From an uncultured Planctomycetales bacterium (lineage in GTDB: Bacteria; Omnitrophota; Gorgyraeia; Zapsychrales; JANLHA01): a stretch of DNA of 64,000 nucleotides. The translations under genes and the position numbers were made by a program. Location: the NCBI GenBank assembly GCA_964474085.1, contig CAYYRJ010000014.1, positions 603 to 64,602 of the forward strand. The letters run 5' to 3'. The notes beneath the pieces were generated by a model. That model ran no database searches and was not told where the DNA came from. It saw only the letters and a list, made by a program, of their open reading frames with translations. Shown here piece after piece: positions 1 to 64,000 of this stretch (its first letter is position 1; each line of letters starts with the position of its first letter).

Positions 1-10
1 TGTCTTAGGG

Positions 11-3000
11 ATGCAAGCAGCGTATGACCAATATTTAATAAAAAATCCTAAAACTGCAGTTGCTGTCAAGATAATTATTTCCCGCAAAGATGTTGACGAC
101 CAAACAGCAATTGAACAAACACAAAGATTAGAGATTTCCCAATCGGTTGAGTTGGCAAATCTTATCCAAGAGCATATTCATGTTCTGGAACGTGCTCCAG
201 TGCCAGCAAGGGAAGTTATTCATACGCTGAATGTTTTCTTGCAAAATATTGATTTGCTTTCACAGTTTACGCCAAGTTTGCGGGACTTGCCGGCCAGGTC
301 ACTTATTCGGGAAGTTTTGGCGCAGTTAAGATTTGTTTTGTCACGTGATCAATACACGGAACGTCACATGCTTTTGCTTATTGCAATTATTGAAAATAAT
401 AAAATAAGCCGAGAAATAGTTTTGCAGGCTAAAAATGTTCTTGATGTTTTCTTGTATAGCGCGCCTGTTAAAGCCGTAGTTATTACTGAGAAGGTGACTA
501 AAAGAGTTGTTGAGGCGTTTACTAAACCTCAATTAAATAGAACGCGGCATATTATGTTTGCGGATGTTTTACAAACGATTTTTAGAGTACAAACTGAAAT
601 TATTCAGGCTGTTAACGAATGGTTAACGCAAGCGGTGGATGCAGCAGAAGAAATTAATAAAAGAGCTGTTGTTGGGATGAGCATTATTTTTGAAGATTTA
701 CTTCAATTGACTCCTGCAAATAATCAAGATCGCGTCCTTATGCGACTTTTGCATTTCTTAAGTATTAAAGCTCTTGAATCGGTCGTCTATCAGTTGATTG
801 GGACAGCATTGGTCAATAAGACCCTTAATTTCCCGGGTCAATTATCCGATGATTTTATACAAACATTGTTTGAAACATTTGAGAAAAAAGAAATAGACTC
901 TCGTGCTTTAGTTGTCATGTCTGCGATGATTGCGAATCTCGCCCAAAGAAAATCACAGGTTATTCTTGCGCGCCGAGAGGCTCTTGTCGAAAGAGCGCTT
1001 GTTCTTATCCCGACTTTGAACCATTGGGGCGCGTATATTTCTTTACTCAATATGGTTGAAGCTTTGGGCGTTAAAACAAATCATATACAACATGACCTTG
1101 ATCGGTACTATCCAAACGCGACAGAAAGGATACAGCAAGATTTTGTGGTTATGGTCAATCGGATCAATCGTGAGCACCCTGGGTTTATTAAGAAAATTAC
1201 CATGATCACGTCTTCGTTTACGAAATTTAATATGCACTTTGGTTCTGACTTTGATTTTATGCATGTTTGGCATCGTGCGGATGCAGATTCGGAAGAAATT
1301 GCTGTTGTTAGAGCAAAAATTTTAGATGCCATATTTAATATGGGTATTTCAACAGGCGTAACACAATGGGATGAGTTAACTTTAATTCAGGAAGGGTTAG
1401 CGCATCCCATACATATTCTTTCGTCCGTTGAAATTGTTGTTATTTATAAGAAAAAGAGCTTTGATTTAAGTAAACGTGGAGAGCTAGACCCGCGTGAAAA
1501 AATTGTCGTGCGTTCCAAATTGTTTGAACAGCAAAACAATTTGCCGATGAAGCTGATGCGCAGAATACATGGCGTTTGGGCGATTGCGACTTTGCATGGC
1601 CAGCAATTGTCGCCGCTTTTTGTTGATCGAGAAGATTTGGAAGATTTGCGTGATTTGCATCGCCAAGGGTTTATTTATTTGGACGAAATGATGCACAAAC
1701 TTACGCCTCGCTGGAGCGAGCCTAAGACGATTGAGTATCATGTTGTGACCGCCTCCAGCGCGCTGATATCTGCGCCGATCCAGTATTTTAAGAACAACAG
1801 GTTGGCCGACTTTGCGATGGAAGTATTTATGCCTTTATTTGAGAGCACAAGAAAGCATTACGGGGAGCTGTTGAAGAAAGAGCGCAACGTAAGTTTTATG
1901 AGTCAGCAGAGTATTGTTGCCGCAGAGGTTTACAGCATGAAGGTGGCCGAGGGATTGGTGTATTACTTTATCGCGCGTAGCGAAAATGAAGCTTTGTCAG
2001 ATATTTCTTTTGATCAGATAGTGCGCAAGTTGATAGGCCAAAAGAAATCTTTGCCGATGGATAAATTGTATAAGCTGGGCGATTGGATATTTGTAGCGAC
2101 GCATGAGAATATCAAAAAGGTTTCTGGTGATTACACGGATGATAATAATAGATCTGTTTTTGAGCCAGTCGTTTCGTATCTTCAAGATGCGTTTGCATCT
2201 ATCCACGGCCAAGTGATTAAATTCGTATCAGTGCCCAAAACTCCAGAGAGTGATGCCGGATCCTCCAGCTCGGCGGTGGCTTCTAGCCCGGTTAAGTATT
2301 TTGAGAACAGCAGGTTGGCCGACGCTGTAGGGACGTTGCCGAGGAATTTAGAGAGTGTGTCAATGCAAGTATTTATCCGGCTATCTGCCAGCACAAGAAA
2401 ATATTACGGGGAACTGCTGAATAAAGAGCACGACGTAAGGTTTATGAGTCAGCAGAGTATTGTTGCGGCAGAGGTCTACAGCATGAAGGTGGCAGAGGGA
2501 TTGGTGTATTACTTTATCGACAGCAGTGCGAATGAAACTTTATCAGATATTTCTTTCGATGGGGTGGTGCGCAAGTTGATTGGCCAAAGGAAAGTTTTAT
2601 CGACGGATAAAATGTATAAGTTGGGTAGCTGGATATTTGTAGCGACGCATGTGAATACTGAAAAGTTTGGTGGCGTTTACCCTGATGATAAAAACGGATC
2701 TGTTTTTCAACCAGTCGTTTCGTATCTTCAAGATGCGTTTGTATCTATCCACAACCGCGTGATTCAATTCGCATCAGTGCTGAAAACCTCAAAGAGTAAT
2801 ATCGGATCTTCTAGTTTGGTTGTGGCAACCAATGACTTGCAACATTCTCAAAGTGTAAGTTTCTCGTCGATTAACCTTGGATCCGGACGAAAGCCGGCGG
2901 AGGTTGTGCAGGCATTGGGCGCCTCCAGCGCGATTGGCAAGGCCAGTTCTCAAGTTGGGCAAGACAGACTTAATGTCAACTGGGAAATGGTGGTTTCGTA

Positions 3001-6000
3001 TCTGGAAGCGATCGGTCTAGATTTAGACGGCACGCTTTATCACAATGCAGAGTATAGCCAACAATGCAGGAGCCTTGGTTTGCAATTTATTGCGAAAGAG
3101 AAAAAGATCAGCTTGGATATAGCGCAAAGGCAGTTTTTGAAAGCCAGAAGCAAGATGGCTTTAGAAATCGGCCATCAGCCGGCGGCGATGTATGTCCTTC
3201 CCCAATTAGGGATATCAATCGCCGAGTGGGAAAAATATTATAATGAGCACATGTTCCCTGGGAAATATATTGTTCGTGATGAGCGTTTGCAGGAGTTATT
3301 AATCCAAGCGCGCAGTTACGGGCTTAAGATCTTTTTGTTGACCAATAATACACGCACCCAGACGATCCAGATTTTAGCGGCCTTGGGGATCATTGATCTT
3401 TTTGATTTGGTGATTACCCGCAGTGAATTGCACGCGCCTAAACCTAGTCCTCGCGCCTTTGAGGCTGCAATAGAAATATTAGGTGTTATGCCGAGACGTA
3501 CGATTTATCTGGGAGATAGTCATGATATGGATTGTTCCCCTGCCCTAAAGGGTGGTATGCGCGCATTATGGGCGCCGATGGAAAATGGAAATATCTATTT
3601 TGCTCTTGAACAAATTATTAAATGGATGGTCATAGAACATCGCAAGCGCCAAGAAGATCCTAATTGGCAGGGGCTTGTTATGGAAGATTTAAAAGAAGCG
3701 ATGTCTCAAAATCATTTTGCGTCGAGTCCCCGCGCCTCCAGCGCGGCAGTGGATTATGTCGAGTTGCGCGCAAAAGGATTATTGTCGGACCCCGTTGTGG
3801 TGACAGTGGTTTTTGCTAAGGGGCAGTTAAGGGTAAACACGGTTGATCGGATGCGGCAAGACCAAGAAGCTTTAGTGGCTGGCTTTAAACAACAATTAAC
3901 AGCATGGTTATCGAAGTTCTCCGGCGCTCCGCCTTTGCCGGAGAACATAACGTTGCAAATTTCACTTATTTCCTTAAGATCAGGTGAAGTTTTTAGAGTT
4001 ACCCCGCAGGGCTTACAAATTAATCAAGCTGTTATCAATCTTCCCAAAATTCTTTCACTTCATATTTTAAATTATATCTTTATAAGTTATTTGACCTCGG
4101 ACGACGATGCTTTTGCCGCTGACTTGCAGTCGTTTGAAGGGGGCTATGCGCAAGGGCAAGTTGCATTAAATGTCGTTGAATTTATCGAGGCTGCTAGACA
4201 GTATCGTCTTGTTTTATCGGAACGTTTTGAATCGGCTTTATTAAATTTAGCTGTCAAAAATTTGTATGGTCATCTTAGCGGGAAAGTGCGCGGGTTTATG
4301 TTTACGGATTCTCAAGGTCAACCGGGGATTTACGCCGGATTTCCAAATTTTCCAAATGAGTGGGGACGGGATACGCTTATCACCCTTTATGGGTTAATGA
4401 GTTTGGGCGAAAGGCAGTTGTGCCTTGAAATTATTCTTAAGTGGGCGCGTTTGGTTGATGTTCGTCGAAAAGATGGCCGATTGATGCCTAATGGAATGGG
4501 CAATTGGAATACGAGCGATGCGCCTTTATGGTTGATTTTAAATGTTGGCGAATATGTGCGCAGGTTTAAAAATAGTACAGTTTTGGATGTCCCAATGACA
4601 GCTGACGCTAAAACTTTACGTGATGTTCTTCGGGAGATTGTTTTGCGTTACGCGATGACCAAAAAGGAACTTTCTGCTAATGGTATCGACGAGAACGGCA
4701 TTCATAGTGATAAGGCAACGGGCTTTATCTGGTCACCTAAGCAGGCGACATGGATGGACACAGTTAATACGCACCGTCAAGGTTACCCGGTTGAAATTAC
4801 CGCCCTTTGGTATGGCGCGCTGCGGACGATGGCGGATATTGACAGTGAATATTCTAATCGCTACCAAGAACTTGCGCAGAAAGTAAAAGAAAACTTTTTA
4901 TCTTACTTTTGGAATGATTCAGAAGAATGTTTGTTTGATATTTTAGGTACCGCCCATGTTGATAAAGCCATGGATGCAGTCAAGGATCCAGCAGTTCGTC
5001 CGAACCAGATTTTTGCGGTTTGGACAGGATTAGTCGACGGGCAAAAGGCGGATGAAATTTTAAAGAAAATTTACAGTGAATTATTGCTCCCCGGGGCTTT
5101 GCGTAGTCTTGCTCGTCCGGTAAAAAGATATCGTAGTGATTTTGATGCGCCCAGATGGCCTTATGCCGAGTATCAACCGTTTTATGAGAGTCAACAACCG
5201 GTGGAAGTTCGTGATCGCGCTTACCATAATGGAACCGGCTGGGTGTGGTTATATCCATTTTTTTGGGTAACGGCTGTTAACAGCGAGGCGCGTTTGTCAT
5301 ATACGAATGTTGACGATGCCTTATGGACCATGGTCAATGATTTGACCCGCTTGAGTCATGACCGGGATGAAAACACTTTCGGCTCTCTTCCTGAGCTTGT
5401 TGATGCGACAGCGTCTATCCTCAAAGATGTTCATGGGACGGAGTATCTCTATGCGCATCCTAAAGGATGCCGTCAACAGGCCTGGAGCGTGGCTATTTCG
5501 CTTTGGGGATTAGCCCAATTGGCGCAAAAGTACGGGATCGTCCTTGAGGATATCGAATTTCGACAATTTGGTTCAACAATAAAATATGTTCGTATAAATC
5601 CTGCTGCCGGCGAGAATGTCGCGGTTGGCCCTTATGAAACAATTTCCGTTGATATTATAGTTGAAACAACCGGCCCAGCTTGCCGTGAAGAATTAAAAAT
5701 AGAACTTTTTACGAACATGGATCATCCTGACGTCTGGCAGGCGATCTCTATTGATCCATCGAAGATTAGTTTAGTTTCTCAGGGCATCATGGGGAATGTT
5801 TATCAGGCGCGGATATCTATTGCCCCTCGAAATATTGGGCCTTTTGCTTTGACGGCACGGGCTCAATTTATTTATCAAAATCAGCCGACATGGGTTGGCG
5901 GTGATGTTCTCGTGATGGTTTATCGTTTGCCCAAATGGCTTTTAGCGCAGCGCTATCACCCGAGTTATATTTTTATTCCCGACATCCTCAAGGAAGGATG

Positions 6001-9000
6001 CTCTTTGAATTGGACAGGTTTGTTGGATTATTTAAGAATGCAAAAACAAAAAACCGGTAAAAATGTATTTTTCTTATCGCCGTTTTTTCCGACGGCAGAT
6101 GAATCACCGTTTGCGGCCATTTCTGTTTATGCGTTGAATCCTTCACTCGTTGACTGGGCGGCGGTTGAAGATATCGGAGCTAATCCTTTCGAAAAATTTT
6201 ATTCTTTTCGCAAACTCGCAACGGCTGCAAGAAGAGAAGCCTTTGCGCGCTTAGCTGCACACGAAGAAGTTGAGCGCTACGCCAGTTTAGTGCAGCGCTC
6301 TATTCTTGAGGGACAAGATTTGGTTTATGGGAAGTCTTACGAAAATATTAGTTTATTGAATCGTCAGGACATCCATGAGTTTCTTATGTATGAACAATTT
6401 GTCGGTTTTGAGCAGCTGCATATTTTATTAATGGAAAACGGCATTCGTATTTTGGGAGATTTGCCATTTTTCCGTGCAATTAACGGAACGGATGTTTTTT
6501 ATAGAAAAGATTACTTTGCTCAACTTTCCGGCGAGATATTGAGTCCCGGGTTTAAGGACCCTTGCGGCGGCAATGAACAGATTTGGGGGGATTTGGCGGC
6601 ATGGGACGAGAGAAGGATCGAACAGATGCGTGACAACGGCGAGTTTGATCCGCGTATTTTACCGTTTATATTTTGGGACAGTGTTTTTGCTCAGGTTTTC
6701 GAAGATCCTATTCATAAAATATCTGGATGGCGGCTGGATGCATTTCACTTTTATGGTCGCGGCTCTTATGCCGAAAATGCCCAACGGATTGTTTGGTCGA
6801 CGAGACTTTGGGATGACGTCGCTTTGTATTTTCAGGAGCATGATCTTTTGGCCATGGTTGAACAATTAGGCGGGGATGGGCACGCTTATTTTCATCTTAA
6901 CGCGTTGGGGTATTTGCAAATTGCTTCTTTGTTAGACAGCGTCCCTTGGAAGACGGTCGAGGCTTTTTATGCCGAGCTGCTTAATGTTACCCGCGGAATG
7001 TCTTATACCGTTGTTGACACGCATGACACGGCTCGGTGGGCTGCTGAATATAGCGGTGATTTTAAAAGGCTTGGAGGCCTTAAAGACGTTAAGTCTTCAC
7101 TTGAATTGTTTGGTCCTGCATTTTTGGGGCTTTTACTTTTAGGCCCGCAAATGGAAGGAGTTTTATTAAGTTTAGGTGAAAAGGGAACATTGGCGCCCAT
7201 TAAGAGAGAAGAACGCCGGGGCGGAGTTGTGATCCGTTCTCTCTGGGGAACCAGCGAACTTGGAGAAGTTGATTTTTCTGATGTGGTACGCAAGTGCGTT
7301 GATATTCGAGAAGCGCATCCGGCCATCAGTCATTCTCGAATGATACCCGTGACGACAACAGATGCAAGCGTTAAGGCTTTTTTGAAAAAATGGGAGAATG
7401 ATATTCTTTTGATTATGGCGAATTTTAGCAGAGATCCTAAAGATATTACTGTTGTGCTTTCCCGTTTTCATTTGGGTTTGGAATTGCCAATTTTCTTTGG
7501 CCGGCCTGTTACAGTAAAAATAGAGGATCTTATTGATGATCATGGTAATTCGGTTGTCAATCTTGGTTTGCAGGATCGGATAAATTTTAATCCTCGTCTT
7601 CTTCCCGGAGAGTTCGCGGTTTTTTCTATTGAAAGTAAAATTGCTTCGGACAAAGCTTCTTCAACAGTTTTAGACAAAGAGTTATTGCAAGTTTTAGGGT
7701 ATCGAAAGCGGCATATTTTGATTGTCACCTCCGAGGCGGCGCCGTTTTCGCAAGTCGGAGGTGTCGCCGATGTTTTAGGGGAAGGCGCTCTTCCGTTGGC
7801 TTTAGCAACGCTGGGAAATGACGTTACGGTCGTGACGTATCTTTATAACGGCATTGATCAAGAGGAGCATGGCATTAAAAATACGAATCAGACGATAAGC
7901 GTGCAGATCGGTTCTCGCGAGGAAAAAATGGCGGTTTACAAAAAGGCGATAAAGGTTGGGCAGGGGAGCTTGACCTATTTCTTTTTGCGGCATCCTGTTT
8001 ATTCGTATAAAGCTTGTATTGAAGCTATTGAAATCCACCGGACGGTTGCTGAATACGATCGCTTTGTAAACGAAGGGGTCATCAGCCAAGGACTGGCAAG
8101 CGAAGATACGTATCAGTCTTTAATGACGAGAGTTAGAGAAATCGGATTTAGAAAACTCGATCAACTTGATCAGCGGCATCTGATTTCGCAAGAACAGTGG
8201 CCGACGATTTATCAGATTCATGGATATATGCATCAGCTGGCTTTAGAACAAGTGCTTGCTTTATCAAAGGGAGCGTTGGAAATCGGGATGGGTTTTGTGC
8301 AGACTGTTGACATTGTGCATGTGCATGATTGGTTGGTCGCCATGACTTTGATGCTTATGCGCCGGCATTCCCGTTATGAACAAGCTTATCACGGCAAGAG
8401 AAGTATTATGACGATTCATAATCTAGAACATCAAGGAAAATTCAATATTACCCTCTTTGATTTGCTGGGGATTAATCGTGATGCTTTGAGTTTAAGCGGA
8501 TTAAGAGACGGGGAACGGGCCATTGAGGCCGCGGAGTTTGAGGGAAATTTGAATTTGCTTAAGATCGGGTTAGTTTATGGTCTGATTAACACAGTCAGCC
8601 CAACATATGCTTTAGAAATTTTGACGCCTGAATTTGGAGAGCGGCTGGATGGGTTTTTGAAATACTTGTCGAGCATAAGAGGAAAGATTAGAGGGATTAT
8701 CAATGGTGTTGATTATAGTCTTTGGAGTCCGCATGTGGACAAGTATTTGGCGCAGCTTCAGGGCGATGGGCGCTATTCGCCTGAAAATATGTCTGGAAAA
8801 AAACTTGCGAAAGCAGCACTGCAGAAAGAATTTGGTTTGGCGCCCAGAGAAGATGTTTTTGTTTTAGGTGCGGTTTCACGCTTGGTTAATCAAAAGGGAT
8901 ATGATTTGGTTGTCGGGATTGATCCTAAATTTTTAACACAAGATATTCAGCTGGTCATCTTTGGAACTGGCGATGTTGGGATTCAGGAAAAATTACAGCG

Positions 9001-12000
9001 TCTGATGGCCGCTTATCCGGGCAAGGTCAGTGTCAAGTTTGGATTTGACAGCCGGATCGCGCATTTGATTATGGGCGGATCAGATGCGTTTCTTATGCCT
9101 TCGTATTATGAGCCTTGCGGCTTGACCCAGCTTTATAGTAAGCGTTATGGGACACCGCCGGTCGTTCATCGCACGGGTGGGTTGGCGGATACGGTTAAAG
9201 ATGAGCAGACGGGATTTGCTTTTGAACAATACTCAACGCAGGCGATGCAAGGCTCAGTATCGCGTGCGCTTGAAATTTATTATCACGACAAAGATCGCTG
9301 GAACCAGATGATGCGTCGTATCATGGCAGAAGATTTTTCATGGAATCGGGCAGCGGAAGAATATGTGCAGTTGTATGAAGAAGCTTTAAGCGCATCCTCT
9401 AACATTATCGTTGAGATTGACGCGCGTGCGCTGGGGATGCGGCTTTCGCAAGTTTCGGATGAGTATTTGGATTGGCTTAAAAGTTTAGGTTTTAATGCGG
9501 TTTGGATTAAAGGAATATGGCAGCGAAGCCCATTTTCACAGGAAGCGATGACGCATTGGGGAAATCATCACCATGAAACTTTGCGTCGTTGGCATTCGGC
9601 GTTTGATGTGTATCGTTATGCGCCGGATCCCAACGTCGCTGCTGACGAGGACGAGGTTATTGCGTTTGCCCAAAGGCTTAAAGATCGCGGCATGATTTTG
9701 ATTCTTGATTTTGTGACCAATCACATTGCCATGGATTCACCGGAAATTTTAAGAGTGGAAGGATTAGCTACAGTTTATAAAAGTGACAATGATTATATCC
9801 GAGCTGTTCGCCAAGAGTTTGAAACTTTGCGAGGAAAGTCTGATACGGAAATTCTCGATTTATTAAATGATCGTTGGCTTTGGCATTTTTATCGGCATCC
9901 GCTTAATCCTAAGATGATTGTTCGTCGAGCTAAAGAACATTCTTTGGGCCCAGCGATGACAAGTTTAGCTCAGATTATGCTCATCAATAAAGAAGCCCGC
10001 CAATTTATGATTAAAGAAGTTTTGGCAACGATTGCGCGTTTGACTTTAAACGGCGGCATGAGAGCGGATTTGGCGTATTTAGGGTTATGGCTGCATATCC
10101 GCAATACCTGGGGTTGGCATTTGTCCGACGAAGATATTCAGAAAAAGATGCCAAGAGAATTTTGGGATGAATTGATGCAGGCGGCTCATAAACAATATTC
10201 TGAAATGATTTTTTTGGGGGAAACTTATGAGGCCGATTGGCACATCGAATTTGAGCAGTGGAAAGGTCGGGCAGGCCGTTTGCAGGAATTTGGGGTCGCT
10301 ACATATAACAAAGTTATTCTCGATTTGCTGCAGAAGGGTGATATAGCCAAGCTGCGCGGATATGTTTTTATCGATGCCCCGAGGGAGTTTATAAGAAATA
10401 GTGTTGTGTTTACACAGAATCATGATGAGTTGCCGGCGCTGGATGCTTTCGGAAGTCTTGATCGGACTTTGGCCGCAGCGGTTATCTCTTTTTTGGTTGG
10501 CAGCGAGTATGTCCTTCTTCCTTTGGCACAAATTTTGGGAATGCGCAGACCACAAGGCGTTAATATTGAGATGAAATCCCCCGATGCGGGTATTTATGAA
10601 TTTTATTATCCATCACGGGAAGATGCTGACCAAAGAGTTTTAACGGCCTTTGAAGAAATTTTACCTGTCTTGACTCGATTGATATTAAGAGGCAGGTCTT
10701 ATAGTGCAAGATTAATTAATCCAACGCAAGATCAGTTGGGTGGACTTTTCCCAGTGGTTTTTCATAATGACGCTGAGGATGCTTTTGCTATTGTCAATTA
10801 TTCTGATCAAGGGAGAAATGTCGTCGCCGACATAATGGATATGGATTATCCGTCCAATCCTCAGCAGACGATCAGTGGTTTTGATAAAGATAATATTGAA
10901 ATTTTAAAGTCCACCGGTGTTCAAGTTGTCATTCAAGGCAATTTGGTTTATCTGGAGCTTCCTCCGTATGGGTACGCGAGCGTTGTGTTTCATAAATCGC
11001 CGGTTCTCAGCGGAGCCTCTTCGAGTCTCATAAATCTTTATGACCAGGACATTGAATTTGGGCTTAAGAGTGGGCGTTTGTTTGAGGTGGAATTGATTCC
11101 GGATTTCTTTTCGCATCGTGACCAATATTATGAAGACGAAATTATTACTGCTGGGCTTTCTTACGAAAATTCACGAGATTTGTCACCGATAGCCGTTATT
11201 TTGTTGCAGTATATTCTTAATCTTTTTGTTGGAGAGAATGAAACACCGCGTCTTTTAGAAACCGGCTTGGGTGCAGGTTTTGGTGTTTCGCAGATGCGAA
11301 ATATTGCTCGTCGGATGTCGATTCCTGTCAATATCGAGGCCGGCGGTTTAACGCCGATTGCACCACGCTATCTTTGGGCAGAAGGGATGTCAATAAGTGC
11401 TCTTAAAAAGTTGATTTATCAATATGTGAAAGATCATCCCAACAGCTCTCTGCCGGGATTAGAAGAATATAGGACAAATGTCAAGCAAAGGCTAATAACG
11501 CAATATTTGTTTGATCAACAAATTACAGATGTCTCTTTAATGCGGCTTCACGAATATGCTTGGCGTTTTAATCATGAATCAGAAGAATTTGCCGATGCTT
11601 TGAATATTCCTTTAGAAGAAGAAATCGTCAACGCGGCAATCAAATGTTTAACGATCAATGTCCCCTTGGCGCTGGCGATTGCTTTACAGCAACAAGGATA
11701 TAAAGTATTTGAATTTGTAGACGATAATTCTATTCCAAGACAAATTATCGGAAGATTTACAATCGCTTCGTCTAAGATGACAGCCGGTCAACATTTTATC
11801 CATGACAGTCTCGGCGGAGTTTATTACACCTTTAACCATGCTCGTTCACGGCAAGAAATTAAAGAGACTTGGGTTGCTCTAAGAAGGTTATTGCATCCCC
11901 AGGGGATTCTGATGTTTTCAGCCTGTTATTACATTGGGCACATTATTGAAACAGCGCCGCAAGATTTCTTTGCCGTGGCAATGGTTGACGAGCAAAAGAA

Positions 12001-15000
12001 TTCGACATTATTCTTTTTTAAAGTCAGTCGTCACTATCAGCGTGCGATGGATATTTTAAGCGCAATTAAACACAGCCGGCAAGAAAATATTGTCAAGTTA
12101 TCCGGCGGCGAAATTGATATTTTCTTAGATCGTTTTACAGCCAGCTCGTTGCTATCTTCCCTAAATATTAAATGGTACACATTGCCCAATGGCGAGAAGG
12201 TCCCCGTCGATATGGATGAAACGATTTCGAATGAAGCGAAGAAAATAAGGGATTTTGTTTTGACGCTTAACTCGGCATTTCAGGACTTGTTGAAAGCTCA
12301 GGAATGGTATCCGAAGGTTTGTGTATTAGCGTCACTGATTTTAGCCCAACTCTTGTCGATAAAATTTGGAAATGATATTGAAACCGAATTTATCAATGGC
12401 TTATCAAGACTTGGGAACGACTCTCATGTTTGGTTAGAGATAACAGTGATTACGACCGGCGAAAGATTTTATATTAGTTTAACCGACGGACAATTTATTT
12501 CAGGCTTAAAAGGAACTATTGTGGATTATTCAACTATTGATTCTGTTGAAGAATTACGAGATCAATTGCCGTTATGGATTTTTGGCAAAGTATATTCTCA
12601 AGCCGGGTTTGATTTTGTGAGGTTTAAGCGTCTTGATGAGCATTTTTCACCTGCGCAATTTTATCATTCTATAAAGACTGTTTACATCCCGTTGGTACCT
12701 TTAACTCACCATTATATTATGCTGACGACTCAGCTACAAAACCGTATTAGCGACTGGCTTTCGCTCGGTGTAAGCCAAGATGTGCAATTAAGAATGCCGA
12801 CCAATAATTCGCGTTTAGAGAAAATTGTATATTTGGTTGAACTGTTGCAGGCGCAGAGCACTGCAAATAAACGCGTTGCCGCCTCGGCGGTAAACTCTTA
12901 TCAATATAAACCTGGAGTAAAGGTTACTGTTTGGGAGGCGAATTTAAATAATTATCAAACACATATTATCGTGGCAAAGAATTTAGCAGGACGTTTGTAC
13001 CCCGTTGATCGACGCAGTAATACGTTATATTGGCAAGAAGGGGAGTTTAAAACCAGATTAGATAAACAAGCTGTGCGTTCGCGGGTTCCTTTGATAGAAG
13101 AATTGATGAATGAATTTTTAAGAGAACATCCTGGCTCTGAGATTGAAACAGTAACGGGAAATGAAAATCTTTTTTATAATGCTCCGATCGTTACTTTGAT
13201 AGGCGATAAAATTTATTATGCAATAGGTGAAGATGTCCAAGCACGTAATTATCCAATGTATGTCGTTTGGCCGGATGGCCGTAATACGATTGAAGAAAAT
13301 GTCACATTTAGGTTTTTAGGCGAGGATAAACAGAGAGTTCGAGTCTATGTTGACGGGAATACCGCTTCGGTCAATTATGCCACAGTTGTGCAGTTGATAA
13401 AGAATGAGAAAGGTTTTGTTTATCCGAACCCTCAAAATGGTTTAGCGTATTTTTATGACGACATTAAACATTTGTTTTCTATGCCATTCTTTGGCTATGA
13501 GCATCATGGAGTCAGCGGGTTAATGAGTGATGGTATTTTCTTTATGGCGGACCAGTTTTTGACTGATAAAACGCGAATAAACCGCTATTTTGCTGAGCCT
13601 TTTACCAAGCAAGAATTTAATTTAACTGCGGCATTGATTGACCGTCGTGGTCGGGAACTTGAGGGAGGCTGGAAAATCGCTCCAGACTTGTTGCGTGATG
13701 GTCTTTCAAAATCAGGATATGTTCCAGATGACTTTGAAATTGATTCTGTTAGGAATGTGATTTCTATCCGTCTTAAGGAAAGCGTATATCCTTTTCATAT
13801 TGTTGGTGTTACTCAATCGGGTAAGGTTAAGGAGATTGTTGTTGAGGGGCTTTCTGGTCGTATAGGGGTAAGCATCCGAGAAGCGGCGAAGCTTTCTGAA
13901 AAAGAGGGATTGGTAAAAGCAGGGATTGTCGACCAGGGATTAACTGTCCGCTTGGATGTTGACGGAGAACCTATTGTTAAAAGTATGGTTGATGCTGCAG
14001 ACCCGCTTGGACCGCATGCGACTTCTTTAATTGTCTATGTGAAGAAAAATAATCAGATAAGATCTTCTATGGGTTTGGTGATCAAAAATCAAATTACTCG
14101 TCAAGGGTTCAGCGACTTATTGACGGACAGAAACGCCAGCGCGCCTGTGACCGGCCCGCCGGTAGAGAATTTTATTGCTTCTGCATCGAGCTTATCTTTA
14201 GCTGTCAGCTTCGGCAGCAAGCTTATGCCAACGTCAAGAAAAAGTATTAACTTAGAGCATTGGAGTGCTAGTTCGAGTGTTGATTTAGAATATGTTTTGA
14301 AACAAGGAGGAGTTGAGCTGATAGAAAATAAGACTGGAGTAGTTATTGTTGTGGCGACAGTTGAGGCTTATCAAAGGATTTATCAATCGGCGGGGATGAT
14401 TAAGTTAGGTGAAGAACAAAAGGAAACATTATCTTTTAGTAAATTTCTTACTGTCGATGAACTTCGAAGGGTTTTGTATGTGATTGTTCCGTTTTTAGGA
14501 AAAGAAAGTATATGGCGGGATCTGTTTTGGACAATGCGAAATGAACTTTCGGATTACTTCGCAAAAAATGGCCAGTGGCCACTCACGGTTTCTTTAATGA
14601 GTTTAGCCCAGCGCATTATGATTTTTGTTAATGGTTCAGATTTAGGGCTTCCGGGTGTTCATGACACGGTAGTTGTTAATTCTTTGCATCATTTTATAAA
14701 GTTTTACCGACAGTATGCACAAGGAGCCATTTATAATCCATCAGATAATATCCTCGGGTCTTCTTCTTACAGCCATACTAAACTTTTTAGTTGGATTTAT
14801 TTTGTAGAAAATAATGTGGTGCAGGGTTTGTTACGTCAAGGCCTAGAGAATATTTCGCTTCTGGATTTGGGATCGTCGTATGGCCATTCATTGTTAGTCA
14901 AACGTGTTATTTTGCAGGATGCGCCGGTACGGTATTTCGGAGTCGATATTCAGCCGGATTTGCTTGGAGCTTCTACTCGGTATGTGATGCAACAACAATA

Positions 15001-18000
15001 CGATAATATGATTTTTTCTAAAGTTGATGTTGAGATTCCTAATTGGAAAGCTCGCGTTTTTGCATTAAATTCTGGGAATCTTTTTGATGTCGTTACGGCA
15101 AGTCATTTATTAGAGCATCTTGATTCAGCCGAGTTGGTTGAAACAATTTTAAGTTGGTTAAGTTTGGCGAAGAAAGCGCTCATTGTTTCTGTGCCATTTG
15201 AACAGAAATTAAGCCATATCTCGCAGCATAAAACATTCTTTAACCCAGAACGGTTAGGGGCTTTGGCTAAGACAGTAAGCCAAAAGGCAGAGCATAAGTT
15301 TATTGCGCATCTTCAACATCTTAACTCAGGGATTGTCGTTTTTAGTGCATCGTCCACGATCTTGGAAGGTGTTGAGGATGTCATAAGTTATTATAATTCC
15401 TTAGATTCAAACAAAAAGTCTAAATTGCGTTTTGATCTTGCCGAATTGCTAGTGGCTAATTATTTTGATTCTCCTCAAGAAGTTGAGTCAATATTTCGGC
15501 GAATTTTTCAAGACGAGAGCTTAGATTTTCAAACGGCAATTTTTGCTTTGAGGGAAATTTTGATTCAACCGATGGCCAGCTCATTGTGGGTTTTAGAAAA
15601 CTTAAACAAGAAATACGGTATACGTATTACAGTTTCTGATCTGATCAGAATTTTTACGGCTTTTCAAGGAAATCATGTTGTCCAAGATATTATTCGTTTC
15701 AACAGTTCTGGATCAAAAGTGTTAGCGGTTGCTCGCGGAGTTATGCTTAAGAAGAAATCTACCACATATTATTTTGATGTTCAGACAACGGATACTTGTC
15801 CGTCTCTTTGTACAAAGTGCTGGAGATATTATCAGGATGATGGGGGGGTCGCGCATCTGATGCCTCGAGAACATCCCACCAACTTTGTGAGGCCATCTTT
15901 TACTGATTTCCAGAGGGTCTTTCATCAGGCTATTGACTTAGGAGTTGAGAGTATCGCCAGTACGGGTGGAGGAGAACCATTTATGAATTTGCAGTTGCCT
16001 GAATTATTGGCGGATGCTAAGGCTTATGCAGTTTCAAAGGGTATTAATCTCCGAGTGTTCGTGCCGGTTAGTGGGCTTGGACGCGTTTATAATGATCCTA
16101 AGAAGTTGGAATTAATTATTAACACGGTAGATCTTTTGCGGTTTAGTTTCGACAGTTTTGATAAAGATTTTGTTATGAAAAATCATGGGGTCAGTGAGGC
16201 TGGTTTTAACATGATGCTTAGGAATTTTCGTAAAGTTGTAGAATTAAAACATCACTTGCAATCTAATATCGACATTGAAGTGTTGATTTTGTTATATCGA
16301 GGGAATTATCAACACGCTGAGACAACTATTGAGAAGGCTTATGAATTGGGGGCAACGCGTGTTTTGATTAATTCAATAACTGGGAATGATGCAGTTGCGA
16401 TGGATCAAGAAGAAGCCAAGTTAAGCGCTAGAGTTTTACGGCGTATTTATGAACGTTTGGCTAATGGAGACTTTGGGGTGATGCAAATTGATTTTGATCC
16501 CGTCTTGATGGGAGGGTATGCGAACATTTCTCAAGTCGATCGAAATAACTTAGAACGACCACTCGGGAATATTCGTTACTGTATGAAAAACGTCTTTGGA
16601 TTAACTCCTGTTGTTACTGCAGATGGCACTTTTCATGTTTGCTTTCCTTGTTCTCAGCCGAATATTGCTAACAGACAAGATATTTTTAAGATTGGGAACA
16701 TTATGGAGGATTCAATAGAAGCTCTAGTTGCTCGCATGCGAGATAATTATCGTGATATTGATCCCGAAGAAGATTGTATTAAAGATTGCAGAGATATCCC
16801 ATATTTTAATGGGATTTTTCGTAAAGTAATTGAGGATATTTTATTAGGTATTCCGGTAACGGCACAACCATTTTTAGACCGTAGCGATCCGAAATTGATT
16901 GTTAGCCATACTCTGCATTCGGAAGTTTTTAATCAAGGAAATTTGTCTGAAGTTATGGATGAAATGAATGATGCGAGCCGTCAGGTATTTAATGATAAGG
17001 TTTCAGATTTTAAAGAATCTGTGTTGTTGATTGAGCAGGGAAGAGTAGCATTTGATCCTAATAACCTCGCAGAAGGCGTTGTAGCGCTACTGTTCGACAG
17101 GTATCAGACAAGAAATATTTTTGATATTCATGCAGTTCGATGGGAAGAGAAAACGTATCTTTTTTCTTACGACATTAGTATGCTTTATGAATTAGGGAGC
17201 AATGAATTTATAGATTTTATTGACGTTGATCGGTTGCCTGCTATTGCGCAAGATTTCTTTAAAGATTTACACCGTAAGCAATCAATGGGGGATATCTATA
17301 TTGATGATTATCCGGCACTGTTTTCAGAGAATTTCCCTCGGATACGGCGTGCAAATACACAGCCTGTTAATGTTACATTTTATATGAAAAGCAGTTTATC
17401 CTCCGACAAATCAGCTTCTAGTGGAATAAAATCAGAAAACGTTGCTGCTAACCAAAGGTCGCACAGTTTATTGCCTCAGCCAAATGCCAGCTCAGCTTCA
17501 ACGGTAATGTCTGTGGTTGCCCCAAGTTCTGGCGAAAACCCATACGTATCTTTTTCTGATATCCAGCGACTGCATTTGCCATATGGTGAAAATGTTTCGT
17601 TATATGGTGATTATTCGAAGATTTCCAAAGAAGCTAAAGAGGTGAGAGATTTTGTTATGACGTTTAATCCTGCTTTTCAGGGTGCGTTGCGAGATGATGG
17701 ATTCTACCCAGCGGTTTGCGAGGTAGCGTCGAATATTTTAGGACATTTACTTTTAATAAAATTTGGTAATTTTGTTAAGGTTGAGACTGTTGTTGGAATA
17801 GGGGTAGAAGGAACTCATTTTGGGACACAGATAACAGTTATAAATTCTGGAGAAGTATTTTATATTAACGCGACGGACGGACAGTTTATTTCTGGGTTGA
17901 AAGGATTGCTCTTTAATCATTCAGATATCGATTCCGTCAGAGAATTATATAGGTCATTGTCGCCAAATCTGTCGAGGCAAATATATGCTCAAATGGGGTT

Positions 18001-21000
18001 TGACTTTGTAAGTTTTAGAAGGGTTGGGGAAAGTTTCTCGCCGTCTATGTTTTATGACTTTATATTTATTTTTGATTCTGTGGCATCCAGTTTTCCCGAC
18101 GATAATATTAGTATAAAGGTTATCAGCCAGCTAGAAAACCGTATTAGCAACTGGGTTTCGCCCGATGTAAGCCAAGATGTGAAATCAAGAATGCCGTTAA
18201 ATTATTCGCATCTAGAAAAAATTGTACGTTTGGTGGAGCTTTTGCAGGCGCAGGGCGCTGAAAATAAAATTGTTGCCGCTTCAACGGCCAAAGAGGCAGC
18301 AGCCCCTGAAGATTTAGTAGAATTCTCCGTCGAGCCAAACGCGAGCGCGCCTGTGACCGGCCCGCCGCGTTATGTGTTTTCTTCCACTGTTTTTCCTTCA
18401 AGTTCTTCGCCTCTCAAGCCTCGACAACAACACACAAAAAATTTGGATTCAAACAAGCCTTCTCTGCGGGTTTTAAAAGATATCCACAACGCAAGTGATT
18501 ACTATCGCCAATTGGTTGGAGAATTAGAAAAGCTGCTCGCCCGGATCGATAAACATAATCAAGGTTTACGCGGTCATAGTGAACGCACGGCTTTATACGC
18601 TTTAGTTTTAGCTGACAAGCTTGGGGCTGATCTTTTTGATGTGTATATTTCGGCACTTATTCATGATGTTGGAAAGTGCAGGATTAGCAATCATCTTTTG
18701 GACGGACCAACTTTAACGAAGAATAAATTTATTGTGTTAAAAACACACGTAAGCAAAAGTGGCGGGATATTAAAAGCAAGATATCCTCTCTTAGATAGGG
18801 ATTTCGCATTGGGTCATCGATATCATCATGTTCGTCCCGACGGGAAAGGTTATCCGAAGTTTTTTGGTAAACAGGTGAATGAAGTTGAGCGGCAAGTAGT
18901 CTCAATTGTTTCGGTAGCGGATGCCTTTGATGCGATGACGGATCAAAGGACCTATAATCAGCAGGTTTCGCCCTTGATCGCTTTACGGCGGATTTCTGAG
19001 GCAAGTGGAAAACAATTTGATCCGACGGTAACAGGCGCCTTAAATGCTTTGTATTTTAGCAATAGGTTTGACGTTGTTGAATTAGAGAATTTGCCGCTTT
19101 GGGTGACGTCGGTTCTGCATAAGATGCTTTTAATCCAAGTCCCTGAAGGTGCTTGCTGTTGGCCGGACAATTTGTTAAACGTAAAGTCTAGATCCAGCGC
19201 GCCTGTGACCGGCCCGCCGGCTGAGCAGTTTATCGTCGTCTCTGCTCCATTGTTCCCCTCTTCCAACGCAGTTAGCCATTTTACAGATCAAACAAGAATT
19301 TCTACAGATTTAAGTCCGCTTATTCTTAATGGCGTTAGTCCTAATTTGTTTAGAAATGTTAGCGAAGTCCATTTGATCGCCGCTGGCGGAGGTGGCGATG
19401 TGGATAGCGCGATTCTTCTGGCTTTAGGGTTGCGTCGAATTCTTGGCGAAAATATAAAGATTGTTATTTTTACCACTAACGTGAAACACGCTAAAGAAAA
19501 CCCTATGGGCTGGCCGCTTCCCGTCGGAAATATCATTAATATTAGAACTGGTCAGCCGATTAAGCCTATCCCGGGCAGCGAGCATATTTATCGCATTGTC
19601 CCCGGGCTTATTGTTCAAAACGAAATTTTGGATGATGCCGACCGACCGTATCGCGTCGAAGTCCCGCTTTCAGATAGTCAGATGGTTGCTCGTGGGCTTG
19701 CGCAAGGGATTGAACTTTGGATGGTAGATGTTAGCCAAAGTGCAAAAGATTTAGCCCAAGATTATTTACGCTCGCAAAGCGATGACGTTAAGAGAAAAGA
19801 GCGTGTTCTTATCAGTCTTGATGTTGGCGGAGATAGCCTTGCGCGGTTCCCGTACTCAATAACTTCACAGAATAAGCAAACGCATCCGGAGCGGTTTATT
19901 TGCTCGCCGGTGACCGACATGATTATTTTAAACATGGTCAGTGAATTAGAGCGAGTTTTACACGCAAACGTTTTCTGGGCTGTTTCAGCTTTAGGCGGTG
20001 ACGGAGAATCAACCCCAGAGGTGCTTGAGTATATGCGCGAATATTATGCCGCGCAAGAAATCGTCGGCGTTCTGGATAATATTCGTTTGTTTAATGAATA
20101 TATAACCCGTCAAGATGCCCTCGTTCTATATCAAGCGCTTGCGACGATACCCAGCGAAGTTTCAGGAAACCTTTTGAAACGTCTTTTTGCCATTTCTGGA
20201 CGGCTTGATGAAATTCGTGGATTAGTTGATCGGCAACAAAATGTAGACCTTAAGCGTTGGGTGATGAGCTCGCAATATTTGCAGCAAGGTTTTCATCCTC
20301 AACAAATGTTTGATGCCAATTATATGACGCAGGCCCTTGCTCCAGTATTGGCAGCTTCACTGAGAAATGGGACTCGTCGCGAGTTATTGTCCCAGGCGTA
20401 TCCACTCACGTTTTTCTTTCGTCCGTCGTCGATTGCGTCAAAAGTCCGTAATCCTGATTTTGGCAACGCAAGGCTTAATTGGAAACAAATGGAAAGGGCT
20501 GTGCGGGGATTTGGTTATACGACGGAAATATCTGATTCACAAATGATTTGCAAATTGCAAGAAGCAAAAACCGCTGTGGGTGTTGTTGCCGCTAGTTCGG
20601 TTCTTTCTTCATCAACCTTTTCTTTGCGCGAACTTTCGATAAATATCAAACAGGCGCAGTTGTTGTTAAAAGAACTGGGGCTTGTACACGAACTGGCCGC
20701 TAATGTGATCCAACCGCTTATGCAAGAAGTCGGCGCTTGGCAAGACAGAGAATTGCGAGGCGTATTTTATAGTTTACTTAAAAGTCAAGCTGTCCCTATT
20801 TTATCCGACGGAAAAATCATTTTTGAAAATACGCAGGGCGTTGGCATCGATGAGTACGGCAAGCTTACTGTTGATGCGAAAATTCGCGAAGGCTTAAAGG
20901 TAATCGGATGTGGCTGCGTCTTTGCGGACATGGACGATAATCTTGCCCCGAGGGAAAGTCCTTTCCCTGACGCAATCGTTAATGCGATTTTGGAATTGAT

Positions 21001-24000
21001 CATGCTAGGGATGATGCGCCTGCGAATTACGACGGACAATGAAATTGCTAAAGCGGTTTATCGTTTGGATGTCCTTGCCCCGCAACTGCGCTCGGAAATC
21101 ATCGTTTATGCGGATGGTTCCGGGAATATGTATTATTTTGACGCTAATCGCAGCCAGTGGGTTTTAGATCCCGCATACGCGCAAGGGATCGGTTCGTCAA
21201 TTAGTCCCGAGACGTATCAACTGATTAAGGCTCAGCTTTTTGACGAGTTTATTGAAGATTGGAAAGAATTTTTGATGACTCTTGCTGAGGCTTTAAATGA
21301 ATTTTTGCCACAAGAAAATTGGCCGTCCGACGAAACAGGCCTGCAAATTATTTTGGAAAAACTTGCTGGCGGACTTTTAAAGCCGATGCTCCGTGACTCT
21401 TCGCTGCGAGAACAGGCAGTTTCTGCTCTTTTTTCTAAAGATACCGAAAATTTCGTTGAGAGACTTTTACAGGAAGCAGAAAGCATCGACGAGCATGATG
21501 CCCAAAGACGATCTTCCTTTTTGCAAATGGTCGCTGTAGCAGAAATATTAAGAATTCTCAATTCAAACGATACCGCAGATAAAAAAGAGAAGAGAGATAT
21601 CATAGCTAATTTTATTACGCTCGACAATTTGAAGTTTCCGCTTAAAGACAGGATATTGGCTGTCACGTACCGTCAAGGTGTTCAGATTTCGCTTAAGGCC
21701 ATTCGGCCTAAATTGATTCATGACCTTTATGAAAGAATTCTTATTGATAAAATGGCTGCGCTTAAAGAATATTTTGGCGTTGAGTATCCGGATTTAAAAG
21801 ATTTGCAGTTAAGCAAAGCCAGCCGTACCACAATTAATATCAAACAAGGTCATGTCAATAAAGCAGGCCCGTTTATCGACGCTGTTGAGAATTCGGGGGG
21901 AATGCCCTTTTATATTCTTTTTACCGCTGACGATTTTTCAGGTAAGGGGGTCGATGTTCCCGTTGCGCAACTGTCCAATGATGTATCAGGGTATGAGCAG
22001 ATGATGATTTTAAATACTGATGAGCAGTTTTCGGATGCGGGTCTTTATCCGCGCGTGCGTTTGACAAAGGATATTGCTTTTCTTGAGGGTAAATTTGGTC
22101 CAGAAGCGAATGCCGCGATTTATCAGAATCTGGCAAAAAATATTGGAGAACAGCTGCGTATGCTTTTGGCAAATCCACAGTCACAGCCACAGCCGGCTAT
22201 GGAAATTTTACGCTATGACCTTGGATTTGACTCAAAGGTTGAGCAATTTACCCGGTATTCCCGTCGGCGATCGCAGTTATTAAGAATTTTCAGTGAAGAC
22301 CAAGAGCTTGTTGATCAATATTTACAAAGGTCTAAAATTTCTTTAGGTTTAAACAGGCTGCAGGTGGAAAGCGGAATTTTTGATCCTTCTTTGGCCGAAG
22401 AGAGCCAAAAAGGCGCCGATTCTTATATGCAAAAAGATGCGGCAGTCGGTCTGTGCATGGGCGGCGGAACCGGAATGCTTACGGTTATTCAGGCGATTCT
22501 AAAAATTGTCCCGCCAGAGCTGAAAATTATCGGTGGGGTCACTTCAACTGATGACGGAGGTTCGAGTTTTGCAATTGATAATGATTTAAGAACTGCCGGA
22601 TTTGGCAGGCCGCCTGCTTTGGGGGATTTGATAGGGGCTTTGCTGCAAGGGCTTGCTTCACCGGATAAAATTTTTCGTCTTTTAGACCCGCAAGGGCGGG
22701 TGCAAATGACCAATGAACAATCTCGAATGCCAGAATCTGATATGGAAGGTCATTCTTTTAGGGTAGGACAGCCTGTTTTTTACGACGATCAGTATAACCC
22801 GATTTATCTAAAAGATTTTAAAGAGCTGATTATTCGTTCCCTTAATCGTATTGTCCGGCAATTTTTACATCAAGATAGATTAAGCGATGATTTTGTTTTT
22901 TTTGCGGTGAGTTTTTTGAATCTTGTTGAGCGCTTGGAGCCCTATTTAGAAAAGGGATATATCGGTTTGCCGGGTTTAAGCATCCGTAATCTTTTGCCGA
23001 TAGGCGCTATGGATTATATGGGACTTATAGATCTCGACAAGCCAAAATATAAATCAGCCGTAGGTAAGCCGATTATTTCTAACGAAAAGGATATGCGCCG
23101 TTTTGAAAAAGGTCTTGATCTTATCGCGCAGATGATGGGTATTACCCAAGGCCGCGTGCGGCTTTCGCATCTCTATCCGGGCACGCTATATGCACTTTAT
23201 CAAGATTTTGTAATTCTTATCAGAAATTCTGTATCGCAAGAAAATATTATCCTTCTTGTCCGTCGAGAAAATAAAAATTGGCTGGTTCGTTTCTGGGAAA
23301 AAGATGAAGAATACAAAGTCAATTTTTCAAGCCATCGTGTCGAGATTCCCTTAACAAGCACTTTGACCGCGAATTTTTCAGGCCAGCAAAATAGCTTTTA
23401 TTTTTCAATCAATACCGGTTACGGATCTCTGCAGGTACTCGAAAGACCGCAAATGTCCGAAAGTCTTGTCGCCTACCAAAGTAAAAAGTATCAGATGTCT
23501 ACGGATGGAACAGGGCTTCTGCAGCTTTCAAATAAGAGAAACTCCCGTCATAAAGCTTTGTCAATCAACGGTCATACGGTCTATATTCGTAATCGTTTTG
23601 TCGCGATGCAGACGCATATTACGGAGACAGCAAATTTTTCTAGAATTGTTGGATTTGGTATTGCGACAGCAAAAAGTTTTAATGGCCGCAATGCGTATAA
23701 GCCGGATTCTCAAAAACACTTGGCGGCTAACAGCGGATTCTTGAAAAATATTCTTTCCGAGAACACTCGCTTTATTACCTTTGGTCCCGGTTCGCTGTTT
23801 ACAAGTTTATTGACTCATTTTCTCGTCGGTGGATTGGCTCAAGCTTTGGCTGGCCGCTGTAAGCGTGCGGATATTCCCATTGTTCTGTTTTTGGGGCCCG
23901 TGCTGGATAATGAAAGTTTTGGATATCGGCTATTAGATCTGTTGGAATATATTGAAAAGTTATCAGGATTGCGTTTTGATAAAAATCCTATTTTTACGGA

Positions 24001-27000
24001 TTTAGTTGTAGCTCCGTTGGATACCAGCACCATCGAAAATGCTCGTCAAGTTGACGGACTACAGCCAGTCGATTGGTATGTCGAGCAATTGCTCAATGGC
24101 GATGGCAGTGTCAAAAAAGATGTTATCGCGGATTTGGATTTACGTTATATCCAAATGCTCGTTGAAAACTATCGCGCTCAAGAGAGTTCCGGCCAGCCGA
24201 TCTTGGACATTAATGGCGCAGAGATTTGGTTGGAGGACGAAAATCGTGCGGCAGTTTCTTTAAGAGATTATCTGACATTTAAGATTACGCAATTTTTAAA
24301 GTGTGTTAACCAGGAACCTAAGCCTGAGGTGCGCAAGCCCAGCGATCCTTCCAAAGAAGCCAAAAAGCCCCGCGGTTCATTTACGCCGTCGGCAGAAGAG
24401 TTAGAATTAATTCAAAAACGATATAAAATTCGTGTTTGGACAAATATTTTTACTGCAGGAGTTATGTTGAGTTCTCCTCGCGATCCCAGCCAGCGGGTAG
24501 AGCCAAAGATTGGTTATGCCAAGGATAATCCCGAGCATTTGCGCGAACTTTTAAGGCTTCCCGCGATAGAAACGTCCGTTGCCAGCTCAACTCTTGTTTT
24601 TGGCGATGATAGAGCTTCGAAAACATCGGCGGTTGTCGAGCCGTTGCGGTTAATTATGCGGATGGGAGAGTTTTTTGCACAGTTCACAGGTTCGTTTGCG
24701 GTTCCTGCTCGGTTACAGCATACGGTCAAATCATTATTTGCTTATAAAGATATTGTTGAGCAGCCACGTATTAAGGCCTTGCTTAACCGGGTCAATGCAT
24801 CGTCGTGGAATTATGTTATTACTGATTTTGATGCTTATCGATTGGCACTGATGTTCAATCATGTTCCTCAGGGCGCTTTAGGCGTTGCTTTGCCGGATGG
24901 AACAATTATTTTTTATGAACCTTATTTATCTGCCCAACAGCCTTATCTTGTTGCTCATGAATTGCAGCATAGAATTAATGATTTGGTTAATCGAGAAAAA
25001 CAAACACAAGCCGTTGCTGCTGGAAGGACAGCCATCGAAGTTTTATTTTCTGAAATTGTTCTTGGGAATGTTTCATCGAAGGCTTTGACGCAGCTAATCA
25101 ATCTCAGGGAATTATTTATCAATGAGTATGGCTCCCAATTAGGGTTAGATGAACTGATTGCTTGGCTTGTTGTTGGTGCCTATCCCAATTGGATGTATGA
25201 TCGAGCCAATCCAATTGAGTCGACGGAAGAAAAGAAATATTTTAGTTCTGTCAGCAATGGGCAGGGAGAAACGCTAGGTTTGGTTAGACGTTTTCTTCAA
25301 AAATTGACCGCAAGCGACAGAGATGTTTTTTCTCGTTTTTATCAACAAGGTTTAGGCGTCCCGTACAGTTTTGATCCTGACGGTATTCATTTAGTCGCCA
25401 GTTCGGGTGTTGCTCATAATCTGGTTGCGAATCGTCAAGAGGTCATTGAAATGGCGATGTTTAAATTTGTGCGGCTTGCCTTGGAATCTGTCGAAAATTC
25501 AGGAAGTTTTGTCGTCGTTTTACCCGGCGGAAAAACGGCGCGGGATTTTTATTTAGCTTTTGCGGCGCAAATTGATCAAGTGATGAGCGTAGAATTAAAT
25601 TCGTTAAGTCCAAAGCAGAGAATTGATCGCCAACATTTAGAAAGCATTTTGCCGCAGACCATTTTTATTCCTTTGAATACTTCTATTCGCGACGGACAAA
25701 CAGATACGCAAACAGTTTGGCTGCCTTTATTTGAAACGTTAATGACTTATGGCTTGATCAAGCCAGAACAGATTTTGCAGATTAATTATTCAGGTCCAGC
25801 GTCACCAGAACAAAAAGCTTTGGATTTGCAAAATGCCATTGCGCAAAGACTTAAAATACTCAAAAAAGAGAAAGTGGACTTGGCCCTTGTCGGTATCGAT
25901 GAGAATGGCCGCTGGGCAGGGATTGAGCCGCAAGATGATTATGTCCTCAATTCGCAGGAAATGTATGTTTATAGCCAAGAGACAACACATTACACTTTTA
26001 CGTCATATTTTATTTTAAATAGGGTCAATCAAGTAATCGCTCTTCTTTCCGGCGGGAATAAACGTTGGGTTGACATGCATTTGACGACACATAATTCGCC
26101 TGATCGGCGCGATGTCCCTGCGGTCGATTTGCGAAATCATCCGCATGTGCTTGTGATTATTGACCAAGAAGCGCGCACTTTTCCGACAGAAATAATTTCT
26201 TATTCCGACTCGGTCAGCGGGCAAAAGCTTGAGACTGAAATATATTTAAATGTCCAGCGAGAAGTTGATGGCATAAATCTCCATGAGCAGCCAGTTATTA
26301 TTGGGGTTCATGGCCATTTGATGCGGGCATGGAAACCGATTTTGGCGATGCCTCAGTGGAGTAAAGAGAACTATATTTTTGCTGACTTAGCCCGTCGTCC
26401 TAAAGTTGACGATATACAAGCATGGCGCAACACGGGTTTGAGTGATGATGAAATTTATATGTGGCAGACAGCTTTGCATATCCAAGCGGCTATTGCGCAT
26501 TTTATCCAGCAAGGCCATCCAGTTGGCCTTGTGATGCATTCGATTGCCAATGAGTTTCTTAATTTCATCTTAGCTAATCTTAAGACCAAACTCACCCTCT
26601 CCGATGGAAAACAATATCAGCCTTTGGAGTTTATGGAGGAGAATATCAGCCGTATCCCAATCGTTCTTGTCAATCCGTTTTTTGCTCGACACAATTTTCG
26701 CGCGGCACTAGGTGTTTTGCAAATATTTTTAAAATCAAATTTTCCGTCGTGGATTTATTGGCCATGGAAAGTATTCTTAGAAAACATTCCTTCTAACTTA
26801 GAACAAAGTTTTGATAGATCAACCAGAAGATTCGTGCATTTTTTAATTAATAGAACAGCCGCTGTGGCATCAATGGCAACACGCATTCCGTATTTTGGCA
26901 AGTCGTTTCGGAACGTCATTGTTAATAAAATTGATCGTATGGAGGAGGTCCCGGATGAATTTAGGGCTGATATTATCGAAGAGTTTGATAATGTCGTTGC

Positions 27001-30000
27001 ATTTGAGGAATTGTGCGCCGTTATGGCTACAGCAGCGACGGAGAAAAATGGATCGCAAATTGCAGCGATTATTAAAGAGTACAAAATTCGTATCCTTCTG
27101 ATTTTTAATGACAAAGATTTTATCGCTTTAATTGGTAAGCAGATTCAACAGGATTATTCTAATGCTGGTGTCTTACTTAAAAATGTAACACAAGAGGTGG
27201 ATGTTAGCTCTGTGATGGCGCACAAGTATTTTGTCACCCATCCAGAGGAATTTGCGCAAACGGTCATTGAGTTTACGAAAAGAAGTTTTTCAGCATCCTC
27301 GGCGGTCGATTTGCAGATTCCCGCCGCCTCAAGCGGTATTGAAAATGAAAATTTATTGCTTTTGTTAAAAATTAAAATTGCGAAAGAAACTTTGGAAGAG
27401 TTTTTTAGGAATGCCACAGAGTCAGAGATTGATCAGCTTAAGAAACTGATGATGATTCTGCCAGCTGTTTGGCAAGCTGTTGAGAATGCCCTGTATCCTT
27501 GGGCGGATCACTATGATTTAGCGCAAGTTCAAAAACCGGCTGGTATTTTTAATTTACTTGCTAATCAAGATAAAGATTTAGTTGATCTTTTGCCGGATTT
27601 GCCGTCAGATGAGGTTATAGTTAGCCGCGATGCGAAGCGATTAAACGTGCGGATTTTGTTATCAGAAAATTATTTGAGCCGAAAAAGCCTTCGCAGGGAC
27701 ATGTTTTTGATACGAGCATTTTTTATGTTAGAAACAGGGATTATTCTTTCACCTGTTTTGGTGTCTGTCATTCTTGGGGCATTATCAACTTGGCGTTATG
27801 GTGTGGCTGTATATTTAACAAGCCTTTGGGTTGGAAGAAAATATATTTTATCTACGATCAAAGAATTATATTCTGAGTGGGCGTTGCGAAATTATACAGA
27901 AGTATTTGATTTAGAAATTGAATTAGACTACCAGAGTAAGAATGCATATCTGGGGCATGGACGTATGCACCGCGACCCGATTGTTTTAACTTTTCAGCAA
28001 AATGGGATTTCAGCTCAAGTCGCCAGCGCGGCAAAAGATTGGGTGCAAAAGCATTGGTTTTTAGAACAGCTTATCCCTTGGTTAGCCTCGCGAGAAAAAA
28101 ACAGAAAATATTCTTTTGATTATTTTGTTGTCAAACATGTTTTAGATCGAAGCCGTGCGATGTTTGAAGCGCTTGGATTTCATGTCGTCAAATACGCACA
28201 GGACGATACTCCGATTGCGGTTTATGATCTTAAGGCATTTCGTCAAATACAAGCCCAACAAATAGACTCCAGCGCCTCCTCGGCATTGGCTATTTCGTTA
28301 CATCAAGTTTTTCGAGTTGCCGGTCTTCGTCGGGATATTGATGTTTCGAATTTCAAATTTGCACCTTACGTTGGTAAATTGCGCTATGTTGTCGGAAAAG
28401 GAGGATATGTCTTTTTTGTGAGGGAGGCTGATTTTCAAAATCATCAACTTTACCGGTTAACTTTTCGTTTGACAGAGATTAATCCGTATTTGGGCCCTTT
28501 TGGTCAAGAGCTCGTTGATCAACAAGAAAATTTTGTCAATGCGACCATTGACCTAGCCCGACAGATTGCCTCTTTGGGTGTCGGAGATGTTTTGGATATT
28601 CAAATCAATGAACTGTATCGGTCTTTGGGAGGACTAGGATCTGTCTTTTTATCTTTGCTCATTGAAGAGTTGTATATGCGCCAGATTAAAACTTTAAAAG
28701 TTTATGGACCGACGGTGCCTGCGTTTTATCGAAATCTTGGATTAGCTTGGATTGCAGGTGGTAATAAGGCGATGATTCTAAAATTATCCGATAAACAACA
28801 ACAACTTTATCCATGGCAAATTCAAGCTGTCGCGGCTAAAAGAGGATGGATTGTTCTCGAGGCGCTTGACTGCGGAGATTTTAAAGTGCTCCCGCATTTG
28901 TTAATTGAAAACACGGCGCTGAAAGAAAATTTCTCATTTTTCTCTGCAGAAGAGATTTCTTCCTCAACAGTAACAGCACAATATCTTGCGCAGGTGATTG
29001 GGGAATCTCTAGGGCAGAGCACAATTGAAGATTTTATTAACACCACGATTGTTTTGACAGAAGAGGAACATCGAACGGTAATTTTGACAGATCCACAGGA
29101 AAAAATGATTGTCACAATAATCCGTGTGCTTGCCAAGACCCATGGTATTGCTGTTGCAGAGATTTATGAGCAGCTGCGCTTATGGGTCAGTTGTTTCTAT
29201 GAGGAAGTTAAAAGAACAGATGAGTTTTACCGTGCAGACACGCAAGTTGTTAAAGCGGTTTTGACAGCTTTAGGCCCAACGGTTGCTCCGAGAAGAATTA
29301 ATCTTTTAGAATTATTTTGGTCAGGAAATTATAATCCGTTTGTTCAACAAGTCGAGTTGTGTCGTGTGCCCGGAGTAGATTTGTCCGTTTATAGAATACA
29401 ACAACCTGGGGATTGGCAAAAATATCAGTCAGCTTGCCGGCCTGCGATAAATGTTGTTTTCTTAAGTGCATTAGTGAGAAAAGGGCATGCTTTGCTTTAC
29501 AGCGCATATAAAATGCTTACGCAAAATACGCGTGGGGCGATTGTTGTTGCTTTTGCCAATGCGTATAACGATAGCGATGAGGATGAGCTTAAGAATTTTG
29601 TGCAGCAAAAAAATATTAAGATTCACAAAGTTGAATTTTCCGCGCATACATTCTTTATCCTTTCCGTCGATAAAAGAAACACAAAACAAGTCTCATCGTC
29701 TAGTGCTCTGATAGAAGCAGCTTCAAGGTTACTGTCGCCGGAGAGTTTAACAAAGACTCAAAGAGTCGTTGCGCTTTTGCAAAAGTTTGGCGCCCAGCCG
29801 TCAACGATTGCCGCGGCGTGGTTAGCGTATATCCCCGATGCTAAGTTAGCCGAATTGTCATCGGCAAAGAAACGATCCCGTCCAAAAGATTTAGCCCCGT
29901 ACGTTGCCCGAGCAGAACATTTCAAAACAATAAGTAATATCATTTACATCCCATCCGTCGATGAAAACGGTCGGCTTAAAGATCCTCGCGGCCTTGAACG

Positions 30001-33000
30001 ATGGTTGACGTATTTTGTCAAGGTCATATCCGATGGCCAGGCTTTTCTTTTTGCTGTCGCGGATGTTATGGCTGATTTAGAAGCGTCACAAGATGCTGAT
30101 GTCGCTCGGCGGGCCTATTTTGAACAAAAAGCGATGCATATTTTTGTAACGCTTGCCAACTTTTTTGGTTTGCATGAAATGGCCCGGGATTTGCGTGTGT
30201 TGGCACTGAGAATTGTTAATCTGGATCTCTATCAAAGAATCAGCGAGTTTATTGATAAAATAGACGGTGATTTGGATGCAGACCAAAAAGATTCATATCT
30301 TGTACAAACCAAAGACAACCTTAAGGAATTTTTGGAAAGAAACGGGATTTCAGAGGAAGTTTATTATTCTTGGAGGAAAAAAGACCCAGCATCTTTTGGC
30401 AATGTCATGGTGCGAAAAGGAAAAAATCCCGATGATGTCGATGATTTTTACGGTATTATCATTGTCGCGCCAACCAAAGAAGAGCGCGATCACATAGCAA
30501 GCCTTCTCTATGCGATTTCTGATTTTAATGTTTCTCCGCATCTGAAATATTCAAATTTTGAAATGCATGCGCTGCCTAAAAAACCATTTGAAGCCCTGCA
30601 GTTTAAACACAAAGATTCTAGTCGTCGTCCGTTTGACATTTATGTTTTTGATAAAGTCAATTATGATTTATACCGGACTGCGGTTTCGGCAGCGCATTGG
30701 GAATATTCTGCTCACAAGAATGCGGCTTTACGGCAACAAAAACTGGATCTGTTCCCTCACTTTAAGCCATCAAGGAATATTGACCAAGATTTTACTCAAT
30801 TGAGTAATCATTTTGTCGGTAAAAACGTTGCTATTCTTGTTCGGCCTATTAAAAACAATCTTAAGCCAAGCGATGATGAACAATACGAATTAATTCCGCG
30901 GGATTTTCCGATCAAGGCCATCCCTGCGGATGTTGCGGCGCAATGGAGATTTAATCGGTTAGGTGAAAATTATTTTGGTGCATATCCGGTGGTGCTTGGT
31001 TTGTACTTTGAAGACGTGTCATTGATTCTTGAGGCGCGAAAGATTCACCAAAAACTCAAGGAAACACAACCTTTACCCGTCGGAACAATACTGATGATTG
31101 CGGATCACTCCAATGGGTCTTCTGTCCATTTGGATAAGATATTTACGAAGGCGACAACGCCCCGAGCACGGCTTATGTCCAAATTGATAGGCTTAAATTC
31201 TCAAGAACGAAAAAATCTAGTCGCGCAAGGCCGAGAGAAACTTGTCGAGATCGCCCAATTGACTAACCGTAGTCGCGAAATACAGGCGCTGCAGCGTTTG
31301 AGCAATACCTTAGGGTTTAAGACAAACGATGGGATGGAAGAATTGTATCAGAGTGTTGCTTTAGGGTTAGTTGATGCTCAAGATATTCATGAAGCTTGGC
31401 AGGCATCTGGCCGTAAGCTTTTGGCCAGAGAAATGGGTATGGCTTGGATTAAGGATTTTGATGAACAGAGAGTACAGATTCGTCTCGAGTCTATTTTGGG
31501 GACATTTTCCAAATTATCTTTGAAGTATATCAGCAGTGTCCAAGGGTTCATTGAAGCCGTCGGCCGCGGGATGATTGAGCCGTCAGCGATTAAAGAAAAG
31601 TTGAGCTCCGGCGGGCTTTCGGCTATTTGGCAAATTACGAATGTGGAAAATAAAAGTGAATCACAAAACATTTTACACGTTACCGTTAAATATGATCGGC
31701 CGGGAATTTATTTGTCGTTAACGCGTATTTTGGCTCATTATGGAATTAATATAAGACGAATGAAGGATATTGGCGATATTGTTCATATTGAGGTTGATGC
31801 AATCAATGAGGCAAGGATTCTAAATGCTGTTGTTGAAGATATTCAAAATTTCATTCCGGATGTTCAAACCGACAGTGGTATTTTTTCGGTGGTGCTAGAT
31901 GTGTTTGCCGCTAATCGCATGAAGGTTTCGGCGAGAATGGCAAATTCTCCAGGTGAAATTTATAGACTTTTGAATGCCCTTTCAAAATTTGATCGAAAAA
32001 TTGGATATTCAAGTTTGACAGTTATTCCATCGTTTAATTATGCGGATGTTTTGATGACGCTTAATTTGCCGGCTGGTTTTTGTACAGATACGAAAGCGTA
32101 TCGCCAAGAAATTTTAAAGATCATGAATTCTGTCAGCGGAAATTCTGCTCGAGAAATTAACGGCCAAAGCTCATCATCATCAGCAATTCGAGATGACGGG
32201 CAAAGTGAAAAGAATTTATTGTCGATTGCCAATCGCGCGAGTCGTGGCGCGGACGTTAAGGTTCTGCGAAATATTGAGTTAGTGCGGCAAGAAGAATTTA
32301 GAAGAAAATATTTAGAGCGTCGGGCGCTGGTCGTTTGGCCGCGAGGGTATGAAAGAAAACAACGTGATCCTCGTCGTTATTTTGCGACGAATCATTCGGG
32401 GAGAGCGCAAATCATAGGCGTGAGTATAAATGAGATTTTGACAAACACGGATCGTTTTTCTATTCCAACAAATTCCAATAATTTATCACAGCGACAATCC
32501 GGTCGACGAATAAGGGTTATGCGCCTAACTGCAATTTTTGCCGGCATTGATGTGCGAAAAAATATGATGACAGTAAGTGCAGAAAAGAGTTTGGGGGAAA
32601 GGAATGCCTTAATTTCTCGTGGAGTGTTAACGACAATCTTTCAAGGACAGCTCATCGAAGAAGTCGTGCGCTTTCGTCCCGATGCGGTTAGTGTTGGGGC
32701 ATATGTTATCTCTGGAGTTCAAATTACGCCACAGATTAACTATCAAGGTCAATGGAAGGATTTGCAGAGAAGCTTAAGGATTTCGTATACAAAAATGCAA
32801 TATTTTAAATATTTGGTTATACGGGTCTGGAAATTAAGACCATTTTATTCTTTGGGGGCGAGGTTGCGCGAGTGGTTAAGTGCGTATAACGAAAATCATC
32901 ATCGGGCGATTTCGAGTGCGGTTGGCAATGATCACTCGTCGCCTGAATTTGATTATTCGCAATATTCTCTGGCAGTTGTTATTACAATTCTTTTGGTTAA

Positions 33001-33016
33001 TGTGAAACTAGGATAA
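11..33016 (+). CDS. Giant multidomain protein (>=11,001 aa; ORF open at 5' window edge, may extend upstream). Order: N-terminal helical region, tandem ~171-aa repeat, HAD phosphatase, GDE_C amylo-1,6-glucosidase, GH77 4-alpha-glucanotransferase, GlgA-like glycogen synthase, GH13-like alpha-amylase, unknown regions, SAM methyltransferase, radical SAM, HD-GYP, YvcK/CofD-like, HExxH, 6-phosphogluconolactonase-like, RelA/SpoT-like synthetase, ACT
   Basis: Single frame with no stop for 33,006 nt in a low-GC sequence. Antisense and off-frame ORFs inside are all under 160 aa. Stop TAA at 33014-33016. Domain motifs read from the translation are listed in the sub-features below. Confidence 0.8.
   Translation: [11001 protein letters not shown]
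1760..2790 (+). repeat. Tandem in-frame duplication, two ~513-nt (171-aa) units (approx 1760-2272 and 2273-2790) inside the giant ORF
   Basis: Peptides ...[33 protein letters not shown]...[24 protein letters not shown]... and ...[12 protein letters not shown]...[13 protein letters not shown]...[24 protein letters not shown]... Near-identical nucleotide stretches, e.g. agtcagcagagtattgttgc(c/g)gcagaggt(t/c)tacagcatgaaggtggc(c/a)gagggattggtgtattactttatcg. Confidence 0.8.
3010..3600 (+). other. HAD-superfamily phosphatase domain (subfamily IA, beta-phosphoglucomutase/phosphatase-like)
   Basis: Motif I LDLDGTL, motif II LLTNNT, motif III KPSP, motif IV GDSHDMD in ...[11 protein letters not shown]...[10 protein letters not shown]...[11 protein letters not shown]...[10 protein letters not shown]... 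Confidence 0.6.
4150..5520 (+). other. Amylo-alpha-1,6-glucosidase (glycogen debranching enzyme C-terminal, GDE_C-like) domain
   Basis: ...[20 protein letters not shown]...[17 protein letters not shown]...[14 protein letters not shown]...[13 protein letters not shown]. YHNG-x-xWxW is the hallmark of the GDE_C alpha/alpha barrel. Confidence 0.6.
5960..7620 (+). other. GH77 4-alpha-glucanotransferase (amylomaltase/MalQ-like) domain
   Basis: ...[28 protein letters not shown]... resembles the GH77 GxxxxSPYxxxSxFAxNPLLI signature. Also WRLDAFHFY, and ...[14 protein letters not shown]... like the amylomaltase C-terminus. Confidence 0.6.
7700..9390 (+). other. Glycogen/starch synthase (GlgA, GT5) domain
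   Basis: N-terminus [40 protein letters not shown] matches the GlgA KILFVxSEVAPFAKTGGLADV signature. Also [32 protein letters not shown] and [33 protein letters not shown]. Confidence 0.75.
9400..11000 (+). other. GH13-like alpha-amylase-family catalytic domain plus C-terminal beta domain
   Basis: [11 protein letters not shown]...[11 protein letters not shown] (region I, DxVxNH), [10 protein letters not shown] (region II-like), [10 protein letters not shown] (region III-like), FTQNHDELP (region IV, xNHD). Confidence 0.45.
12230..12900 (+). repeat. Diverged internal repeat module B, copy 1 (~220 aa, unknown function)
   Basis: [17 protein letters not shown]...[30 protein letters not shown]...[12 protein letters not shown]...[23 protein letters not shown]...[14 protein letters not shown], paralogous to 17630-18295. 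Confidence 0.7.
14138..14161 (+). repeat. 24-nt GC-rich motif AGCGCGCCTGTGACCGGCCCGCCG (encodes SAPVTGPP), copy 1 of 3
   Basis: Exact 24/24 nucleotide identity with 18344-18367 and 19196-19219. About 80% GC on a low-GC background. Followed by a Ser-rich stretch. Confidence 0.9.
14780..15250 (+). other. Class I SAM-dependent methyltransferase domain
   Basis: Motif I [11 protein letters not shown], post-I acidic VRYFGVDIQ, later [12 protein letters not shown] (motif II/III-like). Confidence 0.45.
15750..16800 (+). other. Radical SAM domain with an extra C-terminal Cys-rich (SPASM/twitch-like?) segment
   Basis: CxxxCxxC = CPSLCTKC at 15796-15819. Gly-rich SAM motif STGGGEPF. Downstream cysteines CFPCSQP and DCIKDC. 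Confidence 0.55.
17630..18295 (+). repeat. Diverged internal repeat module B, copy 2
   Basis: [17 protein letters not shown]...[31 protein letters not shown]...[12 protein letters not shown]...[23 protein letters not shown]...[14 protein letters not shown]. Immediately followed by 24-nt motif copy 2. Confidence 0.7.
18344..18367 (+). repeat. 24-nt GC-rich motif, copy 2 of 3
   Basis: AGCGCGCCTGTGACCGGCCCGCCG identical to copies 1 and 3. Encodes ...[12 protein letters not shown]... Confidence 0.9.
18480..19050 (+). other. HD-GYP domain (c-di-GMP phosphodiesterase-type metal-dependent phosphohydrolase)
   Basis: [10 protein letters not shown]...ALIHDVGK...[14 protein letters not shown]...[14 protein letters not shown]. 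HD...HD...GYP signature. Confidence 0.7.
19196..19219 (+). repeat. 24-nt GC-rich motif, copy 3 of 3
   Basis: Identical to copies 1 and 2. 27-nt identity with copy 1 (CCAGCGCGCCTGTGACCGGCCCGCCGG). Encodes ...[11 protein letters not shown]... Confidence 0.9.
22430..24000 (+). other. YvcK/CofD-family (UPF0052, gluconeogenesis-factor / 2-phospho-L-lactate-transferase-like) domain
   Basis: [18 protein letters not shown]...[17 protein letters not shown]...[14 protein letters not shown] resembles the family GGGTG...DDGGSSG...PPGDxRN motifs. C-terminal [25 protein letters not shown] resembles the family xGPGSLYTSxxP signature. Confidence 0.55.
25380..26080 (+). other. 6-phosphogluconolactonase / glucosamine-6-P deaminase (NagB/Pgl)-like fold
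   Basis: [19 protein letters not shown]...[19 protein letters not shown]...[11 protein letters not shown] resembles vxLxGGxTP...DlxlLGmGxDGHtASlFP...GxxKa. Catalytic residues not verified. Confidence 0.4.
30100..30760 (+). other. RelA/SpoT-like (p)ppGpp synthetase (nucleotidyltransferase) domain
   Basis: [36 protein letters not shown] resembles the Rel segment PLAHRLGMxxIKxELEDLAFRYLxPxxYxxI. ...[24 protein letters not shown]... and ...[28 protein letters not shown] resemble EIQIRTxxMHxWAExGxAAHWxYK. Confidence 0.4.
31660..31870 (+). other. ACT-like regulatory domain
   Basis: [61 protein letters not shown]. beta-alpha-beta-beta-alpha-beta pattern typical of Rel C-terminal ACT. Confidence 0.35.
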
Positions 33017-33019
33017 TTC

Positions 33020-34798
33020 TTAAGTTCTAAAGAATTGTCGGTCAAGAAAGTTTTCGCTTAATTCAATCACCGTCGGGCGGCCGTGCGGGCAGGTGAAAGG
33101 ATCACGGCATTTGAGCAGTTGTTCCTTTTGATATTCAGCCTGTGAGTGTTTAAGAGGGTCGCCTGCGCGGATCGAAGCGCGGCAGGCTCGTCGAGCCAGC
33201 GTTGCATGATCGGCGCGGCTGATATTCCCGCCGGCTAAAAGTTCGCGCACCCCGCGCAAAGGATCGCTCAAAAGCGCCGGGCAGCTGTGAATAGCGATTG
33301 TGTTTTTGTCAAATTGTGTTGAACTAAAACCCAGTTTTTCCAACACTTCCTTTGATTCTTCCCACGTTAACATTTCCGTCATCGAAACTTTGAGCAAATC
33401 TGGTGTCAGCAGATTTTGGACTTCCACTTTTCCGCGGTCCATTTGACGAATCAATGCTTCAAAAACAACACGCTCTTGTGCAGCATGCTGGTCGACGATC
33501 AAAAGCGATCGGTCGGCTTCAAAAAGCAAAAATTTATTGATAAAGGCCCCTAAATAACGGCTGCGCGAAAATTTATTTAAAAGGCTTTGGCCCGCTGGTT
33601 GCAGGCCCGATGATTGCTTTAGAGGCTCCTGGGGAAACGTATATTGTTCGGTCAACTGGGTCTTTTGGGCAACGTCTAAGCCTGGAAGATCAATTTCGGT
33701 TACGGGAGAAACAGCAATCTCAGTGTCGGCGTTTTTTTCCAAAGCACGACGCAGCGATGCAGACTCGTCGGGTAAAATCTGCTTTTGGACAATCTCTTTG
33801 GGTTTGCCTAAGCTCATAAGCGTCTGTTCAACCAGGTGGCGCAACAGCGGCATCAAATGATGTTCGTCTTTGATTTTGATTTCGCGTTTGGTCGGATGCA
33901 TATTGACATCGACGTGATTTGGCGGAATCGTTAAAAATAAACAAAAACACGGGTAATGGTTCGGCGGCAAGATAAGCCGGTAAATGTCGTTAAGATGAAA
34001 GCCGATTGATTTGCTTTGCACAGGACGGCCGTTGATAAATATAAATTGCAAGTCCCGACGGGTGCGGCTTAAATTGATATCACTGAGAACCATATGTACT
34101 AAAAAATTGTGCTCTTTAAAGTCTTCTTTTATTTCAAGTAAATGTTTGGGGTCAACGTTTAAAGTCTCGGCGATGCGCTCGATTTGGTTTTGTGCCGGGG
34201 CTAGCTCCAGAAGGGTTCGGCCTTCATGTGTTACTAAAAAGCGGCACTGCGGATAAAAAAGCGCGTAAGGGACGATGGTTGAAAGGATTTGGTTAAGTTC
34301 CGTCGTATTGGTTTTAAGAAATTTCCGGCGAGCTGGGGTATTAAAAAAAAGTTCTTTGACCTGGATTTGTGTGCCGTTTGGCATCGCCACGGGTTTGTGA
34401 GACATTATTTCTCCGCCGCGCAAATGGATTTCCCAGCCCGAATCTTGATTATTAGTTTTGCTGCGCAGCGTGATATCCGATATCGCCGCAACACTATAAA
34501 GCGCCTCGCCGCGAAAGCCCAAGGAATGGATATTAAACAGATCATCGGCGGTTTTGATTTTGCTCGTCGAGTGGCGTTCGAAAACGATTTTTAGGTCATC
34601 GGGCTCAATCCCGGAACCGTTGTCGGTTAAGTCGATGAGGACCTTGCCTGCGTCCTTAAGGTGAAGCTCGATTGATTTTGTTCCGGCATCGAGACTGTTT
34701 TCGATAAGCTCTTTGAGGACCGATGCGGGACGTTCAATGACTTCGCCGGCGGCGATTTTGCTTATGACGTCCGGGGATAAAATATGGACTCGGTTCAT
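33020..34798 (-). CDS. mutL: DNA mismatch repair protein MutL
   Basis: N-terminus MNRVHILSPDVISKIAAGEVIERPASVLKELIENSLDAG (GHKL ATPase). Start chosen at the second ATG (34796-98), which has AAGGAAA upstream. Stop is 3 nt from the giant ORF stop. Confidence 0.85.
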   Translation of the reverse strand: MNRVHILSPDVISKIAAGEVIERPASVLKELIENSLDAGTKSIELHLKDAGKVLIDLTDNGSGIEPDDLKIVFERHSTSKIKTADDLFNIHSLGFRGEALYSVAAISDITLRSKTNNQDSGWEIHLRGGEIMSHKPVAMPNGTQIQVKELFFNTPARRKFLKTNTTELNQILSTIVPYALFYPQCRFLVTHEGRTLLELAPAQNQIERIAETLNVDPKHLLEIKEDFKEHNFLVHMVLSDINLSRTRRDLQFIFINGRPVQSKSIGFHLNDIYRLILPPNHYPCFCLFLTIPPNHVDVNMHPTKREIKIKDEHHLMPLLRHLVEQTLMSLGKPKEIVQKQILPDESASLRRALEKNADTEIAVSPVTEIDLPGLDVAQKTQLTEQYTFPQEPLKQSSGLQPAGQSLLNKFSRSRYLGAFINKFLLFEADRSLLIVDQHAAQERVVFEALIRQMDRGKVEVQNLLTPDLLKVSMTEMLTWEESKEVLEKLGFSSTQFDKNTIAIHSCPALLSDPLRGVRELLAGGNISRADHATLARRACRASIRAGDPLKHSQAEYQKEQLLKCRDPFTCPHGRPTVIELSENFLDRQFFRT

Positions 34799-34869
34799 GT
34801 GTTTTCCTTTCGTCATTCTGAGGAGCGCAGCGACGAAGAATCTTGTAAATAAGAGATCCTTCGCTTCGC

Positions 34870-37443
34870 TCAGGATGACGTAATTTGGATAGCAATCATT
34901 TGCTTTAATTCCTGGATTTTATTTAACGCTTCGATCGGTGTCATTTGATTGACGTCGATATTTTTAAGCGTATCTTTTAAATTTTCTGCGACAGAATCGG
35001 CAGTGTTAACAAAAAGGGAGAGTTGATCGTCGTTTGATGGCTTAGCGGTTAACCGTGTTTTAAGATTGCTCTGGGACTCAAGTTCATGGAGTATCTTTTT
35101 TGAACGGTTAATGATCCCTTGCGGGACACCGGCGAGTTTTGCGACATAAATCCCATAGCTATCATCGCTGCTGCCCTTAATAATTTTATGCAAAAAAATG
35201 ATTTCGTCTTGCCATTCTTTGACGGCAACGTTGTAATTGACGACGCCCGTGTGTTCGTCGGCCAGGGCTGTCAACTCATGAAAATGTGTGGCAAAAAGTG
35301 TACGGCTTTTTGCTCTTTGAAAATGTTCGGCCAAGGCCCACGCGAGGCTTAATCCGTCAAAGGTGCTTGTTCCGCGTCCGATTTCATCTAAGATGACCAA
35401 ACTGCGTGCGCTTAAATTGTTAAGAATATCGGCCGTTTCACTCATTTCAACCATAAAAGTACTTTGGCCCTTGGTGATATCATCGTGCGCACCGATGCGG
35501 GTAAAGATTTTGTCGACGACACCGACGTGCGCGCTTTGGGCGGGCACGTAACTTCCCATTTGTGCCAAAATAACCAAAAGGGCAATTTGCCGGATATATG
35601 TGGATTTTCCGGCCATATTGGGCCCTGTCAAAATGATCAAATGCTGATCTTTGTCGTCGAGATAAGTGTCGTTGGGAATAAAGTTTTGGCTGGAAGTTTT
35701 TTCAACGACCGGATGGCGGCCCTCCTTGATATCTAAAATAAAATCTTCACTGATTTCTGGCGCGACATAGCCAGCTTCTTGAGATAGAAGCGCAAGCGAA
35801 TACAAACAATCGAGTGTGGCAATGCTCTGGCTAAATCGGTGTAAGCTTGGCGCATGGTCGAGAATTGTTTTTTTGATGTCTTCGATCAGTTCATTCTCAA
35901 TTTTGCGGATTTTGTCCTCGGCGGTCAAAATTTTTTCTTCATATTCCTTAAGTTCCGGCGTGATAAACCGCTCGCCGTTGACTAAGGTTTGTTTGCGGAT
36001 AAAATGTGACGGCACAAGATGGACGTTAGCTTTGCTGATTTCGATGTAATAGCCAAAGATTTTGTTAAACCCGACCTTGAGTGAATTGATTTTTGAACGC
36101 GTGATTTCCTGCGCTTGATACTGGCGAAGCCACTGTTGCCCGTTTTCCTGAATATTTTTAAGCTCGTCGAGTTCTGCGTTAAAACCAGCTCGGATCACCT
36201 TGCCCTCATTATTGGCCAAAGGCATATCAGGATTAATGGCGTTTTCGAGGAGTTTGCGTAAATCCGGGATATCATCGACACAAAAAAGAGAATTTTTTGC
36301 AAAAAGTCCATCGACAGTTTCTCGGATTTTTGGCAAAAGATACAGGCTGTTTCGTATCGAAAGCAAATCTTTTGGCTGTGTGTAACCGCAGCTTAATTTG
36401 GAAATAGATTTTTCTAAATCCGGCAAAGGACTAAGGCACTCACGGAGTTTATGCAGAGCTTGTCCATTGCTGCGCAAAACAGTGACGGCATTTTGGCGGT
36501 TTTGGATTGCATCAACTTTTCGAAGTGGATGAGTCAGCCAGATTCGCAGTTGACGTTTGCCCATAGCCGTCAAAGTGCGATGGATCGTTTTAAAAAATGT
36601 CTCGATTTCAAGCCCGTAATGGGCGGCTGGCGAAAGATAAACATATTCTTCGTCGGTGTAAAGGCTTAAGTGGTTGATGTGGCGCAGGGGTTGACGGTTC
36701 ATCGTTTTAAGATATTCCAAAAGTGCGCCGCTTGTGGCAACCGCTGTTGGCAAGCCTTCAAGACCAAAGCCGTTTAAGTTTAAAACAGCAAAATGTTCAC
36801 ACAGATTTTTGGAAGCAATCTCAAGATTAAAAGACCAGTTTTCCTGGCCGCTTAGCGTTAAAGTTTTTGTTTTTAGAAGCGGGTTTTTTAATATTTCTTT
36901 GATTTTATTTTCTTCGGTCAATGGAAAAACACATTCGCAAATCGGCAAACGCGCTAAAAGTTCAATGATTTTGTGGGGATTATCAAATTGATTGGTTTGA
37001 ATAGTCCCGCTGACCAAATCGGTAAAAGCGATGCCAATGCTGCTACCATTGGGATACAAAGCGCACAGATATCGGGCATCAGAAGAGTTTTCGTCAAGGT
37101 AAGTGCCAGAGGAAATAACGCGGATCACGTCCCGCCGGACGATCCCGACAGCCGTTGCCGGGTCTTCAACCTGTTCGCAGACAGCGACTTTGTGCCCGGC
37201 TTTGATCAAACGGTTAATATAACCATCTGCCGCGTGGTAGGGAATGCCGCACATCGGGGCTTCATTGGGTGTGCCGCGGCCGCGGGCAGTCAAAACAAGA
37301 TCGAGGATTTTGCAAGCGGTCCGGGCGTCTTCATAAAACATTTCATAGAAGTCGCCTAAACGAAAGAAAAGGATACAATCGCGGTATTGCGATTTGACCT
37401 TTTGGTACTGCGTAAGCATAGGGGTAGTCGCTTGCGTGGTCAT
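34870..37443 (-). CDS. mutS: DNA mismatch repair protein MutS
   Basis: MLTQYQKVKSQYRDCILFFRLGDFYEMFYEDA... Walker A GPNMAGKSTY. ...DEIGRGTSTFDG... Confidence 0.9.
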   Translation of the reverse strand: MTTQATTPMLTQYQKVKSQYRDCILFFRLGDFYEMFYEDARTACKILDLVLTARGRGTPNEAPMCGIPYHAADGYINRLIKAGHKVAVCEQVEDPATAVGIVRRDVIRVISSGTYLDENSSDARYLCALYPNGSSIGIAFTDLVSGTIQTNQFDNPHKIIELLARLPICECVFPLTEENKIKEILKNPLLKTKTLTLSGQENWSFNLEIASKNLCEHFAVLNLNGFGLEGLPTAVATSGALLEYLKTMNRQPLRHINHLSLYTDEEYVYLSPAAHYGLEIETFFKTIHRTLTAMGKRQLRIWLTHPLRKVDAIQNRQNAVTVLRSNGQALHKLRECLSPLPDLEKSISKLSCGYTQPKDLLSIRNSLYLLPKIRETVDGLFAKNSLFCVDDIPDLRKLLENAINPDMPLANNEGKVIRAGFNAELDELKNIQENGQQWLRQYQAQEITRSKINSLKVGFNKIFGYYIEISKANVHLVPSHFIRKQTLVNGERFITPELKEYEEKILTAEDKIRKIENELIEDIKKTILDHAPSLHRFSQSIATLDCLYSLALLSQEAGYVAPEISEDFILDIKEGRHPVVEKTSSQNFIPNDTYLDDKDQHLIILTGPNMAGKSTYIRQIALLVILAQMGSYVPAQSAHVGVVDKIFTRIGAHDDITKGQSTFMVEMSETADILNNLSARSLVILDEIGRGTSTFDGLSLAWALAEHFQRAKSRTLFATHFHELTALADEHTGVVNYNVAVKEWQDEIIFLHKIIKGSSDDSYGIYVAKLAGVPQGIINRSKKILHELESQSNLKTRLTAKPSNDDQLSLFVNTADSVAENLKDTLKNIDVNQMTPIEALNKIQELKQMIAIQITSS

Positions 37444-37553
37444 CAGGGCTTATATATAGGGAAGACAAGGTCTTTAAAAATTATGATTATTTATAGCACA
37501 AAAGTAAATTTTGGGGGATAAAACTTTTTCTGAATAAATAGTCGTAACCTTTG

Positions 37554-37582
37554 TTGCAGTCGCAATTAAGCGGTGGTATAAT
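37554..37582 (+). promoter_or_regulatory. Sigma70-type promoter: -35 TTGCAG (37554-59), 17-nt spacer, extended -10 TGgTATAAT (37574-82)
   Basis: ttgttgcagtcgcaattaagcggtggtataatcgcaacc in the AT-rich divergent mutS / coiled-coil intergenic region. Confidence 0.55.
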
Positions 37583-37621
37583 CGCAACCATAATTTGAAA
37601 TTTCCTATCAACACTCGACAA

Positions 37622-40600
37622 ATGACCATGAATAAAAAATTATATCTTCTCTTTGCCTGTATCTCTTTTTTCCTTTTTTCTTCAGCCAGTGCCCATGCTA
37701 ATGCTAATCTTGTGACGAATTATTACGTCGAGAGTGGTAAAAAACTTTTTGATGAAAAAAATTATGAATTAGCAATTAAAGAGTTTAATAAAGCGCTTTT
37801 AGCCGACCCTGACAATGAAGATGCGCTTATGTATTTGCGGATGCTTGGGCTTGGCAGCACAGATAAAGACGAGATAAAAACAAGTCGTGAGCAAGGCGAA
37901 TCCTCGTTTGAAGAAAAGCCAAATAAAAAAACGAAGAAAAATGCTCCCAAACCCGCGGCGTCGGTAAAAAACAATAAGGATGCGGATTTAAAAATTAAAC
38001 AGATTAAAACGCAGGTCGAGCAAGAAGAAAAAGCTGCCATTGAATCTTTGCGAGCGCAAGCTGCCCAAGAAGAGCAAAAGATTTCTTCCAGTGCTGCATC
38101 GCAGAAGTCTGCAGACTCTGATAATAAAATCGAAGATGTGGTTAAGGATCAAAATCAGAAAGTCACTGAGCAAAAGAAGTTAGGTCATAGGCCGGATGTA
38201 GAACAAGTCGCTTGTCCTGGAAAGAATGCGGTTAAAGAAAATTTTAGTGATGCGGCGTGTAAAAAACTTTGTTGCGCATGTGCTCAAAAAGCTCAAGAAG
38301 CTCAAGAACAAAACATTATCCAGGAAGGATCGGTAGATCAGCAACAAAGCACTTTAACAAATTCACAGCAAGAAGTGAAGCCCGCAAAAACTGACATCGC
38401 CGGGTTTGAGCTAGAAAATAAGGGGAGTGTTTGTAAAAAATGTTCGGTCTGTAATAAAAAAGCTGCTAAAAGTGTCAAAAATCAGAAATCAAAAGGAAAA
38501 AAAGTTTCAGATAAAGTTGATGCCGCTGCAAAGACTGCAGATGTCAAAAAAACACCTCCTGTTAAGGCAAAAAATTCTGGGCAGAGTTCTTCTGTGAGTA
38601 TTTCCCAAAAGCAGGATGCTGATGATTTAACGCAAGAGTTGCAAGAAGCTGTAGACGGGCCTGCTCTTTTAGCGGTTGCTAAAAAGGATCCCAGTCCAGT
38701 CGCAGCGAAAGAAAAAGAAGCGGCAACCATTGCGGCTATTAAGGCAGATGGCGTAAAACAGCAATCACAGATTCGCAAAGAATTTGCCGAACAAGAAAAA
38801 AGAAACATCCAGCAAATACACGCGAAATATAAGAGTAAACGTATCGGTAAAAATGAAAAGGCTGTCTTAAGAGATTTAGATGGTGATGGCGTCAAGGAAC
38901 GAATTTCGTCTGTTGAAAATAAAGCGATCGAAAAAATGCTTGCCACAAGTGCCAAAAAAGAAAAGGCGGCATTAAAGGATTTGGATAAAAAAGTTTTGTT
39001 TAAAGAAAAAGCCGAAATTAAGAGGCTTCGTACCCAAAGTCAAAAATCAAAAAAAGAAGTTTCTTTAAAAAAAGTTAGAGCCGGTGATGTCGTCGTCGAT
39101 CAGCCTGATATCGCGGCTGGTGACGATGAGGTTTCTTTGGAGGATCAACAAAATATCTCTCAAAGGAAAGACATTCAAATTCCGGTTGTCGATGAAAACA
39201 CAGAGCCGCTAGTAGAGGCGAGCATAGAGCAAGCTTTGGCGAGTCCTGTTGATAAAAAATCTGCGAAGAAAAAACCTGTTTTAGCCAAACAGCCTGTCAA
39301 AAAGAAAAAACAAACGGATAAAGAAAAAGCGCTCACAGAGACTTCTTTAGCGAAAATGCAAGATGTGGCTACCCAAGATGATGTTTTGCAAGAAGAGCCG
39401 CTGGCTGCAGATGCCTCTGAAAATTTGAGCTCACAGAAGGCTGAGCCGTTATCTGTCCAAGAAAAAGGCGTTGGGGACAGTGAAAAAAGTTTGGATAATC
39501 CGTCAAAGACAAGCCGCAATAAGGCTCGGGATATTAATTCCGAACAGATGGATGAACCACTGCAAGCCTCAAGAGATTTAGCCCAAGAAGAAAAAGCTTT
39601 GCATGAAAAATTTGAGCAAAAAAAGGCCGCGCTTATTGAGGAGGTTAAGAAAGAGTCACAAGATGTTTCTTCAGAAAAGACTTTAAGGCCTAAGGAAGAT
39701 CAGAATAGCTCGTCGGATAATCAACAGGTTGAATCTGCTGAAAAAGTCGGACAAGAGACTCTGTCAGCAGTTTTGGATTCGGGCAAAAATGAAGCCTTAA
39801 AAGCCGTCGAGAGTGAAAATTTGGTTTTAAAAAAGAAGTTGGCTCAAGTTGTAGAAATGGCAGGACAAGATCAGAAGACGATCAAGGATTTGGAAAAAAA
39901 TATTACGCAAAAGAGTGAAAAAGCCCAAATTCTCGAAAATGACCTTGTTGAGGCCAAGCAAACTATCGAGTCAAAGAAAGAAGCGCTCAAAGAACAAACT
40001 GCAAAAATGAAAGATTTGCAGACGCGGATTAGTGCGATGGAAGTCGATTTGCACTCCAAACAGTATGATTTTAAGGACAAACAGTTGGAGTACGAAAAAA
40101 AATTGCAAGCGATCGAAGAAGAATTTGGCAACTATAAATCGGAAAAAGCCAAGAATGAAGAAGAGCTCCAGGGGCAGTTAAAGATTTTGAAAGAAGCGCT
40201 TGCTAAAAAGATTGATGAGCTTAATGAGGCGCAGGAAAAGTTGATTTTTGTCGAGAACAAACTTGAGAAAAGTGAAACTGCTCGCAAGGCGACGATCAAG
40301 GAGTATGAAGATTTAAAGAAAACGATGAGTGACCTCGAAGGCCGTTTGACTGGTTTACCGACGGAAATCAAAACAGATCAGTTGCCAGTCGTTAGTGTTG
40401 ATCCCAAAAATCTTCCTAAGCCTAAAACTTCTGATGAATTTATGTATCAGCAGTGGATTGCACGGCATGATAAATTGATCACCAAGCTTAAAGAGAAGCT
40501 TCTTTGGGCCCGTGAGCAAATGGATTATTTGGGGCGCTATGATATCAAGTTAAGCGATCAAAAAATGGCCGCGCTTAAAGAACAATTGGCTGCTGTCAAA

Positions 40601-40780
40601 AAGCAGTTGAGTGCGCAAGACGGTTCCTCCAGCGGGAAACCGACAGATTATGCTTTGACAGAAGAACGGTTAAAAGATGCGCAACAACGCCTAGAGATGG
40701 TTGAGAAAATTTTGCGTGAAAAAGATGAGCAGATCCAAGAATTAGAGAAGCAATTAAACGGGGTTTTATCAGCGTTCTGA
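37622..40780 (+). CDS. Secreted K/E/Q-rich coiled-coil protein with N-terminal signal peptide and a TPR-like segment
   Basis: MTMNKKLYLLFACISFFLFSSASAHA signal. NYELAIKEFNKALLADPDNEDALMYL is TPR-like. The rest is charged low-complexity with coiled-coil heptads. Track ORF starts at TTG 37595, only 13 nt after the -10, so ATG 37622 or 37628 is more plausible. Confidence 0.6.
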   Translation: MTMNKKLYLLFACISFFLFSSASAHANANLVTNYYVESGKKLFDEKNYELAIKEFNKALLADPDNEDALMYLRMLGLGSTDKDEIKTSREQGESSFEEKPNKKTKKNAPKPAASVKNNKDADLKIKQIKTQVEQEEKAAIESLRAQAAQEEQKISSSAASQKSADSDNKIEDVVKDQNQKVTEQKKLGHRPDVEQVACPGKNAVKENFSDAACKKLCCACAQKAQEAQEQNIIQEGSVDQQQSTLTNSQQEVKPAKTDIAGFELENKGSVCKKCSVCNKKAAKSVKNQKSKGKKVSDKVDAAAKTADVKKTPPVKAKNSGQSSSVSISQKQDADDLTQELQEAVDGPALLAVAKKDPSPVAAKEKEAATIAAIKADGVKQQSQIRKEFAEQEKRNIQQIHAKYKSKRIGKNEKAVLRDLDGDGVKERISSVENKAIEKMLATSAKKEKAALKDLDKKVLFKEKAEIKRLRTQSQKSKKEVSLKKVRAGDVVVDQPDIAAGDDEVSLEDQQNISQRKDIQIPVVDENTEPLVEASIEQALASPVDKKSAKKKPVLAKQPVKKKKQTDKEKALTETSLAKMQDVATQDDVLQEEPLAADASENLSSQKAEPLSVQEKGVGDSEKSLDNPSKTSRNKARDINSEQMDEPLQASRDLAQEEKALHEKFEQKKAALIEEVKKESQDVSSEKTLRPKEDQNSSSDNQQVESAEKVGQETLSAVLDSGKNEALKAVESENLVLKKKLAQVVEMAGQDQKTIKDLEKNITQKSEKAQILENDLVEAKQTIESKKEALKEQTAKMKDLQTRISAMEVDLHSKQYDFKDKQLEYEKKLQAIEEEFGNYKSEKAKNEEELQGQLKILKEALAKKIDELNEAQEKLIFVENKLEKSETARKATIKEYEDLKKTMSDLEGRLTGLPTEIKTDQLPVVSVDPKNLPKPKTSDEFMYQQWIARHDKLITKLKEKLLWAREQMDYLGRYDIKLSDQKMAALKEQLAAVKKQLSAQDGSSSGKPTDYALTEERLKDAQQRLEMVEKILREKDEQIQELEKQLNGVLSAF

Positions 40781-40810
40781 TGGCTTTTATGTGGATGCGA
40801 AAAATTATTA

Positions 40811-40844
40811 ACGGCAATCGTAGCATGGATTGCCGTTTGTTTTA
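40811..40844 (+). terminator. Rho-independent terminator (stem acggcaatc / gattgccgt, loop gtagcatg, then ttgtttt)
   Basis: Sequence aacggcaatcgtagcatggattgccgtttgtttt lies 31 nt after the coiled-coil gene stop. Confidence 0.5.
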
Positions 40845-40874
40845 AAAGGTTTTTTTATAGAAGGAAACGGTTGT

Positions 40875-41654
40875 ATGGCTACAGAAAGCAAATTGATTCT
40901 TGGCAAATTGATTGGTTTTTTGACGGGCGAAATTTCTAAATCGGAAATTTATGAGTGGGCGCTTTATGTGGTTGTTTCCAGTGAGTATGAAAAGTCTCTT
41001 AAGCATGACAAACTGACTGAACAAATTTTTCAGTTCTTGATTGATATCGAAAAACCAAAACTCGCAACAGCCCCGACAAAAAAGATTTTGCAATACTTTA
41101 TCGATTGCTTGGAAGGCAGAAAAAACTTTAGCCCCGAGGATTATAAGGCTTTGATCGGCGATAAATCTGCAGCGACGGGGCAATCTTTTGCAAAACAAAA
41201 TTCACAGGAGATCAAAAAAAATTCAGCAAATTTGACAGGATTAGCAAAACTGGCAAAAATTTATGCCTTGATTTTTGTGACGGGTTCTATTCTCTTGAAC
41301 ACGGCGGCTGTGATAAAGCCTGATTTATTAGTCAAGCCTTCAGAAATTGCTCCGAGTGCTTTTGAGGTTCGAAAGGCAGCTCTGCCGCATCTTATTTATG
41401 GGATCTTGATTTTGGTTGCGATGTCTGTTAAAGTGCCGCGTGTTGTATTTTACGGTTTTATTCCGGTTGGAATTTGGGGAATGTTTTTTTATTGGTCTGC
41501 CTCAACAAGTTTTGGCTTAAAGCACGGATTATCGCTTTTAAATGTTTTGCTGCTTCTTGTATTTGTTGCACTACCACCGACAGCAGCATTTTTTGTATTG
41601 TTAACACAATGGTTTAATCAGTCAAAAACACATCATGAGAATCAGGAAAAATAA
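40875..41654 (+). CDS. Hypothetical protein with C-terminal transmembrane helices
   Basis: ATG at 40875 preceded by AAGGAAA. MATESKLILGKLIGFLTGEIS... The TTG start at 40830 in the track lies inside the terminator hairpin. Confidence 0.5.
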   Translation: MATESKLILGKLIGFLTGEISKSEIYEWALYVVVSSEYEKSLKHDKLTEQIFQFLIDIEKPKLATAPTKKILQYFIDCLEGRKNFSPEDYKALIGDKSAATGQSFAKQNSQEIKKNSANLTGLAKLAKIYALIFVTGSILLNTAAVIKPDLLVKPSEIAPSAFEVRKAALPHLIYGILILVAMSVKVPRVVFYGFIPVGIWGMFFYWSASTSFGLKHGLSLLNVLLLLVFVALPPTAAFFVLLTQWFNQSKTHHENQEK

Positions 41655-41669
41655 TCCAGGAGAAAACTT

Positions 41670-42173
41670 ATGCTAGCTTTCGTTTTGTTGTTTGCAGGCA
41701 TTGCGTCCAGGCTGGTCGTTCATATGCCTAACTTTACACCGGTTTTAGCTCTTGCTTTATTCGGCGGCGTTTATTTAAGTTCTCGCCGGGCAGTATCTAT
41801 GCCGCTTGTGATGATGATTGTTTCTGATTTATTGATTGGCTTGCATGATACGATTCTTTTTACCTGGAGCAGTGTGCTTCTGATTTCGTTATTGGGTTTG
41901 TTTTTGCGTTCACGAAAAAGTTTTTCAAGCATTGCTTTAACTGCAGCATTGTCGGCGGTTTTATTTTTTGTTGTCACAAATTTTGGTGCGTGGCTTATGA
42001 TGTATCCCAAAACTCTTTTAGGGCTGCAGCAATGTTTTTGGGCGGCCGTGCCGTTTTTTCGTGATACGCTGCTTAGCACATTAATCTATAGCGCTGTTTT
42101 ATTCGGTGGGTATGAAGCACTTGCCGTATGGATTGCTAGGACCCGTTGGGCCAGAATTTTGCAACCAGTTTAG
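41670..42173 (+). CDS. Small polytopic membrane protein (about 5 TM), function unknown
   Basis: MLAFVLLFAGIASRLVVHMPNFTPVLALALFGGVYL... hydrophobic throughout. Confidence 0.5.
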   Translation: MLAFVLLFAGIASRLVVHMPNFTPVLALALFGGVYLSSRRAVSMPLVMMIVSDLLIGLHDTILFTWSSVLLISLLGLFLRSRKSFSSIALTAALSAVLFFVVTNFGAWLMMYPKTLLGLQQCFWAAVPFFRDTLLSTLIYSAVLFGGYEALAVWIARTRWARILQPV

Positions 42174-42204
42174 TCCTGTTCTGTTGAATATAAAATTGTG
42201 TGCG

Positions 42205-42335
42205 TTTTATCCGTAAGGATAATCCCGCGTCATATGCGGGAAAAGGGGAATCTCGTGAAAATCGGGAGCGGTCCCGCCACTGTGAATTTCGGATGTTTTT
42301 GATGCTCCGGAAAAGTCAGGTCGCCTAACGCAGCA
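42205..42335 (+). promoter_or_regulatory. Candidate cobalamin (B12) riboswitch upstream of the TonB-dependent receptor
   Basis: aaaaggggaatctcGTGAAAATCgggagcggtCCCGCCACTGTgaatttcgg contains the B12-box GCCACTG (42276-82). The preceding GGGAA...GTGAAAATCC...CCCGCC core matches the cobalamin riboswitch consensus. Position is in the 5' leader of a btuB-like gene. Confidence 0.6.
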
Positions 42336-42472
42336 CATTAAGCAAATTTTTCTGCGAAGACAGAAAACAAATGCTTACACCTTGGGGCTATAGACAAAAA
42401 AGGGTGCAATCCCAATTGATTTGATATCAGTTGGGATTTTTTATTTTTTTAGATCAAAAAACGGAGAAAACA

Positions 42473-44466
42473 TGAAGAAAATTATTGGAGTGGTTGCTGG
42501 AGTCATTTTAGCGGTTTGTCCGTCAGCTTTTGCAAATCTTAGCATTGATTTGGATACCATTATTGTGACCAATTCACGGATCGGGCAAAAGGATTATAAA
42601 ACACCCAGCAATGTGACTGTGATAAGCCAAGAACAAATTAAAGCGTCTAATGCCAGCAGCGTTGCGGATCTTTTAAAAGCAGCTCAGGGTGTGAATGTTT
42701 ATGATAACAGCACCAGCAAGACGGCCGTGATCGATATTCGTGGCTTTGGGGACACGGCATCCCGTAATATTTTGGTTTTGCTTAACGGACGCAAGGTCAA
42801 CCCGATTGATATTTCCGGTCCGGATTTGGGGCAGATTGCGCTTGGCGCTGTTGAACGCATCGAAATTATCCGTGGGTCTGGTTCTGTGCTTTATGGTGAT
42901 AATGCTGTCGGAGGGGTTGTTAATATTATTACAAAGGAAGGCAAGGGGGATCTTTCCGGGAAGATTAACGGCACTTACGGAAGTTATGCAAGCCGTGCAA
43001 CCAGCGTCGAGTTTTCTGGTAGTTCCAAGAAGGTATCCTATTATATGTATTTAGATTATGACGATCAGCATGGATATCGCAAGAATAGCGATGTTTTAAA
43101 CAAAAATTATAAAACCCGCTTAAGTACCCAAGCTTCGGATTGGCTTAAAGTCGGATTTGATGCAACATGGCATGAGGACGATTACGGTCTTCCCGGGGGG
43201 CTAAACGCCACTGAGCTAGAAAATTTAGGACGCCGGGGCACGCGCAATCCTTCGGATAAAGCTTCTTCCAAAGATAGAGCTATTCAAACAACGTTTCATG
43301 TCAGTCCTTTAAATGAAAATTTTGGGTCTTTGGTTATGGATGTTTCCTATCGGAATCGAGATACGTTTGGGGATTTTCGAAGTCAGGGAATCGCCACCAA
43401 GCGCGACAGCAATACAACGGGTTTTAATGGGAAGTATATTTTTGACAAAATGATTTTTGACCACGAAGTCCATTTTGTCAGCGGGATCGATTATTACAAT
43501 ACCGATCAAGATATTTTGGGCAGCGGTTACAGCAGCGATGATATTACTATTTCAAAAGATGAATATGGGGCGTATATTTCGAGTGAATTTGAGATATGGC
43601 GCCGAGTATTTGTAACGGGCGGCACACGGTATCAAAAAGCCGACTATACTTTTGATCAAAGAAACACACCCAAAAGTTACCAGAAACAGTCGCCGGACAA
43701 GCAAGTCTCCATGGGTGGTTTAAAATACGAGTATGCCAGAGGTTCCAACATCTTTTTCAATGTTGAACAGAGTTTCCGTTTTTTAGCCACCGATGAGTGG
43801 TACAGTATTTATAGCGGATTAAACACGGGGTTAAAACAGCAGACCGGGGTTCAATATGAAGCCGGCGTTAAACATAATTTTAATAATACGGTTGTCGTTC
43901 ACGTCACACCTTATATTATGAAATTAAAAAATGAAATTTTTGTCGATCCCAGGGCTGGAGGGGGTTTTGGGGATAACAGCAATTATGACCGCACCTTAAG
44001 GCGCGGCGTTGAAATAGGGCAGACGACCGATGTTTTAAAGTTTTTTCCGAAATGGGGGCATGTTAATAAAATTGATCTGAGTACCAGTTATAATTATCAG
44101 GACCCTGAGTTTGATGGGGGGGATTTTGATGGCCGCCAAATTCCCATGGTAGCCAAGCATCAGTTTAACACGGTGTTTGCGGTTGGGATAAAGGATCATT
44201 ATAAAGCGTCTTTGATCGGGACCTATGTCGGGGAAAGATTTGCTATTAATGATACAAATAACACAACGCCAGCGCTTAAACATTATTTTACTTTGGACGG
44301 GAAATTGGCGTATAAGTATGAATTTTTAGAAATATTTTTTGGCGTTAATAATATTTTAGGGCAAAAATATTATTCGACCGCCGTAAAATCCACAAGTTCT
44401 GATCGGAAGGATTTTTTTCCCGCGCCGGAGAGAAACTTCAGCTTGGGCGTTGACTTAAAGTTTTGA
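42473..44466 (+). CDS. TonB-dependent outer-membrane receptor (BtuB-like, given upstream B12-box)
   Basis: ATG 42473 after GGAG. Signal MKKIIGVVAGVILAVCPSAFA. TonB box-like DTIIVTNSR. Plug domain ...IEIIRGSGSVLYGDNAVGGVVNIITK... C-terminal beta-barrel ending ...NFSLGVDLKF. Confidence 0.8.
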
Positions 44467-44526
44467 TTAACAAAGTCATGCGATGTCTAGTCAAGACGAC
44501 AGTCGACTGGTATAATCGACGACATT

Positions 44527-46683
44527 ATGTCGGTGTCTTCTAAACAGCGAGTTGGTTTTTTTGGGGTTTTCTTTGGAATAACTCTTGTCCTTTGGGTCTA
44601 TAGTTTCTGGGCTTTTCTTTCGCGGGAAGTCCAACTAATGTCGGACGCAGTTTCATTTTATGAACACCTAAAATTTTATATTGACAGTATTTCCGTCGGT
44701 GTTTATCCCTGGTGGGACCCTTCCTGGAGTTGCGGCTCTCCCAATGAATTTTTTTTACGGCGCATTGGCGCATTTAATCCTTTTCTGTTGCTGATCCTTA
44801 TCCCCTATAAACTGGGCCTAAATTATTGGGCTGCATTTTCTTTTTTTATAACTTTTTATTTCTTTTTGGGAATGTTTGGATTTTATAAGTTGGCCTTAAA
44901 GATTTTAAAGGACAATTCTTTGGCTGTTATTGCTTTTGTTCTTTTAAGTTTTTCATCTTTGAGTACTCGAGTTTTTGACTCGTACATAATGATGATTTTG
45001 ACACCGACCGTATGGTTCTTTTATTTTGGGTTTATCTTTGGGTGTTCTGGTCAAAGGGGCGCTTTGTTGGGGATGGTTTTTTGCACGATGCTTTTAATGA
45101 CGACGTACATTCCGTTTTATTTTATTATTCTTGTTCTTTCGTTTTTGGTATTTTTTGCGCTTATTTATCCTAAAGAAACACTAGGATTTTTTTCGCGCTT
45201 AAAGGATTTTGTCTGGCACAATCCATGGTTATTTTTATTTTGTATTGTTGCTTTGCTGCTTTCGTGCCTGCCGGGGGTAACGTTTTTTAAATCAGCGGCA
45301 GAGGGAACTTTTGCGCTTCCGCTTCGGCACTTTGATGCGACTGATGCGCATATGCTCAGCGTAAAGTCTGATGTAACTTCCTATTGGGCGATCCCCGAAG
45401 AGCTTATGTATTCGTCTTTTTATTTTTCAGATTTACGTCTATTTGATTTTGCTGTTTTTTACATTCCTGTATTTGGAGGGATTGTTTTACTTTTAGGCCT
45501 TGTGGCTGCAGTTAATCGAAAGATTTTGATGTTTTTTCTTTGGGGGTTTTTTCTTTTTGCGCTTGGGTCGCCGTACTTGTTTGCGCTTTATAGTTTTTTA
45601 CAGAAAAATGTTTTCTTTTTTAAATATTTTCGCAACTTGCATTTCTTTCTTTGGCTTGCAATCCTGCCTATAGCGATTCTTTTTATTGTTGAACAATTGC
45701 GGGTATTTTTAAGAATGATCGACGAGAATCCGCAACGCAAGTGGCTATTTTTTATTTATATTATTTTTGTACATGCAGCGGCGGGCGCTTTTTTTTATTG
45801 GCAGAGAAGTTTTAATTTTTCGACATGGATCAGTTTAGTTTTGAGTTTATTGTTTTTTATCGTTTATTTGTCCAGGAGATTGTCGGCGCGGATTTTGTGC
45901 GGACTTTGTTTTTTGGCGATTGTTATTCAGCCGCTTGAAGCCTACAAAAACTTGCAAAGCAATGCTTATAAAACGATAGCGCTATTGTCTTATGACAAAT
46001 TTCCGTCGCAGTTTGAATATGTCCGAGGAGAAAGAAAGATAGTAGATGCTGGTCTTGCCGGTCAAACGCCAGCGGCTGTTGTGAAAAGTAACCCCATATA
46101 TTTTGGAACACAGTGGTATAACTTGTTGTGGAACAATATCGATTCAGCGATTGTCGAAAATTATACGCTGGGAAAATTTATCCTCTATGATCGCGTTTCT
46201 GTTTTTGATGAAAAAAAAGAGAACTTCCAAATCATTGCCCAGGCATTGGCCCGGAATTTGAATGTCGCTTTTGTTCCTGTTGAGACATCCCCAGAAGAGC
46301 TAAAGATTTCGAATGCCGCTTCTGCGGCGAATGCTTTGATTATTGAAAAGGACAATTTGCAGTTCTCTGTCCTTGACTTTAACGCTAACAGGGTCAAATT
46401 AAGAACAAATTTCTCGACGAGAAAATTTTTAGTATTTAACGATTGCTATTATCCGGGTTGGCGTGTGTTTATAAACAAAAAAGAAGCAACGCTGTTAAGG
46501 GCGAATATCGCTTTTAAAGGGGTTTGGGTGCAATCCGGACAACAAGAGATTGAATTTGTTTTTGGGAACGCCTGGCGTTTTAAGTTTGAACCTTTATTAG
46601 GTATTTTTTATCTTTCGTTTTTATTCCTAACGTTTTTCTTCTGGAAAAAAGATCAGAGCTGCGACGGGGTCAGGAATGTTTAA
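44527..46683 (+). CDS. Large polytopic membrane protein (about 13 TM plus C-terminal soluble domain), YfhO/GT-C-like
   Basis: 718 aa. Extensive hydrophobic N-terminal two-thirds. C-terminal ...DCYYPGWRVFINKKEATLLRANIAFKGVWV... 8-nt overlap with the next gene. Confidence 0.4.
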   Translation: MSVSSKQRVGFFGVFFGITLVLWVYSFWAFLSREVQLMSDAVSFYEHLKFYIDSISVGVYPWWDPSWSCGSPNEFFLRRIGAFNPFLLLILIPYKLGLNYWAAFSFFITFYFFLGMFGFYKLALKILKDNSLAVIAFVLLSFSSLSTRVFDSYIMMILTPTVWFFYFGFIFGCSGQRGALLGMVFCTMLLMTTYIPFYFIILVLSFLVFFALIYPKETLGFFSRLKDFVWHNPWLFLFCIVALLLSCLPGVTFFKSAAEGTFALPLRHFDATDAHMLSVKSDVTSYWAIPEELMYSSFYFSDLRLFDFAVFYIPVFGGIVLLLGLVAAVNRKILMFFLWGFFLFALGSPYLFALYSFLQKNVFFFKYFRNLHFFLWLAILPIAILFIVEQLRVFLRMIDENPQRKWLFFIYIIFVHAAAGAFFYWQRSFNFSTWISLVLSLLFFIVYLSRRLSARILCGLCFLAIVIQPLEAYKNLQSNAYKTIALLSYDKFPSQFEYVRGERKIVDAGLAGQTPAAVVKSNPIYFGTQWYNLLWNNIDSAIVENYTLGKFILYDRVSVFDEKKENFQIIAQALARNLNVAFVPVETSPEELKISNAASAANALIIEKDNLQFSVLDFNANRVKLRTNFSTRKFLVFNDCYYPGWRVFINKKEATLLRANIAFKGVWVQSGQQEIEFVFGNAWRFKFEPLLGIFYLSFLFLTFFFWKKDQSCDGVRNV

Positions 46684-47590
46684 TCGATTGAAATGTTTAT
46701 GCTGTCCGGTAGTCTTTCTTTATATTTTGGCGGCTGGGGTTATTTTTTTCTTTTCTAATCGCGAGCGTGCGTGGAGCCATGCGGCGACAAGTACATTAAG
46801 CCGGTATATGCCGACACCTAAATATTGGACTGATTTTAAACAAGAGCGGCATAACCTTGAAATTAAAAAAATCGAAGAATTTGGTCGATATTACCGTAAG
46901 GTTTCGCAGTTTATGCCTTTTTTGGCAGAGGCGCATGCGATGTCTGGTTTTTGTTATTTCTACGACGGGGAAATTGAACAAGCACAGAGATCTTATCAAA
47001 AGGCTGTGGATGTTTATCCGAAAGTTTTTAATTTTCATTATAATTTGGGTCTGATTGCATTAAAACGCAACGATCTTGCTAGTGCTTTAGAACATTTTAA
47101 AAAGAGTGTTGCCGTCGCCCCTCTTGAAAATATCCAGTTTATTATTGTCTCGCGTATTTATCAGCCTTTTTTGCCATTTGCGCATCAACCGCAAGCTTTG
47201 GCTCAAGCCATGGGGGAGCATACGAAAGAATTCTATCGGCAGGCATATTTGCGGATTTTAGAAATTTCTCAGACAACGCATGATTATCAAACGATGTTAA
47301 CGTATAGCCGGCTTGCTATGGCCAGCGGCGTGTTAGAGAAATCGACGGCTTATTTTTATGCTGGATGTGCGGCGTATGAACTAAAAGAGTATCAGGACGC
47401 GGGAGCATTTCTGCAAGAGGCGGTCAAACAGGGATTTTATTATGCCCAAAGTTTTCAAATGATCGGTTTGTGTTTAGAGGCTTTGGACAAACCTGAAAGC
47501 CGCTCGGCGCTTGCGGCTGCGTCGAGCTTGATCAAAGATGGAAAAATATTTGCGCCGGAAGAATTAAAAGACGATCTTTTGGTCTACTAA
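46676..47590 (+). CDS. TPR-repeat protein with N-terminal membrane anchor
   Basis: MFNRLKCLCCPVVFLYILAAGVIFFF. TPR-like AEAHAMSGFCYFYDGEIEQAQRSYQKAVDVYPKVFNFHYNLGLIALKRNDLASALEHFKKSV. Confidence 0.55.
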   Translation: MFNRLKCLCCPVVFLYILAAGVIFFFSNRERAWSHAATSTLSRYMPTPKYWTDFKQERHNLEIKKIEEFGRYYRKVSQFMPFLAEAHAMSGFCYFYDGEIEQAQRSYQKAVDVYPKVFNFHYNLGLIALKRNDLASALEHFKKSVAVAPLENIQFIIVSRIYQPFLPFAHQPQALAQAMGEHTKEFYRQAYLRILEISQTTHDYQTMLTYSRLAMASGVLEKSTAYFYAGCAAYELKEYQDAGAFLQEAVKQGFYYAQSFQMIGLCLEALDKPESRSALAAASSLIKDGKIFAPEELKDDLLVY

Positions 47591-47609
47591 ATTTTAATGT
47601 AAATCCGGG

Positions 47610-48695
47610 TTAATCGTCGTCGGGCATGGCTTTAAATTGCGTCCAAATTGGCCGGTTGGCAGCTCCGGAAGATTTTTGTCTTGAGGAAAATTTGTCTTCA
47701 GGAATGTTTATGATGCCGGATTTTCCGTTAAATTCAATCAGGTCATTTTTCTTAAACCAAAAATTCCCAACCAGTTGTGATTCATTTTTTTCGACAGATG
47801 CCGCACGCGCAAAGGTAGGCAATAGTGAGTCGCTGTCCCAACTTAGGGATTGTGATTGAAATGTAAAATTGCCGAATATCAGGATATCCTTAATACTTGA
47901 ATTCTCACTTTTGATCGTTTCGTAAATGTTTTCTAACGGTTCAATTGAGGTTAACGCAAAGCCTTCGGCAGAGCTAGGGAAGGTTGCTACAATAAAATCA
48001 AAATCCCCAACTTTAAAGGCTTTATAATACGGCGGCGCAGAAAAGAAATTTTCGCCGGAATACATTTCCCCTCGTTTAAGAGATTGGACCCTGTCGTTTC
48101 GGTAAAGATAGCTAATGATCGTTTTATCGACGTTGGAAGGATCGCTGGATTCAAACGATGCATCGTAGCGCAAAATCTTTAGCAGGGTTGTTATTTTGGG
48201 TAAAAATTTTTGATTTGAAAGCCCGGTGATGCTTGACAAATCGCAGAATCTGAAAATATTGGCCAAGTGAACCAGTTCTTTGTCTGCAAGCGCATTGTTT
48301 AATAGAAAGTCAGCATTAAAAGCACAGACAGTGATTTCGTCGGGTTGATGGCGGATCATTTCTGGCGGAAGTTCTTGTTCGAGCGTTTGGGGGCTGTAAA
48401 TCAAATCGTCAAAGGTGCGCGTTTCAACTTTAGTTTCCAGGGATGCGTCTTTATTTTTTTGGGGGTGGGATTTCTTCCATTCTGCTATTTTTTCTTTTAA
48501 GTCGTCACCAAAATTTTTAGAGAATTTTTCCGACTTTTTTAGAAAATTATTAAATTTCCTGATTTCCTGTCGGTGTGTGCGTTGAAAATCCTTATTATTA
48601 TAGAGAAGATATCCTGCACCTGCGATGACAGCTAGGCAGAATATGAACCACAAAAAAGCATTGCCGCGTGTGTTGTTTATTTTAATGAGAGCCAT
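47610..48695 (-). CDS. Membrane-anchored hypothetical protein, possibly endonuclease/exonuclease/phosphatase (EEP) family
   Basis: N-terminal TM FLWFIFCLAVIAGAGYLLY. ITVCAFNADFL near the start and ...ANRPIWTQF near the C-terminus resemble the EEP SDHRP motif. Confidence 0.35.
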   Translation of the reverse strand: MALIKINNTRGNAFLWFIFCLAVIAGAGYLLYNNKDFQRTHRQEIRKFNNFLKKSEKFSKNFGDDLKEKIAEWKKSHPQKNKDASLETKVETRTFDDLIYSPQTLEQELPPEMIRHQPDEITVCAFNADFLLNNALADKELVHLANIFRFCDLSSITGLSNQKFLPKITTLLKILRYDASFESSDPSNVDKTIISYLYRNDRVQSLKRGEMYSGENFFSAPPYYKAFKVGDFDFIVATFPSSAEGFALTSIEPLENIYETIKSENSSIKDILIFGNFTFQSQSLSWDSDSLLPTFARAASVEKNESQLVGNFWFKKNDLIEFNGKSGIINIPEDKFSSRQKSSGAANRPIWTQFKAMPDDD

Positions 48696-48789
48696 GATTA
48701 ATCTGACGGTGGATAAATTTTTGAAATTTATTATAGCATCAGCTTAAATCAAAAATAGACTTTTTGAAAAAGAATAGCAACGAGGCGAG

Positions 48790-50328
48790 TTATTCAGTCG
48801 CCCACCAGCTTCGGTCCAAGCTCCGATAGCCGATCGCCTCGGCGATGTGTTGCGGTAAAATTTCATCTTTCCCCTCGAGGTCAACGATCGTGCGGGCGAC
48901 TTTGAGGATTTTGTCATGCGCCCGGGCAGAAAGTTTAAGCTCGTCAATGGCGGTTTTAAGAAGCTCTTGGCTGTCTTTATTCAAAGGACAAAATTCTTTG
49001 ATCTGTTTTTGATTCATTTGCGCGTTGGCAAAAATCCCGGAATTTTTAAAACGTTCCTGTTGAATCCCGCGCGCCGACATCGTGCGTTTTTTGATTTCTG
49101 ACGATGTTTCGGCGATATGATGTTGCATTAATTCCAAAGGTTTAAGCGCCGGAACTTCAAGATGAATATCAATGCGGTCTAAGAGCGGTCCGGAAATTTT
49201 TCCTAAATATCTTGCGACTTGCTGCGGCGAGCACTGGCATTTGCGCCGTGTGTCCGTCAGATAGCCGCATGGGCAAGGGTTCATACTGGCAACCAACATA
49301 AATTTTGCCGGAAAACGTGCGCTGCGGTTGGCTCGTGAAACTGTGACGCAATGGTCCTCCAGAGGCTGGCGTAACGACTCAATGACGTTTCGGCTAAATT
49401 CGGGTAATTCATCCAAAAAAAGGACTCCGTGATGGCTTAATGTGATTTCCCCGGGCTTGGGGACCGACCCGCCACCGACGAGCGCGACATCGGATGATGT
49501 GTGATGCGGCGAGCGAAACGGTCGTGTGGTGAGTAAACTGACCTGCGGCGCAATAAGGCCCATGACCGAGTGGATTTTTGTGATCTCGAGTGCTTCTTCT
49601 AATGTGATGTCCGGCAAAATGGTTGGAATGCGTTTGGCGAGCATGGTTTTGCCACTGCCCGGTGGGCCAATCAGAAGACAATTATGACCTCCGGCGGATG
49701 CGACTTCGATGCCACGCTTGACATGCGCTTGGCCTTTGACGTCGCTAAAATCAATCAGATAATTGTTCGTTTTTTTAAAAAGAGAAGATGTTTCGACTTT
49801 AAATGGTTCAACAATATCGGGTTGAGCAAGAAAAGCAATGACGTCTTTGAGCGTTTGCATCGGGTAAACGTCAATCGACTGGGTAACCGCCGCTTGCGGC
49901 GCATTGGCGCGCGGTAAAATCAGGCCTTTAAATTTATCTGGCGCAATACTTAAGGCCACCGACAAAGACCCGGTGACCGGCATGATTTTTCCGTCGAGAG
50001 AGAGTTCGCCTAAGATGACGTATTGCGAAAGATTGTTCGTTTCGATTTGTCCGGTTGCGCTCAAATATCCAAGCGCGATGGCCAGATCAAACGATGGCCC
50101 TTCTTTGGGAATATTTGCCGGCGAAAGATTAATGGTGACCCGCTGGGGTTTATAGTGATAGCCGCTGTTTCGAATAGCGGCGCGTACGCGCTCTTTACTT
50201 TCTTTGACCGCATTGTCCGGAAGGCCGACGATAACTGTCCCGGGCAAACCCGCGGAAACATCGACTTCAATGGTGATCGGATACGCATCCAACGAGGAGA
50301 TGCCGCAGCTATAGACTTTAGCTAACAC
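48790..50328 (-). CDS. yifB: Mg-chelatase-like AAA+ ATPase YifB/ComM
   Basis: MLAKVYSCGISSLDAYPITIEVDVSAGLPGTVIVGLPDNAVKESKERVRAAIRNSGY. Walker A LLIGPPGSGKTMLAKR. C-terminal ...ARAHDKILKVARTIVDLEG... Confidence 0.85.
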   Translation of the reverse strand: MLAKVYSCGISSLDAYPITIEVDVSAGLPGTVIVGLPDNAVKESKERVRAAIRNSGYHYKPQRVTINLSPANIPKEGPSFDLAIALGYLSATGQIETNNLSQYVILGELSLDGKIMPVTGSLSVALSIAPDKFKGLILPRANAPQAAVTQSIDVYPMQTLKDVIAFLAQPDIVEPFKVETSSLFKKTNNYLIDFSDVKGQAHVKRGIEVASAGGHNCLLIGPPGSGKTMLAKRIPTILPDITLEEALEITKIHSVMGLIAPQVSLLTTRPFRSPHHTSSDVALVGGGSVPKPGEITLSHHGVLFLDELPEFSRNVIESLRQPLEDHCVTVSRANRSARFPAKFMLVASMNPCPCGYLTDTRRKCQCSPQQVARYLGKISGPLLDRIDIHLEVPALKPLELMQHHIAETSSEIKKRTMSARGIQQERFKNSGIFANAQMNQKQIKEFCPLNKDSQELLKTAIDELKLSARAHDKILKVARTIVDLEGKDEILPQHIAEAIGYRSLDRSWWATE

Positions 50329-50387
50329 GAAGTTCTCTAGATTTGAGGGGGTAAGTTATGGGGAATTTCTTTTGGGAACGGTTAATG

Positions 50388-51422
50388 CTAACACAAACCC
50401 GAAGAATTTTCCAAAACAATTTGCTTTAAACATTCGATCCACGTTGGCGAGGTGTTTAAGCTTTCGACTAATTGCCAACGCTCTCCGCCGAGTTTTTTGA
50501 ACAGATGCTGGTACTCCATGCCAATTTCGACGGTTGTTTCCAAGCAATCGGCGACGAAAGCTGGAGAAAAGACGAGCACATTTTTTATCCCGCGCTGGAT
50601 AAGATCCGCAATAACCTGGTCGGTGTAAGGCTTGATCCACGGGTCTTTGCCTAAACGCGATTGGAAACACAAGGTATACTGGTTTTCTTTTAAGCCTAAT
50701 TCTTTGGTTAAAAGACGAGTTGTGGCAAAACATTGGGCACGGTAGCAATACTGATTTTTGGCGTGATAGTTTTTGCAGCAATCGCCCAAACGGCAATGCC
50801 CCTCAAAGGAGGCTTTTAAAATTTGACGCTCGGGCAGCCCGTGATAGCTAAAAAGAAAATGGTCGTATTGGGCTTGTGCCATATATTTTTGACCAAGCGC
50901 GACGAAAGCTTTAATAAAAAGCGGATGCTCAAAAAATTGGCTGATGATTTTTAAAGTCGGGATCGTTTCCCAGCTTTTGATTTCGTCCATTAATTTTTCG
51001 TGTGTGGAACCGGTCGAGGCGGATGCGTACTGCGGGTACATGGGGATCACAATGATTTCTTTGAGGCCTGCGGTTTTAAATTGCTCCAGCGCAGAACGTA
51101 AACTGGGATTTTGATAGCGCATTCCTAAAACGACTTTGTAATCTGGGCCTAAAGCTTTTTGTAAAAGTTCGGCGACTTGATAGCCATAAATTTTAAGCGG
51201 CGAGCCGTCTTTGGTCCAAAGCTGCTGATAAGCCTTGGCTGATTGCGGTGCGCGAAAAGGCGCGATAATCAGGTTGACTAAGGCAAAACGCTGCAAAAAA
51301 GGAATATCAATCACGCGGCCATCCATGAGAAATTCCCGCAGATAACGGGCTACGTGTGAAACGCTTGCGCTGTCGGGCGTGCCCAAATTTAATAAGAGAA
51401 CACCGGTTGAAGGTTTTAGCAT
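50388..51422 (-). CDS. hemH: Ferrochelatase
   Basis: VLLLNLGTPDSASVSHVARYLREFLMDGRVIDIP...YQNPSL...FSYHGLPE... typical HemH. Confidence 0.85.
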   Translation of the reverse strand: MLKPSTGVLLLNLGTPDSASVSHVARYLREFLMDGRVIDIPFLQRFALVNLIIAPFRAPQSAKAYQQLWTKDGSPLKIYGYQVAELLQKALGPDYKVVLGMRYQNPSLRSALEQFKTAGLKEIIVIPMYPQYASASTGSTHEKLMDEIKSWETIPTLKIISQFFEHPLFIKAFVALGQKYMAQAQYDHFLFSYHGLPERQILKASFEGHCRLGDCCKNYHAKNQYCYRAQCFATTRLLTKELGLKENQYTLCFQSRLGKDPWIKPYTDQVIADLIQRGIKNVLVFSPAFVADCLETTVEIGMEYQHLFKKLGGERWQLVESLNTSPTWIECLKQIVLENSSGLC

Positions 51423-51639
51423 AGGGATGCATTTTATACTAATTTTTAGGATTTTCGAGGGAAAATCTTGCTTTTAGAGGCCATAAAAACTATAATGTCC
51501 CAGTCTTTTGATAATAGCAGTTAACTAAAAGGGGTTTGCGCTGGTCAATTTTACTTCACAAAATGATTTAGCAACGCCGGTTGGCCATAAAATTCTTTTT
51601 ATAACGCTTCTGGTTTGGGGCATTGCGCAATCGATTAAA

Positions 51640-52020
51640 GTGGTTTTGGGCGTTATTGTGGAGCGGCGGTTTAATTTTCGCTGGTTTATCGGCACTGGCG
51701 GTATGCCTTCAAGTCATGCCGCTGGCGTTGTGGCTTTGGCGACACTTTGCGGCTTGTGTGTCGGGTTTCAATCAATTGCGTTTGCGTTGGCTACGGTTTT
51801 TGCTTTGATTACGATGTTTGACGCCCAAGGGGTCCGTCGGGCAACCGGCCAGCAAGCCGAGGTGCTTAACAAAATTGTCGATGACATTTATCGTCATGGG
51901 AATATTGAAATTAATCGGTTAAAGGAGCTTATTGGACACACGCCGTTTCAGGTTTTTGTCGGCGCTTTGATCGGGTTTTTGTTGGCGGGAATTTTTTATA
52001 ATTTATGGATTAAACCATGA
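51640..52020 (+). CDS. DUF212 / divergent PAP2 (YuiD-like) membrane protein. True N-terminus probably about 25-30 codons upstream, see findings.
   Basis: TGGMPSSHAAGVVALAT...ITMFDAQGVRRATGQQAEVLNKIV...GHTPFQVFVGALIG matches the YuiD/DUF212 GGMPSSHSA...MFDATGVRR pattern. Confidence 0.7.
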   Translation: MVLGVIVERRFNFRWFIGTGGMPSSHAAGVVALATLCGLCVGFQSIAFALATVFALITMFDAQGVRRATGQQAEVLNKIVDDIYRHGNIEINRLKELIGHTPFQVFVGALIGFLLAGIFYNLWIKP

Positions 52021-52060
52021 GATCGTTAAGCTTTTTGTGCCTGCCCTAAGGAGGTCGGAC

Positions 52061-52882
52061 GTGAATAAAAAAATCGTGATTGGGGTTGTTGGGCTTGTCG
52101 TTGTTGGGCTAGCTTTTGTTTTATGGCCCAAAGGTCAAGGCGGGCAAACGCAGGTTTTAAGTGCTGCGACAAATACTAAAGAAGCCAAAGAACTTTATGC
52201 TCAAGCGGTTAAGCTGCGCCAGAGCAATGAGCCGATTCGGGCTAAGGCGGTTTATCAGGAAATCATCAAAAATTATCCCGACCTTGAAAATATCGCGGCA
52301 ATCCAGCAGGAATCTGAAGCGGTGAATTTGCAACTTTTGTTTTCGCGTATCGAGGTTCCCGGAAAAACAGTTATTCATGAAGTCGCCCCGGGCGATAGTT
52401 TGGCCAAAATTGCCAAAAAATACAATACAACCGTTGATTTTATCCGCCGCAGCAATAATTTAAGCGGAGACATGGTCCGCTTAGGCGACAAGTTGCGGAT
52501 TTGGACGGCCAAGTTTAATGTGTTTGTCGATAAGTCGCAAAATATTTTGATTTTCAAAGACGGCAATGAAGTGGTCAAAGTTTATAGCGTTTCGACCGGC
52601 GCCAACAACAGCACGCCTGTTGGGACATTTAAGATCACAACCAAGTTAGAAAATCCGGTCTGGTTTAATAAAGGGATTGTTGTCCCGCCGGAAAGTCCGC
52701 AAAATGTTTTGGGCACACGCTGGATGGGTTTTGATATTCCCGGCTACGGCATACACGGGACGGTTGAGCCTAATAATATCGGCAAGCAGGTGACCGCCGG
52801 CTGTGTGCGCATGATCAATGAACAGGTCGAGGAGCTTTATAGTATTTTGCCGGTTGGGACCGAAGTTGTGATTGTGGATTAA
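52061..52882 (+). CDS. LysM-domain L,D-transpeptidase (YkuD family)
   Basis: GTG 52061 after TAAGGAGGT. LysM GDSLAKIAKKYNTTVDFIRRSNNLSGDMVRLGDKLRI. Catalytic ...GYGIHGTVEP...TAGCVRM (HGT...C motif). Confidence 0.8.
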   Translation: MNKKIVIGVVGLVVVGLAFVLWPKGQGGQTQVLSAATNTKEAKELYAQAVKLRQSNEPIRAKAVYQEIIKNYPDLENIAAIQQESEAVNLQLLFSRIEVPGKTVIHEVAPGDSLAKIAKKYNTTVDFIRRSNNLSGDMVRLGDKLRIWTAKFNVFVDKSQNILIFKDGNEVVKVYSVSTGANNSTPVGTFKITTKLENPVWFNKGIVVPPESPQNVLGTRWMGFDIPGYGIHGTVEPNNIGKQVTAGCVRMINEQVEELYSILPVGTEVVIVD

Positions 52883-52906
52883 TCTTTTAAATTTTTAGGT
52901 GAGATA

Positions 52907-53866
52907 ATGAGTGCATTAGATTTTGAAAAACCGATTATTGAGCTGGAAGCAAAAATCAATGATCTGAAAAAAAGCGGCAAGACTAAAAAGATCGATTTTG
53001 AGCCTGAGATCAAAAAAATCGAGCAAAAGATCGAAAAGATGAAACAGGAGATTTATTCAAATCTGACCGATTGGCAAAGAGTGCAAATTGCCCGGCATCC
53101 GAATCGCCCGTACACGCTTGATTATATTCATCTGATGACCTCCGAATTTGTTGAACTGCATGGCGACCGGCTTTTTGCTGATGATTTGGCGTTCGTTGCT
53201 GGTTTTGCGAAACTCAATGGCCACAAGATCATGATTATGGGTCATCAAAAAGGGCGCGATACGAAAGACAATATCCGTCGGAATTTTGGTTGTGCGCATC
53301 CGGAAGGATATCGCAAAGCGATACGCCTGATGCATATGGCCGAAAAATTTGGTCTTCCGATTGTGGTTTTGATTGATACCCCCGGGGCTTATCCGGGTGT
53401 CGGCGCCGAGGAACGCGGGCAAGCGCAGGCGATTGCCGAGAATTTGATGGAAATGTCTCAGCTTAAAACGCCGGTTATCGCAACAATTATCGGCGAGGGG
53501 GGAAGCGGCGGAGCTTTAGGAGTCGGTGTGGCGGATCGGGTTTTGATTTTGCAAAATGCGTATTATTCGGTCATTTCCCCAGAAGGTTGCGCTTCGATTC
53601 TCTGGCGCAGCAGCACAAAGGCCCCTGAGGCGGCCAATGCTCTTAAACTCACCGGCGAGCATTTACTTAAATTTGGTATTGTCGATGAAGTTGTTGCCGA
53701 GCCGCAGGGTGGGGCCCATCGCGATCCGGAATTTGTGGCCAATCAATTAAAAAAATCTATTCTTAAAAACATTAAAGAATTGTCTTCTCTTTCATCGCAA
53801 GAACTCCTTGACCAGCGTTACGAAAAATTTCGGCGCATCGGGCATTTTGCACAAGCCAAAGCGTAA
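52907..53866 (+). CDS. accA: Acetyl-CoA carboxylase carboxyltransferase alpha subunit
   Basis: ...LDYIHLMTSEFVELHGDRLFADDLAFVAGFAKLNGHKIMIMGHQKGRDTKDNIRRNFG...PIVVLIDTPGAYPGVGAEERGQ... Confidence 0.9.
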   Translation: MSALDFEKPIIELEAKINDLKKSGKTKKIDFEPEIKKIEQKIEKMKQEIYSNLTDWQRVQIARHPNRPYTLDYIHLMTSEFVELHGDRLFADDLAFVAGFAKLNGHKIMIMGHQKGRDTKDNIRRNFGCAHPEGYRKAIRLMHMAEKFGLPIVVLIDTPGAYPGVGAEERGQAQAIAENLMEMSQLKTPVIATIIGEGGSGGALGVGVADRVLILQNAYYSVISPEGCASILWRSSTKAPEAANALKLTGEHLLKFGIVDEVVAEPQGGAHRDPEFVANQLKKSILKNIKELSSLSSQELLDQRYEKFRRIGHFAQAKA

Positions 53867-53890
53867 AGTGCGGCGGGCGCATTTTTTAAA

Positions 53891-54937
53891 ATGACAAATT
53901 CCAATAAACCAGATATTCGCGGCCTTTCTTTGATGGAGCTTAAAGAGGCACTGCAAGCTATCGGGCAAACGCCTTTTCGCGCGTCTCAAGTTTTTGATTG
54001 GATTTATAAAAAAGGCGTCAGCGATTTTGAGGCGATGTTAAACCTTGCGCCGGCACTGCGTACAAAGTTAAAAGAAAATTTTTTGCTTTTTGTGCCGAGC
54101 GTTGTCACCGAGCATCATTCGCTCGACGGGACAAAAAAGTTTTTGTTTGCGATGCAGGATGGGGAAAAAGTTGAAACGGTCCTCATCCCCTCGAAGACCC
54201 GAGCGACCGTGTGCGTTTCGACACAGGCCGGCTGTAAGTTTGGCTGCAAATTTTGTGCCAGCGGCATAGGCGGCTGGACGAGAAATTTGACGGCTGCTGA
54301 AATTATGACAGAAGTTCTTTATGCCAAATTCAAGAGTCATCTTCAACCGCTTTCCCATATTGTTTTTATGGGTACAGGTGAGCCGTTGGATAATTATGAA
54401 AACCTCATGCAGGCGATTCGTTTGATCAATGCTTCCGAAGGCCTCAATATTGCGGCCCGACGGATCACGGTGTCAACCTGTGGGGTTATTCCGCAAATTT
54501 TACAGTTGGCCAAGGAAGGCTTGCAAATTGAACTGGCAATTTCGCTGCATGGGTTTAATGACGAGTCGCGCAAAGTCCTTATGCCGGTTAATAAAAAATA
54601 TCCGATGAATGAACTGATTGCCGCTTGTCGTGAATATATCAAAGCGACCAAGCGCCAGATTACGTTTGAATATATTTTGATTAAAGATCTGACGTGTAGT
54701 CCGCAGGCAGTGCGCGAATTAAGCGTGCTGTTAAAGGGGATGATATGTAAAATGAACTTGATTCCGTATAATCCTGTTTCCGAATTTGACCACAAAACTC
54801 CGACGAGACAAGAGATGATGGATTTTCAGGACAGCCTAGAGCGCGCCGGCATTCACGCGACAATTCGCACGCCGCGCGGGCGGGATGTTTCCGCCGCTTG
54901 CGGGCAACTGAGGCATGCTTTGTCTAAGAAGGCGTAA
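53891..54937 (+). CDS. rlmN: Radical-SAM 23S rRNA/tRNA m2A methyltransferase RlmN
   Basis: ...CVSTQAGCKFGCKFCASG... (CxxxCxxC), ...VFMGTGEPLDN..., ...CGQL (C-terminal Cys). Confidence 0.85.
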   Translation: MTNSNKPDIRGLSLMELKEALQAIGQTPFRASQVFDWIYKKGVSDFEAMLNLAPALRTKLKENFLLFVPSVVTEHHSLDGTKKFLFAMQDGEKVETVLIPSKTRATVCVSTQAGCKFGCKFCASGIGGWTRNLTAAEIMTEVLYAKFKSHLQPLSHIVFMGTGEPLDNYENLMQAIRLINASEGLNIAARRITVSTCGVIPQILQLAKEGLQIELAISLHGFNDESRKVLMPVNKKYPMNELIAACREYIKATKRQITFEYILIKDLTCSPQAVRELSVLLKGMICKMNLIPYNPVSEFDHKTPTRQEMMDFQDSLERAGIHATIRTPRGRDVSAACGQLRHALSKKA

Positions 54938-54946
54938 AATAAAAAT

Positions 54947-55585
54947 ATGAAGACTAAGCTTGTTATTTTTGATCTCGATGGGACCCTGATGAATGCCTAT
55001 CCGGCAGTGTATCGTAGCGTCAATTTTACGGTTACGCAATTTGGGTTTGCGCCGATAACTCATGCAACAATTAAGCGCACGGTCGGTTGGGGCGACCGAC
55101 ATCTTTTGCAGTCGTTTATCGGGGACAAAAATTTGGATGCTGCGCTTAAAGTCTATCGACGGCATCATGCGATTGCCTTGCGGCAGGATACAAAACTTTT
55201 GCCCGGCGCGCTGAAAATTTTACAATACTTAAAAAGCAATGGATTTAAAATAGCGGTTGCCAGCAATCGGCCGACTAAGTTTTCGCTAATCGCTTTGCGT
55301 TATTTAAAAATTTATCCTTTTTTTGATGAAATCCTTTGCGGGGATAAAGTTCTTCATCCTAAACCTTCTCCAGATATTCTTAAAGAAATTTTGAAAAAGT
55401 TTGGGTTTTCTCCCACAGAGGCATTGTATGTTGGGGATATGGGCATTGATATCTTGACCGGTCGGCGCGCACGCGTTAAAACTCTAGCGGTTGCCAGCGG
55501 ATCTAACACGGTGATGGAACTTGCAGCCTTAAGTCCTTTGGCCGTTGTGGACAATGTTCTTGAGGTCAAAAAGTTTTTGCTTTGA
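54947..55585 (+). CDS. HAD-IA hydrolase (phosphoglycolate-phosphatase-like)
   Basis: LVIFDLDGTLMNAY...VASNRPTKF...HPKPSPDIL...YVGDMGIDILTGRRA. Confidence 0.75.
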   Translation: MKTKLVIFDLDGTLMNAYPAVYRSVNFTVTQFGFAPITHATIKRTVGWGDRHLLQSFIGDKNLDAALKVYRRHHAIALRQDTKLLPGALKILQYLKSNGFKIAVASNRPTKFSLIALRYLKIYPFFDEILCGDKVLHPKPSPDILKEILKKFGFSPTEALYVGDMGIDILTGRRARVKTLAVASGSNTVMELAALSPLAVVDNVLEVKKFLL

Positions 55586-55640
55586 TTTTTGTACAGGCCG
55601 TAGTACTATGTTTTTTCAAATTATTAACGGAGGATTTCAT

Positions 55641-55721
55641 ATGGGACGTAAAAGTAAAGTCGGTAAATTGAATTGGCGCTCCAAAAAAGCCAATCATGGC
55701 CGCAAGCCTTGCAAGGGATAA
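55641..55721 (+). CDS. Small basic 26-aa protein, possibly 30S ribosomal protein bTHX-like (not in the ORF track)
   Basis: Strong RBS GGAGGA 7 nt upstream of ATG. MGRKSKVGKLNWRSKKANHGRKPCKG resembles Thx [25 protein letters not shown]. Intergenic location between a HAD gene and a lipoprotein gene. Confidence 0.45.
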   Translation: MGRKSKVGKLNWRSKKANHGRKPCKG

Positions 55722-55760
55722 GCGTAATTTGCCATAAGGCCTTTCCGGGAGGTTTAAGGG

Positions 55761-56162
55761 ATGGATAAAATTTCGGTAAGGAAAAATTTTCTTTCGCTGC
55801 TTTTATCCGGTTTGCTTTTGAGTACAAGCGGCTGTTTTTATTTAGTCATTGGCGGCGTTGGCGCTTTAGGCGGATATGCAATTAGTCCGGATACCGTCGA
55901 GGGCACAGTAGGCGGGGATACAGCTCAGGATGTTTGGCAGGCAGCGGTGGATGTCATTTCGATTATGGGGATTATTGAAGAGAAGAATGAAATTTCGGGC
56001 GTGCTCATTGCAAAAGTGCAGGGCGTATATGTTACGGTGACCGTGGCAGAGCCATTGGCTGATAGCGTCAAGCTTCGCGTTAAGGCTCGCAAGGGCATGA
56101 TGCCTAAAATCAAGCTTGCCCAAGATATTTATACGAAAATTGTACAAAAGGCGCGGCCGTAA
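55761..56162 (+). CDS. Putative lipoprotein
   Basis: Signal with lipobox MDKISVRKNFLSLLLSGLLLSTSGC. 133 aa. Confidence 0.55.
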   Translation: MDKISVRKNFLSLLLSGLLLSTSGCFYLVIGGVGALGGYAISPDTVEGTVGGDTAQDVWQAAVDVISIMGIIEEKNEISGVLIAKVQGVYVTVTVAEPLADSVKLRVKARKGMMPKIKLAQDIYTKIVQKARP

Positions 56163-56261
56163 TTTTTGAGGTGACTTTAAATCAAAAGTTGACTTTCTTT
56201 GTACCGTTGGGTAGAATTGGTCTCTTTGCATTTGGAATAAGATGTTTGTAGCAAAAGTTGT

Positions 56262-56337
56262 GCCGAGATAGCTCAGTCGGTAGAGCGACGGCCTGAAAAG
56301 CCGTGCGTCCCCGGTTCAATTCCGGGTCTCGGCACCA
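56262..56337 (+). tRNA. tRNA-Phe (GAA), CCA encoded
   Basis: gccgagaTAgctcagtcggtagagcGacggcCTGAAAAgccgtgcgtccccggttcaattccgggtctcggcACCA. Cloverleaf with 7-bp acceptor, anticodon loop cuGAAaa. Confidence 0.9.
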
Positions 56338-56454
56338 TTTCTTTTATTAATAAGTTGTGTTGTAAACTCTGGCCCTGCCTTTTTGGGACAAAGTGTTTGA
56401 AGGCAGTACTGGCAAACTTTTCTAAAGGTACATTTGTAAAGATTGTGGTAGTTC

Positions 56455-56487
56455 GCTGGCGTCCCGAAAACGGGACTGGCGTTTTTT
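56455..56487 (+). terminator. Small Rho-independent terminator after tRNA-Phe (gtcccg-aaaa-cgggac + TTTTTT)
   Basis: cgctggcgtcccgaaaacgggactggcgttttttctt. Confidence 0.45.
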
Positions 56488-56511
56488 CTTAGAAAAGATT
56501 TAGATGTAAAC

Positions 56512-56584
56512 GCTGGCGTAGCTCAGCTGGTAGAGCAGCGCATTCGTAATGCGCAGGCCGTCAGTTCAATCCTGACCGCCAGCT
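56512..56584 (+). tRNA. tRNA-Thr (CGT)
   Basis: gctggcgTAgctcagctggtagagcAgcgcaTTCGTAAtgcgcaggccgtcagttcaatcctgaccgccagcT. Anticodon loop uuCGUaa. No encoded CCA. Confidence 0.85.
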
Positions 56585-56615
56585 TTGTTTTTAGTTGTTT
56601 ATTTAATCCGACCTT

Positions 56616-58409
56616 TTGACTTTGAAAAACTTTTCCTTTAGAGAAATTCCCAAGACCAACCGTTTTATTATTCTGCTTTTAGCACTCTTTGTTACAGTCG
56701 CTTTTCATAATTGCCTTCAAAATGATTTTATCGGCGACGATAAAGCGCTGTTTGTCCAGAATCAGTTTTATAAAAGCTTAAGCAATTTTCCTAAAATTTT
56801 TTCGCGGCAACTGGTTATGAGTCCGTCAGATTTTGACGCTTCTCAAAAAGTTGAATCCTTTTCAGGGTGCATATCGTATCGTCCCGTTTCTGCGGCAACT
56901 TTTTTCCTGGATTATGCTTTGTGGCAAGATAATCCTTTGGGCCATCATTTTAGTAATATTGTTTTGCATTTTTTGACGGTCGTTTTGGTTTTTTATTTTA
57001 CCTTGAGCCTTCAAAAGAATTTAGGGATTGCGTTTTTGACAGCGAGTTTTTTTGCACTGCATCCGATCCAGTCGGAGGTTGTAAACGCTAGCGGATATCG
57101 TTCAGATATTTTGATGGCTTTGTTTTATATGGCCGGGATTTTAGCGTATTGGCGTTGGACTTTGGCCAAAAGAAAAACCCTGCCTTTTGTGGCCGTTGCA
57201 ATAGCGTACTTTTTGGCACTGTTTTCCAAAGAGACGGCCTTGACTTTTCCCGTCGTGGTTTTTCTTCTCGACTATTTTTTTATTGCGTCTGATCGGTCAA
57301 AGATTTTTTACGAACGAAGATCGCTGTATCTGATGTTGGCGGCAATCAGCGGTTTTTATCTTTACGTTTATTTTATCCTGATTCCCAACGCGTTTTATTT
57401 GCAGTCAGCACCATTGGCGTTGCATGGATTAGCGCAAGTCGTGCAGATGCTAAAAATTTTGGGGCATTATATCCAGGCGCTTGTGTTTCCGTGGAAAGTT
57501 ACTGTTCTTGCCCCCTTGTATGCTCCGCCGGTTTTTCCTCTTAGTTTTTTGGAACTTCTCTTGCCGCTTTGTACAGTTTTGTTCGCTTTGTTTTTTGGCG
57601 TTTATTTTTATCAGAAAAACAAAATTGTGACTTTTGGGTTGCTGTGGTTTTTTGTCAGTTACTTCCCGACGAGCGGATTTTTTCCGTTGCTTAACCCAAT
57701 GGCATTTCGTTTTTTGTATTTACCGTCGGTTGGTTTTTTCTTGCTGGCAGCGCTTCTTGTCCAGTCTCTGGCTCGATGGATAGATCGAAAGAATTTTGTG
57801 CTTAATATCAGCTCCTTGATGCAAACTGCGTTGATTGGTCTTTTGATAGCACTCAGTGTCGCCAATAACGCTTTTTTTAAAAATAACTTTGTTGCTTGCC
57901 ACGAAATGATCCGTCGTTATCCGGACAGTTCGCGGCCGTACTGGATTTTAGGCCTGGATTACTATCGGGCAGGGAATTTTAAGGAAGCTGTGAAATATTT
58001 GCAGCATCATCTTACGGTTGCGTTTAATAATCCCTTTATTTCGAGTGACAAAGAAAAATTTATGACCTATCATCTTCTTGGGAAAGCATCTATTGATCCC
58101 GACGTTGCTATCAGTTATTTAGAGAAGGCGCTTGAGCTATTTCCGGGGATTGCAGAAGCTTATTTGGATCTTTCGAAAAATTACATTATAAAAAAAGATT
58201 ACCCGACGGCGCTGGGCTATGCAAAGCAGGCTTTAGAGCTTAATCCCCAATCGGCGCTGACGTATGTTTATATTATTCATATTAATATTGAGCTAGGTAA
58301 TTTAAGTCAAGCGCGCGATGTTTTATCGGCCGCGCAGGCTAAATTTCGAGGGGACTTTGCTCTCATGGCTGTCGCAAAACATCTTAAACAGGTGGAGAAT
58401 AAAAAATGA
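56616..58409 (+). CDS. TMTC-like GT-C family glycosyltransferase: polytopic membrane N-terminal domain plus C-terminal TPR repeats
   Basis: N-terminal ...FHNCLQNDFIGDDKALFVQNQ... resembles the DUF1736/TMTC F-x-x-DD motif. About 11 TM. C-terminal TPR ...AEAYLDLSKNYIIKKDYPTALGYAKQALELNPQSA... Confidence 0.55.
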   Translation: MTLKNFSFREIPKTNRFIILLLALFVTVAFHNCLQNDFIGDDKALFVQNQFYKSLSNFPKIFSRQLVMSPSDFDASQKVESFSGCISYRPVSAATFFLDYALWQDNPLGHHFSNIVLHFLTVVLVFYFTLSLQKNLGIAFLTASFFALHPIQSEVVNASGYRSDILMALFYMAGILAYWRWTLAKRKTLPFVAVAIAYFLALFSKETALTFPVVVFLLDYFFIASDRSKIFYERRSLYLMLAAISGFYLYVYFILIPNAFYLQSAPLALHGLAQVVQMLKILGHYIQALVFPWKVTVLAPLYAPPVFPLSFLELLLPLCTVLFALFFGVYFYQKNKIVTFGLLWFFVSYFPTSGFFPLLNPMAFRFLYLPSVGFFLLAALLVQSLARWIDRKNFVLNISSLMQTALIGLLIALSVANNAFFKNNFVACHEMIRRYPDSSRPYWILGLDYYRAGNFKEAVKYLQHHLTVAFNNPFISSDKEKFMTYHLLGKASIDPDVAISYLEKALELFPGIAEAYLDLSKNYIIKKDYPTALGYAKQALELNPQSALTYVYIIHINIELGNLSQARDVLSAAQAKFRGDFALMAVAKHLKQVENKK

Positions 58410-60211
58410 TCGAGCAGCGCAAAACAATCGTCGCTTTACTTCTATTGGCCGCGACAACATTTTTTGTTTATTCTTTTAGCGTCAATGGTTCTTTTAAGAC
58501 ACTCGACGATGATTACTCGATTGTCCGTAACGAAAACATCCGCAGTTTTCGCAATCTTCCTAAAATCATGACCAGTGCATTTTTTGGCGACGAATCCTAT
58601 TATCGGCCGCTGGTGATGGTCAGTTTTATGAAAGAGTATCATTTTTTTAAGCTCAATCCGTTTGCGTATTATATTGATAATATTTTAATCCATATTGGTA
58701 ATGCTCTTTTGGTTTTTGCTATTGTTTTATCTTTGTCTGCTCGACGGGAAATTGCCCTGGGCGCTGCTTTTATGTTTGCCCTGCATCCGATCCAATGGGA
58801 AGCCGTTTCAAACATTCCTGGGCGCGCAATTCTTTTGTGTGCTCTTTATGGCTTAGCGTCGTTTTATTTTTTTATTAATGCGGATCGAAAGAAATATTTT
58901 CCGTATCTTTCATTGGCCTTTTTTGCCTTGGCGCTTTTATGCAAAGAATCTGCCGGTGTTTTGCCGCTGGTTTTTTTGAGCTACCTATTTTTTATCAAGC
59001 GCAAAGAAAGTTTTACAATTCCTAAGCTTTTTACAACGTTTGTTCCTTATGCGGCCGTCGTCGCAGTGTATTTGTGGGTTCGCCATACTTTAGGAATAAC
59101 AAAAACATTCCCCTGGCGTTCTGCAAATGAAATGATCCTGGGGTTTCTTTCTTTTTTAAATAGCGTCATGATTGACTTGAGGTTATTTGTTTATCCCGTC
59201 GACCTTTATTTTGACCGTTCGCAGCCGATTTTTGTAAGTTTTGGGGATCCCAAGCTTATTTCGACGGTATTGTTCTTTGGGTTTTTGGCCGCCGTCCTGT
59301 GGATTAAACGAAAAGAAATTACGGGTCTGCAGGCGTTTTGTATCAGTTGGTTTTTCATTGAGCTTTTGCCGGTCTCGCAACTGATAACTACCGTTGGTGT
59401 TCAGCCTGGCTATATTTCGACGGCAGAGCATTTTCTTTATGTGCCTAGCATCGGTATTTTTATTCTTGCCCTTTTGGTTTTCGACTATTACAAAAAACTT
59501 AGCCTTTCCCAAAAAAGCGTGTCCGCTTTTATGATCCGTTTTGGGGCCATTGGATTTTCGCTTTTTCTTATTCTTATGACGATCCAATATAATATTTATT
59601 CGAGTAATGAAATTGCGATGTTTGAACGCACGCTGAAGATCAACCCTTCGAATACCCGCATTCGAAATTCATTAGCTCTTTCGTATGCTAAGCGTAACCG
59701 TTTTGATTTAGCGGAAGAAAATTTTAGGAAAGTGCTTGAGATTGAACCTTTAAATAACCGTGCCCGCATCGGTTTGGGCAAGTCTCTCTGCGACCAGGGT
59801 AAATTTTGGGATGGATTGCGTGAGTATGAAAAAGTCAAGGACCCCGGCAACCTGCAGACTTTGCTCGACGGAAACGTAAAATCGACGTTATTATTTTTAA
59901 TTTCGCATTATGATCGTCTGTCGCGCCGTTATCCAGCCAATGCTCGCGTGTATCATAGCTTAGGTGTGATTTATTCAAAATTGGATGATCCTAAGCAGGC
60001 GATTGTTTATTATGAAAAAGCGATTGCTTTGGATGCAAATTTTAAGGAATCGTTGTTTAATTTAGCCTCAACGTATCAAATGTTAGGTGAGCGCGATAAG
60101 GCAATTGATTTGTATCAGCGGGTTCTATCTTTAAAATCCGGCCCCGACGAACTCGATCGTCTTTCAGCTTCGCATTTAGCAGATATGGCACGTGCTGCCG
60201 AAAAACATTAA
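58406..60211 (+). CDS. Paralogous TMTC-like GT-C glycosyltransferase with TPR repeats
   Basis: ATGA overlap with the preceding paralog. ...FSVNGSFKTLDDDYSIVRNEN..., many TM, C-terminal TPR ...ARVYHSLGVIYSKLDDPKQAIVYYEKAIALDANFKESLFNLASTYQMLGERDKAIDLYQRVL... Confidence 0.55.
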   Translation: MIEQRKTIVALLLLAATTFFVYSFSVNGSFKTLDDDYSIVRNENIRSFRNLPKIMTSAFFGDESYYRPLVMVSFMKEYHFFKLNPFAYYIDNILIHIGNALLVFAIVLSLSARREIALGAAFMFALHPIQWEAVSNIPGRAILLCALYGLASFYFFINADRKKYFPYLSLAFFALALLCKESAGVLPLVFLSYLFFIKRKESFTIPKLFTTFVPYAAVVAVYLWVRHTLGITKTFPWRSANEMILGFLSFLNSVMIDLRLFVYPVDLYFDRSQPIFVSFGDPKLISTVLFFGFLAAVLWIKRKEITGLQAFCISWFFIELLPVSQLITTVGVQPGYISTAEHFLYVPSIGIFILALLVFDYYKKLSLSQKSVSAFMIRFGAIGFSLFLILMTIQYNIYSSNEIAMFERTLKINPSNTRIRNSLALSYAKRNRFDLAEENFRKVLEIEPLNNRARIGLGKSLCDQGKFWDGLREYEKVKDPGNLQTLLDGNVKSTLLFLISHYDRLSRRYPANARVYHSLGVIYSKLDDPKQAIVYYEKAIALDANFKESLFNLASTYQMLGERDKAIDLYQRVLSLKSGPDELDRLSASHLADMARAAEKH

Positions 60212-60217
60212 AGCCTC

Positions 60218-61501
60218 ATGCTTCGATTTATTTTCGATAAACGAAATAAGCAATTTATGCGCCTTTGGTGGGCGCAGCTTATTTCGCAGTTTGGCGACCG
60301 TTTAAATCAAATGGCTTTAATTGGCTTGATTGCCCAGCGTCAGCCTGGGTCAGCTTACAGTTTGGCAAAGCTTTTATCCTTTACAATTATTCCGGTTTTT
60401 ATTGTTGGGCCCATTGCCGGAGTTTATGTCGATCGCTGGGACAAGCGTAAAACTCTTTTTATTTGTGATTTAGCCCGCGGGGTTTTGGTTTTGGCGATTC
60501 CCTTTTTTTTGATTTACAAAGAATCAATTATTGGAATTTATATTGTCGTCTTTTTGATTTTTTGTTTTAGTCGTTTTTATGTGCCCGCCAAAATGTCGAT
60601 TGTCCCGGAGCTTGTCCCGGCCGAAAATATTCTCATGGCTAATTCGCTTTTAACGACGACGGGCATGCTGGCGTTTGTTTTAGGTTGTGCGTTAGGCGGT
60701 TTTCTCGTCGATAAAGTTGGTGCCCGAGCTGGGTTTATTGGGGATGCGGCAACTTATTTTTTTTCCGCGCTGTTGATCATGTCGATGCGTGCAAAATATA
60801 AAATCGACTTAAGTAAACAGCATATTATCGACAAAGGCAAAGAGATTCTTGCAATTGAAAAATCTTTTATAGCTGAGATCAGAGAAGGGCTGCAGTATCT
60901 TTTTAGCCAACGGCAGATTCGTTTTGTGATGAATATGTTTTTTATACTTTTGTCTGCTGCGGGGGCTGTCTATGTGGTTATTATTGTGTTTATTCAAAAT
61001 GCTTTTAATACGGTAACACGCGATTTGGGCGTTTTGGCGGTATGCTTGGGGGCAGGGCTTTTTGTTGGGGCGCTCTTTTATGGTCGTTGGGGGAAAAAAG
61101 TCCTTTGGTCGCGTACGATTTTTTTAAGTCTTATTTCCGGAGGGGTCATGGTCATTGTCTTTTCGATCATGGTCCAAAAATTTGCAAACATTCCTTTGGC
61201 GGCCGCGCTGGCGTTTTTCTTAGGTGTTGTTATCGGGCCGATTTTTATTGCTTCCAACACGATTGTGCATGTGGCTAGTGACGAGAAAATGCGCGGGAAA
61301 GTTTTTAGCAGTCTTGAGATCGTGATTCATTTGGCTTTTTTGACGTCGATGCTTATCAGTTCGTGGCTAGCCGAACGGGTTGACGCGTTTTGGATCTTGG
61401 TTTCGGTGGGCGTCATTTTTACCGTCGTCGGCATCGCGGGCATGATTCGCTATCGCCACGGCGGAGACCTTGCCTTTTTGACTGAAAAGATGCATCGTTG
61501 A
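60218..61501 (+). CDS. MFS transporter
   Basis: FMRLWWAQLISQFGDRLNQMALIGL... 12 predicted TM. Typical MFS_1 N-terminus. Confidence 0.7.
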   Translation: MLRFIFDKRNKQFMRLWWAQLISQFGDRLNQMALIGLIAQRQPGSAYSLAKLLSFTIIPVFIVGPIAGVYVDRWDKRKTLFICDLARGVLVLAIPFFLIYKESIIGIYIVVFLIFCFSRFYVPAKMSIVPELVPAENILMANSLLTTTGMLAFVLGCALGGFLVDKVGARAGFIGDAATYFFSALLIMSMRAKYKIDLSKQHIIDKGKEILAIEKSFIAEIREGLQYLFSQRQIRFVMNMFFILLSAAGAVYVVIIVFIQNAFNTVTRDLGVLAVCLGAGLFVGALFYGRWGKKVLWSRTIFLSLISGGVMVIVFSIMVQKFANIPLAAALAFFLGVVIGPIFIASNTIVHVASDEKMRGKVFSSLEIVIHLAFLTSMLISSWLAERVDAFWILVSVGVIFTVVGIAGMIRYRHGGDLAFLTEKMHR

Positions 61502-61610
61502 CCCCCAACAGTACTTCTGCCGCATAAGGCAAAACATGGGTTTTTGTTTTGTGTTAATTCAAATTAGCTTTATAATTTATTAAAGTCAAAATTAATTATG
61601 TGGCATCAGG

Positions 61611-62147
61611 GTGAGTTTTTATTTGATGGGCGTTGAGATTAATATTTTTGAGCGGTTTTCAGGGTGGAAATTTTCATTTTTTGCTTTTTTTCAGGTATTT
61701 TTGGTGTTTGCTATTCTTGTTTCGTTAGCCATTGCCCTGTGGCGGTATCAAAATACGGATTTTTCGACGGTCGATTCCAGAAAACCTGTTAAGGATTCCG
61801 GGGATTTTGCAGGGCCGTTTTTAGCAAGTGAAAGCAAGCCATTGAGTTTTTATACGGATATGACGGCCTTGCGTGATATCTTTCAATTTGGATCGGCTGA
61901 TTTAGGCATTGTCCCCGTGGCGGCTGATTTAACTTCGCCGGCACAGGGTGATTTTGGGACACGCTATATTGTTCAAGGCATTATTTTTGATAAAAATCCC
62001 CAGGCGATTATTAAGGATACGCAAAGTTCCAAGACGTATTTTGTTCACCGCAAAGAAACTTTAGACGGCGCTGTTTTAGAGAATATTGAGGGCAATCGGG
62101 TTATTTTTAAAATTCAGGGGCAATCAGTGGAGCTGATTAAAAAATGA
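61611..62147 (+). CDS. Hypothetical membrane-anchored protein immediately upstream of pilQ (PilP/PilO-like by position)
   Basis: N-terminal TM FSFFAFFQVFLVFAILVSLAIALW. ATGA overlap with pilQ. No diagnostic motif. Confidence 0.3.
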   Translation: MSFYLMGVEINIFERFSGWKFSFFAFFQVFLVFAILVSLAIALWRYQNTDFSTVDSRKPVKDSGDFAGPFLASESKPLSFYTDMTALRDIFQFGSADLGIVPVAADLTSPAQGDFGTRYIVQGIIFDKNPQAIIKDTQSSKTYFVHRKETLDGAVLENIEGNRVIFKIQGQSVELIKK

Positions 62148-63748
62148 AGCGCTTGGCAGTAAATGTCTCGATTATTAGACAAAATATCGGCAGGCTTGTT
62201 TTAAGTTTGCTGTTAGGGGTGGTGTGTTTTATTCCTTGCGTTGGAGCGCAGGAAACGATTGTGCCGCCGTCGAGTAATTTGATTTCCCAGATTCCGGATG
62301 TTTTGCCGGAAAATGAAAAAGCTGCCGTTAGCCCAGAGACGACGCCAGCGATCATTGAGGAATTGGATTTTAAAGATGTTGATATTAGCGATGTGCTTAA
62401 GCTTATTTCTCAAAAAAGCGGAATGAATATTGTCGTCGGAAGCACTGTCACCGGTAAGGTCACGTTGTATCTTAAGAATGTTACCGCGCTTGACGTTTTG
62501 GACATTATCGCCAAAACCAATGACTTAGCCTACATTCAGGAAGCCAGGCTCGTGCATGTGATGACCGGCGCTGAATATGAACAGACCCATGGCCGGAAAT
62601 TTTTCAGAAAAAATAAAACGATTTTGCAGCGGCTTAATTATATCAGTATCGCCGAGGTTGTTCCGATGCTTGAGCGGATGAAAAGCCCCAGTGGAGTTGT
62701 TTTAGCGGATGCGCGAAGCGGTACGCTTTCGTTAAATGATTTACCGGAAAATATTCTGGATATGGTCGCTTTTATTCGTGAAATTGATGTTCCGCGCATG
62801 ACAAAAGTTTTTGATTTAAAATATGCCAAGGCGGAAGATCTTGCTGAGCGGATCAACCTTATTTTAACTCCCACCGTCGGGTCAATGCGTTTTGATAAAC
62901 GGACAAACAAAATTTCGGCTACGGATACTTCAGACAAAATTCGGGAAATCGAGCAGATGATTGCCGCCTTTGATGTCAAGGAAGAACAGGTGGCCATTGA
63001 AGCTAAGATTATCCAGGTTATTTTAAGCGATCAGTTTCAGATGGGTGTTGATTGGCAAACTGTTTTGGATAGTTCCCATAATATAAATCTTATCGGCAAC
63101 TTTGATGTTTTAGGTTCCACGCAAAAACATGGACGCATGAGTATTGGGACTTTAGTTGATGATAATTATAAGGCGATGATCGAGGCGTTGGAAACGTTTG
63201 GGCGGACAGAAAATCTCTCTAACCCGCATATTATGGCGATTAACAATCAAGAGGCCAAGATTTTGATCGGCTCCTCCCAGCCGTATGTTACATCGACGAC
63301 AACTACACCTTCCTCAGGGCCAACGACAACGGCGGAAACGGTTAATTTTATTGAAGTGGGAGTTAAACTTTATGTAACACCGACGGTCCATAAAGACGGT
63401 TATGTGACCTTAAAAATCAAGCCCGAGGTTAGCGCTGTCACGCGTAATGTTACAACAAGCAATAACAATACGATTCCCGTTGTGGAAACCTCCGAAGCCG
63501 AAACCACGGTGCTTGTCAAAGACGGTGTGACCATCGTTATCGGAGGGCTGATCAAGGATGAAAAAATCAATACGGATTCGCGTATTCCTGTTCTGGGGAG
63601 CATCCCTTTGATCGGGGGCGCTTTTCGCAACAAAGACCACTTGACCCGCAAAACGGAACTCGTTATTTTCTTAACTCCGCGAATTGTTTCCGGAGATACC
63701 CCTAAAGAAAGAAAATCAGAAAACCTAAAGTCTCAATCTTTGCAATGA
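62144..63748 (+). CDS. pilQ: Type IV pilus / type II secretion-family secretin (PilQ/GspD)
   Basis: Signal peptide. Secretin domain ...NPHIMAINNQEAKILIGSSQPYV...VGVKLYVTPTVHKDGYVTLKIKPEVS...IPVLGSIPLIGGAFRNKDHLTRKTELVIFLTPRIV. Confidence 0.8.
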   Translation: MKRLAVNVSIIRQNIGRLVLSLLLGVVCFIPCVGAQETIVPPSSNLISQIPDVLPENEKAAVSPETTPAIIEELDFKDVDISDVLKLISQKSGMNIVVGSTVTGKVTLYLKNVTALDVLDIIAKTNDLAYIQEARLVHVMTGAEYEQTHGRKFFRKNKTILQRLNYISIAEVVPMLERMKSPSGVVLADARSGTLSLNDLPENILDMVAFIREIDVPRMTKVFDLKYAKAEDLAERINLILTPTVGSMRFDKRTNKISATDTSDKIREIEQMIAAFDVKEEQVAIEAKIIQVILSDQFQMGVDWQTVLDSSHNINLIGNFDVLGSTQKHGRMSIGTLVDDNYKAMIEALETFGRTENLSNPHIMAINNQEAKILIGSSQPYVTSTTTTPSSGPTTTAETVNFIEVGVKLYVTPTVHKDGYVTLKIKPEVSAVTRNVTTSNNNTIPVVETSEAETTVLVKDGVTIVIGGLIKDEKINTDSRIPVLGSIPLIGGAFRNKDHLTRKTELVIFLTPRIVSGDTPKERKSENLKSQSLQ

Positions 63749-64000
63749 CAGTCCTTCCTGTCCATAAACATATTCGTTTAGGCGAACTTCTTATCGCCGA
63801 AAAATTGATAACACAAGATGAGTTGCAGTCGGCTTTACGAGAGCAGGAGCGCGTTGGCGGTACTCTAGGGGAGATTTTGCTTAAAACAAAATTTCAACAG
63901 TACCCCCAGATTTTGTATCGTGTTCTGGCCAGACAGCTGGGTGTCGAATTCGTCGACTGCGGTGCAATTGAAATTTCTCCTGAAGTTTTGTCTGCGCTTC
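63745..64000 (+). CDS. pilB: Type IV pilus assembly ATPase PilB/GspE, N-terminal T2SSE_N domain only (3'-truncated by window)
   Basis: MTVLPVHKHIRLGELLIAEKLITQDELQSALREQERVGGTLGEILL... typical GspE/PilB N1 domain. ATGA overlap with the pilQ stop. Confidence 0.6.
   Translation, partial: MTVLPVHKHIRLGELLIAEKLITQDELQSALREQERVGGTLGEILLKTKFQQYPQILYRVLARQLGVEFVDCGAIEISPEVLSAL

What the first reader, a model, noticed from the sequence alone, without database searches (positions are those of the whole stretch)
11..33016. A 33-kb single ORF encoding an >=11,001-aa multi-enzyme protein
No stop codon in one frame for 33,006 nt of low-GC sequence. Every antisense or off-frame ORF inside it is under 160 aa. 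I recognise at least a dozen enzyme and signalling domains in this one frame, listed individually in the features. No NRPS/PKS, Ig/cadherin or RTX-type repeat architecture is visible, so this is not the usual class of giant bacterial gene. The ORF is still open at nt 11 (codons at 2-10 are V-L-G), so the gene may be longer than the window shows. Giant multidomain genes are reported chiefly in a few candidate phyla (for example Omnitrophota). This particular domain combination looks undescribed to me.
Basis: partly seen in the sequence, partly recalled or inferred. Interest (0 to 1): 0.95.

Follow-up and report, generated by a model that had tools for sequence, protein, structure and literature searches.

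The report
Omnitrophota multi-enzyme giant gene fragment
The 33-kb open reading frame is real: it is the 3' part of a giant gene from an uncultured Omnitrophota bacterium that strings many ordinary enzymes into one polypeptide, a kind of gene already described for this phylum, although a short serine motif marking the module borders appears not to have been reported.

Summary
Observation confirmed. Frame 2 of the + strand is open from the window edge (nt 2) to TAA at 33014-33016, 11,004 codons; the other five frames carry 471-911 stops. It is real coding sequence: the codon-position signature is uniform, at least 12 enzyme or signalling domain families are detected, and an independent assembly (L010) keeps 8.2 kb of it open and collinear under purifying selection (dN/dS 0.27).

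MutS and MutL place the organism in Omnitrophota. In that phylum, multi-enzyme giant proteins carrying the same recurrent Pfam families are already catalogued by the thousand. This is therefore a new member of a known kind, and the gene is 5'-truncated: the source contig is only 65,172 bp.

Specific to this copy:
- An 11-kaa stretch with no conserved transmembrane helix, made of cytoplasm-type enzymes: a 2,427-aa glycogen block, HAD, radical SAM/SPASM, HD-GYP, DUF1152, CofD-like and a degenerate RelA/SpoT.
- No collinear relative except one near-conspecific; more distant relatives share shuffled modules.
- A junction motif, (A/G)-S-S-(S/A)-hydrophobic, at module borders. One 327-aa cassette lying between two such motifs is replaced in the near-conspecific.

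I read this stretch as a tethered cytoplasmic multi-enzyme string. Cleavage into separate enzymes at the motifs remains possible.

The parts
2..33016 (+). Giant ORF, 11,004 codons plus a TAA stop. It is open at the window's 5' edge, so the gene is 5'-truncated.
   Evidence: Uniform codon-position GC signature in 1.5-kb windows. dN/dS 0.27 against the independent assembly L010.
2..1504 (+). aa 1-501: unannotated region, predicted mostly alpha-helical at low confidence.
   Evidence: No Pfam hit above threshold. Single-sequence AF2 model has pLDDT 41, with aa 1-400 all-helical. No relatives found in the genome or metagenome scans.
1505..2845 (+). aa 502-948: tandem units of about 170-182 aa. Units 584-752 and 753-934 are 66% identical, and each ends in a G-SSS junction.
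3005..3604 (+). aa 1002-1201: HAD-IA phosphatase domain with motif I (DLDGT) intact.
   Evidence: PF00702 4e-19, PF13419 2.6e-18. TIGR02253 3.5e-25. Motif check.
4175..5494 (+). aa 1392-1831: glycogen debranching enzyme domain (GDE_C, amylo-alpha-1,6-glucosidase).
   Evidence: PF06202 8e-51. TIGR01561 3.6e-34.
6362..6523 (+). aa 2121-2174: core match to GH77 4-alpha-glucanotransferase. The full domain extent is unclear.
   Evidence: PF02446 3.2e-8, 33.3 bits against a cut-off of 25.
7706..9400 (+). aa 2569-3133: complete GlgA-type glycogen/starch synthase (GT5 + GT1) with an insertion of about 140 aa. The catalytic signature is conserved except that the Lys of KTGGL is Gln.
   Evidence: TIGR02095 5e-131, 437.6 bits against a cut-off of 328. 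PF08323 and PF00534. Alignment to PDB 2qzs, 3d1j and 4hln.
9464..10240 (+). aa 3155-3413: GH13 alpha-amylase-family catalytic domain, divergent.
   Evidence: PF00128 5.4e-6, 26.3 bits against a cut-off of 22. The canonical region II/IV regexes were not found.
12164..12877 (+). aa 4055-4292: copy 1 of a dispersed duplicated module of unknown function, preceded by 'TASSLL'.
14840..15292 (+). aa 4947-5097: class I SAM-dependent methyltransferase domain.
   Evidence: PF13489 3e-5 and PF08242. MftM-like match at 3e-10.
15782..16801 (+). aa 5261-5600: radical SAM domain with CPSLCTKC (CxxxCxxC) plus a SPASM-like cluster of five further Cys, in a protein that is 0.4% Cys overall.
   Evidence: PF04055 1.2e-6 and PF13186. 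TIGR04317. Cys positions; composition.
17558..18274 (+). aa 5853-6091: copy 2 of the dispersed duplicated module (about 50% identical to copy 1), lying between junction motifs at aa 5829 and 6133.
18482..19048 (+). aa 6161-6349: HD-GYP-type phosphodiesterase domain (HD at 6221; HHxxxDGxGYP at 6275-6285).
   Evidence: PF01966 8e-11 and PF13487 3e-10. PDB 4mcw 6e-13 and the cGAMP phosphodiesterase 5z7c 1e-11. Motifs.
19355..20548 (+). aa 6452-6849: DUF1152-like module with invariant GGGGD, DMGGD, HPE and GGDGE motifs. It is the module most widely shared with other very long proteins.
   Evidence: PF06626 4.7e-8. 30-42% identity to segments of proteins up to 6,428 aa. Alignment A3. No PDB relative.
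20639..22231 (+). aa 6880-7410: conserved module with HAD-like motif order (FADMDDNLAPR ... TDN ... K ... D). The assignment is tentative.
   Evidence: 31-35% identity to P0017, P0019, P0024, P0040 and P0047. Alignment A2. Only a sub-threshold alpha-phosphoglucomutase hit at E 0.39.
23306..24049 (+). aa 7769-8016: CofD/YvcK-like domain.
   Evidence: PF01933 2.6e-7, 30.5 bits against a cut-off of 30. TIGR01826 1e-9.
25430..26176 (+). aa 8477-8725: 6-phosphogluconolactonase / glucosamine-6-P isomerase-fold domain.
   Evidence: PF01182 1.4e-7, 32.1 bits against a cut-off of 27. TIGR01198 2.5e-6.
27296..28276 (+). aa 9099-9425: hypervariable cassette lying between two junction motifs. It contains the only TM-like segment (aa 9234-9270) and is non-homologous in the near-conspecific L010.
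   Evidence: BLASTP E 0.24 while the flanks are 70-79% identical. Identity breaks exactly at the motifs. Hydropathy.
28277..29692 (+). aa 9426-9897: two conserved modules of unknown function, 57% and 45% identical to P0003.
   Evidence: No Pfam or PDB relative. AF2 model unusable.
29693..32167 (+). aa 9898-10722: RelA/SpoT-homologue-like region with a weak ACT hit. The synthetase catalytic motif is degenerate (DIYVFD in place of ExQxRT).
   Evidence: PDB 9s6k 2e-9. TIGR00691 1e-7. PF04607, PF13328 and ACT are all weak.
32168..33013 (+). aa 10723-11004: C-terminal module, shared with the C-terminus of P0003 (30% identity) and with L010.
33020..37443 (-). mutL (33020-34816) and mutS (34870-37443), convergent on the giant ORF with 3 nt between the two stop codons. 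They serve as the positional anchor and the taxonomic markers.
   Evidence: The same arrangement, with a giant ORF next to mutL, occurs in L005, L006, L010 and L012.

Best explanation
This is the 3' portion (at least 11,004 codons) of a genuine giant gene of an uncultured Omnitrophota bacterium. It belongs to the already described class of multi-enzyme giant proteins (the 'Archaeovorin' type of West-Roberts 2023 and class 1 of Nielsen & Lui 2026).

Shown: the polypeptide is a string of roughly 17 autonomous modules.
- A 2,427-aa block without internal junctions holds all four types of alpha-glucan/glycogen enzyme: debranching enzyme, GH77 transferase, a GlgA synthase with an intact catalytic signature, and a GH13 domain.
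- The other recognised modules are two HAD-type phosphatase modules, a SAM methyltransferase, a radical SAM/SPASM enzyme, an HD-GYP phosphodiesterase, DUF1152-like, CofD/YvcK-like and 6PGL-fold domains, and a catalytically degenerate RelA/SpoT-like region.
- Modules are separated by a short motif, (A/G)-S-S-(S/A)-hydrophobic.
- Modules behave as units of evolution. Distant relatives share them in a different order, and one cassette between two motifs is replaced in a near-conspecific genome.

Inferred: this stretch has no conserved transmembrane helix, and its domains need cytoplasmic substrates and cofactors (ADP-glucose, SAM, Fe-S clusters, cyclic dinucleotides). The visible 11 kaa therefore most likely sits in the cytoplasm. 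It would work as a covalently tethered multi-enzyme assembly that fixes the stoichiometry and co-localisation of glycogen turnover and associated phosphatase, cofactor and second-messenger functions in an ultra-small cell. Any membrane anchor would lie in the missing N-terminal part.
For: - **Real coding frame:**
- **Independent confirmation:** L010, from a different assembly, keeps 8.2 kb open and collinear at 66-74% aa identity. dN/dS is 0.27, against 0.09 for mutS and mutL of the same pair.
- **Taxon:** MutS 57-63% and MutL 45-54% identical to Omnitrophota MAGs, then <=45% and <=32% for other phyla.
- **Domains:**
- **Catalytic motifs intact:** HAD DLDGT, radical SAM CxxxCxxC plus a Cys cluster, HD...GYP, and GlgA HDW/SRLxxQKG/EPCGLTQLY/TGGLADTV.
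- **Same recurrent Pfam set as the published catalogues:**
- **Soluble character:** 31 of 10,985 hydropathy windows reach 1.6, versus 105 of 408 in an MFS control. The only TM-like segment is absent from L010.
- **Mosaic relatives:** no hit spans a 1,200-aa query among 1.84e9 representatives. P0003 shares six modules, one of them displaced.
- **Junction motif:** 17 observed versus 2.8 expected here; 68 versus 12.3 in 34 module-sharing fragments; no enrichment in controls. Sites fall at independently defined borders.
- **Cassette replacement exactly between two motifs:**
Against: - The 5' end is missing, so total length, N-terminal anchors, SecA-like or peptidase domains, and overall topology are unknown.
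- Published catalogues find TM helices or signal peptides in 94% of such proteins, and their authors favour a surface or predation role.
- About 55-60% of this sequence has no recognisable domain. Some detected domains are below Pfam cut-offs (methyltransferase, radical SAM by 0.3 bit) or degenerate (RelA/SpoT-like; the Lys of the GlgA KTGGL loop is Gln).
- There is no transcript, peptide or enzymatic evidence.
- Hydropathy analysis is a crude substitute for a dedicated topology predictor.
- The taxonomy of the module-sharing fragments is unknown, because that library carries no names.
Confidence: 0.75

Rival explanations
1. Polyprotein. The giant ORF is translated once and then cleaved at the (A/G)-S-S-(S/A)-hydrophobic junctions into about 17 separate enzymes, the largest being a 270-kDa glycogen-metabolism protein. 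On this reading the gene works as an operon encoded within one polypeptide.
For: The motif is position-specific, conserved at the protein level with varying Ser codons, sits at module borders, and travels with modules when they are shuffled. West-Roberts et al. proposed cleavage because C39/S8 peptidase domains occur in such proteins, and stated that cleavage points were unknown.
Against: No peptidase domain is detected in the visible 11 kaa. The motif could equally be a flexible linker or a domain N-cap. The residue at -1 is A or G in only about 60% of sites. There is no proteomic evidence.
Confidence: 0.2
2. Surface 'coat' or predation machine, the published hypothesis for Omnitrophota giants. 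On this reading the modules are displayed outside the cell and act on prey cell-wall polysaccharides.
For: Literature: V. archaeovorus giant-protein peptides rise 3-fold in attached cells. 94% of catalogued giants have TM helices or signal peptides, and secretion or pilus genes often flank them. Glycoside-hydrolase-type domains are present here.
Against: There is no conserved TM helix or signal peptide in 11,004 aa. The domains need ADP-glucose, SAM, a reduced [4Fe-4S] cluster or cyclic nucleotides. The glycan enzymes are of the glycogen type, not the murein type. No secretion or pilus genes lie in the 31 kb downstream.
Confidence: 0.12
3. Assembly chimera or non-functional open frame. On this reading the 33 kb were stitched together from different genes or organisms, or are an unconstrained remnant.
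For: The source is a metagenomic contig. Two independent contigs both end inside the gene. Much of the sequence has no homologue.
Against: Zero stops in 11,004 codons, with a uniform codon-position signature and GC skew. L010 reproduces the last 8.2 kb across several module junctions and continues into the same mutL-mutS neighbourhood. dN/dS is 0.27. P0003 independently links six of the modules in one ORF.
Confidence: 0.03

Closest known systems
'Archaeovorin'-type giant proteins of Omnitrophota (West-Roberts et al. 2023, bioRxiv 10.1101/2023.11.21.568195; type protein: Ca. Velamenicoccus archaeovorus LiM, 39,678 aa)
   Same: Omnitrophota host. One enormous ORF carrying GT5 glycogen-synthase-like plus GT1 domains, methyltransferases, glycosyl hydrolases and sugar-phosphate enzymes. 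Domains are divergent and large parts are unannotated (searches compared).
   Different: The visible part has no TM helices and no SecA_DEAD, peptidase, NUDIX or HEAT/TPR hits. Length beyond 11 kaa is unknown. Homology to the type protein could not be tested. The content points to the cytoplasm, not to the extracellular location those authors favour.
Class 1 'multi-enzyme metabolic cluster' long proteins (Nielsen & Lui 2026, bioRxiv 10.64898/2026.06.07.730766)
   Same: >=10 kaa, with many distinct Pfams tiling the polypeptide and none dominating. The same recurrent families occur: PF08323, PF00534, PF04055, PF13419, HD, methyltransferase. The sequence is unique, as in 80% of their clusters.
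   Different: Their catalogue averages about 22 TM helices per >=10-kaa protein, and only 6% are 'globular'. This stretch has none that is conserved. They report no junction motif and no cassette exchange.
Multi-enzyme fusion proteins and processed polyproteins in general (eukaryotic AROM, CAD and type I fatty-acid synthase; viral polyproteins). This comparison rests on my own background knowledge.
   Same: Several catalytic activities of one pathway sit on one chain (here the GDE-GH77-GlgA-GH13 block). Stoichiometry is fixed by co-translation. Short, conserved inter-module junctions could serve as linkers or as cleavage sites.
   Different: This protein is far larger and functionally heterogeneous. 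No carrier-domain or channelling logic is evident, no protease has been identified, and module order is not conserved between relatives.
Stand-alone bacterial glycogen enzymes (GlgA, GlgX/GDE, MalQ, GH13)
   Same: The GlgA domain scores above the TIGR02095 family cut-off and keeps the catalytic Glu/Arg/Lys signature. GDE_C scores 8e-51.
   Different: The enzymes are embedded in one 2,427-aa junction-free block of a giant protein. GlgA has an insertion of about 140 aa and Gln in place of the Lys of KTGGL. No GlgC or GlgP domain was detected.
Classical giant bacterial genes: NRPS/PKS megasynthases and RTX/Ig/cadherin adhesins (for example in Chlorobium chlorochromatii)
   Same: Only the size.
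   Different: No condensation, adenylation, carrier or KS domains and no adhesin repeats are detected. About 92% of the protein is non-repetitive.

Membership tests
Omnitrophota giant proteins, Archaeovorin type (West-Roberts 2023) | Encoded in an Omnitrophota genome | tested here: met
   Of the seven closest non-conspecific MutS loci, six are MAGs labelled Omnitrophota/Omnitrophica and one is labelled only 'bacterium' (57-63% identity); other phyla reach <=45%. MutL is 45-54% versus <=32%. Caveat: the near-conspecific L010 is labelled 'uncultured Planctomycetales' in its record.
Omnitrophota giant proteins, Archaeovorin type (West-Roberts 2023) | Gene >90 kb / protein >30,000 aa | not testable with these tools
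   The ORF is open at the window edge and the source contig is only 65,172 bp. Attempts to extend upstream failed.
Omnitrophota giant proteins, Archaeovorin type (West-Roberts 2023) | Consistent content of glycosyl transferases (GT5/GT1), methyltransferases and glycosyl hydrolases | tested here: met
   PF08323, PF00534/TIGR02095, PF06202, PF02446, PF00128, PF13489.
Omnitrophota giant proteins, Archaeovorin type (West-Roberts 2023) | Peptidase (C39/S8) and NUDIX domains | tested here: not met
   None detected in the visible 11,004 aa. They are reported mainly near N-termini, which are missing here.
Omnitrophota giant proteins, Archaeovorin type (West-Roberts 2023) | Numerous transmembrane helices and a divergent SecA_DEAD domain | tested here: not met
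   No SecA hit. Only one TM-like segment, which is not conserved. These features may lie in the missing 5' part.
Omnitrophota giant proteins, Archaeovorin type (West-Roberts 2023) | Sequence homology to the V. archaeovorus LiM type protein | not tested
Class 1 multi-enzyme metabolic cluster long proteins (Nielsen & Lui 2026) | Omnitrophota protein >=10,000 aa | tested here: met
   11,004 codons as a minimum. Taxon.
Class 1 multi-enzyme metabolic cluster long proteins (Nielsen & Lui 2026) | [quoted passage not shown] | tested here: met
   At least 12 distinct families, each present once or twice. Only two internal duplications, covering about 8% of the length.
Class 1 multi-enzyme metabolic cluster long proteins (Nielsen & Lui 2026) | Carries the recurrent sugar-metabolism and signalling module Pfams (PF08323, PF00534, PF04055, PF13419, HD, methyltransferase) | tested here: met
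   All are found and match the list quoted.
Class 1 multi-enzyme metabolic cluster long proteins (Nielsen & Lui 2026) | Membrane-anchored architecture (TM helices or signal peptide in 94%; about 2% of residues in TM helices) | tested here: inconclusive
   The visible part is essentially soluble, but the N-terminus is missing and no dedicated topology predictor was available.
NRPS/PKS megasynthases; RTX/Ig/cadherin adhesins | Condensation, adenylation, carrier or KS domains, or long arrays of adhesin repeats | tested here: not met
   No such Pfam or NCBIfam hits.
Anti-phage defence systems | Match to known defence-protein profiles | tested here: not met
   PADLOC gave 0 hits over aa 1-9600.

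The most novel reading that the evidence does not exclude
The (A/G)-S-S-(S/A)-hydrophobic junction is a functional signal that defines the modules of a subset of Omnitrophota giant proteins. On this reading it marks the sites where a dedicated protease cuts the giant precursor into separate enzymes, so the gene is an 'operon in one polypeptide'. The same junctions would also be the only places where cassettes can be swapped between strains without destroying the product. The clean replacement of aa 9099-9425 between the window and L010 fits that. This would supply the 'cleavage points' that West-Roberts et al. said were missing.
Probability: 0.2. Interest if true: 0.8.

Novelty: new member of a known kind. 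Interest (0 to 1): 0.4.

Why it matters
The ORF itself adds one more, incomplete, example to a class of Omnitrophota giant proteins already counted in the thousands, so it changes little on its own. Three things in it bear on open questions about that class.

1. Here is an 11,000-residue stretch that is soluble and built from cytoplasm-type enzymes, including a probably active glycogen synthase. That argues against a purely extracellular, prey-degrading role for at least this type.
2. A near-conspecific pair shows how fast these proteins evolve and in what manner: dN is four times that of mutS/mutL, and a whole module has been replaced.
3. The junction motif gives a concrete, testable candidate for module borders or processing sites. 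Whether giant proteins act as one chain or are cleaved is explicitly unresolved in the literature. A defined motif would let existing metaproteomes and the published catalogue be re-analysed directly.

Tried and rejected
- **Word-indexed protein search:** three queries (5,000, 900 and 477 aa) returned no scoring hit. I attribute this to the tool's candidate step, not to true absence, because the exhaustive search did find relatives.
- **Upstream extension of the ORF:** genome scan and JGI metagenome scan with the N-terminal 500 aa found nothing. A metagenome scan with the module alignment A1 also found nothing.
- **Retrieving the 65,172-bp source contig:** failed. Only short contigs of the same organism were found.
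- **Structure prediction:** two single-sequence AlphaFold runs (aa 9425-9901 and aa 1-583) gave pLDDT 39 and 41. They are unusable, so no fold searches were run. Alignments containing non-window proteins are not accepted by that tool.
- **Profile searches of PDB:** nothing significant for the unknown modules A1, A2 and A3.
- **GNAT assignment for aa 9425-9640:** suggested by a 'YRSLGGLG...FYRNLG' pattern, but not supported by Pfam, so dropped.
- **C-terminal tail anchor:** the hydrophobic tail is only about 13 residues long and is not conserved in P0003, so rejected.
- **TM helix at aa 9234-9270 as a conserved anchor:** absent from L010, so rejected.
- **Defence-system reading:** no PADLOC hits.
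- **Introns, ribozymes or other RNA families inside the ORF:** none.
- **Internal promoters or terminators:** counts equal shuffled expectation, so uninformative.
- **DNA-level repeat as the cause of the junction motif:** rejected, because the Ser codons differ between sites.
- **My own error:** the first whole-protein self-BLAST missed two internal duplications. This was corrected by pairwise and tiled BLAST.
Full report
**Observation.** The + strand frame beginning at nt 2 runs without a stop to TAA at 33014-33016, a total of 11,004 codons. The other five frames of the same span hold 471-911 stops, so a chance open frame of this length is excluded (P < 1e-200 at the lowest of those rates). 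No off-frame or antisense ORF inside exceeds 156 aa. The codon-position signature holds in 21 of 22 full 1.5-kb windows (GC1 0.46-0.57, above GC3 and GC2). GC skew is positive along the whole window. The amino-acid composition is that of an ordinary protein. The frame is open at the window edge, and the ATG at nt 11 has no evidential value as a start. Exact-sequence look-ups show that the window's genes sit on an NCBI contig of 65,172 bp. The window is therefore nearly the whole contig, and the gene is almost certainly cut by the contig end.

**Independent support for the frame.** A genome scan with the neighbouring MutS recovered L010 (CAYNSM010000007.1, 40,704 bp), from a different assembly project, with MutS 91% identical. 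Next to its mutL lies an ORF that is open for 8.2 kb up to the flank limit. That ORF is collinear with window aa 8262-11004 at 66-74% identity. Over 2,678 aligned codons dN/dS is 0.27 (dN 0.24, dS 0.89). For mutS and mutL of the same pair, dN/dS is 0.09 with dN 0.06. The giant ORF is thus under purifying selection but evolves about four times faster at the protein level than these two housekeeping neighbours. Other neighbours range from 64% to 100% identity. A chimeric or accidental frame is therefore very unlikely.

**Organism.** Besides L010, the closest MutS loci (57-63%) are six MAGs labelled Candidatus Omnitrophota/Omnitrophica and one labelled only 'bacterium'. Every other phylum is at 45% or less. 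MutL repeats the pattern: 45-54% against 32% or less. L010's own record label ('uncultured Planctomycetales') conflicts with this and is probably an automatic misassignment. The same organism also appears as short, low-coverage contigs in ENA ERZ4216102, two NCBI metagenome assemblies and a JGI metagenome.

**Architecture.** Coordinates below are aa of the 11,004-aa translation; aa i starts at nt 2+3(i-1).

| aa range | Module | Evidence |
|---|---|---|
| 1002-1201 | HAD-IA phosphatase | |
| 1392-1831 | Debranching enzyme (GDE_C) | 8e-51, |
| 2121-2174 | GH77 core | |
| 2569-3133 | Complete GlgA | TIGR02095, 437.6 bits, above its cut-off; |
| 3155-3413 | GH13 | |
| 4947-5097 | SAM methyltransferase | |
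| 5261-5600 | Radical SAM + SPASM | |
| 6161-6349 | HD-GYP | |
| 6452-6849 | DUF1152-like | |
| 7769-8016 | CofD/YvcK-like | |
| 8477-8725 | 6PGL/NagB fold | |
| 9898-10722 | RelA/SpoT-like with a weak ACT hit | |

- A further conserved module at aa 6880-7410 shows HAD-like motif order but has only sub-threshold support.
- About 55-60% of the chain has no recognisable domain.
- There are two internal duplications. One is a set of tandem ~175-aa units at aa 502-948 (66% identical). The other is a ~240-aa module at aa 4055-4292 and 5853-6091 (~50% identical). This corrects my earlier statement that there were none.
- No NRPS/PKS, adhesin-repeat, defence-system or RNA-family signal is present.

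**Are the enzymes likely to work?**
- HAD motif I (DLDGT) is intact.
- The radical SAM CxxxCxxC motif is intact and is followed by five further clustered cysteines, in a protein with 0.4% Cys overall.
- The HD...HHxxxDGxGYP signature is intact.
- GlgA keeps HDW, HNLxxQG, SRLxxQKG, EPCGLTQLY and TGGLADTV. Only the Lys of KTGGL is replaced (by Gln), and there is a ~140-aa insertion.
- By contrast, the RelA/SpoT-like synthetase motif ExQxRT reads DIYVFD, so that region is probably a non-catalytic remnant.

**Topology.** Only 31 of 10,985 19-residue windows reach Kyte-Doolittle 1.6, compared with 105 of 408 in the window's MFS transporter. The single TM-like segment (aa 9234-9270) lies in a hypervariable cassette and is absent from L010. 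The hydrophobic C-terminal tail is too short to span a membrane and is not conserved. The domains also require ADP-glucose, SAM, a reduced Fe-S cluster and nucleotide messengers. Together these points indicate a cytoplasmic location for the visible 11 kaa. This is an inference, not a demonstration.

**Relatives.**
- An exhaustive phmmer search of aa 5900-7099 against 1.84 billion representatives found no protein matching the whole query. Modules hit separately inside other very long proteins of up to 7,840 aa.
- P0003, a 3,183-aa fragment, shares six modules at 26-57% identity, including both C-termini. One of the six, the DUF1152-like module, sits at a different position.
- In four of the nine closest loci, a giant ORF converges on mutL exactly as in the window. 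Those of L005, L006 and L012 share no detectable sequence and have different domains (HTH/TPR/CAAX protease; radical SAM). Position is conserved and content is not.

**Junction motif.**
- Aligning the window, L010 and P0003 showed that modules start with 'ASSAL' and end with 'SSS'.
- In the window, SS[SA][SAP]?[LIVM] occurs 17 times against 2.8 expected from shuffles. 'ASSA' occurs 6 times against 0.3.
- Serine codons vary between sites, so the conservation is at the protein level.
- Sites coincide with borders defined independently by homology (aa 6869, 9099, 9426, 9653, 9898, 10723). Others lie about 28 aa ahead of Pfam domains (974 before HAD, 4919 before the methyltransferase, 6133 before HD-GYP).
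- In the homology-mapped region, three of four strict sites lie within 2 aa of a border (P about 0.01).
- The motif is enriched 5.5-fold in the 34 module-sharing fragments (68 versus 12.3). It is not enriched in 116 ordinary HD-GYP proteins (16 versus 13.4) or in the window's 20 neighbouring genes (1 versus 2.4).
- In P0003 each shuffled module is still preceded by the motif.
- The 327-aa cassette between the motifs at aa 9099 and 9426 has no detectable homology between the window and L010 (E 0.24). Its flanks are 70-79% identical, and identity breaks exactly at the two motifs.
- The glycogen enzymes form a single junction-free block of 2,427 aa.
- Neither giant-protein preprint mentions such a motif, and West-Roberts et al. 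state that cleavage points are unknown.

**Comparison with the literature.**
- Seymour et al. 2023 report ORFs longer than 20 kb in most Omnitrophota classes and call them poorly conserved.
- West-Roberts et al. 2023 define Archaeovorins by GT5/GT1, methyltransferase, glycosyl hydrolase, peptidase and NUDIX content. They add many TM helices and SecA-like domains, and favour an extracellular prey-degrading role.
- Nielsen & Lui 2026 catalogue 916 long proteins and describe a 'multi-enzyme metabolic cluster' class. Its recurrent Pfams are those found here. They report 94% membrane-targeted proteins, about 22 TM helices per protein of 10 kaa or more, and 80% singleton clusters.
- The window ORF meets the taxon, size (>=10 kaa), tiling and domain-set criteria.
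- It does not show TM, SecA, peptidase or NUDIX features in the visible part. That may reflect the missing N-terminus.
- I therefore file it as a new, incomplete member of a known kind.

**Mechanism and rivals.**
- *Best supported (confidence 0.75 overall).* This is a real Omnitrophota giant gene. The cytoplasmic-metabolon step carries roughly 0.5. The visible part is a tethered cytoplasmic string of enzyme modules. It centres on glycogen turnover, with phosphatase, SAM/radical-SAM and second-messenger modules, and it evolves by module exchange at defined junctions.
- *Polyprotein cleaved at the junction motifs (0.2).* This is compatible with all the data, but there is no protease or peptide evidence.
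- *Published surface/predation model applied to this stretch (0.12).* It is disfavoured by the lack of export signals, by the cofactor requirements, and by the housekeeping neighbourhood with no secretion or pilus genes.
- *Assembly artefact (0.03).*

**Verdict.** The claim of an undescribed kind is not. Overall interest is moderate (0.4). The ORF itself is expected for this phylum. The soluble cytoplasm-type content, the strain-level cassette replacement and the junction motif are new, checkable leads on whether and where such giants are processed.

Noticed in passing
window aa sites 584, 753, 935, 974, 1245, 3672, 4756, 4919, 5829, 6133, 6869, 9098, 9425, 9653, 9898, 10723 (nt = 2+3(aa-1)); also L010 and proteins P0003, P0008, P0011, P0013: A short junction motif, (A/G)-S-S-(S/A)-hydrophobic or SSS(S/P)-hydrophobic, marks module borders. 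It is enriched 5-6 fold over composition-matched shuffles in this protein and in 34 module-sharing long fragments. It is not enriched in ordinary proteins or in the unrelated giants L005, L006 and L012. Neither giant-protein preprint mentions it.
   Followed up: yes
window 27296-28276 (aa 9099-9425) versus L010:19075-20031(-): A 327-aa cassette lying between two junction motifs is non-homologous between two genomes whose MutS proteins are 91% identical. Identity of 70-79% stops and resumes exactly at the motifs. The window's version contains the ORF's only TM-like segment.
   Followed up: yes
L005:15005-22636(-), L006:14890-22539(-), L012:14390-22546(-); also L006:1-8035(-): Other Omnitrophota MAGs also have a giant ORF converging on mutL and still open at the 10-kb flank limit. 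These ORFs share no detectable sequence with the window's and have different domains (HTH/TPR/CAAX protease; radical SAM). L006 has giant ORFs on both sides of mutS-mutL. The position appears conserved while the content turns over.
   Followed up: partly
window 1505-2845; 12164-12877 and 17558-18274: There are two internal duplications inside the giant ORF. One is a set of tandem ~175-aa units (66% identical). The other is a dispersed ~240-aa module present twice, 1,800 aa apart (~50% identical). Neither has a Pfam match. A whole-protein self-BLAST missed both.
   Followed up: partly
window 19355-20548 (aa 6452-6849): The DUF1152-like module is the piece most widely shared with other very long proteins (30-42% identity in more than 25 representatives). 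It has invariant GGGGD, DMGGD, HPE and GGDGE motifs and no relative of known structure. It looks like a conserved enzyme of unknown function that recurs in giant proteins.
   Followed up: partly
window 42186-42346 (+), with 41670-42173 and 42421-44466: A cobalamin riboswitch (40.5 bits, above the gathering score) sits directly upstream of a TonB-dependent receptor and just after a DUF6580 gene, suggesting a B12-uptake locus. Nielsen & Lui report canonical Bacteroidetes-type TonB-dependent receptor / sus-cluster import loci as absent from their Omnitrophota collection.
   Followed up: no
window 37595-40780 (+): A 1,061-aa protein with a signal peptide, one TPR and a long Lys/Glu/Gln-rich coiled-coil region. 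It accounts for the strong positive AT skew at 38-40 kb. It is 79% identical in L010, so it is also fast-evolving.
   Followed up: partly
window 44527-46683 (+): The YfhO-like membrane protein is only 64% identical between the window and L010, while adjacent genes are 93-100% identical. It is a second rapidly diverging, probably envelope-related, gene in the locus.
   Followed up: no
L010 (CAYNSM010000007.1): The record is labelled 'uncultured Planctomycetales bacterium', but its MutS and MutL, like the window's, are closest to Omnitrophota MAGs. The public taxonomic label is probably wrong.
   Followed up: partly
window 56262-56337 and 56512-56584 (+): tRNA-Phe(GAA) and tRNA-Thr(CGT) lie in the gap before two TPR/PMT_2-type membrane protein genes. 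Many ORFs in the window are listed with TTG or GTG as their first possible start codon.
   Followed up: no

Follow-up and report, generated by a model that had tools for sequence, protein, structure and literature searches.

A giant open reading frame of an Omnitrophota bacterium fuses enzyme units with a probable role in storage alpha-glucan turnover

The window, the whole 64,000-nt stretch of DNA analysed here, carries a giant ORF in which HMMs placed, within nt 2945-11014, all five domain types that the initial annotation had described as translationally fused in one ORF (Table 1). A single frame holds every domain match of this block, and the domain coordinates first given proved good to ~50-150 nt. 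Because the frame lacks a stop ahead of the ATG at nt 11, the ORF may extend 5' beyond the window; its 5' end may thus lie outside, the product then being at least 11,001 aa long. An ORF of 33 kb at 42% GC cannot have arisen by chance. Judged from its MutS relatives, the host is an Omnitrophota bacterium, and glycogen synthesis is encoded in Omnitrophota MAGs (PMC8542988).

Table 1. Features of the giant ORF and of its alpha-glucan enzyme block (window coordinates).
Feature	Position (nt)	Strand	Basis or remark
Giant ORF containing the block	11..33016	+	Stop-free, 11,001 codons; Pfam matches along one frame
Two ASS motifs, aa 971 and 978	2921..2950	+	Directly upstream of HAD unit
HAD-IA phosphatase unit, aa 979-1236	2945..3718	+	Pfam PF00702, PF13419
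Two ASS motifs, aa 1237 and 1242	3719..3742	+	Between HAD and debranching units
GDE_C + GH77-like unit, aa 1243-2548, 1,306 aa	3737..7654	+	No internal junction motif
N-terminal region of debranching unit, ~190 aa, not GDE_N	3737..4306	+	Family unrecognised
GDE_C / GH133-type amylo-alpha-1,6-glucosidase, aa 1433-1828	4307..5494	+	Pfam 174 bits, cutoff 21
Ig-like beta-sandwich, aa ~1857-1970	5579..5920	+	AlphaFold model
GH77-like clan GH-H (beta/alpha)8 barrel + GH13-type C domain, aa ~1984-2540	5960..7630	+	
ASS motif, aa 2549	7655..7663	+	Junction
GT5 glycogen/starch synthase unit, aa 2550-3127	7658..9391	+	TIGR02095, alignment
ASS motif, aa 3128	9392..9400	+	Junction
Divergent GH13 unit, aa 3129-3668	9395..11014	+	Pfam Alpha-amylase, invariant columns
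ASS motif, aa 3669	11015..11023	+	Block end

The first unit contains a HAD/HAD_2 domain (aa 999-1187, nt 3005-3571; 70 and 67 bits in Pfam) with its DxDxT motif at D1004/D1006/T1008. Its earlier description as beta-PGM-like could not be upheld, as the bPGM model reached only 38.6 bits (cutoff 189); the best NCBIfam match, TIGR02253, was itself under cutoff, and the domain is, by its sequence matches, best described as a generic HAD-IA hydrolase.

The second unit, in which GDE_C and the GH77-like domain follow each other without interruption, would be a bacterial analogue of the eukaryotic debranching enzyme with its two activities. Its N-terminal ~190 aa gave no Pfam match at E<=1. The GDE_C domain contains YHNGTGWVW (aa 1738-1746) and the catalytic residues D1583 (WMD) and E1795 (LPE), and its profile matches human GDE (E 2.6e-35) and C. 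glabrata GDE (E 2.4e-31); the two residues lie in invariant columns and align with D1241 and E1492 of the latter, whose mutation abolishes debranching (PMC4837477). The 'CBM-like beta-sandwich' proposed between GDE_C and the barrel is indeed a beta-sandwich in the AlphaFold model (residues 18-131 of the unit as modelled, pLDDT ~70-90), but its fold is Ig-like. In the barrel, which includes SPFAAISVYALNP (aa 2032-2044), the key residues R2241/D2243, E2284 and H2338/D2339 are invariant across seven sequences and lie, in the model, which is mediocre (mean pLDDT 62), where strands b4 and b5 end and directly after b7. The Pfam Glyco_hydro_77 match spans only 54 residues (aa 2118-2171; 29.2 bits, cutoff 25). 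Assignment to GH77 was apt insofar as the barrel is structurally nearest to amylomaltases, but the domain is a divergent member of clan GH-H, below the NCBIfam malQ cutoffs and extended by the Ig-like domain at its N-terminus and by a GH13-type C domain.

GDE and GH77 domains share one chain in ~30 of the 150 best representatives, some with unambiguous GH77 scores (113-121 bits), and the pair lies inside a single motif-delimited unit in seven of eight other giants. Like eukaryotic AGL/Gdb1 (GH13_25 transferase plus GH133 glucosidase), the unit joins on one polypeptide an alpha-glucanotransferase-type clan GH-H barrel and a GDE_C glucosidase with conserved catalytic Asp and Glu. It differs from AGL/Gdb1 in that the transferase-type domain is GH77-like instead of GH13_25/hDGE_amylase and lies C-terminal to the glucosidase, in the missing GDE_N and in being part of a far larger chain; the eukaryotic GDE plan itself occurs in bacterial proteins of ~1,450 aa that join GH13/hDGE_amylase, GDE_N and GDE_C. 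Bacterial GlgX/4-alpha-glucanotransferase fusions (NCBIfam NF011083, PRK14510) likewise couple a debranching activity to a GH77 transferase, but their debrancher is a GH13 isoamylase-type GlgX that debranches directly, where the present unit has GDE_C; the window scored only 17 bits with NF011083 (cutoff 1322). The unit would instead debranch in two steps ('indirectly'), as eukaryotic GDE does, its transferase shifting the outer glucosyl residues of a short branch and its glucosidase taking off the leftover alpha-1,6-linked glucose.

In the third unit, Glyco_transf_5 and Glycos_transf_1 (aa ~2570-3115; 169.5 and 70 bits in Pfam) are matched together with NCBIfam TIGR02095 (glgA; 442.8 bits, cutoff 328). 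In an alignment with GlgA of E. coli and barley SSI, it keeps HVHDW (2770-2774), E3034 and TGGLADTV, with ~70 additional residues separating the N-terminal motif from the core, and it shares 35-44% identity with free-standing GlgA proteins. The N-terminal motif lies in EAAPFSQVGGVADV (aa 2575-2588), where QVGGV stands in place of the expected KxGGL. The lysine, described as strictly conserved (PMC2576272), is replaced by Gln (Q2581), a substitution that the initial annotation would have taken as evidence against function; of the 120 free-standing GlgA proteins closest to the unit, however, 17 share this Gln. The fourth unit gave an Alpha-amylase match at aa 3152-3410 (27.4 bits, cutoff 22), and its profile matches GH13 structures (best E 2.5e-13). 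Conserved regions I (D3233/N3237/H3238), II (R3351/D3353), III (E3404) and IV (H3471/D3472, in the NHD at aa 3470-3472) are invariant in its alignment (A2), and a free-standing homologue exists (P0152, 580 aa); these matches suggest a GH13 enzyme outside the subgroups described so far.

All four motifs quoted in the initial annotation were thus found, and its view that catalytic residues are intact was borne out for every mappable one. The weak HMM scores for GH77 and GH13, the K-to-Q change in KxGGL and the fast evolution of the giant, 70% identical to its counterpart in L007 against 91% for MutS, might be read as signs of decaying fusion relics that have lost catalysis. We regard this as very improbable, since the mapped catalytic residues are all kept and do not vary among relatives of 25-50% identity, the K-to-Q variant recurs in free-standing annotated GlgA proteins, and 33 kb are traversed by neither stop nor frameshift. 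Moreover, the L007 ORF, which lies beside mutL, is 69-74% identical to the C-terminal ~2,700 aa of the giant, and dN/dS for the part comparable between the two is 0.22; a search for close relatives spanning the block itself found none. Where a close relative exists, therefore, the giant is under purifying selection.

The block had been described as arranged in a 'pathway-like order'. This fails because the order varies among relatives, which hold the same enzymes as GH77 then GDE (~30 proteins), as GH77-GDE-GH13-GlgA (P0140, a 2,684-aa fusion of the same four) or as GDE then GH13 (P0012); judging from these proteins, co-occurrence of the enzymes is conserved and their order is not. As noted earlier, GlgB, GlgC and GlgP signatures are absent from the ORF (Pfam), so the block alone is an incomplete pathway, unlike the E. 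coli-type glg operon (glgB-X-C-A-P). That operon also differs in having separate genes where the block has one reading frame, and in debranching with GlgX and not with GDE_C plus a GH77-like domain; common to both is the co-expression, predicted for the block, of enzymes that synthesize and degrade the same polymer.

The domain assignments point to a run of four units that probably serves storage alpha-glucan (glycogen) turnover within a multi-enzyme giant of an Omnitrophota bacterium: a putative HAD-IA phosphatase (unit 1), a GH133-type amylo-alpha-1,6-glucosidase with an Ig-like domain and a GH77-like 4-alpha-glucanotransferase-type barrel (unit 2), an ADP-glucose-type GT5 glycogen synthase that would lengthen alpha-1,4 chains (unit 3) and a GH13 enzyme that would hydrolyse or rearrange alpha-glucan (unit 4). 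The block would then correspond, at the level of protein, to a glg operon, with synthesis and trimming enzymes co-expressed in fixed fashion in the cytoplasm. Action at or beyond the cell envelope on foreign polysaccharide (prey or host glycogen, cell-surface glycans) and not on the cell's own glycogen, as proposed for other Omnitrophota giants, seems unlikely. In its favour, most giants published so far are anchored in the membrane, with prey surfaces as their proposed target, the free-standing GH77-like-GDE relatives P0001, P0002 and P0006 have hydrophobic signal-like N-termini, and the N-terminus of the giant ORF may fall outside the window. However, the nucleotide sugar that a GT5 synthase needs as donor is available nowhere but in the cytoplasm, and the present ORF, unlike most catalogued giants, is nearly devoid of transmembrane segments: its 11,001 aa contain a single hydrophobic hairpin (aa 9231-9267), far from the block, and no hydrophobic transmembrane segment was found in or near the block. 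The remaining ORF, moreover, encodes cytoplasmic-type enzymes (radical SAM, methyltransferase, HD, CofD-like, 6-phosphogluconolactonase-like and RelA/SpoT-like HD).

Storage-glucan turnover could be carried out by a continuous chain or by its products. The tripeptide ASS marks the enzyme unit boundaries: it occurs 25 times (4.4 +/- 2.1 in shuffles), with 0/25 sites within homology-defined domains (permutation P = 5e-5). Its longer consensus is small-A-S-S-small-hydrophobic and, because codons differ between sites, it is conserved at the peptide level. This Ala-Ser-Ser signature may indicate cut sites in the chain, and we tentatively entertain a polyprotein precursor cleaved at ASS by an embedded or separately encoded protease, which would release free HAD, GDE-GH77, GlgA and GH13 enzymes and make the fusion a device for gene expression instead of a functioning multi-enzyme particle. 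Consistent with cleavage, other giants have over-represented junction motifs of their own (LDNGG, n=16; RSELR, 14; GARLA, 9; ASLG, 10; PLTAIP, 8), the synonymous codons of [CP]LDNGG in L084 differing at almost all wobble positions; free-standing homologues start and end within ~5-25 aa of junctions; and the close relative in L007 swaps one inter-junction unit for an unrelated ~325-aa cassette. West-Roberts et al. also proposed that giants are cleaved, stating the cleavage points to be unknown (bioRxiv 10.1101/2023.11.21.568195). Nonetheless, a conserved hinge or docking motif would yield identical sequence statistics, an enriched motif is absent in several related giants (P0012, P0007, P0017), and Pfam recognised no protease domain in the ORF, where two paralogous Cys...His...Asp modules (aa ~4047-4300 and ~5845-6100) yielded a model too poor for use (pLDDT 45). 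A short lineage-specific peptide motif at each functional-unit boundary is shared with processed polyproteins (viral 3C/nsp5-type sites; C39-cut double-glycine leaders), from which the present case differs in that the sites are putative, known from sequence, and a cellular organism encodes the units, which are ordinary enzymes of metabolism.

The enzyme fusion belongs to a class previously reported for Omnitrophota, where multi-enzyme giants with a sugar-metabolism module (preprint bioRxiv 10.64898/2026.06.07.730766) and GT5 domains in giants (bioRxiv 10.1101/2023.11.21.568195) have been noted; the main texts of the two preprints mention neither GDE_C, amylase or debranching nor a junction motif. 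With the published 'multi-enzyme metabolic' and Archaeovorin-type giants our ORF shares the phylum, a length above 10,000 aa covered by a wide variety of enzyme Pfams and several recurrent domains, namely starch-synthase (PF08323), GT1, HAD, methyltransferase, radical SAM and HD.

In one reading frame of the giant ORF, which runs for 11,001 codons with no stops, Pfam placed all five domain types (HAD, GDE_C, GH77, GT5 and GH13) that the initial annotation had described as a fused block of glycogen enzymes, and that observation is correct. GDE_C, GH77, GT5 and GH13 all scored above their Pfam cutoffs, GH77 and GH13 barely so; the four quoted sequence motifs were all found where they had been reported, and Pfam gave no GlgB, GlgC or GlgP signature anywhere across the giant ORF, in agreement with what had been noted. 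The domains look functional, with activity predicted from their conserved residues. The HAD domain had been called beta-PGM-like, an identity that we dropped, since it scored 38.6 bits on the beta-phosphoglucomutase equivalog TIGR01990 against a cutoff of 189.4; it is instead a generic HAD-IA domain (PF13419, 67.5 vs 23.8; TIGR01549, 31 vs 23.3) with the nucleophile motif DxDxT present as D1004-L-D1006-G-T1008.

The GDE_C, Ig-like and GH77-like domains make up a single unit of 1,306 aa with no internal copy of the Ala-Ser-Ser (ASS) motif that bounds the units of this protein. A profile of nine GDE_C relatives matched human GDE (E 2.6e-35) and Candida glabrata GDE (E 2.4e-31), human and yeast GDE being reached by profile only, as the GDE unit searched against the PDB as a single sequence returned no match. 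The C. glabrata residues D1241 and E1492, mutation of which abolishes glucosidase activity (PMC4837477), align with invariant columns that correspond to D1583 (W-M-D) and E1795 (L-P-E) in the window, so the GDE_C catalytic residues are intact, as had been proposed. The 'GH77' assignment held in its catalytic Asp/Glu/Asp set and in a predicted barrel fold nearest amylomaltases, whose structures were matched by the GH77-like profile at E 8e-6, but less clearly as a family label: the Pfam match, just above its cutoff, spans 54 of the 465 PF02446 positions, and NCBIfam malQ scored 24.9, below its cutoff of 205.65. Invariant in an alignment of GH77-like relatives, D2243, E2284 and D2339 would be the clan GH-H nucleophile, acid/base and transition-state stabiliser, an assignment by motif position rather than by residue-level alignment to a solved GH77; in the model, D2243 and E2284 are found where predicted strands b4 and b5 end, and D2339 just past b7. 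An Ig-like N domain also precedes the barrel, and the domain departs from GH77 in its C-terminal ~110 aa, which resemble the TreS and GlgE C domains; the GH77 family is not known to have a GH13-type C domain.

When 1.84 billion representatives were scanned in full by HMMER with aa 1380–2560 as query, a GH77-type domain and GDE_C occurred on one chain in about 30 of the best 150 of 2,300 matches, most often with GH77 ahead of GDE, and with GH77 unambiguous in the related proteins P0140 (113 bits) and P0078 (121 bits). That the pairing of a clan GH-H barrel with GDE_C is so strongly recurrent supports the idea that the 1,306-aa unit performs two-step debranching. We therefore describe it as a predicted debranching unit that is eukaryote-like and bifunctional, combining GDE_C with a GH77-like domain: compared with the two-activity eukaryotic enzyme, it looks like a bacterial version with another transferase family. 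A further set of bacterial proteins, ~1,450 aa long (GH13/hDGE_amylase, GDE_N and GDE_C), shares the domain plan of the eukaryotic enzyme itself. The unit is common to many proteins, and at 1,306 aa it is short enough for expression and assay. The whole 2,680-aa block, used as query in a word-indexed protein search, found no match, probably an artefact of the long query because shorter queries returned matches, and a genome-collection scan with the GDE-GH77 segment returned no relative and not even the source genome.

The GlgA unit is an ADP-glucose-type glycogen synthase by NCBIfam (TIGR02095, 442.8 bits vs 328.45). Its HVHDW (2770–2774), E3034 and TGGLADTV align with E. coli GlgA and barley SSI, and this part of the expected residue set is kept; the lysine of K-x-G-G-L, described as strictly conserved (PMC2576272), is replaced by Q2581 in QVGGV. 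The 120 closest relatives are all free-standing proteins of ~490 aa, and since 17 of these, among them the annotated Desulfomonile tiedjei GlgA, share this Gln, we do not read Q2581 as a sign of decay. For the GH13-like unit the expectation of intact catalytic residues was borne out: conserved regions I–IV are all present, and D3233/N3237, R3351/D3353, E3404 and H3471/D3472, which include the catalytic triad (D3353, E3404, D3472), are invariant in an alignment of its relatives. NCBIfam gave weak alpha-amylase matches only, and a profile of seven relatives matched 95 GH13 structures, best a trehalose synthase (E 2.5e-13). A free-standing gene for this unit, P0152 (580 aa, 38–41% identity at full length), immediately follows a free-standing GH77 gene at locus L081; the latter is of a different type, unrelated to the GH77-like domain of the window.

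The initial annotation had also seen a pathway-like order in the block. P0140, a compact stand-alone version of the window enzyme set, has the same four enzymes in a different order and no enriched junction motif, and in P0012 and P0032 GDE is followed by the GH13-like unit; thus the order is not conserved among relatives and that description is unsupported. P0140 is neighboured by type II/IV secretion ATPases and a phosphate transporter, and no glycogen genes adjoin the free-standing GH77-like-GDE genes in L085, L087 and L089. The block most likely serves cytoplasmic glycogen turnover, as an operon encoded in one reading frame. The one strong transmembrane-like segment of the whole ORF lies far downstream, and none occurs in the block.

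We place the host in Omnitrophota, since the best matches of the MutS encoded next to the giant ORF are from Omnitrophota MAGs (57–63% identity); MutS of the MAG contig L007, which is labelled Planctomycetales, is 91% identical. No record matched MutL exactly. The remainder of the window carries bacterial genes of ordinary size under table 11, among them those for a TonB-dependent receptor, ferrochelatase, accA and an L,D-transpeptidase, and therefore neither an artefact nor a reassigned genetic code explains the giant ORF. A further neighbour, the 1,061-aa Lys/Glu/Gln-rich protein, begins with a signal-like N-terminal stretch and contains one TPR. The three codons before the ATG at nt 11 are open, with no in-frame stop upstream (window 1–13), and therefore the real start may lie 5' of the window, 11,001 aa being a minimum. 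AGGG abuts this ATG. In L007 an orthologous giant ORF adjoins mutL, with 69–74% identity across the last ~2,700 residues, over which dN/dS is 0.22 (0.08 for MutS); the giant is thus a conserved gene under purifying selection, in a comparison that stops short of the glycogen block because the L007 contig does not extend that far. L007 holds the only true orthologue among the mutL-adjacent large ORFs compared, those of L002, L003 and L009 having no BLASTP similarity to the window giant (E<=1e-5). A big ORF occupies the same slot beside mutL in several Omnitrophota MAGs (L002, L003, L007, L009), and this slot may be a favoured location of giant genes.

Giant ORFs are frequent in Omnitrophota and mostly unannotated (PMC10066038), and Omnitrophota MAGs are inferred to make glycogen (PMC8542988). 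GT5 glycogen-synthase-like domains have been reported in giants by West-Roberts et al. (bioRxiv 10.1101/2023.11.21.568195), and a 2026 preprint sets out a 'multi-enzyme metabolic' class that includes a sugar-metabolism module and counts 153 long proteins with PF08323 (bioRxiv 10.64898/2026.06.07.730766). Taking this class as ORFs of at least 10,000 aa from an Omnitrophota genome, with many enzyme Pfams and none dominant by copy number, the window giant, with its Omnitrophota MutS kin, 11,001 aa and ~12 enzyme families found by Pfam along its length, belongs to it. The block alone is a further example of a multi-enzyme giant, and so the fusion by itself would not surprise specialists in the phylum. 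Debranching enzyme, amylase and junction motifs appear in the main text of neither giant-protein preprint; beside the debranching unit, the second useful aspect is that unit boundaries carry a motif conserved at the peptide level and differing between lineages.

Features of the giant ORF, its neighbourhood and a compact relative (nt, window positions unless a locus is named; aa, residues of the giant ORF)
Feature	nt	aa	Strand	Remark
Giant ORF	11–33016		+
Glycogen-enzyme block	2945–11014		+
HAD domain		999–1187	+	Pfam
GDE_C		1433–1828	+	Pfam PF06202, 174 bits vs cutoff 21
Glyco_hydro_77		2118–2171	+	Pfam PF02446, 29.2 bits vs cutoff 25
Glyco_transf_5 + Glycos_transf_1		~2570–3115	+	Pfam
Alpha-amylase		3152–3410	+	Pfam PF00128, 27.4 bits vs cutoff 22
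ASS sites in block		971/978, 1237/1242, 2549, 3128, 3669	+	Cut the interval into four units
HAD unit		979–1236	+	ASS-delimited
GDE_C + Ig-like + GH77-like unit		1243–2548	+	ASS-delimited
GlgA unit		2550–3127	+	ASS-delimited
GH13-like unit		3129–3668	+	ASS-delimited
Other ASS sites, examples	1751, 2279, 12140, 15347, 20591, 25397, 27293, 28274		+	Motif along whole ORF
Two tandem ~175-aa unannotated units	1760–2815	584–935	+	Shared SQQSIVAAEVYSMKVAEGLVYYFI...; each with Ser-rich junction at end
(N/S)(A/S)SAPVTGPP	~14141, ~18347, ~19199	4712, 6114, 6398		Three near-identical copies, each just past a unit end
Two paralogous units	12149–12910, 17543–18310	~4047–4300, ~5845–6100	+	50% identical; Cys...His...(T)DGQF
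HELQH	24956–24970	~8316	+	Only HExxH in ORF; in a small, unannotated unit with an ASS site on each side
Unit swapped in L007	27335–28282	9109–9424	+	Contains a hydrophobic hairpin, aa 9231–9267, the one strong example in the ORF
mutL, mutS	33020–37443		−	Convergent with giant ORF
1,061-aa Lys/Glu/Gln-rich protein	37595–40780		+	Coiled-coil-looking; strongly A-rich DNA, AT skew +0.29
P0140	L089:8498–16564		+	2,684 aa; clear GH77, GDE_C, GH13 and GT5 fused

The ASS motif occurs 25 times in the giant ORF, compared with 4.4 ± 2.1 in shuffled sequence, in a wider consensus small-A-S-S-small-hydrophobic, and none of the 25 sites falls inside a homology-defined domain (P = 5e-5); the junctions lie 5–25 residues from the starts or ends of free-standing homologues. 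Because codons vary from site to site, a DNA-level repeat or recombination site as the origin of the motifs is ruled out. In L007, the unit that the window has between its aa 9095 and aa 9422 junctions gives way to an unrelated cassette of ~325 aa (L007 ORF aa ~842–1166), with motifs of this kind on either side. The repeated (N/S)(A/S)SAPVTGPP may be a second type of junction or docking element.

Other giants have other motifs. Of two 22-kb metagenome loci that lie entirely within a giant ORF (L084 and L086), L084 (2–22066, +) has LDNGG 16 times in 7,355 aa, inside (E/D)(E/D)[CP]LDNGG, a motif resembling a double-glycine site and with synonymous codon variation at nearly all wobble positions; here GH77-like, GDE_N and GDE_C form one unbroken 1,830-aa unit between two LDNGG sites. 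Elsewhere we found over-representation of RSELR (x14; P0106), GARLA (x9; P0107 and P0032), ASLG (x10; P0016 and P0018) and PLTAIP (x8; the L009 ORF), and some giants have no over-represented junction motif. GH77 and GDE lie within one motif-delimited unit in seven of eight giants examined, with motif sites 2–105 residues outside the domain ends (2–42 in six of the seven).

It has been proposed that giants are cleaved into several products, the cleavage points being stated as unknown (West-Roberts et al., bioRxiv 10.1101/2023.11.21.568195). A possible, if somewhat unlikely, reading of the junction patterns is that Omnitrophota multi-enzyme giants are bacterial polyproteins with a lineage-specific cleavage motif at all boundaries: ASS in the window, and [CP]LDNGG, RSELR, GARLA, ASLG or PLTAIP elsewhere, would be cut by a co-evolving protease that sets free metabolic enzymes, those of the glycogen set included, and units would be swapped as cassettes at the junctions. 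The same patterns are likewise compatible with motifs that act as conserved hinges or in docking, and ten unannotated units, run against Pfam at E<=1, gave no protease and no other family. If the polyprotein reading is true, the junction motifs would be the first map of the cleavage points missing in published work; with motifs as cleavage sites, giant genes could be divided computationally into real products, and both giant function and the old question of one chain or many would become directly testable.

As a lead, the unit with the HExxH motif and the paired Cys/His/Asp modules of the two paralogous units are candidate processing proteases. The Cys...His...(T)DGQF pattern of the latter recalls papain- or transglutaminase-like thiol proteases, with a poor AF2 model (pLDDT 45). 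A stretch similar to these modules is also present in P0007, and short units with an HExxH-type or HEhxx motif occur in P0012, P0082 and P0126.

Follow-up and report, generated by a model that had tools for sequence, protein, structure and literature searches.

An invariant 24-nucleotide linker core in a giant multi-enzyme gene and its possible part in module recombination

Three copies of a GC-rich 24-nucleotide sequence, AGCGCGCCTGTGACCGGCCCGCCG, recur within a single 33-kb gene of an uncultured Planctomycetales bacterium. The best explanation is that the 24-mer is the invariant core of an unstructured linker of about 20 residues (…DLφ…N-A-S-A-P-V-T-G-P-P-x-E-x-F-I…) by which enzyme modules are connected in a mosaic giant gene of Omnitrophota type. 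We put at roughly 50% the probability that this core is the shared crossover or gene-conversion segment of the inter-module linker, making the HD-GYP domain between two of the copies an in-frame cassette. The relevant features, all on the plus strand, are given below by position in the window, the whole 64,000-nt stretch of DNA that was analysed; L001 and L002 are two related genomes.

11..33016, +: giant ORF, a single reading frame encoding a multi-enzyme protein of 11,001 aa
1751..1762, +: linker core GCCTCCAGCGCG (ASSA), first of three
2921..2932, +: linker core GCCTCCAGCGCG (ASSA), directly preceding the HAD module; homology with L001 breaks at this site
3734..3745, +: linker core GCCTCCAGCGCG (ASSA); homology with L001 (81% aa) begins at this site, and L001 has the identical 12-mer
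14114..14176, +: extended linker of copy 1 (DLLTDRNASAPVTGPPVENFI), its flanks weakly similar to those of the other copies in peptide and nucleotide sequence
14138..14161, +: motif copy 1, SAPVTGPP, aa 4710-4717, between an unannotated module (aa 4292-4708) and a methyltransferase/radical-SAM segment
14162..18343, +: stretch from copy 1 to copy 2, whose starts are 1402 codons apart; it carries a methyltransferase, a radical SAM domain, the ASSA linker at aa 5826 and, at aa 5850-6088, module B2
18344..18367, +: motif copy 2, SAPVTGPP, aa 6112-6119, left direct repeat of the HD-GYP cassette
18368..19195, +: HD-GYP cassette, folded core aa 6150-6375 (nt 18458-19135)
19196..19219, +: motif copy 3, SAPVTGPP, aa 6396-6403, right direct repeat, orthologous to the single copy in L001/L002
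19220..20605, +: variable linker, then the DUF1152 module common to L001/L002
20606..22277, +: in-frame 1671-nt module present in L002 and missing from L001, starting directly after the linker VVAASSVL

The 24-mer occurs exactly three times in the window, always on the plus strand, and no other window site comes within six mismatches of it; 100 dinucleotide shuffles yielded none. These exact matches, at 14138, 18344 and 19196, bear out the original prediction of identical segments encoding SAPVTGPP, all three in frame 0 of the giant ORF and spaced 4206 and 852 nt apart (the latter 284 codons), each distance divisible by three. Given the codon usage of the ORF, the probability that all eight codons are common to the three copies is 9e-10, which rejects chance or codon bias as the cause of their identity, and in a control other repeated peptides of the same ORF differ at 3-5 synonymous sites per 8-11 aa. 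Copying or constraint at the nucleotide level, beyond conservation of the peptide, had been proposed and is upheld by both results, as it is by the sharp boundaries of the invariant block between otherwise diverged flanks. An artefact is rejected as the source of the repeats, an independent JGI contig (L005, 98.8% identical) holding exact copies 1 and 2.

Among 185,579 species genomes the 24-mer has two matches, one copy each in L001 and L002 and both within one related giant gene; those genomes, JGI metagenome contigs and the viral collection IMG/VR hold no other. The prediction had been staked on the 24-mer not being common in unrelated contexts, and it stands, the motif being extremely rare. 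Four independent contexts could thus be compared, three in the window and one common to L001/L002. Strand and frame are the same in all four although five of the six reading frames of the 24-mer are open on inspection, and this favours in-frame homologous exchange over random insertion.

At least 12 distinct enzyme families tile the 11,001-aa ORF, and none dominates. Pfam and NCBIfam identify HAD, GDE_C, GH77, full GlgA, alpha-amylase, methyltransferase, radical SAM, HD-GYP, DUF1152, CofD-like, 6-phosphogluconolactonase and RelA/SpoT-like domains. With this architecture the ORF corresponds to the 'multi-enzyme metabolic cluster' class among the long proteins of Omnitrophota, a class expected in Omnitrophota (Gorgyraeia) genomes, and it exceeds the minimum of 10,000 aa in a single ORF that applies to class 1 (10.64898/2026.06.07.730766). 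A length above 10,000 aa is common to both, as are starch synthase, GT1, HAD, radical SAM, methyltransferase and HD, and the nearest DNA relatives of the ORF include an Omnitrophota MAG (L002 is labelled Omnitrophota and L001 Planctomycetales; the two are 95% identical). The ORF differs from the Omnitrophota giant proteins (10.1101/2023.11.21.568195; 10.64898/2026.06.07.730766) in having few hydrophobic segments, four at a Kyte-Doolittle threshold of 1.8 and none near a motif copy. The text of West-Roberts et al. 2023 (10.1101/2023.11.21.568195) does not mention the term 'linker', and that of Nielsen & Lui 2026 (10.64898/2026.06.07.730766) contains none of the terms linker, junction or motif; judged by these terms, neither work reports a conserved motif at its junctions or linkers.

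The invariant block is exactly 24 nt long and its flanks are only weakly similar. Homology beyond it forms a linker of 14-18 aa, LV[DE]xxxx(P)NASAPVTGPP, and the remaining flanking protein is unrelated: the four contexts have mutually unrelated modules upstream and, downstream, modules of three kinds. The flanks had been described as unrelated, or about 50% identical before copy 2; this holds for the modules (the one ahead of copy 2, at aa 5850-6088, shares 49% identity with aa 4052-4289), the weakly similar short linker being the exception. A Ser-rich stretch follows each of the three copies, as claimed. Downstream of copy 3 the flank is somewhat closer to copy 1 (90% over 40 nt) than to its own L001 orthologue, a weak sign of within-genome homogenisation.

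The 24-mer is an extended, specialised version of the general Ala-Ser-Ser linkers of the gene. It is found at three of at least 14 linkers of this type, the looser ASS core being general. The peptide ASSA occurs six times in the giant protein against 0.35 expected (17-fold enrichment) and nowhere in the 9,394 aa that the rest of the window encodes. The related 8-mer CCAGCGCG is present eight times in the window against 1.6 expected, and inside the ORF at 1755, 2925, 3738, 14136, 19194 and 28023; of the three earlier positions predicted for it, 1755 is exact, whereas 2924 and 3734 miss it by 1 and 4 nt, and the unit at 1751, 2921 and 3734 is the 12-mer GCCTCCAGCGCG. Linker codons form local islands of GC at third positions (GC3 0.69 vs 0.38), seen for Ala (0.77 vs 0.49) and Ser (0.79 vs 0.40) alike, a signal that is lost by ±10 codons and persists without the PVTG sites. 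In the alignment of L001 with the window, homology blocks end on Ala-Ser-Ser linkers at aa 971, 1242, 2549 and 6860 on the window side and at aa 375, 1093, 1185, 1872 and 2631 on the L001 side.

Copies 2 and 3 are, as predicted, direct repeats 852 nt apart that bracket an HD-GYP domain: a Pfam HD_5/HD match (aa 6179-6340) and the AlphaFold core (aa 6150-6375) both lie wholly between them, and the repeats themselves are modelled as coil with pLDDT <50, outside the fold. The domain is intact, and all residues invariant in a 53-sequence HD-GYP alignment (H/D positions, GYP motif) are kept. GC and GC3 of the cassette equal the ORF average. In L001/L002 the motif lies directly before the DUF1152 module, with an unrelated module upstream and no HD-GYP; nothing upstream of it can be aligned with the window, and about 3,800 aa of other window modules are absent as well. 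In the proposed comparison of HD-GYP presence among relatives, similarity to L001/L002 starts at the motif and the domain is absent, but since the upstream module differs too, these genes and the window are not a simple plus/minus pair. No allele lacking the cassette between the same flanks was found in the four contexts of the window and L001/L002.

Downstream of the motif the DUF1152 module is 76-80% identical in amino acids between the window and L001/L002. Against L002, the linker at 19220-19380 is 50-69% identical, with indels, and from about 19380 the module reaches 91-95% nucleotide identity, one 150-nt block being at 84%. Along the gene, identity with L002 ranges from 62% to 99%; the core of the 1671-nt module, at 21032-22080, is 96-99% identical, with third positions at 0.94-1.0.

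An alternative that we regard as unlikely is that the 24-mer is a nucleotide signal, a GC-rich imperfect palindrome held invariant by purifying selection on its bases, either in DNA, where a dimeric recombinase, nuclease or regulator would have its binding or core site, or in mRNA, where a hairpin would serve as a pause, protection or processing point within the 33-kb transcript. The block is sharply bounded, all eight synonymous positions are fixed across four contexts and two lineages, and linkers overall are GC3 islands. A 29-nt dyad, GCCAGCGCGCCTGT-G-ACCGGCCCGCCGGC, has 11 of 14 pairs complementary (P = 0.0076 vs composition-matched shuffles), and in it the arms GCGCGCC / GGCCCGC, complementary at 6 of 7 positions, stand around the 7-nt spacer TGTGACC; a tyrosine-recombinase core site would have inverted arms around a spacer of 6-8 bp and a recombinase gene close by. 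A hairpin of 9-15 bp (-13 to -19 kcal/mol) is possible in every context, with different flanking bases extending the stem. Its stability, however, is no better than that of dinucleotide shuffles (z = -1.0, -2.05, +0.3 and -0.3), and since the copies are identical covariation is not assessable. The motif has no Rfam match and no hairpin-plus-T-run terminator or promoter-like site. The 31 kb adjoining the giant gene contain neither a recombinase nor a nuclease gene (19 neighbouring proteins were scanned without finding a recombinase, and the twentieth is MutS). One copy in each related genome and three here are few for a dedicated system, and the strict consistency of strand and frame points to coding constraint.

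It is equally doubtful that SAPVTGPP and the ASS linkers act as a peptide signal, be it a protease site, a Gly-Pro-Pro arrest or EF-P-dependent pause, or a rigid proline hinge, with nucleotide identity a by-product of the recent common ancestry of the linker. In its favour, an unvarying peptide is encoded in frame at every copy and lies in unstructured linkers, the enrichment of ASSA is specific to the giant protein within the window, and the ORF has fewer PP dipeptides than expected (8 vs 16.7 ± 4.1), yet three of the eight lie in the motif. Sequences of the G-P-P and A-G-P type are known stalling contexts (SecM, polyproline/EF-P), and the consecutive-proline GPP in all copies is of the kind that may pause ribosomes. 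By analogy with nascent-chain arrest (SecM ...GIRAGP) and XPP pausing, the Gly-Pro-Pro comes at a point where pausing would give the preceding module time to fold; no upstream arrest determinants are recognised at the 24-mer, however, and a peptide function needs no identical codons. Eight of eight identical synonymous positions amid diverged flanks are left unexplained by this reading. A polyprotein site would be expected at most module boundaries, whereas the motif is at only three of at least 14 linkers, and no peptidase domain was detected in the ORF at E-value cut-offs of 0.01 for Pfam and 0.001 for NCBIfam. Among the neighbours, a ComM/Mg-chelatase-like protein with a weak Lon_C match is the sole protease-type match. 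Signal peptidase I is blocked by Pro at +1 after ASA, and a sortase LPXTG signal is rejected, the sequence being APVTG at internal sites (aa 4710, 6112 and 6396 of 11,001). Among 5.8 billion public proteins SAPVTGPP is practically missing, so it does not act as a signal common to the giant proteins of Omnitrophota, whose cleavage points were stated to be unknown by West-Roberts et al. 2023 (10.1101/2023.11.21.568195), a statement that leaves room for such a signal.

A miniature mobile element or insertion-excision footprint, a palindromic unit of 24-30 nt inserted in frame at three places, is very improbable and largely refuted: GC-richness, partial palindromy, sharp ends, unrelated flanks and five open frames would suit it, but the unit is not dispersed (no window copy outside the giant gene or in intergenic DNA, a single copy apiece in two related MAGs, and other collections without any), its frame and strand are constant, no transposase is nearby, and weak peptide homology past the core on both sides marks it as a diverged linker rather than an insert.

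The proposed recombination within a shared linker core has parallels in known systems. In the DoMo system of restriction-modification specificity genes, arranged as x-(TRD1)-y-x-(TRD2)-y, a functional domain within a single gene likewise lies between direct DNA repeats that keep the frame; alleles differ in whether they have a domain and in where it sits, which is attributed to recombination at those repeats (Furuta et al. 2011, PMC3077401). Here, exact 24-nt in-frame repeats 852 nt apart enclose a complete HD-GYP fold; by contrast with DoMo, the repeat is 24-29 nt in an unstructured linker rather than a conserved structural region, the modules are unrelated enzymes in a 33 kb gene rather than paralogous TRDs, and movement of one module between positions was not observed. 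In polymorphic toxins (CdiA VENN, Rhs PxxxxDPxGL) a short conserved peptide and its coding DNA form the junction for cassette exchange and, as here, divide a constant part from interchangeable modules. Unlike those toxins, the giant gene has several internal junctions instead of one C-terminal junction, shows no toxin/immunity logic and no orphan cassettes, and its motif sequence is unrelated to theirs. REP elements and Rickettsia palindromic elements (RPEs) are repeated short palindromes, the latter tolerated in frame within coding sequence, and the 24-mer resembles them as a repeated, short, GC-rich imperfect palindrome in frame; it differs in being undispersed, far shorter than RPEs, fixed in frame and strand, and confined to homologous linkers of one gene family. 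A dispersed REP/RPE-like element is rejected, the three copies being in one ORF, with one each in two related MAGs and no further match in the 185,579 genomes, the JGI contigs or IMG/VR.

Several observations weigh against the recombination reading. The independent contexts number only four, and among them no cassette-free allele with the same flanks turned up. A segment of 24-29 nt is at the lower limit for RecA-dependent exchange, and the recently exchanged high-identity tract shared with L002 begins about 160 nt downstream of the motif rather than at it. Linker breakpoints might reflect survival alone: if surviving recombinants are simply those broken in linkers, recombination need not be promoted by the motif. 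The dyad symmetry of the core is left unaccounted for by recombination, which alone does not explain identity across lineages that are 12-17% different elsewhere. Third positions in neighbouring linker sequence are 0.33-0.54 conserved, from which we calculate a probability of about 0.002 for eight of eight synonymous sites; selection on the nucleotide sequence would also yield such identity.

Among the roles originally proposed, recombination or domain insertion is nonetheless the only one to gain comparative support, from the module differences with L001/L002 and the 96-99% tract, although no simple plus/minus pair accompanies them. Gain and loss of modules, and a tract of such identity within a module absent from L001, show that recombination is active in this gene. 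We infer that crossover occurs within the 24-mer core and that the copies owe their continued identity to recombination and not to selection for a signal in RNA or protein. Homologous or short-homology recombination would add, remove, duplicate and swap modules in this gene family, with crossovers falling in the linkers between them and the GC-rich core of 24-29 nt as the segment common to the recombining partners, which is proposed to be why it stays identical. Concerted evolution or gene conversion would maintain that identity, GC-biased repair would raise GC at the synonymous sites of the core, and the DNA on either side, coming from different parents, would be unrelated. Two copies 852 nt apart may thereby let the HD-GYP domain be deleted from, or inserted into, the giant gene in frame.

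The 24-nt word AGCGCGCCTGTGACCGGCCCGCCG recurs unchanged in a mosaic giant gene, as the core of an unstructured linker between modules. The original prediction spoke of three identical copies, and exact copies are indeed found on the + strand of the 64-kb window at 14138, 18344 and 19196; none would be expected in shuffled sequence. No other site in the window matches the word with ≤6 mismatches, and the closest inexact matches are to its own reverse complement, revealing dyad symmetry. All copies lie in frame 0 of a single uninterrupted ORF, in which they encode SAPVTGPP. The GC content of the motif is ~80%, that of the window ~42%, and the third-position value (GC3) of the ORF is 0.386. The JGI contig L005, an independent sequence of this organism (98.8% identity, numerous indels), also has exact copies 1 and 2. 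The repeat is therefore not an assembly artefact, an explanation equally ruled out by the presence of the motif in two MAGs.

Features of the giant ORF (nucleotide positions are those of the window; domain matches from Pfam/NCBIfam, all on the + strand)
11-33016 (+), giant ORF, 11,001 aa
aa 999-1187, HAD hydrolase
aa 1433-1828, glycogen-debranching GDE_C
about aa 2118-2171, GH77 fragment
aa 2739-3124, GlgA glycogen synthase, best stretch, 438.9 bits
aa 3152-3410, alpha-amylase
14138-14161 (+), motif copy 1, SAPVTGPP at aa 4710
aa 4944-5055, methyltransferase
aa 5258-5415, radical SAM
18344-18367 (+), motif copy 2, SAPVTGPP at aa 6112
18368-19195 (+), HD-GYP cassette
aa 6179-6340, HD-GYP
19196-19219 (+), motif copy 3, SAPVTGPP at aa 6396
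aa 6456-6728, DUF1152
about aa 7917-7982, CofD-like
aa 8474-8705, 6-phosphogluconolactonase
about aa 10,003-10,169, RelA/SpoT-like

This ORF belongs to the 'multi-enzyme metabolic cluster' class described for Omnitrophota, which encode the longest known proteins (10.64898/2026.06.07.730766; 10.1101/2023.11.21.568195). Its glycogen toolkit is near-complete (HAD, debranching enzyme, GH77, full GlgA and alpha-amylase), and large stretches are without a family match. Few segments are hydrophobic enough for membrane helices, and searches of the ORF against Pfam and NCBIfam detected no peptidase family. A module of ~180 aa is duplicated in tandem (window 1817-2116 and 2363-2662; aa 499-763 vs 670-945), with 83% nucleotide identity over 300 nt and 52% protein identity overall, each unit carrying an ASSA/SSSSA linker followed by …P-x-x-YF-x-N-x-RLAD. 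A second paralogous pair, module B (aa 4052-4289 and 5850-6088; nt 12164-12877 and 17558-18274), is 49% identical and without a family match, and both copies end in …LVELLQAQ…VAAS linkers. The neighbours of the giant ORF are housekeeping genes (MutL, MutS, ferrochelatase, AccA, RlmN, a secretin and others). Farther along, a cobalamin riboswitch (42186-42346, +; 40.5 bits, above the gathering score) directly precedes a TonB-dependent receptor gene (42421-44466), and tRNA genes lie at 56262-56334 and 56512-56584. Strong AT-skew anomalies at 37595-40780 (+) and 44527-46683 (+) are explained by composition, one ORF encoding a Lys/Glu/Ala-rich, secreted-looking protein of 1,061 aa and the other a Phe/Leu-rich membrane protein of 718 aa, neither with a Pfam match.

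The likeness of the motif copies extends to synonymous sites, beyond what chance would give. With the codon usage of the giant ORF, the probability that all eight codons agree in three copies of SAPVTGPP is 9e-10, and that of one SAPVTGPP with exactly these codons is 1.3e-5. Other repeated peptides of the ORF, unlike the motif copies, show synonymous differences; the module B pair has a repeated 11-mer peptide with 5 changes in 33 nt and an 8-mer with 3 in 24 nt. When the four known contexts were aligned at ±60 nt, the invariant block proved to be exactly the 24 nt, with traces of similarity around it (AAACGC(C/G) upstream in 3 of 4 contexts; x-E-x-F-I downstream), and the upstream modules are unrelated in all four, bar the last 14-18 residues, LV[DE]xxxx(P)NASAPVTGPP. 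The early claim of synonymous-site identity despite diverged flanks is borne out by these figures, and chance or codon bias as its source is ruled out by shuffles, by the codon-usage probability and by the control repeated peptides. A rare-codon pause cluster fits in part: the core contains the minor codons AGC, GTG and ACC, and in two copies another one, GCC, stands just before it. However, no Ala codon is commoner in the ORF than GCG and no Pro codon commoner than CCG, so that the consistent property of the motif is GC-ending codons and not rarity.

The motif is confined to this gene lineage. Among 185,579 species, represented by one genome each, the exact 24-mer matched two loci, L001 and L002, in each of which it lies before DUF1152 inside a giant ORF that extends past the ends of the retrieved sequence. 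L001 is a MAG labelled Planctomycetales and L002 one labelled Omnitrophota, but their DNA is 95% identical over 1.76 kb, and one of the two phylum labels is probably wrong. The exact 24-mer had no match in the JGI metagenome contig collection or IMG/VR, and a profile of the four motif peptide contexts, run against 5.8 billion proteins, returned two word-sharing candidates, neither of which scored, and so found no protein. The outcome that had been named as damaging to the prediction, a generic motif common in unrelated contexts, fails against this rarity, which also rules out a generic GC-rich or genome-wide word (uptake-sequence, Chi or REP-like) and a dispersed element of REP, MITE or uptake-sequence type. 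Attempts to find further relatives were largely unsuccessful: searches with the DUF1152 module turned up a single stand-alone protein, P0001 (38% identity), and a single stand-alone metagenome locus, L004, module B gave 3 weak matches among 1.84 billion representative proteins, and the viral collection yielded no relatives of the giant-gene sequences.

Comparison with L001 and L002 showed that the motif coincides with a module-content boundary between relatives.

Blocks shared by L001 and the giant ORF of the window
L001 aa 384-609, window aa 989-1220, HAD module, 39% identity
L001 aa 1098-1160, window aa 1247-1309, 81%, begins at ASSA in both
L001 aa 1188-1876, window aa 1855-2551, 47%, begins after 'TASSV' of L001 and ends 'IAASAV' / 'KASSTV'
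L001 aa 2123-2625, window aa 6395-6855, 76%, begins at the motif and ends 'VVAASSVL' in both

In the gap between blocks three and four, L001 carries an unrelated module of ~246 aa and the window ~3,844 aa comprising GlgA, amylase, both B modules, methyltransferase, radical SAM and HD-GYP; this difference has motif copy 3 as its right edge. L002 is collinear with the window for 1,680 aa 3′ of the motif at 80% identity, and nucleotide identity varies from 62% to 99% across 150-nt blocks. An in-frame module of 1671 nt that begins right after an AASS linker (20606-22277) is absent from L001, and within it the tract 21032-22080 is 96-99% identical to L002 (third positions, 0.94-1.0), against 62-90% elsewhere, a pattern that indicates recent exchange of the module between lineages. 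The short adapter INLGSGRKPAEV, which precedes the ASSA at aa 971, has 92% DNA identity in L001 but a different context there. At copy 3, the island of perfect identity with L002 spans 28 nt, including CC upstream and GG downstream. Since the linker that follows (19220-19380) is 50-69% identical to L002, with a 126-nt length difference, and the strongly conserved tract begins near 19380, the motif is a perfect-identity island bordering a rapidly evolving linker. Within conserved modules, perfect runs of at least 28 nt are frequent, so that the conservation of the motif across lineages is notable only against this local linker, whose third positions are 0.33-0.54 conserved, giving by our own calculation ~0.002 for eight of eight. 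Stand-alone DUF1152 homologues (P0001; L004 about 5000-5100) begin with a signal peptide, and AREIVGALAASFFFLTSPSFSASF, the linker after the motif in L001 (6394-6500) and L002, resembles a degenerate one; there are hints that the DUF1152 module was captured along with its own 5′ end.

The motif is one of a broader set of linkers: the enzyme modules of the giant gene are separated by recognisable Ala-Ser-Ser linkers, with 17 sites of this type in the ORF (e.g. aa 581, 971, 1242, 2549, 4290, 5826, 6860, 9095, 9338 and 9422). The giant protein contains the tetrapeptide ASSA 6 times (0.35 expected), and the 9,394 aa encoded elsewhere in the window lack it; for AASS or ASS[AVT] the count is 12 (1.2 expected). 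A 12-mer encoding ASSA, GCCTCCAGCGCG, is identical at three sites, 1751-1762, 2921-2932 and 3734-3745 (0.15 expected), and is also present at the orthologous site of L001 (3275-3286). Other ASSA sites have different codons and the tetrapeptide is thus conserved at the protein level, and the sets of sites with identical codons are younger or have been homogenised. Around the 24-mer the sequence GCC/GCG/TCC-AGC-GCG-CCT… reads A/S-S-A and then PVTGPP, and has GCC and an AGCGCG core in common with the ASSA 12-mer. Linker codons have a GC3 of 0.69 vs 0.38 (Ala, 0.77 vs 0.49; Ser, 0.79 vs 0.40), an island that returns to background within ±10 codons and persists without the PVTG sites. What is enriched is GC-ending codons and not rare ones as such. 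This enrichment could stem from GC-biased gene conversion at recombination spots or from selection for local structure.

Copies 2 and 3 bracket the HD-GYP domain, as first noticed, and do so as in-frame direct repeats around an intact domain. In an AlphaFold2 model of aa 6100-6425, based on a 53-sequence alignment, the HD-GYP fold is predicted at model residues 51-276 (aa 6150-6375) with pLDDT mostly 80-97, and the two motif copies (residues 13-20 and 297-304) are coil with pLDDT below 50, which is partly expected because the homologues in the alignment do not cover the flanks. All residues invariant across the alignment are kept in the cassette. Its GC and GC3 (0.42 and 0.377) equal the ORF average, and its nearest homologues are 31-40% identical and cover the domain core only. 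A foreign origin was discarded: composition matches the rest of the ORF and nothing points to a recent foreign source.

We give a probability of about one half to the proposal that recombination between linkers, via their shared GC-rich core, shuffles modules and keeps the cores identical. The core would serve as a crossover or gene-conversion segment between linkers, recombination there would shuffle modules, the same recombination would maintain the identity of the motif cores, and the GC3 islands would arise from GC-biased conversion. Recombination explains why the boundary is sharp, why the flanks are unrelated and why frame and strand are kept so strictly, as well as the GC3 islands and the mosaicism; it leaves the dyad symmetry unexplained and rests on four contexts. 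The nearest known parallel is DoMo in restriction-modification specificity genes, arranged x-(TRD1)-y-x-(TRD2)-y, where recombination takes place at flanking repeats (PMC3077401). For the motif, no allele was found that lacks the cassette but keeps its flanks. Polymorphic toxins, with their demarcation motifs, provide a second analogue.

Direct selection on a DNA or RNA signal is an alternative that we regard as unlikely. Together with its usual flanks the core reads as an imperfect palindrome of 29 nt, GCCAGCGCGCCTGT-G-ACCGGCCCGCCGGC, in which 11 of 14 pairs are complementary (P = 0.0076 vs same-composition shuffles, best centre taken). The RNA hairpin predicted for the core has three 3-bp stems, two 1×1 mismatches and a 7-nt loop (-13 to -19 kcal/mol), the stem of copy 2 being lengthened by different flanking bases; z-scores of -1.0, -2.05, +0.3 and -0.3 against dinucleotide shuffles indicate that it is no more stable than composition gives. 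The motif has no Rfam match to a known RNA family, and an intrinsic terminator or internal promoter was rejected, as no terminator-like or promoter-like pattern is present. By our reading of the sequence, all but one of the 24-mer's six reading frames are open, yet strand and frame are the same in all four contexts.

A signal in the peptide (cleavage, arrest or pause, or hinge), with nucleotide identity due to recent ancestry, also seems improbable. The giant ORF contains 8 PP dipeptides, about half of the 16.7 ± 4.1 expected, and 3 of the 8 are in motif copies. A sortase signal and a signal-peptidase AXA site are ruled out by position and context, the rule on Pro at +1 speaking against the latter. 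A 2A-like 'StopGo' peptide was rejected, since the NPGP consensus is absent and the likeness, judged by eye, is limited to G-P and an upstream DLL. A relic of a GTGA stop/start overlap between once-separate genes is conceivable (GTG in frame, TGA in the +1 frame), but no Shine-Dalgarno-like sequence lies upstream.

It is doubtful, and would be of high interest, that giant genes of this lineage use the invariant, dyad-symmetric 24-29-nt core as a dedicated junction signal, which a specific factor or the ribosome would read for site-specific module rearrangement or for an expression break or pause at module boundaries (co-translational arrest, RNA processing or polypeptide cleavage). The interest lies in making the expression and building of giant ORFs directly testable; if true, Omnitrophota giant proteins would have their first defined signal for processing or assembly. 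The cleavage points of these proteins are stated as unknown in one account (10.1101/2023.11.21.568195), and term searches of that and a second (10.64898/2026.06.07.730766) found no mention of a junction or linker motif. A miniature mobile element or its footprint is very improbable; the neighbours of the giant ORF include no recombinase or transposase.

The host gene type and domain cassettes flanked by recombining repeats were already known; not described before, for giant genes of the Omnitrophota type, are this junction motif and a system of GC3-rich Ala-Ser-Ser linkers. Two questions surround such genes, how they are built up and whether the protein works intact or in fragments (10.1101/2023.11.21.568195; 10.64898/2026.06.07.730766). 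Here, one type of linker is conserved to the nucleotide and is placed where related genes differ in module content. Should the motif be only a relic of recombination or gene conversion, it would nonetheless record a domain-cassette mechanism in a new setting. The 24-mer and the GC3-rich Ala-Ser-Ser linkers are two searchable handles for mapping module boundaries, which allow recombination-driven module shuffling to be tested in the hundreds of complete genomes now available and show where RNA-end mapping, ribosome profiling and proteomics should look.

What the first reader, a model, noticed from the sequence alone, without database searches (positions are those of the whole stretch)
18344..32000. 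Second-messenger and stringent-response domains embedded in the same mega-protein (HD-GYP, RelA/SpoT-like synthetase, ACT)
An HD-GYP domain (HSERTA...HDVGK...DGKGYP, 18480-19050) implies c-di-GMP hydrolysis. The C-terminal ~1,000 aa carries Rel/SpoT-synthetase-like segments (LANFFGLHEMARDLRVLALRIVNLDLY, ...AAHWEYSAHK) followed by an ACT-like fold. Having (p)ppGpp-type and c-di-GMP-type signalling modules in cis with glycogen-metabolism enzymes suggests a self-regulating storage-carbon machine. Glycogen turnover is classically controlled by ppGpp and c-di-GMP in trans.
Basis: inference. Interest (0 to 1): 0.7.

Follow-up and report, generated by a model that had tools for sequence, protein, structure and literature searches.

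The report
HD-GYP and degenerate Rel/SpoT modules in giant
One bacterial gene of at least 11,001 codons (Omnitrophota-like) strings glycogen enzymes together with an intact-looking HD-GYP cyclic-dinucleotide phosphodiesterase and a conserved Rel/SpoT-like module that has lost the residues needed to make or break (p)ppGpp, so the c-di-GMP half of the claim holds and the ppGpp half does not.

Summary
Window 11..33016 (+) is one stop-free ORF of 11,001 codons, still open at the left edge. It carries glycogen modules (GDE_C, GH77, GT5/GT1, alpha-amylase), an HD-GYP module (nt 18545-19045) and a C-terminal Rel/SpoT-like (RSH) module (nt ~29696-32137).

The HD-GYP module passes Pfam's cut-off and keeps every invariant family residue. 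It is probably an active phosphodiesterase.

The C-terminal module is homologous to long RSH enzymes. Its AF2 model has pLDDT 86, and the top 28 PDB fold hits are all Rel/SpoT/RelA. The domain order is pseudo-HD, SYNTH-like, TGS-like, helical, then two ACT domains.

RelA_SpoT, HD_4 and ACT HMMs all fall below their cut-offs. The hydrolase HD dyad is AY. The synthetase strand EVQIRT is DIYVFD. K251, R269 and H312 are lost, and there is no RxKD/ExDD motif or zinc finger. R241, K243 and D264 stay invariant, and dN/dS is about 0.2.

Best reading: an RSH-derived sensor or pseudoenzyme, not a (p)ppGpp synthetase. A second giant locus (L052) also links an amylase module, HD-GYP and an RSH-like module, but there as two genes. 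Multi-enzyme Omnitrophota giants are already described, so this is a new variant of a known kind.

The parts
11..33016 (+). Giant ORF of at least 11,001 aa, open at the left window edge. It is a chain of about 25 modules joined by Ser-rich linkers.
   Evidence: Pfam architecture
4307..11005 (+). Glycogen-metabolism block: GDE_C (aa ~1433-1828), GH77 fragment (aa ~2118-2171), glycogen/starch synthase GT5+GT1 (aa ~2570-3115) and an alpha-amylase-like module (aa ~3152-3665).
   Evidence: GDE_C 1.5e-52; Glyco_transf_5 8e-49; GT1 2e-20; GH77 1.6e-8; alpha-amylase 5e-8
18344..18367 (+). Linker 'SAPVTGPP' (aa 6112-6119) upstream of the HD-GYP module. A second copy at nt 19196-19219 lies downstream, and a third is at aa 4710.
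18545..19045 (+). HD-GYP phosphodiesterase module. Ligands H6189, H6218-D6219, H6246, H6272-H6273 and D6304; GYP at 6280-6282.
27719..27853 (+). The only strongly hydrophobic internal stretch (aa ~9237-9281), a probable membrane hairpin upstream of the RSH-like module.
   Evidence: Kyte-Doolittle window; conserved in L001
29693..29713 (+). Junction motif 'SSSSALI' (aa 9895-9901) marking the start of the RSH-like module.
29696..30265 (+). Pseudo-hydrolase (HD_4-like) domain of the RSH-like module. The HD dyad is A9939-Y9940.
30308..30730 (+). SYNTH-like (RelA_SpoT-like nucleotidyltransferase) domain. R10122, K10124, D10145, G10148 and H10229-W10230 are kept. D10209 stands for E323, Y10211 for Q325, F10213 for R327 and D10214 for T328.
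30821..31099 (+). TGS-like beta-rich domain (aa 10271-10363).
   Evidence: sequence resemblance 'PADVAAQ...GAY' to 'PIDFAY...GAKVNG' (my reading)
31130..31603 (+). Helical domain (aa 10374-10531). It is the most conserved part between close relatives (dN/dS ~0.16). No zinc-finger Cys motif.
31619..31852 (+). ACT-like domain 1 (aa 10537-10614; 'YDRPGIYLSL').
31916..32137 (+). ACT-like domain 2 (aa 10636-10709; 'ANSPGEIYRLL').
32168..32191 (+). Junction motif 'QSSSSSAI' (aa 10720-10727). Relatives carry an extra 2H-phosphoesterase-like module at this point; the window does not.
32963..33004 (+). C-terminal hydrophobic tail ('LAVVITILLVNV'), a possible tail anchor, conserved in L002 and P0001.

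Best explanation
The window encodes a cytoplasm-facing, membrane-tethered multi-enzyme giant of an Omnitrophota-like bacterium. No signal-peptide-like N-terminus is seen, but the topology was not computed and the true N-terminus may lie outside the window.

Its HD-GYP module is a standard binuclear-type HD-GYP phosphodiesterase. It most likely hydrolyses c-di-GMP or a related cyclic dinucleotide (inferred from the residues; not assayed).

Its C-terminal ~830 aa descend from a long Rel/SpoT enzyme, with the order pseudo-HD, SYNTH-like, TGS-like, helical, ACT, ACT. This module has lost the (p)ppGpp hydrolase metal site, most acceptor-side and catalytic synthetase residues, and the ribosome-binding zinc-finger domain. 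It keeps the ATP-phosphate and Mg-binding residues (R241, K243, D264, G267). It is maintained by purifying selection.

It therefore most likely works as a ligand-binding regulatory module, a pseudoenzyme. A nucleotide would bind in the remnant SYNTH pocket and a small metabolite at the ACT pair. It would not work as a (p)ppGpp synthetase or hydrolase.

Shown: homology, fold, residue states, selection, and conserved linkage with HD-GYP and an amylase module. Inferred: PDE activity, ligand binding, and any control exerted on the glycogen modules.
For: HD-GYP: Pfam above cut-off. PDB relatives reach 2e-14 with 7 of the 8 PmGH ligands aligned; only the third-metal Glu is Gly. All invariant family columns are present. 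The orthologue in L052 is 63% identical with the ligands kept.

RSH descent: phmmer against the PDB. The exhaustive HMMER search links the module to canonical ~700-aa RSHs through intermediates. 13 of 14 family members hit PF04607, best 2e-17. The AF2 NTD model has pLDDT 85.9 and pTM 0.84. The Foldseek top 28 hits are all long-RSH NTDs over ~360 columns, best 5e-11. The CTD model has pLDDT 79.9 and matches full-length SpoT and RelA as well as ACT pairs.

Loss of catalysis (residue table; alignment): H53K, H77A, D78Y, K251V, R269I, H312Q, E323D, Q325Y, R327F. In relatives E323 is replaced independently by D, S or Q. No Cys-rich zinc-finger motif is present.

Still functional: R241, K243, D264, G267 and H-W are invariant across 14 sequences at ~20-25% identity. 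dN/dS is 0.16-0.27 in every subdomain against L001, and 0.29-0.33 against L002 over the C-terminal half it covers.

Linkage: L052 carries the end of an amylase module, an HD-GYP gene and an RSH-like module, with MutL/MutS downstream as in the window.
Against: No biochemistry exists. E323D is a conservative change. T328D is shared by all 8 giant-embedded modules examined (WIN, P0001-5, P0007) except P0008, and also by P0017, so a relocated catalytic acid and retained pyrophosphoryl transfer cannot be excluded. The invariance of R241, K243 and D264 fits catalysis as well as mere binding.

I could not inspect model coordinates. The HD-GYP module has HHV in place of the near-invariant HHE, its substrate is unknown, and no GGDEF or other cyclase was seen in the 64-kb window. 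L001 has an in-frame TAA inside the SYNTH-like strand. That could mean decay in that lineage, or it could be a MAG consensus error.

At greater distance the RSH-like module is the fastest-diverging shared module: 26% identity against 34-68% for the others.
Confidence: 0.6

Rival explanations
1. One reading: the C-terminal module is an active (p)ppGpp synthetase (and/or hydrolase). Together with the HD-GYP module it makes the giant a self-regulating glycogen machine that produces and destroys its own alarmones.
For: RSH fold and domain order. R241, K243 and D264 are retained. Glycogen modules lie in cis. The linkage is conserved in L052.
Against: PF04607 and PF13328 are below cut-off. The HD dyad is AY. 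E323D, Q325Y, R327F, K251V, R269I and H312Q are substituted, and there is no RxKD/ExDD motif. Relatives show E323 as S or Q, which is incompatible with a conserved catalytic Glu. By established knowledge, D264 and E323/E324 substitutions abolish synthetase activity in RelSeq and B. subtilis Rel.
Confidence: 0.08
2. The SYNTH-like domain is still an enzyme with new chemistry: a pyrophosphokinase or nucleotidyltransferase acting on a different acceptor, for example a sugar phosphate, a protein or an RNA end, as toxSAS/CapRel enzymes do with tRNA. It would use D264 plus D323 and/or D328 as metal ligands.
For: R241, K243, S247, D264 and G267 are invariant or nearly so. T328D is shared by 7 of the 8 giant-embedded modules examined, the exception being P0008. 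The changes concentrate on the acceptor side (R295, K297, K304, H312). Purifying selection acts on the domain. CapRel and small alarmone synthetases appear among weaker fold hits.
Against: Residue 323 varies (D, S, Q, E) within the clade, which is unusual for a catalytic position. The adenine-stacking R269 is lost. There is no precedent or assay.
Confidence: 0.2
3. The giant is a polyprotein, or a facultative fusion. Modules are released, or in relatives encoded separately, at the Ser-rich junctions, so HD-GYP, RSH-like and glycogen modules act as separate proteins. 'In cis' would then only ensure co-expression. This is not exclusive of the best explanation.
For: The junction motif occurs 28 times against 4.8+/-2.2 in shuffles and sits at module borders. 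Whole modules are gained or lost exactly there between orthologues. In L052 the amylase module ends with 'SSALLQR*' and the HD-GYP gene starts 38 nt later in another frame. Module order is shuffled between giants. West-Roberts et al. 2023 suggest proteolytic processing for other Omnitrophota giants.
Against: No protease family was detected in this giant. Only an unclassified HExxH motif is present. Ser-rich segments are also ordinary flexible linkers. There are no proteomic data.
Confidence: 0.2
4. The RSH-like module is a decaying relic without function, or the long ORF is an assembly artefact.
For: In-frame TAA in L001. Weak HMM scores. The module is the fastest-diverging shared one at long range.
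Against: dN/dS is ~0.2 in all subdomains. The AF2 fold is confident. Residues stay invariant across 20-25% identity. The same C-terminal architecture and MutL/MutS synteny appear in independent assemblies: L001, L002, P0001 and L052. A 33-kb stop-free frame cannot arise by chance.
Confidence: 0.04

Closest known systems
Long RSH enzymes (Rel, RelA, SpoT; e.g. B. subtilis Rel 8acu/6yxa, A. baumannii SpoT 7qpr, E. coli RelA 5iqr)
   Same: Same two-domain N-terminal fold (HD then SYNTH) and the same overall order HD-SYNTH-TGS-helical-ACT. R241, K243, D264, G267 and the AHW motif are conserved.
   Different: The module sits inside a protein of at least 11,001 aa. The HD dyad and H53 are lost. E323D, Q325Y, R327F, K251V, R269I and H312Q are substituted, and there is no RxKD/ExDD motif. 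There is no zinc-finger (RIS/ZFD) domain, and there are two ACT domains instead of one. Family HMMs score below cut-off.
One-sided degenerate RSHs: RelA[hS] (pseudo-hydrolase) and Moraxellaceae SpoT[Hs] (Atkinson et al. 2011, PMC3153485)
   Same: A catalytic domain retained structurally after losing its active-site residues, presumably for regulation.
   Different: Here both catalytic domains are degenerate (an '[hs]' state). The lineage is PVC, where that survey reported no long RSH.
HD-GYP phosphodiesterases (RpfG family; PmGH 4mcw, PA4781 4r8z, V-cGAP3 5z7c)
   Same: Full H, HD, H, HH, D ligand set, HDxGK and GYP. Pfam HD_5 is above cut-off. Identity to ordinary HD-GYP proteins reaches 40%.
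   Different: No REC, HAMP or other sensor domain is attached. The module is bracketed by 'SAPVTGPP' linkers inside a giant. It lacks the Glu of the trinuclear PmGH site (Gly here) and has HHV for HHE.
Omnitrophota giant proteins, 'multi-enzyme metabolic cluster' class (bioRxiv 10.64898/2026.06.07.730766; West-Roberts et al. 2023, 10.1101/2023.11.21.568195)
   Same: More than 10,000 aa. Many different Pfams tile the chain (starch synthase, GT1, radical SAM, HAD, methyltransferase, HD domains). The nearest relatives are Omnitrophota MAGs.
   Different: Neither paper mentions RelA/SpoT, ppGpp, HD-GYP or c-di-GMP. The RSH-like clade and the junction motif are not described there.
GlnD (PII uridylyltransferase: NTase-HD-ACT-ACT). 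Functional analogy only, from my own knowledge.
   Same: A nucleotidyltransferase-fold domain and an HD domain coupled to a tandem ACT pair that senses a metabolite.
   Different: Different domain order and no detectable homology beyond the superfamily level. Not tested here.

Membership tests
HD-GYP phosphodiesterase (Pfam PF13487 HD_5 / PF01966 HD) | HMM score above the curated cut-off | tested here: met
   HD 47.5 bits (cut-off 22); HD_5 46.2 bits (cut-off 27.2)
HD-GYP phosphodiesterase (Pfam PF13487 HD_5 / PF01966 HD) | Metal ligands H, HD, H, HH, D | tested here: met
   H6189, H6218-D6219, H6246, H6272-H6273 and D6304 align with PmGH H189, H221-D222, H250, H276-H277 and D305. They are invariant columns in A4. 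The third-metal Glu (PmGH E185) is Gly.
HD-GYP phosphodiesterase (Pfam PF13487 HD_5 / PF01966 HD) | GYP motif (HHExxDGxGYP) | tested here: met
   YHHVRPDGKGYP, with D, G, G, Y and P all present. The Glu after HH is Val.
HD-GYP phosphodiesterase (Pfam PF13487 HD_5 / PF01966 HD) | Hydrolysis of c-di-GMP or another cyclic dinucleotide | not testable with these tools
   Needs an enzyme assay.
RSH superfamily, (p)ppGpp synthetase domain (PF04607 RelA_SpoT) | HMM score above the curated cut-off | tested here: not met
   17.5 bits, E 5e-3, against a cut-off of 27. No hit at E<=0.01 on the 841-aa piece. TIGR00691 scores 32 bits against 499.
RSH superfamily, (p)ppGpp synthetase domain (PF04607 RelA_SpoT) | RSH N-terminal fold (HD plus SYNTH) | tested here: met
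   AF2 pLDDT 85.9. The Foldseek top 28 PDB hits are all long RSH NTDs, best 5e-11, over ~360 aligned columns.
RSH superfamily, (p)ppGpp synthetase domain (PF04607 RelA_SpoT) | ATP/Mg site: R241, K243, D264 | tested here: met
   R10122, K10124 and D10145 are invariant in the 14-sequence family alignment.
RSH superfamily, (p)ppGpp synthetase domain (PF04607 RelA_SpoT) | Catalytic Glu and the EVQIRT strand (E323, Q325, R327), plus K251, R269 and H312 | tested here: not met
   D10209, Y10211, F10213; V10132, I10150, Q10197.
RSH superfamily, (p)ppGpp synthetase domain (PF04607 RelA_SpoT) | RxKD (Rel/SpoT) or ExDD (RelA) substrate-preference motif | tested here: not met
   The aligned residues are KYSN (phmmer) or YSNF (MAFFT), in a low-confidence loop.
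RSH hydrolase domain (PF13328 HD_4) | HMM above cut-off, and the Mn ligands H53, H77-D78 and D144 | tested here: not met
   21 bits against 27.2. H53K, H77A, D78Y; only D144 is kept.
Long RSH C-terminal region (TGS, helical, ZFD/RIS, ACT/RRM) | TGS beta-grasp after SYNTH | tested here: inconclusive
   No Pfam TGS hit. The model has a beta-rich domain at aa 10271-10363. The CTD aligns with full-length SpoT and RelA at E 5e-5 to 2e-4, but with low TM-scores.
Long RSH C-terminal region (TGS, helical, ZFD/RIS, ACT/RRM) | Zinc-finger / ribosome-intersubunit domain with conserved Cys/His | tested here: not met
   No CCxPxPGD...H...C motif in aa 10374-10536, whereas the canonical hits carry it (sequences; my inspection).
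ACT domain (PF01842) | HMM above cut-off | tested here: not met
   16.7 bits against 27.
ACT domain (PF01842) | beta-alpha-beta-beta-alpha-beta fold with a Gly-containing beta1-alpha1 loop | tested here: met
   Two such units are predicted (aa 10537-10614 with 'DRPG'; aa 10636-10709 with 'NSPG'). Foldseek matches the aspartate kinase ACT pair 3l76 at 5e-5 and the IlvA regulatory domain 9d2s at 6e-4.
Omnitrophota multi-enzyme giant proteins | At least 10,000 aa, many distinct Pfams tiling the chain, Omnitrophota origin | tested here: met
   11,001 aa. At least 14 distinct module types by Pfam, most above cut-off. The nearest loci and relatives are Candidatus Omnitrophota MAGs. The class is described in 10.64898/2026.06.07.730766.

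The most novel reading that the evidence does not exclude
The giant-embedded RSH-like modules (WIN, P0001-P0008, L052) may be a previously unrecognised clade of the RelA/SpoT superfamily in a PVC-group phylum that was thought to lack long RSHs. In this clade both alarmone active sites would have been remodelled into something new. One option is a nucleotide- and metabolite-sensing switch. The other is a pyrophosphokinase with a relocated catalytic acid (D328) and a new acceptor. Either way it would be physically coupled, together with an HD-GYP phosphodiesterase, to a membrane-tethered glycogen and sugar-phosphate enzyme assembly.
Probability: 0.25. Interest if true: 0.75.

Novelty: new variant of a known kind. 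Interest (0 to 1): 0.5.

Why it matters
RSH enzymes are the universal makers and breakers of (p)ppGpp. A conserved, selected RSH derivative with both catalytic sites rebuilt would be a natural experiment on what the RSH scaffold can do besides alarmone chemistry. This one has also lost its ribosome-binding domain and is welded into a carbohydrate-enzyme giant.

It would also extend long-RSH-type proteins to the PVC group, where a superfamily survey found none. The recurrence of HD-GYP next to glycogen-type modules in two divergent giants gives a concrete, testable link between cyclic-dinucleotide turnover and storage-carbon enzymes in an uncultured, possibly predatory phylum.

For annotation, it is a warning. 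A motif-level resemblance ('AAHWEY') would wrongly assign a stringent-response capability to these genomes.

Tried and rejected
1. The word-indexed homologue search with the 841-aa RSH-like piece found nothing at E<=1e-3. Only the exhaustive HMMER search found relatives.

2. The metagenome scan for HD-GYP orthologues returned 49 loci, all at most 35% identical. The 20 longest checked were ordinary ORFs of 233-564 aa, with one of 1,303 aa, so it did not help test conservation inside giants. The orthologue was found instead through a cluster look-up (P0177/L052).

3. Pfam on whole P0004 and P0002 at E<=1e-5 was almost empty, so long giants need to be cut into pieces.

4. Pfam at E<=1 on seven unannotated modules of the finding range gave nothing credible. 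This includes the HExxH-containing module at aa ~8190-8465, so a processing protease could not be identified.

6. I considered GlnD-like (NTase-HD-ACT-ACT) and toxSAS/CapRel identities. I rejected them as the primary assignment because all top sequence and fold hits are long RSHs in the HD-to-SYNTH order.

7. I considered that the ORF is an assembly chimera. I rejected this because independent assemblies share the C-terminal architecture and the MutL/MutS synteny.

8. No GGDEF, EAL or PilZ domain and no canonical Rel was found in the giant or in the neighbouring ORFs that were scanned (20 of about 30 of at least 120 aa). The rest of the genome is not available.

Full report
**What is there**

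The finding lies inside a single open reading frame, window 11..33016 on the + strand. It has 11,001 codons and no internal stop. The three codons before the first ATG hold no stop either, so the gene may start outside the window and 11,001 aa is a minimum.

Cutting the product at its linkers and scanning Pfam gives a chain of unrelated enzyme modules:
- HAD
- GDE_C amylo-alpha-1,6-glucosidase (1.5e-52)
- a GH77 fragment
- glycogen/starch synthase GT5+GT1 (8e-49, 2e-20)
- alpha-amylase
- a methyltransferase
- radical SAM/SPASM
- HD/HD_5
- DUF1152
- CofD-like
- 6-phosphogluconolactonase/NagB-like
- at the C-terminus, weak HD_4 and ACT signals

The neighbours are ordinary Gram-negative chromosome genes: MutL, MutS, a TonB-dependent receptor, ComM, ferrochelatase, AccA, RlmN and a secretin. 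The nearest related contigs come from Candidatus Omnitrophota MAGs. One contig is labelled Planctomycetales. So this is a giant gene of an Omnitrophota-like PVC-group bacterium.

**HD-GYP module (aa ~6179-6345, nt 18545-19045)**

HD (47.5 bits) and HD_5 (46.2 bits) exceed Pfam's cut-offs. phmmer against the PDB finds the HD-GYP phosphodiesterases PmGH (2e-14), V-cGAP3 (2e-13) and PA4781 (1e-8).

In the alignment with PmGH, seven of its eight metal ligands are matched: H6189, H6218-D6219, H6246, H6272-H6273 and D6304. Only the Glu that holds PmGH's third metal is Gly. That is the pattern of binuclear HD-GYPs such as PA4781 (from my own knowledge of that literature).

There are 1,307 homologues at E<=1e-10. 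All 120 listed are ordinary proteins of 183-505 aa, and most of those that carry a source name are called HD-GYP. In an alignment with twelve of them, every invariant column is present in the window, including D-G-x-G-Y-P. The only departure at a near-invariant position is HHE to HHV. This half of the finding stands: the module looks like a competent phosphodiesterase, though its substrate cannot be read from sequence.

**Rel/SpoT-like module: homology (aa ~9895-10720, nt ~29696-32137)**

- No RelA_SpoT hit at E<=0.01 on the long piece.
- On the trimmed domain, RelA_SpoT 17.5 bits (cut-off 27) and HD_4 21 bits (cut-off 27.2).
- TIGR00691 at 32 bits against a cut-off of 499.
- No relative in the word-indexed protein search.

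Homology is nevertheless real. phmmer against the PDB gives 9s6k 'GTP pyrophosphokinase' at 2e-9, and B. subtilis and S. aureus Rel, E. coli RelA and M. tuberculosis Rel at 1e-3 to 8e-3. The exhaustive HMMER search of 1.84 billion representatives gives 49 hits. The best ones are inside long proteins (P0001 to P0008, up to 5,767 aa) and the weaker ones are canonical ~700-aa RSHs. Thirteen of fourteen members of the divergent family hit PF04607, the best at 2e-17.

An AlphaFold2 model of aa 9895-10264 built on that alignment is confident (pLDDT 85.9, pTM 0.84). Its 28 best Foldseek matches in the PDB are all N-terminal regions of long RSHs: Rel of B. subtilis, S. aureus, T. thermophilus, M. tuberculosis and S. 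equisimilis, plus full-length SpoT and ribosome-bound RelA. They align over about 360 columns, with a best E-value of 5e-11.

The model of aa 10249-10724 (pLDDT 79.9) shows four parts:
- a beta-rich TGS-like domain
- a helical domain
- a first beta-alpha-beta-beta-alpha unit
- a second beta-alpha-beta-beta-alpha unit

It matches full-length SpoT (4.6e-5), RelA and Rel on the ribosome (2e-4 and 4e-4), and ACT pairs of aspartate kinase (5e-5) and threonine dehydratase (6e-4). The ACT-like claim therefore holds at fold level, as a tandem pair. The second unit ends just beyond the finding's right border.

**Rel/SpoT-like module: catalytic residues**

I aligned the module with 16 divergent relatives and 10 canonical RSHs and read off the sites, using B. 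subtilis/RelSeq numbering fixed from the 8acu alignment.

| Site | Canonical residue | Window residue |
|---|---|---|
| Hydrolase | H53 | K |
| Hydrolase | H77-D78 | A9939-Y9940 |
| Hydrolase | D82 | A |
| Hydrolase | N148 | D |
| Hydrolase | D144 | D (kept) |
| Synthetase | R241 | R10122 (kept) |
| Synthetase | K243 | K10124 (kept) |
| Synthetase | D264 | D10145 (kept) |
| Synthetase | G267 | G10148 (kept) |
| Synthetase | K251 | V |
| Synthetase | R269 | I |
| Synthetase | Y308 | F |
| Synthetase | H312 | Q |
| Synthetase | E323 | D10209 |
| Synthetase | Q325 | Y |
| Synthetase | R327 | F |
| Synthetase | T328 | D |

The RxKD/ExDD position reads KYSN or YSNF, depending on the aligner. All ten canonical sequences keep E323. 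Nine keep H312 and all ten keep Q325; eight keep R327.

Across the divergent clade D78 and R327 are always lost. E323 is D (WIN, P0001, P0002), S (P0004, P0008), Q (P0007) or E (P0003, P0005 and the medium-sized Omnitrophota proteins). No Cys-rich zinc-finger motif lies between the helical domain and the first ACT unit, whereas the canonical hits have it (sequences).

**Is it a dead relic?**

No. R241, K243, D264, G267 and the H-W of AAHW are invariant across 14 sequences at about 20-25% identity.

Against the orthologue in L001 (77% identical), dN/dS is 0.20 for the pseudo-HD, 0.21 for SYNTH-like, 0.26 for TGS-like, 0.16 for the helical domain and 0.27 for the ACT pair. Values against L002, which covers only the C-terminal half, are somewhat higher at 0.29-0.33.

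A rough NJ tree places the giant-embedded modules in a clade of their own. That clade sits next to 600-1,500-aa Omnitrophota proteins annotated 'HD domain-containing' and away from canonical Rel/SpoT.

Two caveats apply. L001 has an in-frame TAA inside the SYNTH-like strand ('FDIYVFDQ*NYDLY'), which may be a consensus error. At longer range the RSH-like module is the most diverged of the shared modules, at 26% identity against 34-68%.

**Linkage with glycogen modules**

A cluster look-up produced P0177, a 7,861-aa protein on a 29,850-bp JGI contig (L052). It begins with an orthologue of the HD-GYP module (63% identical, all ligands kept). It also contains DUF1152, NAGPA-like, Peptidase_A8, 6PGL-like, RSH-like and 2H-phosphoesterase modules, and it is followed by MutL/MutS as in the window.

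The partial gene just upstream ends with the C-terminus of the alpha-amylase-like module (52% identical to aa 3602-3669 of the window). That gene stops right after 'SSALLQR', 38 nt before the HD-GYP gene and in another frame.

Two conclusions follow. First, the association of an amylase-type module, HD-GYP and an RSH-like module is conserved in a divergent genome, which supports a functional link. Second, the covalent fusion is facultative.

Module order is shuffled between the two giants. Orthologues gain or lose whole modules exactly at short Ser-rich motifs, which are about six-fold enriched in the giant: 28 observed against 4.8+/-2.2 in shuffles.

**How it most likely works**

Shown:
- an intact HD-GYP site
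- an RSH-derived module whose alarmone chemistry residues are gone but whose ATP-phosphate and Mg residues, fold and ACT pair are conserved under selection
- no ribosome-binding zinc finger
- one hydrophobic hairpin upstream (aa ~9237-9281) and a hydrophobic C-terminal tail

Inferred: the HD-GYP module degrades a cyclic dinucleotide locally. The RSH-like module acts as a ligand-binding regulatory pseudoenzyme, with a nucleotide in the remnant SYNTH pocket and a metabolite at the ACT pair, by analogy with ACT-regulated enzymes and with RelA's structural pseudo-HD. Whether either module controls the glycogen enzymes is untested.

The main rival is a retained but altered transferase activity. T328D is shared by seven of the eight giant-embedded modules examined (P0008 keeps Thr) and could supply a relocated acid. 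I rate this at about 0.2. I rate genuine (p)ppGpp synthesis below 0.1.

**Comparison with what is known, and novelty**

Omnitrophota giants and their 'multi-enzyme metabolic cluster' class are described in two preprints. That class includes starch synthase, GT1, radical SAM, HAD, methyltransferase and 'HD-domain regulators'. Neither text mentions RelA/SpoT, ppGpp, HD-GYP or c-di-GMP.

The RSH survey of Atkinson et al. 2011 reports long RSHs as absent from the PVC superphylum. It describes one-sided degenerate forms, RelA[hS] and SpoT[Hs]. The present module would be a doubly degenerate '[hs]' form embedded in a giant.

The HD-GYP module is an ordinary family member in an unusual setting. Overall this is a new variant of known kinds.

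Noticed in passing
window 11-33016 (e.g. aa 1242, 2549, 3669, 5113, 6861, 8191, 8463, 9095, 9422, 9895, 10720): A short Ser-rich junction motif ([ASG]SS+...[AVLIT], such as 'ASSAV' or 'SSSSAL') occurs 28 times against 4.8+/-2.2 in residue shuffles and sits at module borders. 'SAPVTGPP' occurs 3 times (aa 4710, 6112, 6396). Giants of another lineage (P0004, P0007) use 'GAR[AL]A' at equivalent places. These could be processing sites, flexible linkers or recombination joints.
   Followed up: partly
window ~32168 (aa 10720); L001, L002, P0001, P0002/P0177: Relatives carry an extra ~250-aa 2H-phosphoesterase-like module ('SFHMTLVD...GHVSLAY'; PF08975 in P0002) right after the ACT pair. The window lacks it. 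L001 has a DUF1152-like module and another module inserted at aa ~9427. Whole modules are swapped at the junction motifs, and module order differs between the window and P0177.
   Followed up: partly
L052 1-330 (JGI Ga0558719_10776): In this relative the alpha-amylase-like module ends a separate upstream gene ('...SSALLQR*'). The HD-GYP module starts the next gene 38 nt later in another frame. A linker in the window therefore corresponds to a gene boundary there.
   Followed up: yes
L001 4722-4724: In-frame TAA inside the SYNTH-like strand of the orthologous module ('FDIYVFDQ*NYDLY'). Conserved coding sequence continues in the same frame after it. This could be a MAG consensus error, a recent nonsense mutation or read-through.
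   Followed up: no
window 1-13: No in-frame stop precedes the ATG at nt 11 (nt 2-10 read V-L-G), so the giant ORF may continue upstream of the window.
   Followed up: partly
window ~24950-24985 (aa ~8313-8324): An HExxH motif ('YLVAHELQHRIND') lies in an unannotated module that is conserved in P0177 ('YLVAHELLHRIND'). P0003, P0005 and P0006 have 'GHEVFHID' just upstream of their RSH-like module. It could be a metalloprotease, but no Pfam hit was found at E<=1.
   Followed up: partly
window ~7720-7765 (aa ~2577-2590): The glycogen-synthase module reads 'SEAAPFSQVGGVADV' where E. coli GlgA has 'SEMFPLLKTGGLADV' (from my memory of that sequence). The Lys of the KTGGL ADP-glucose motif is Gln. P0004 has 'RQEGGLGQV'. 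Other modules of these giants may also be catalytically remodelled.
   Followed up: no
P0011, P0015, P0024 (Omnitrophota, 680-771 aa): Stand-alone RSH-like proteins with a hydrophobic N-terminus, then 'ALRP', then a 'SSSAG'-type motif. They have HD replaced by HK, HR or HT, and EVQIRT replaced by EFQ(F/L)(M/I/V)(T/S). They may be the phylum's only long-RSH-type proteins and intermediates towards the giant-embedded clade.
   Followed up: partly
window 37595-40780 (+) and 44001-46000, 56001-62000: A 1,061-aa ORF with no Pfam hit coincides with a strong positive AT skew (+0.29), while other stretches have AT skew of -0.19 to -0.29. GC skew is positive across the whole window regardless of gene strand.
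   Followed up: no
L052 gene 263-23848 (P0177): A Peptidase_A8 (lipoprotein signal peptidase II) module is embedded in the related giant. There is no counterpart in the window's giant.
   Followed up: no
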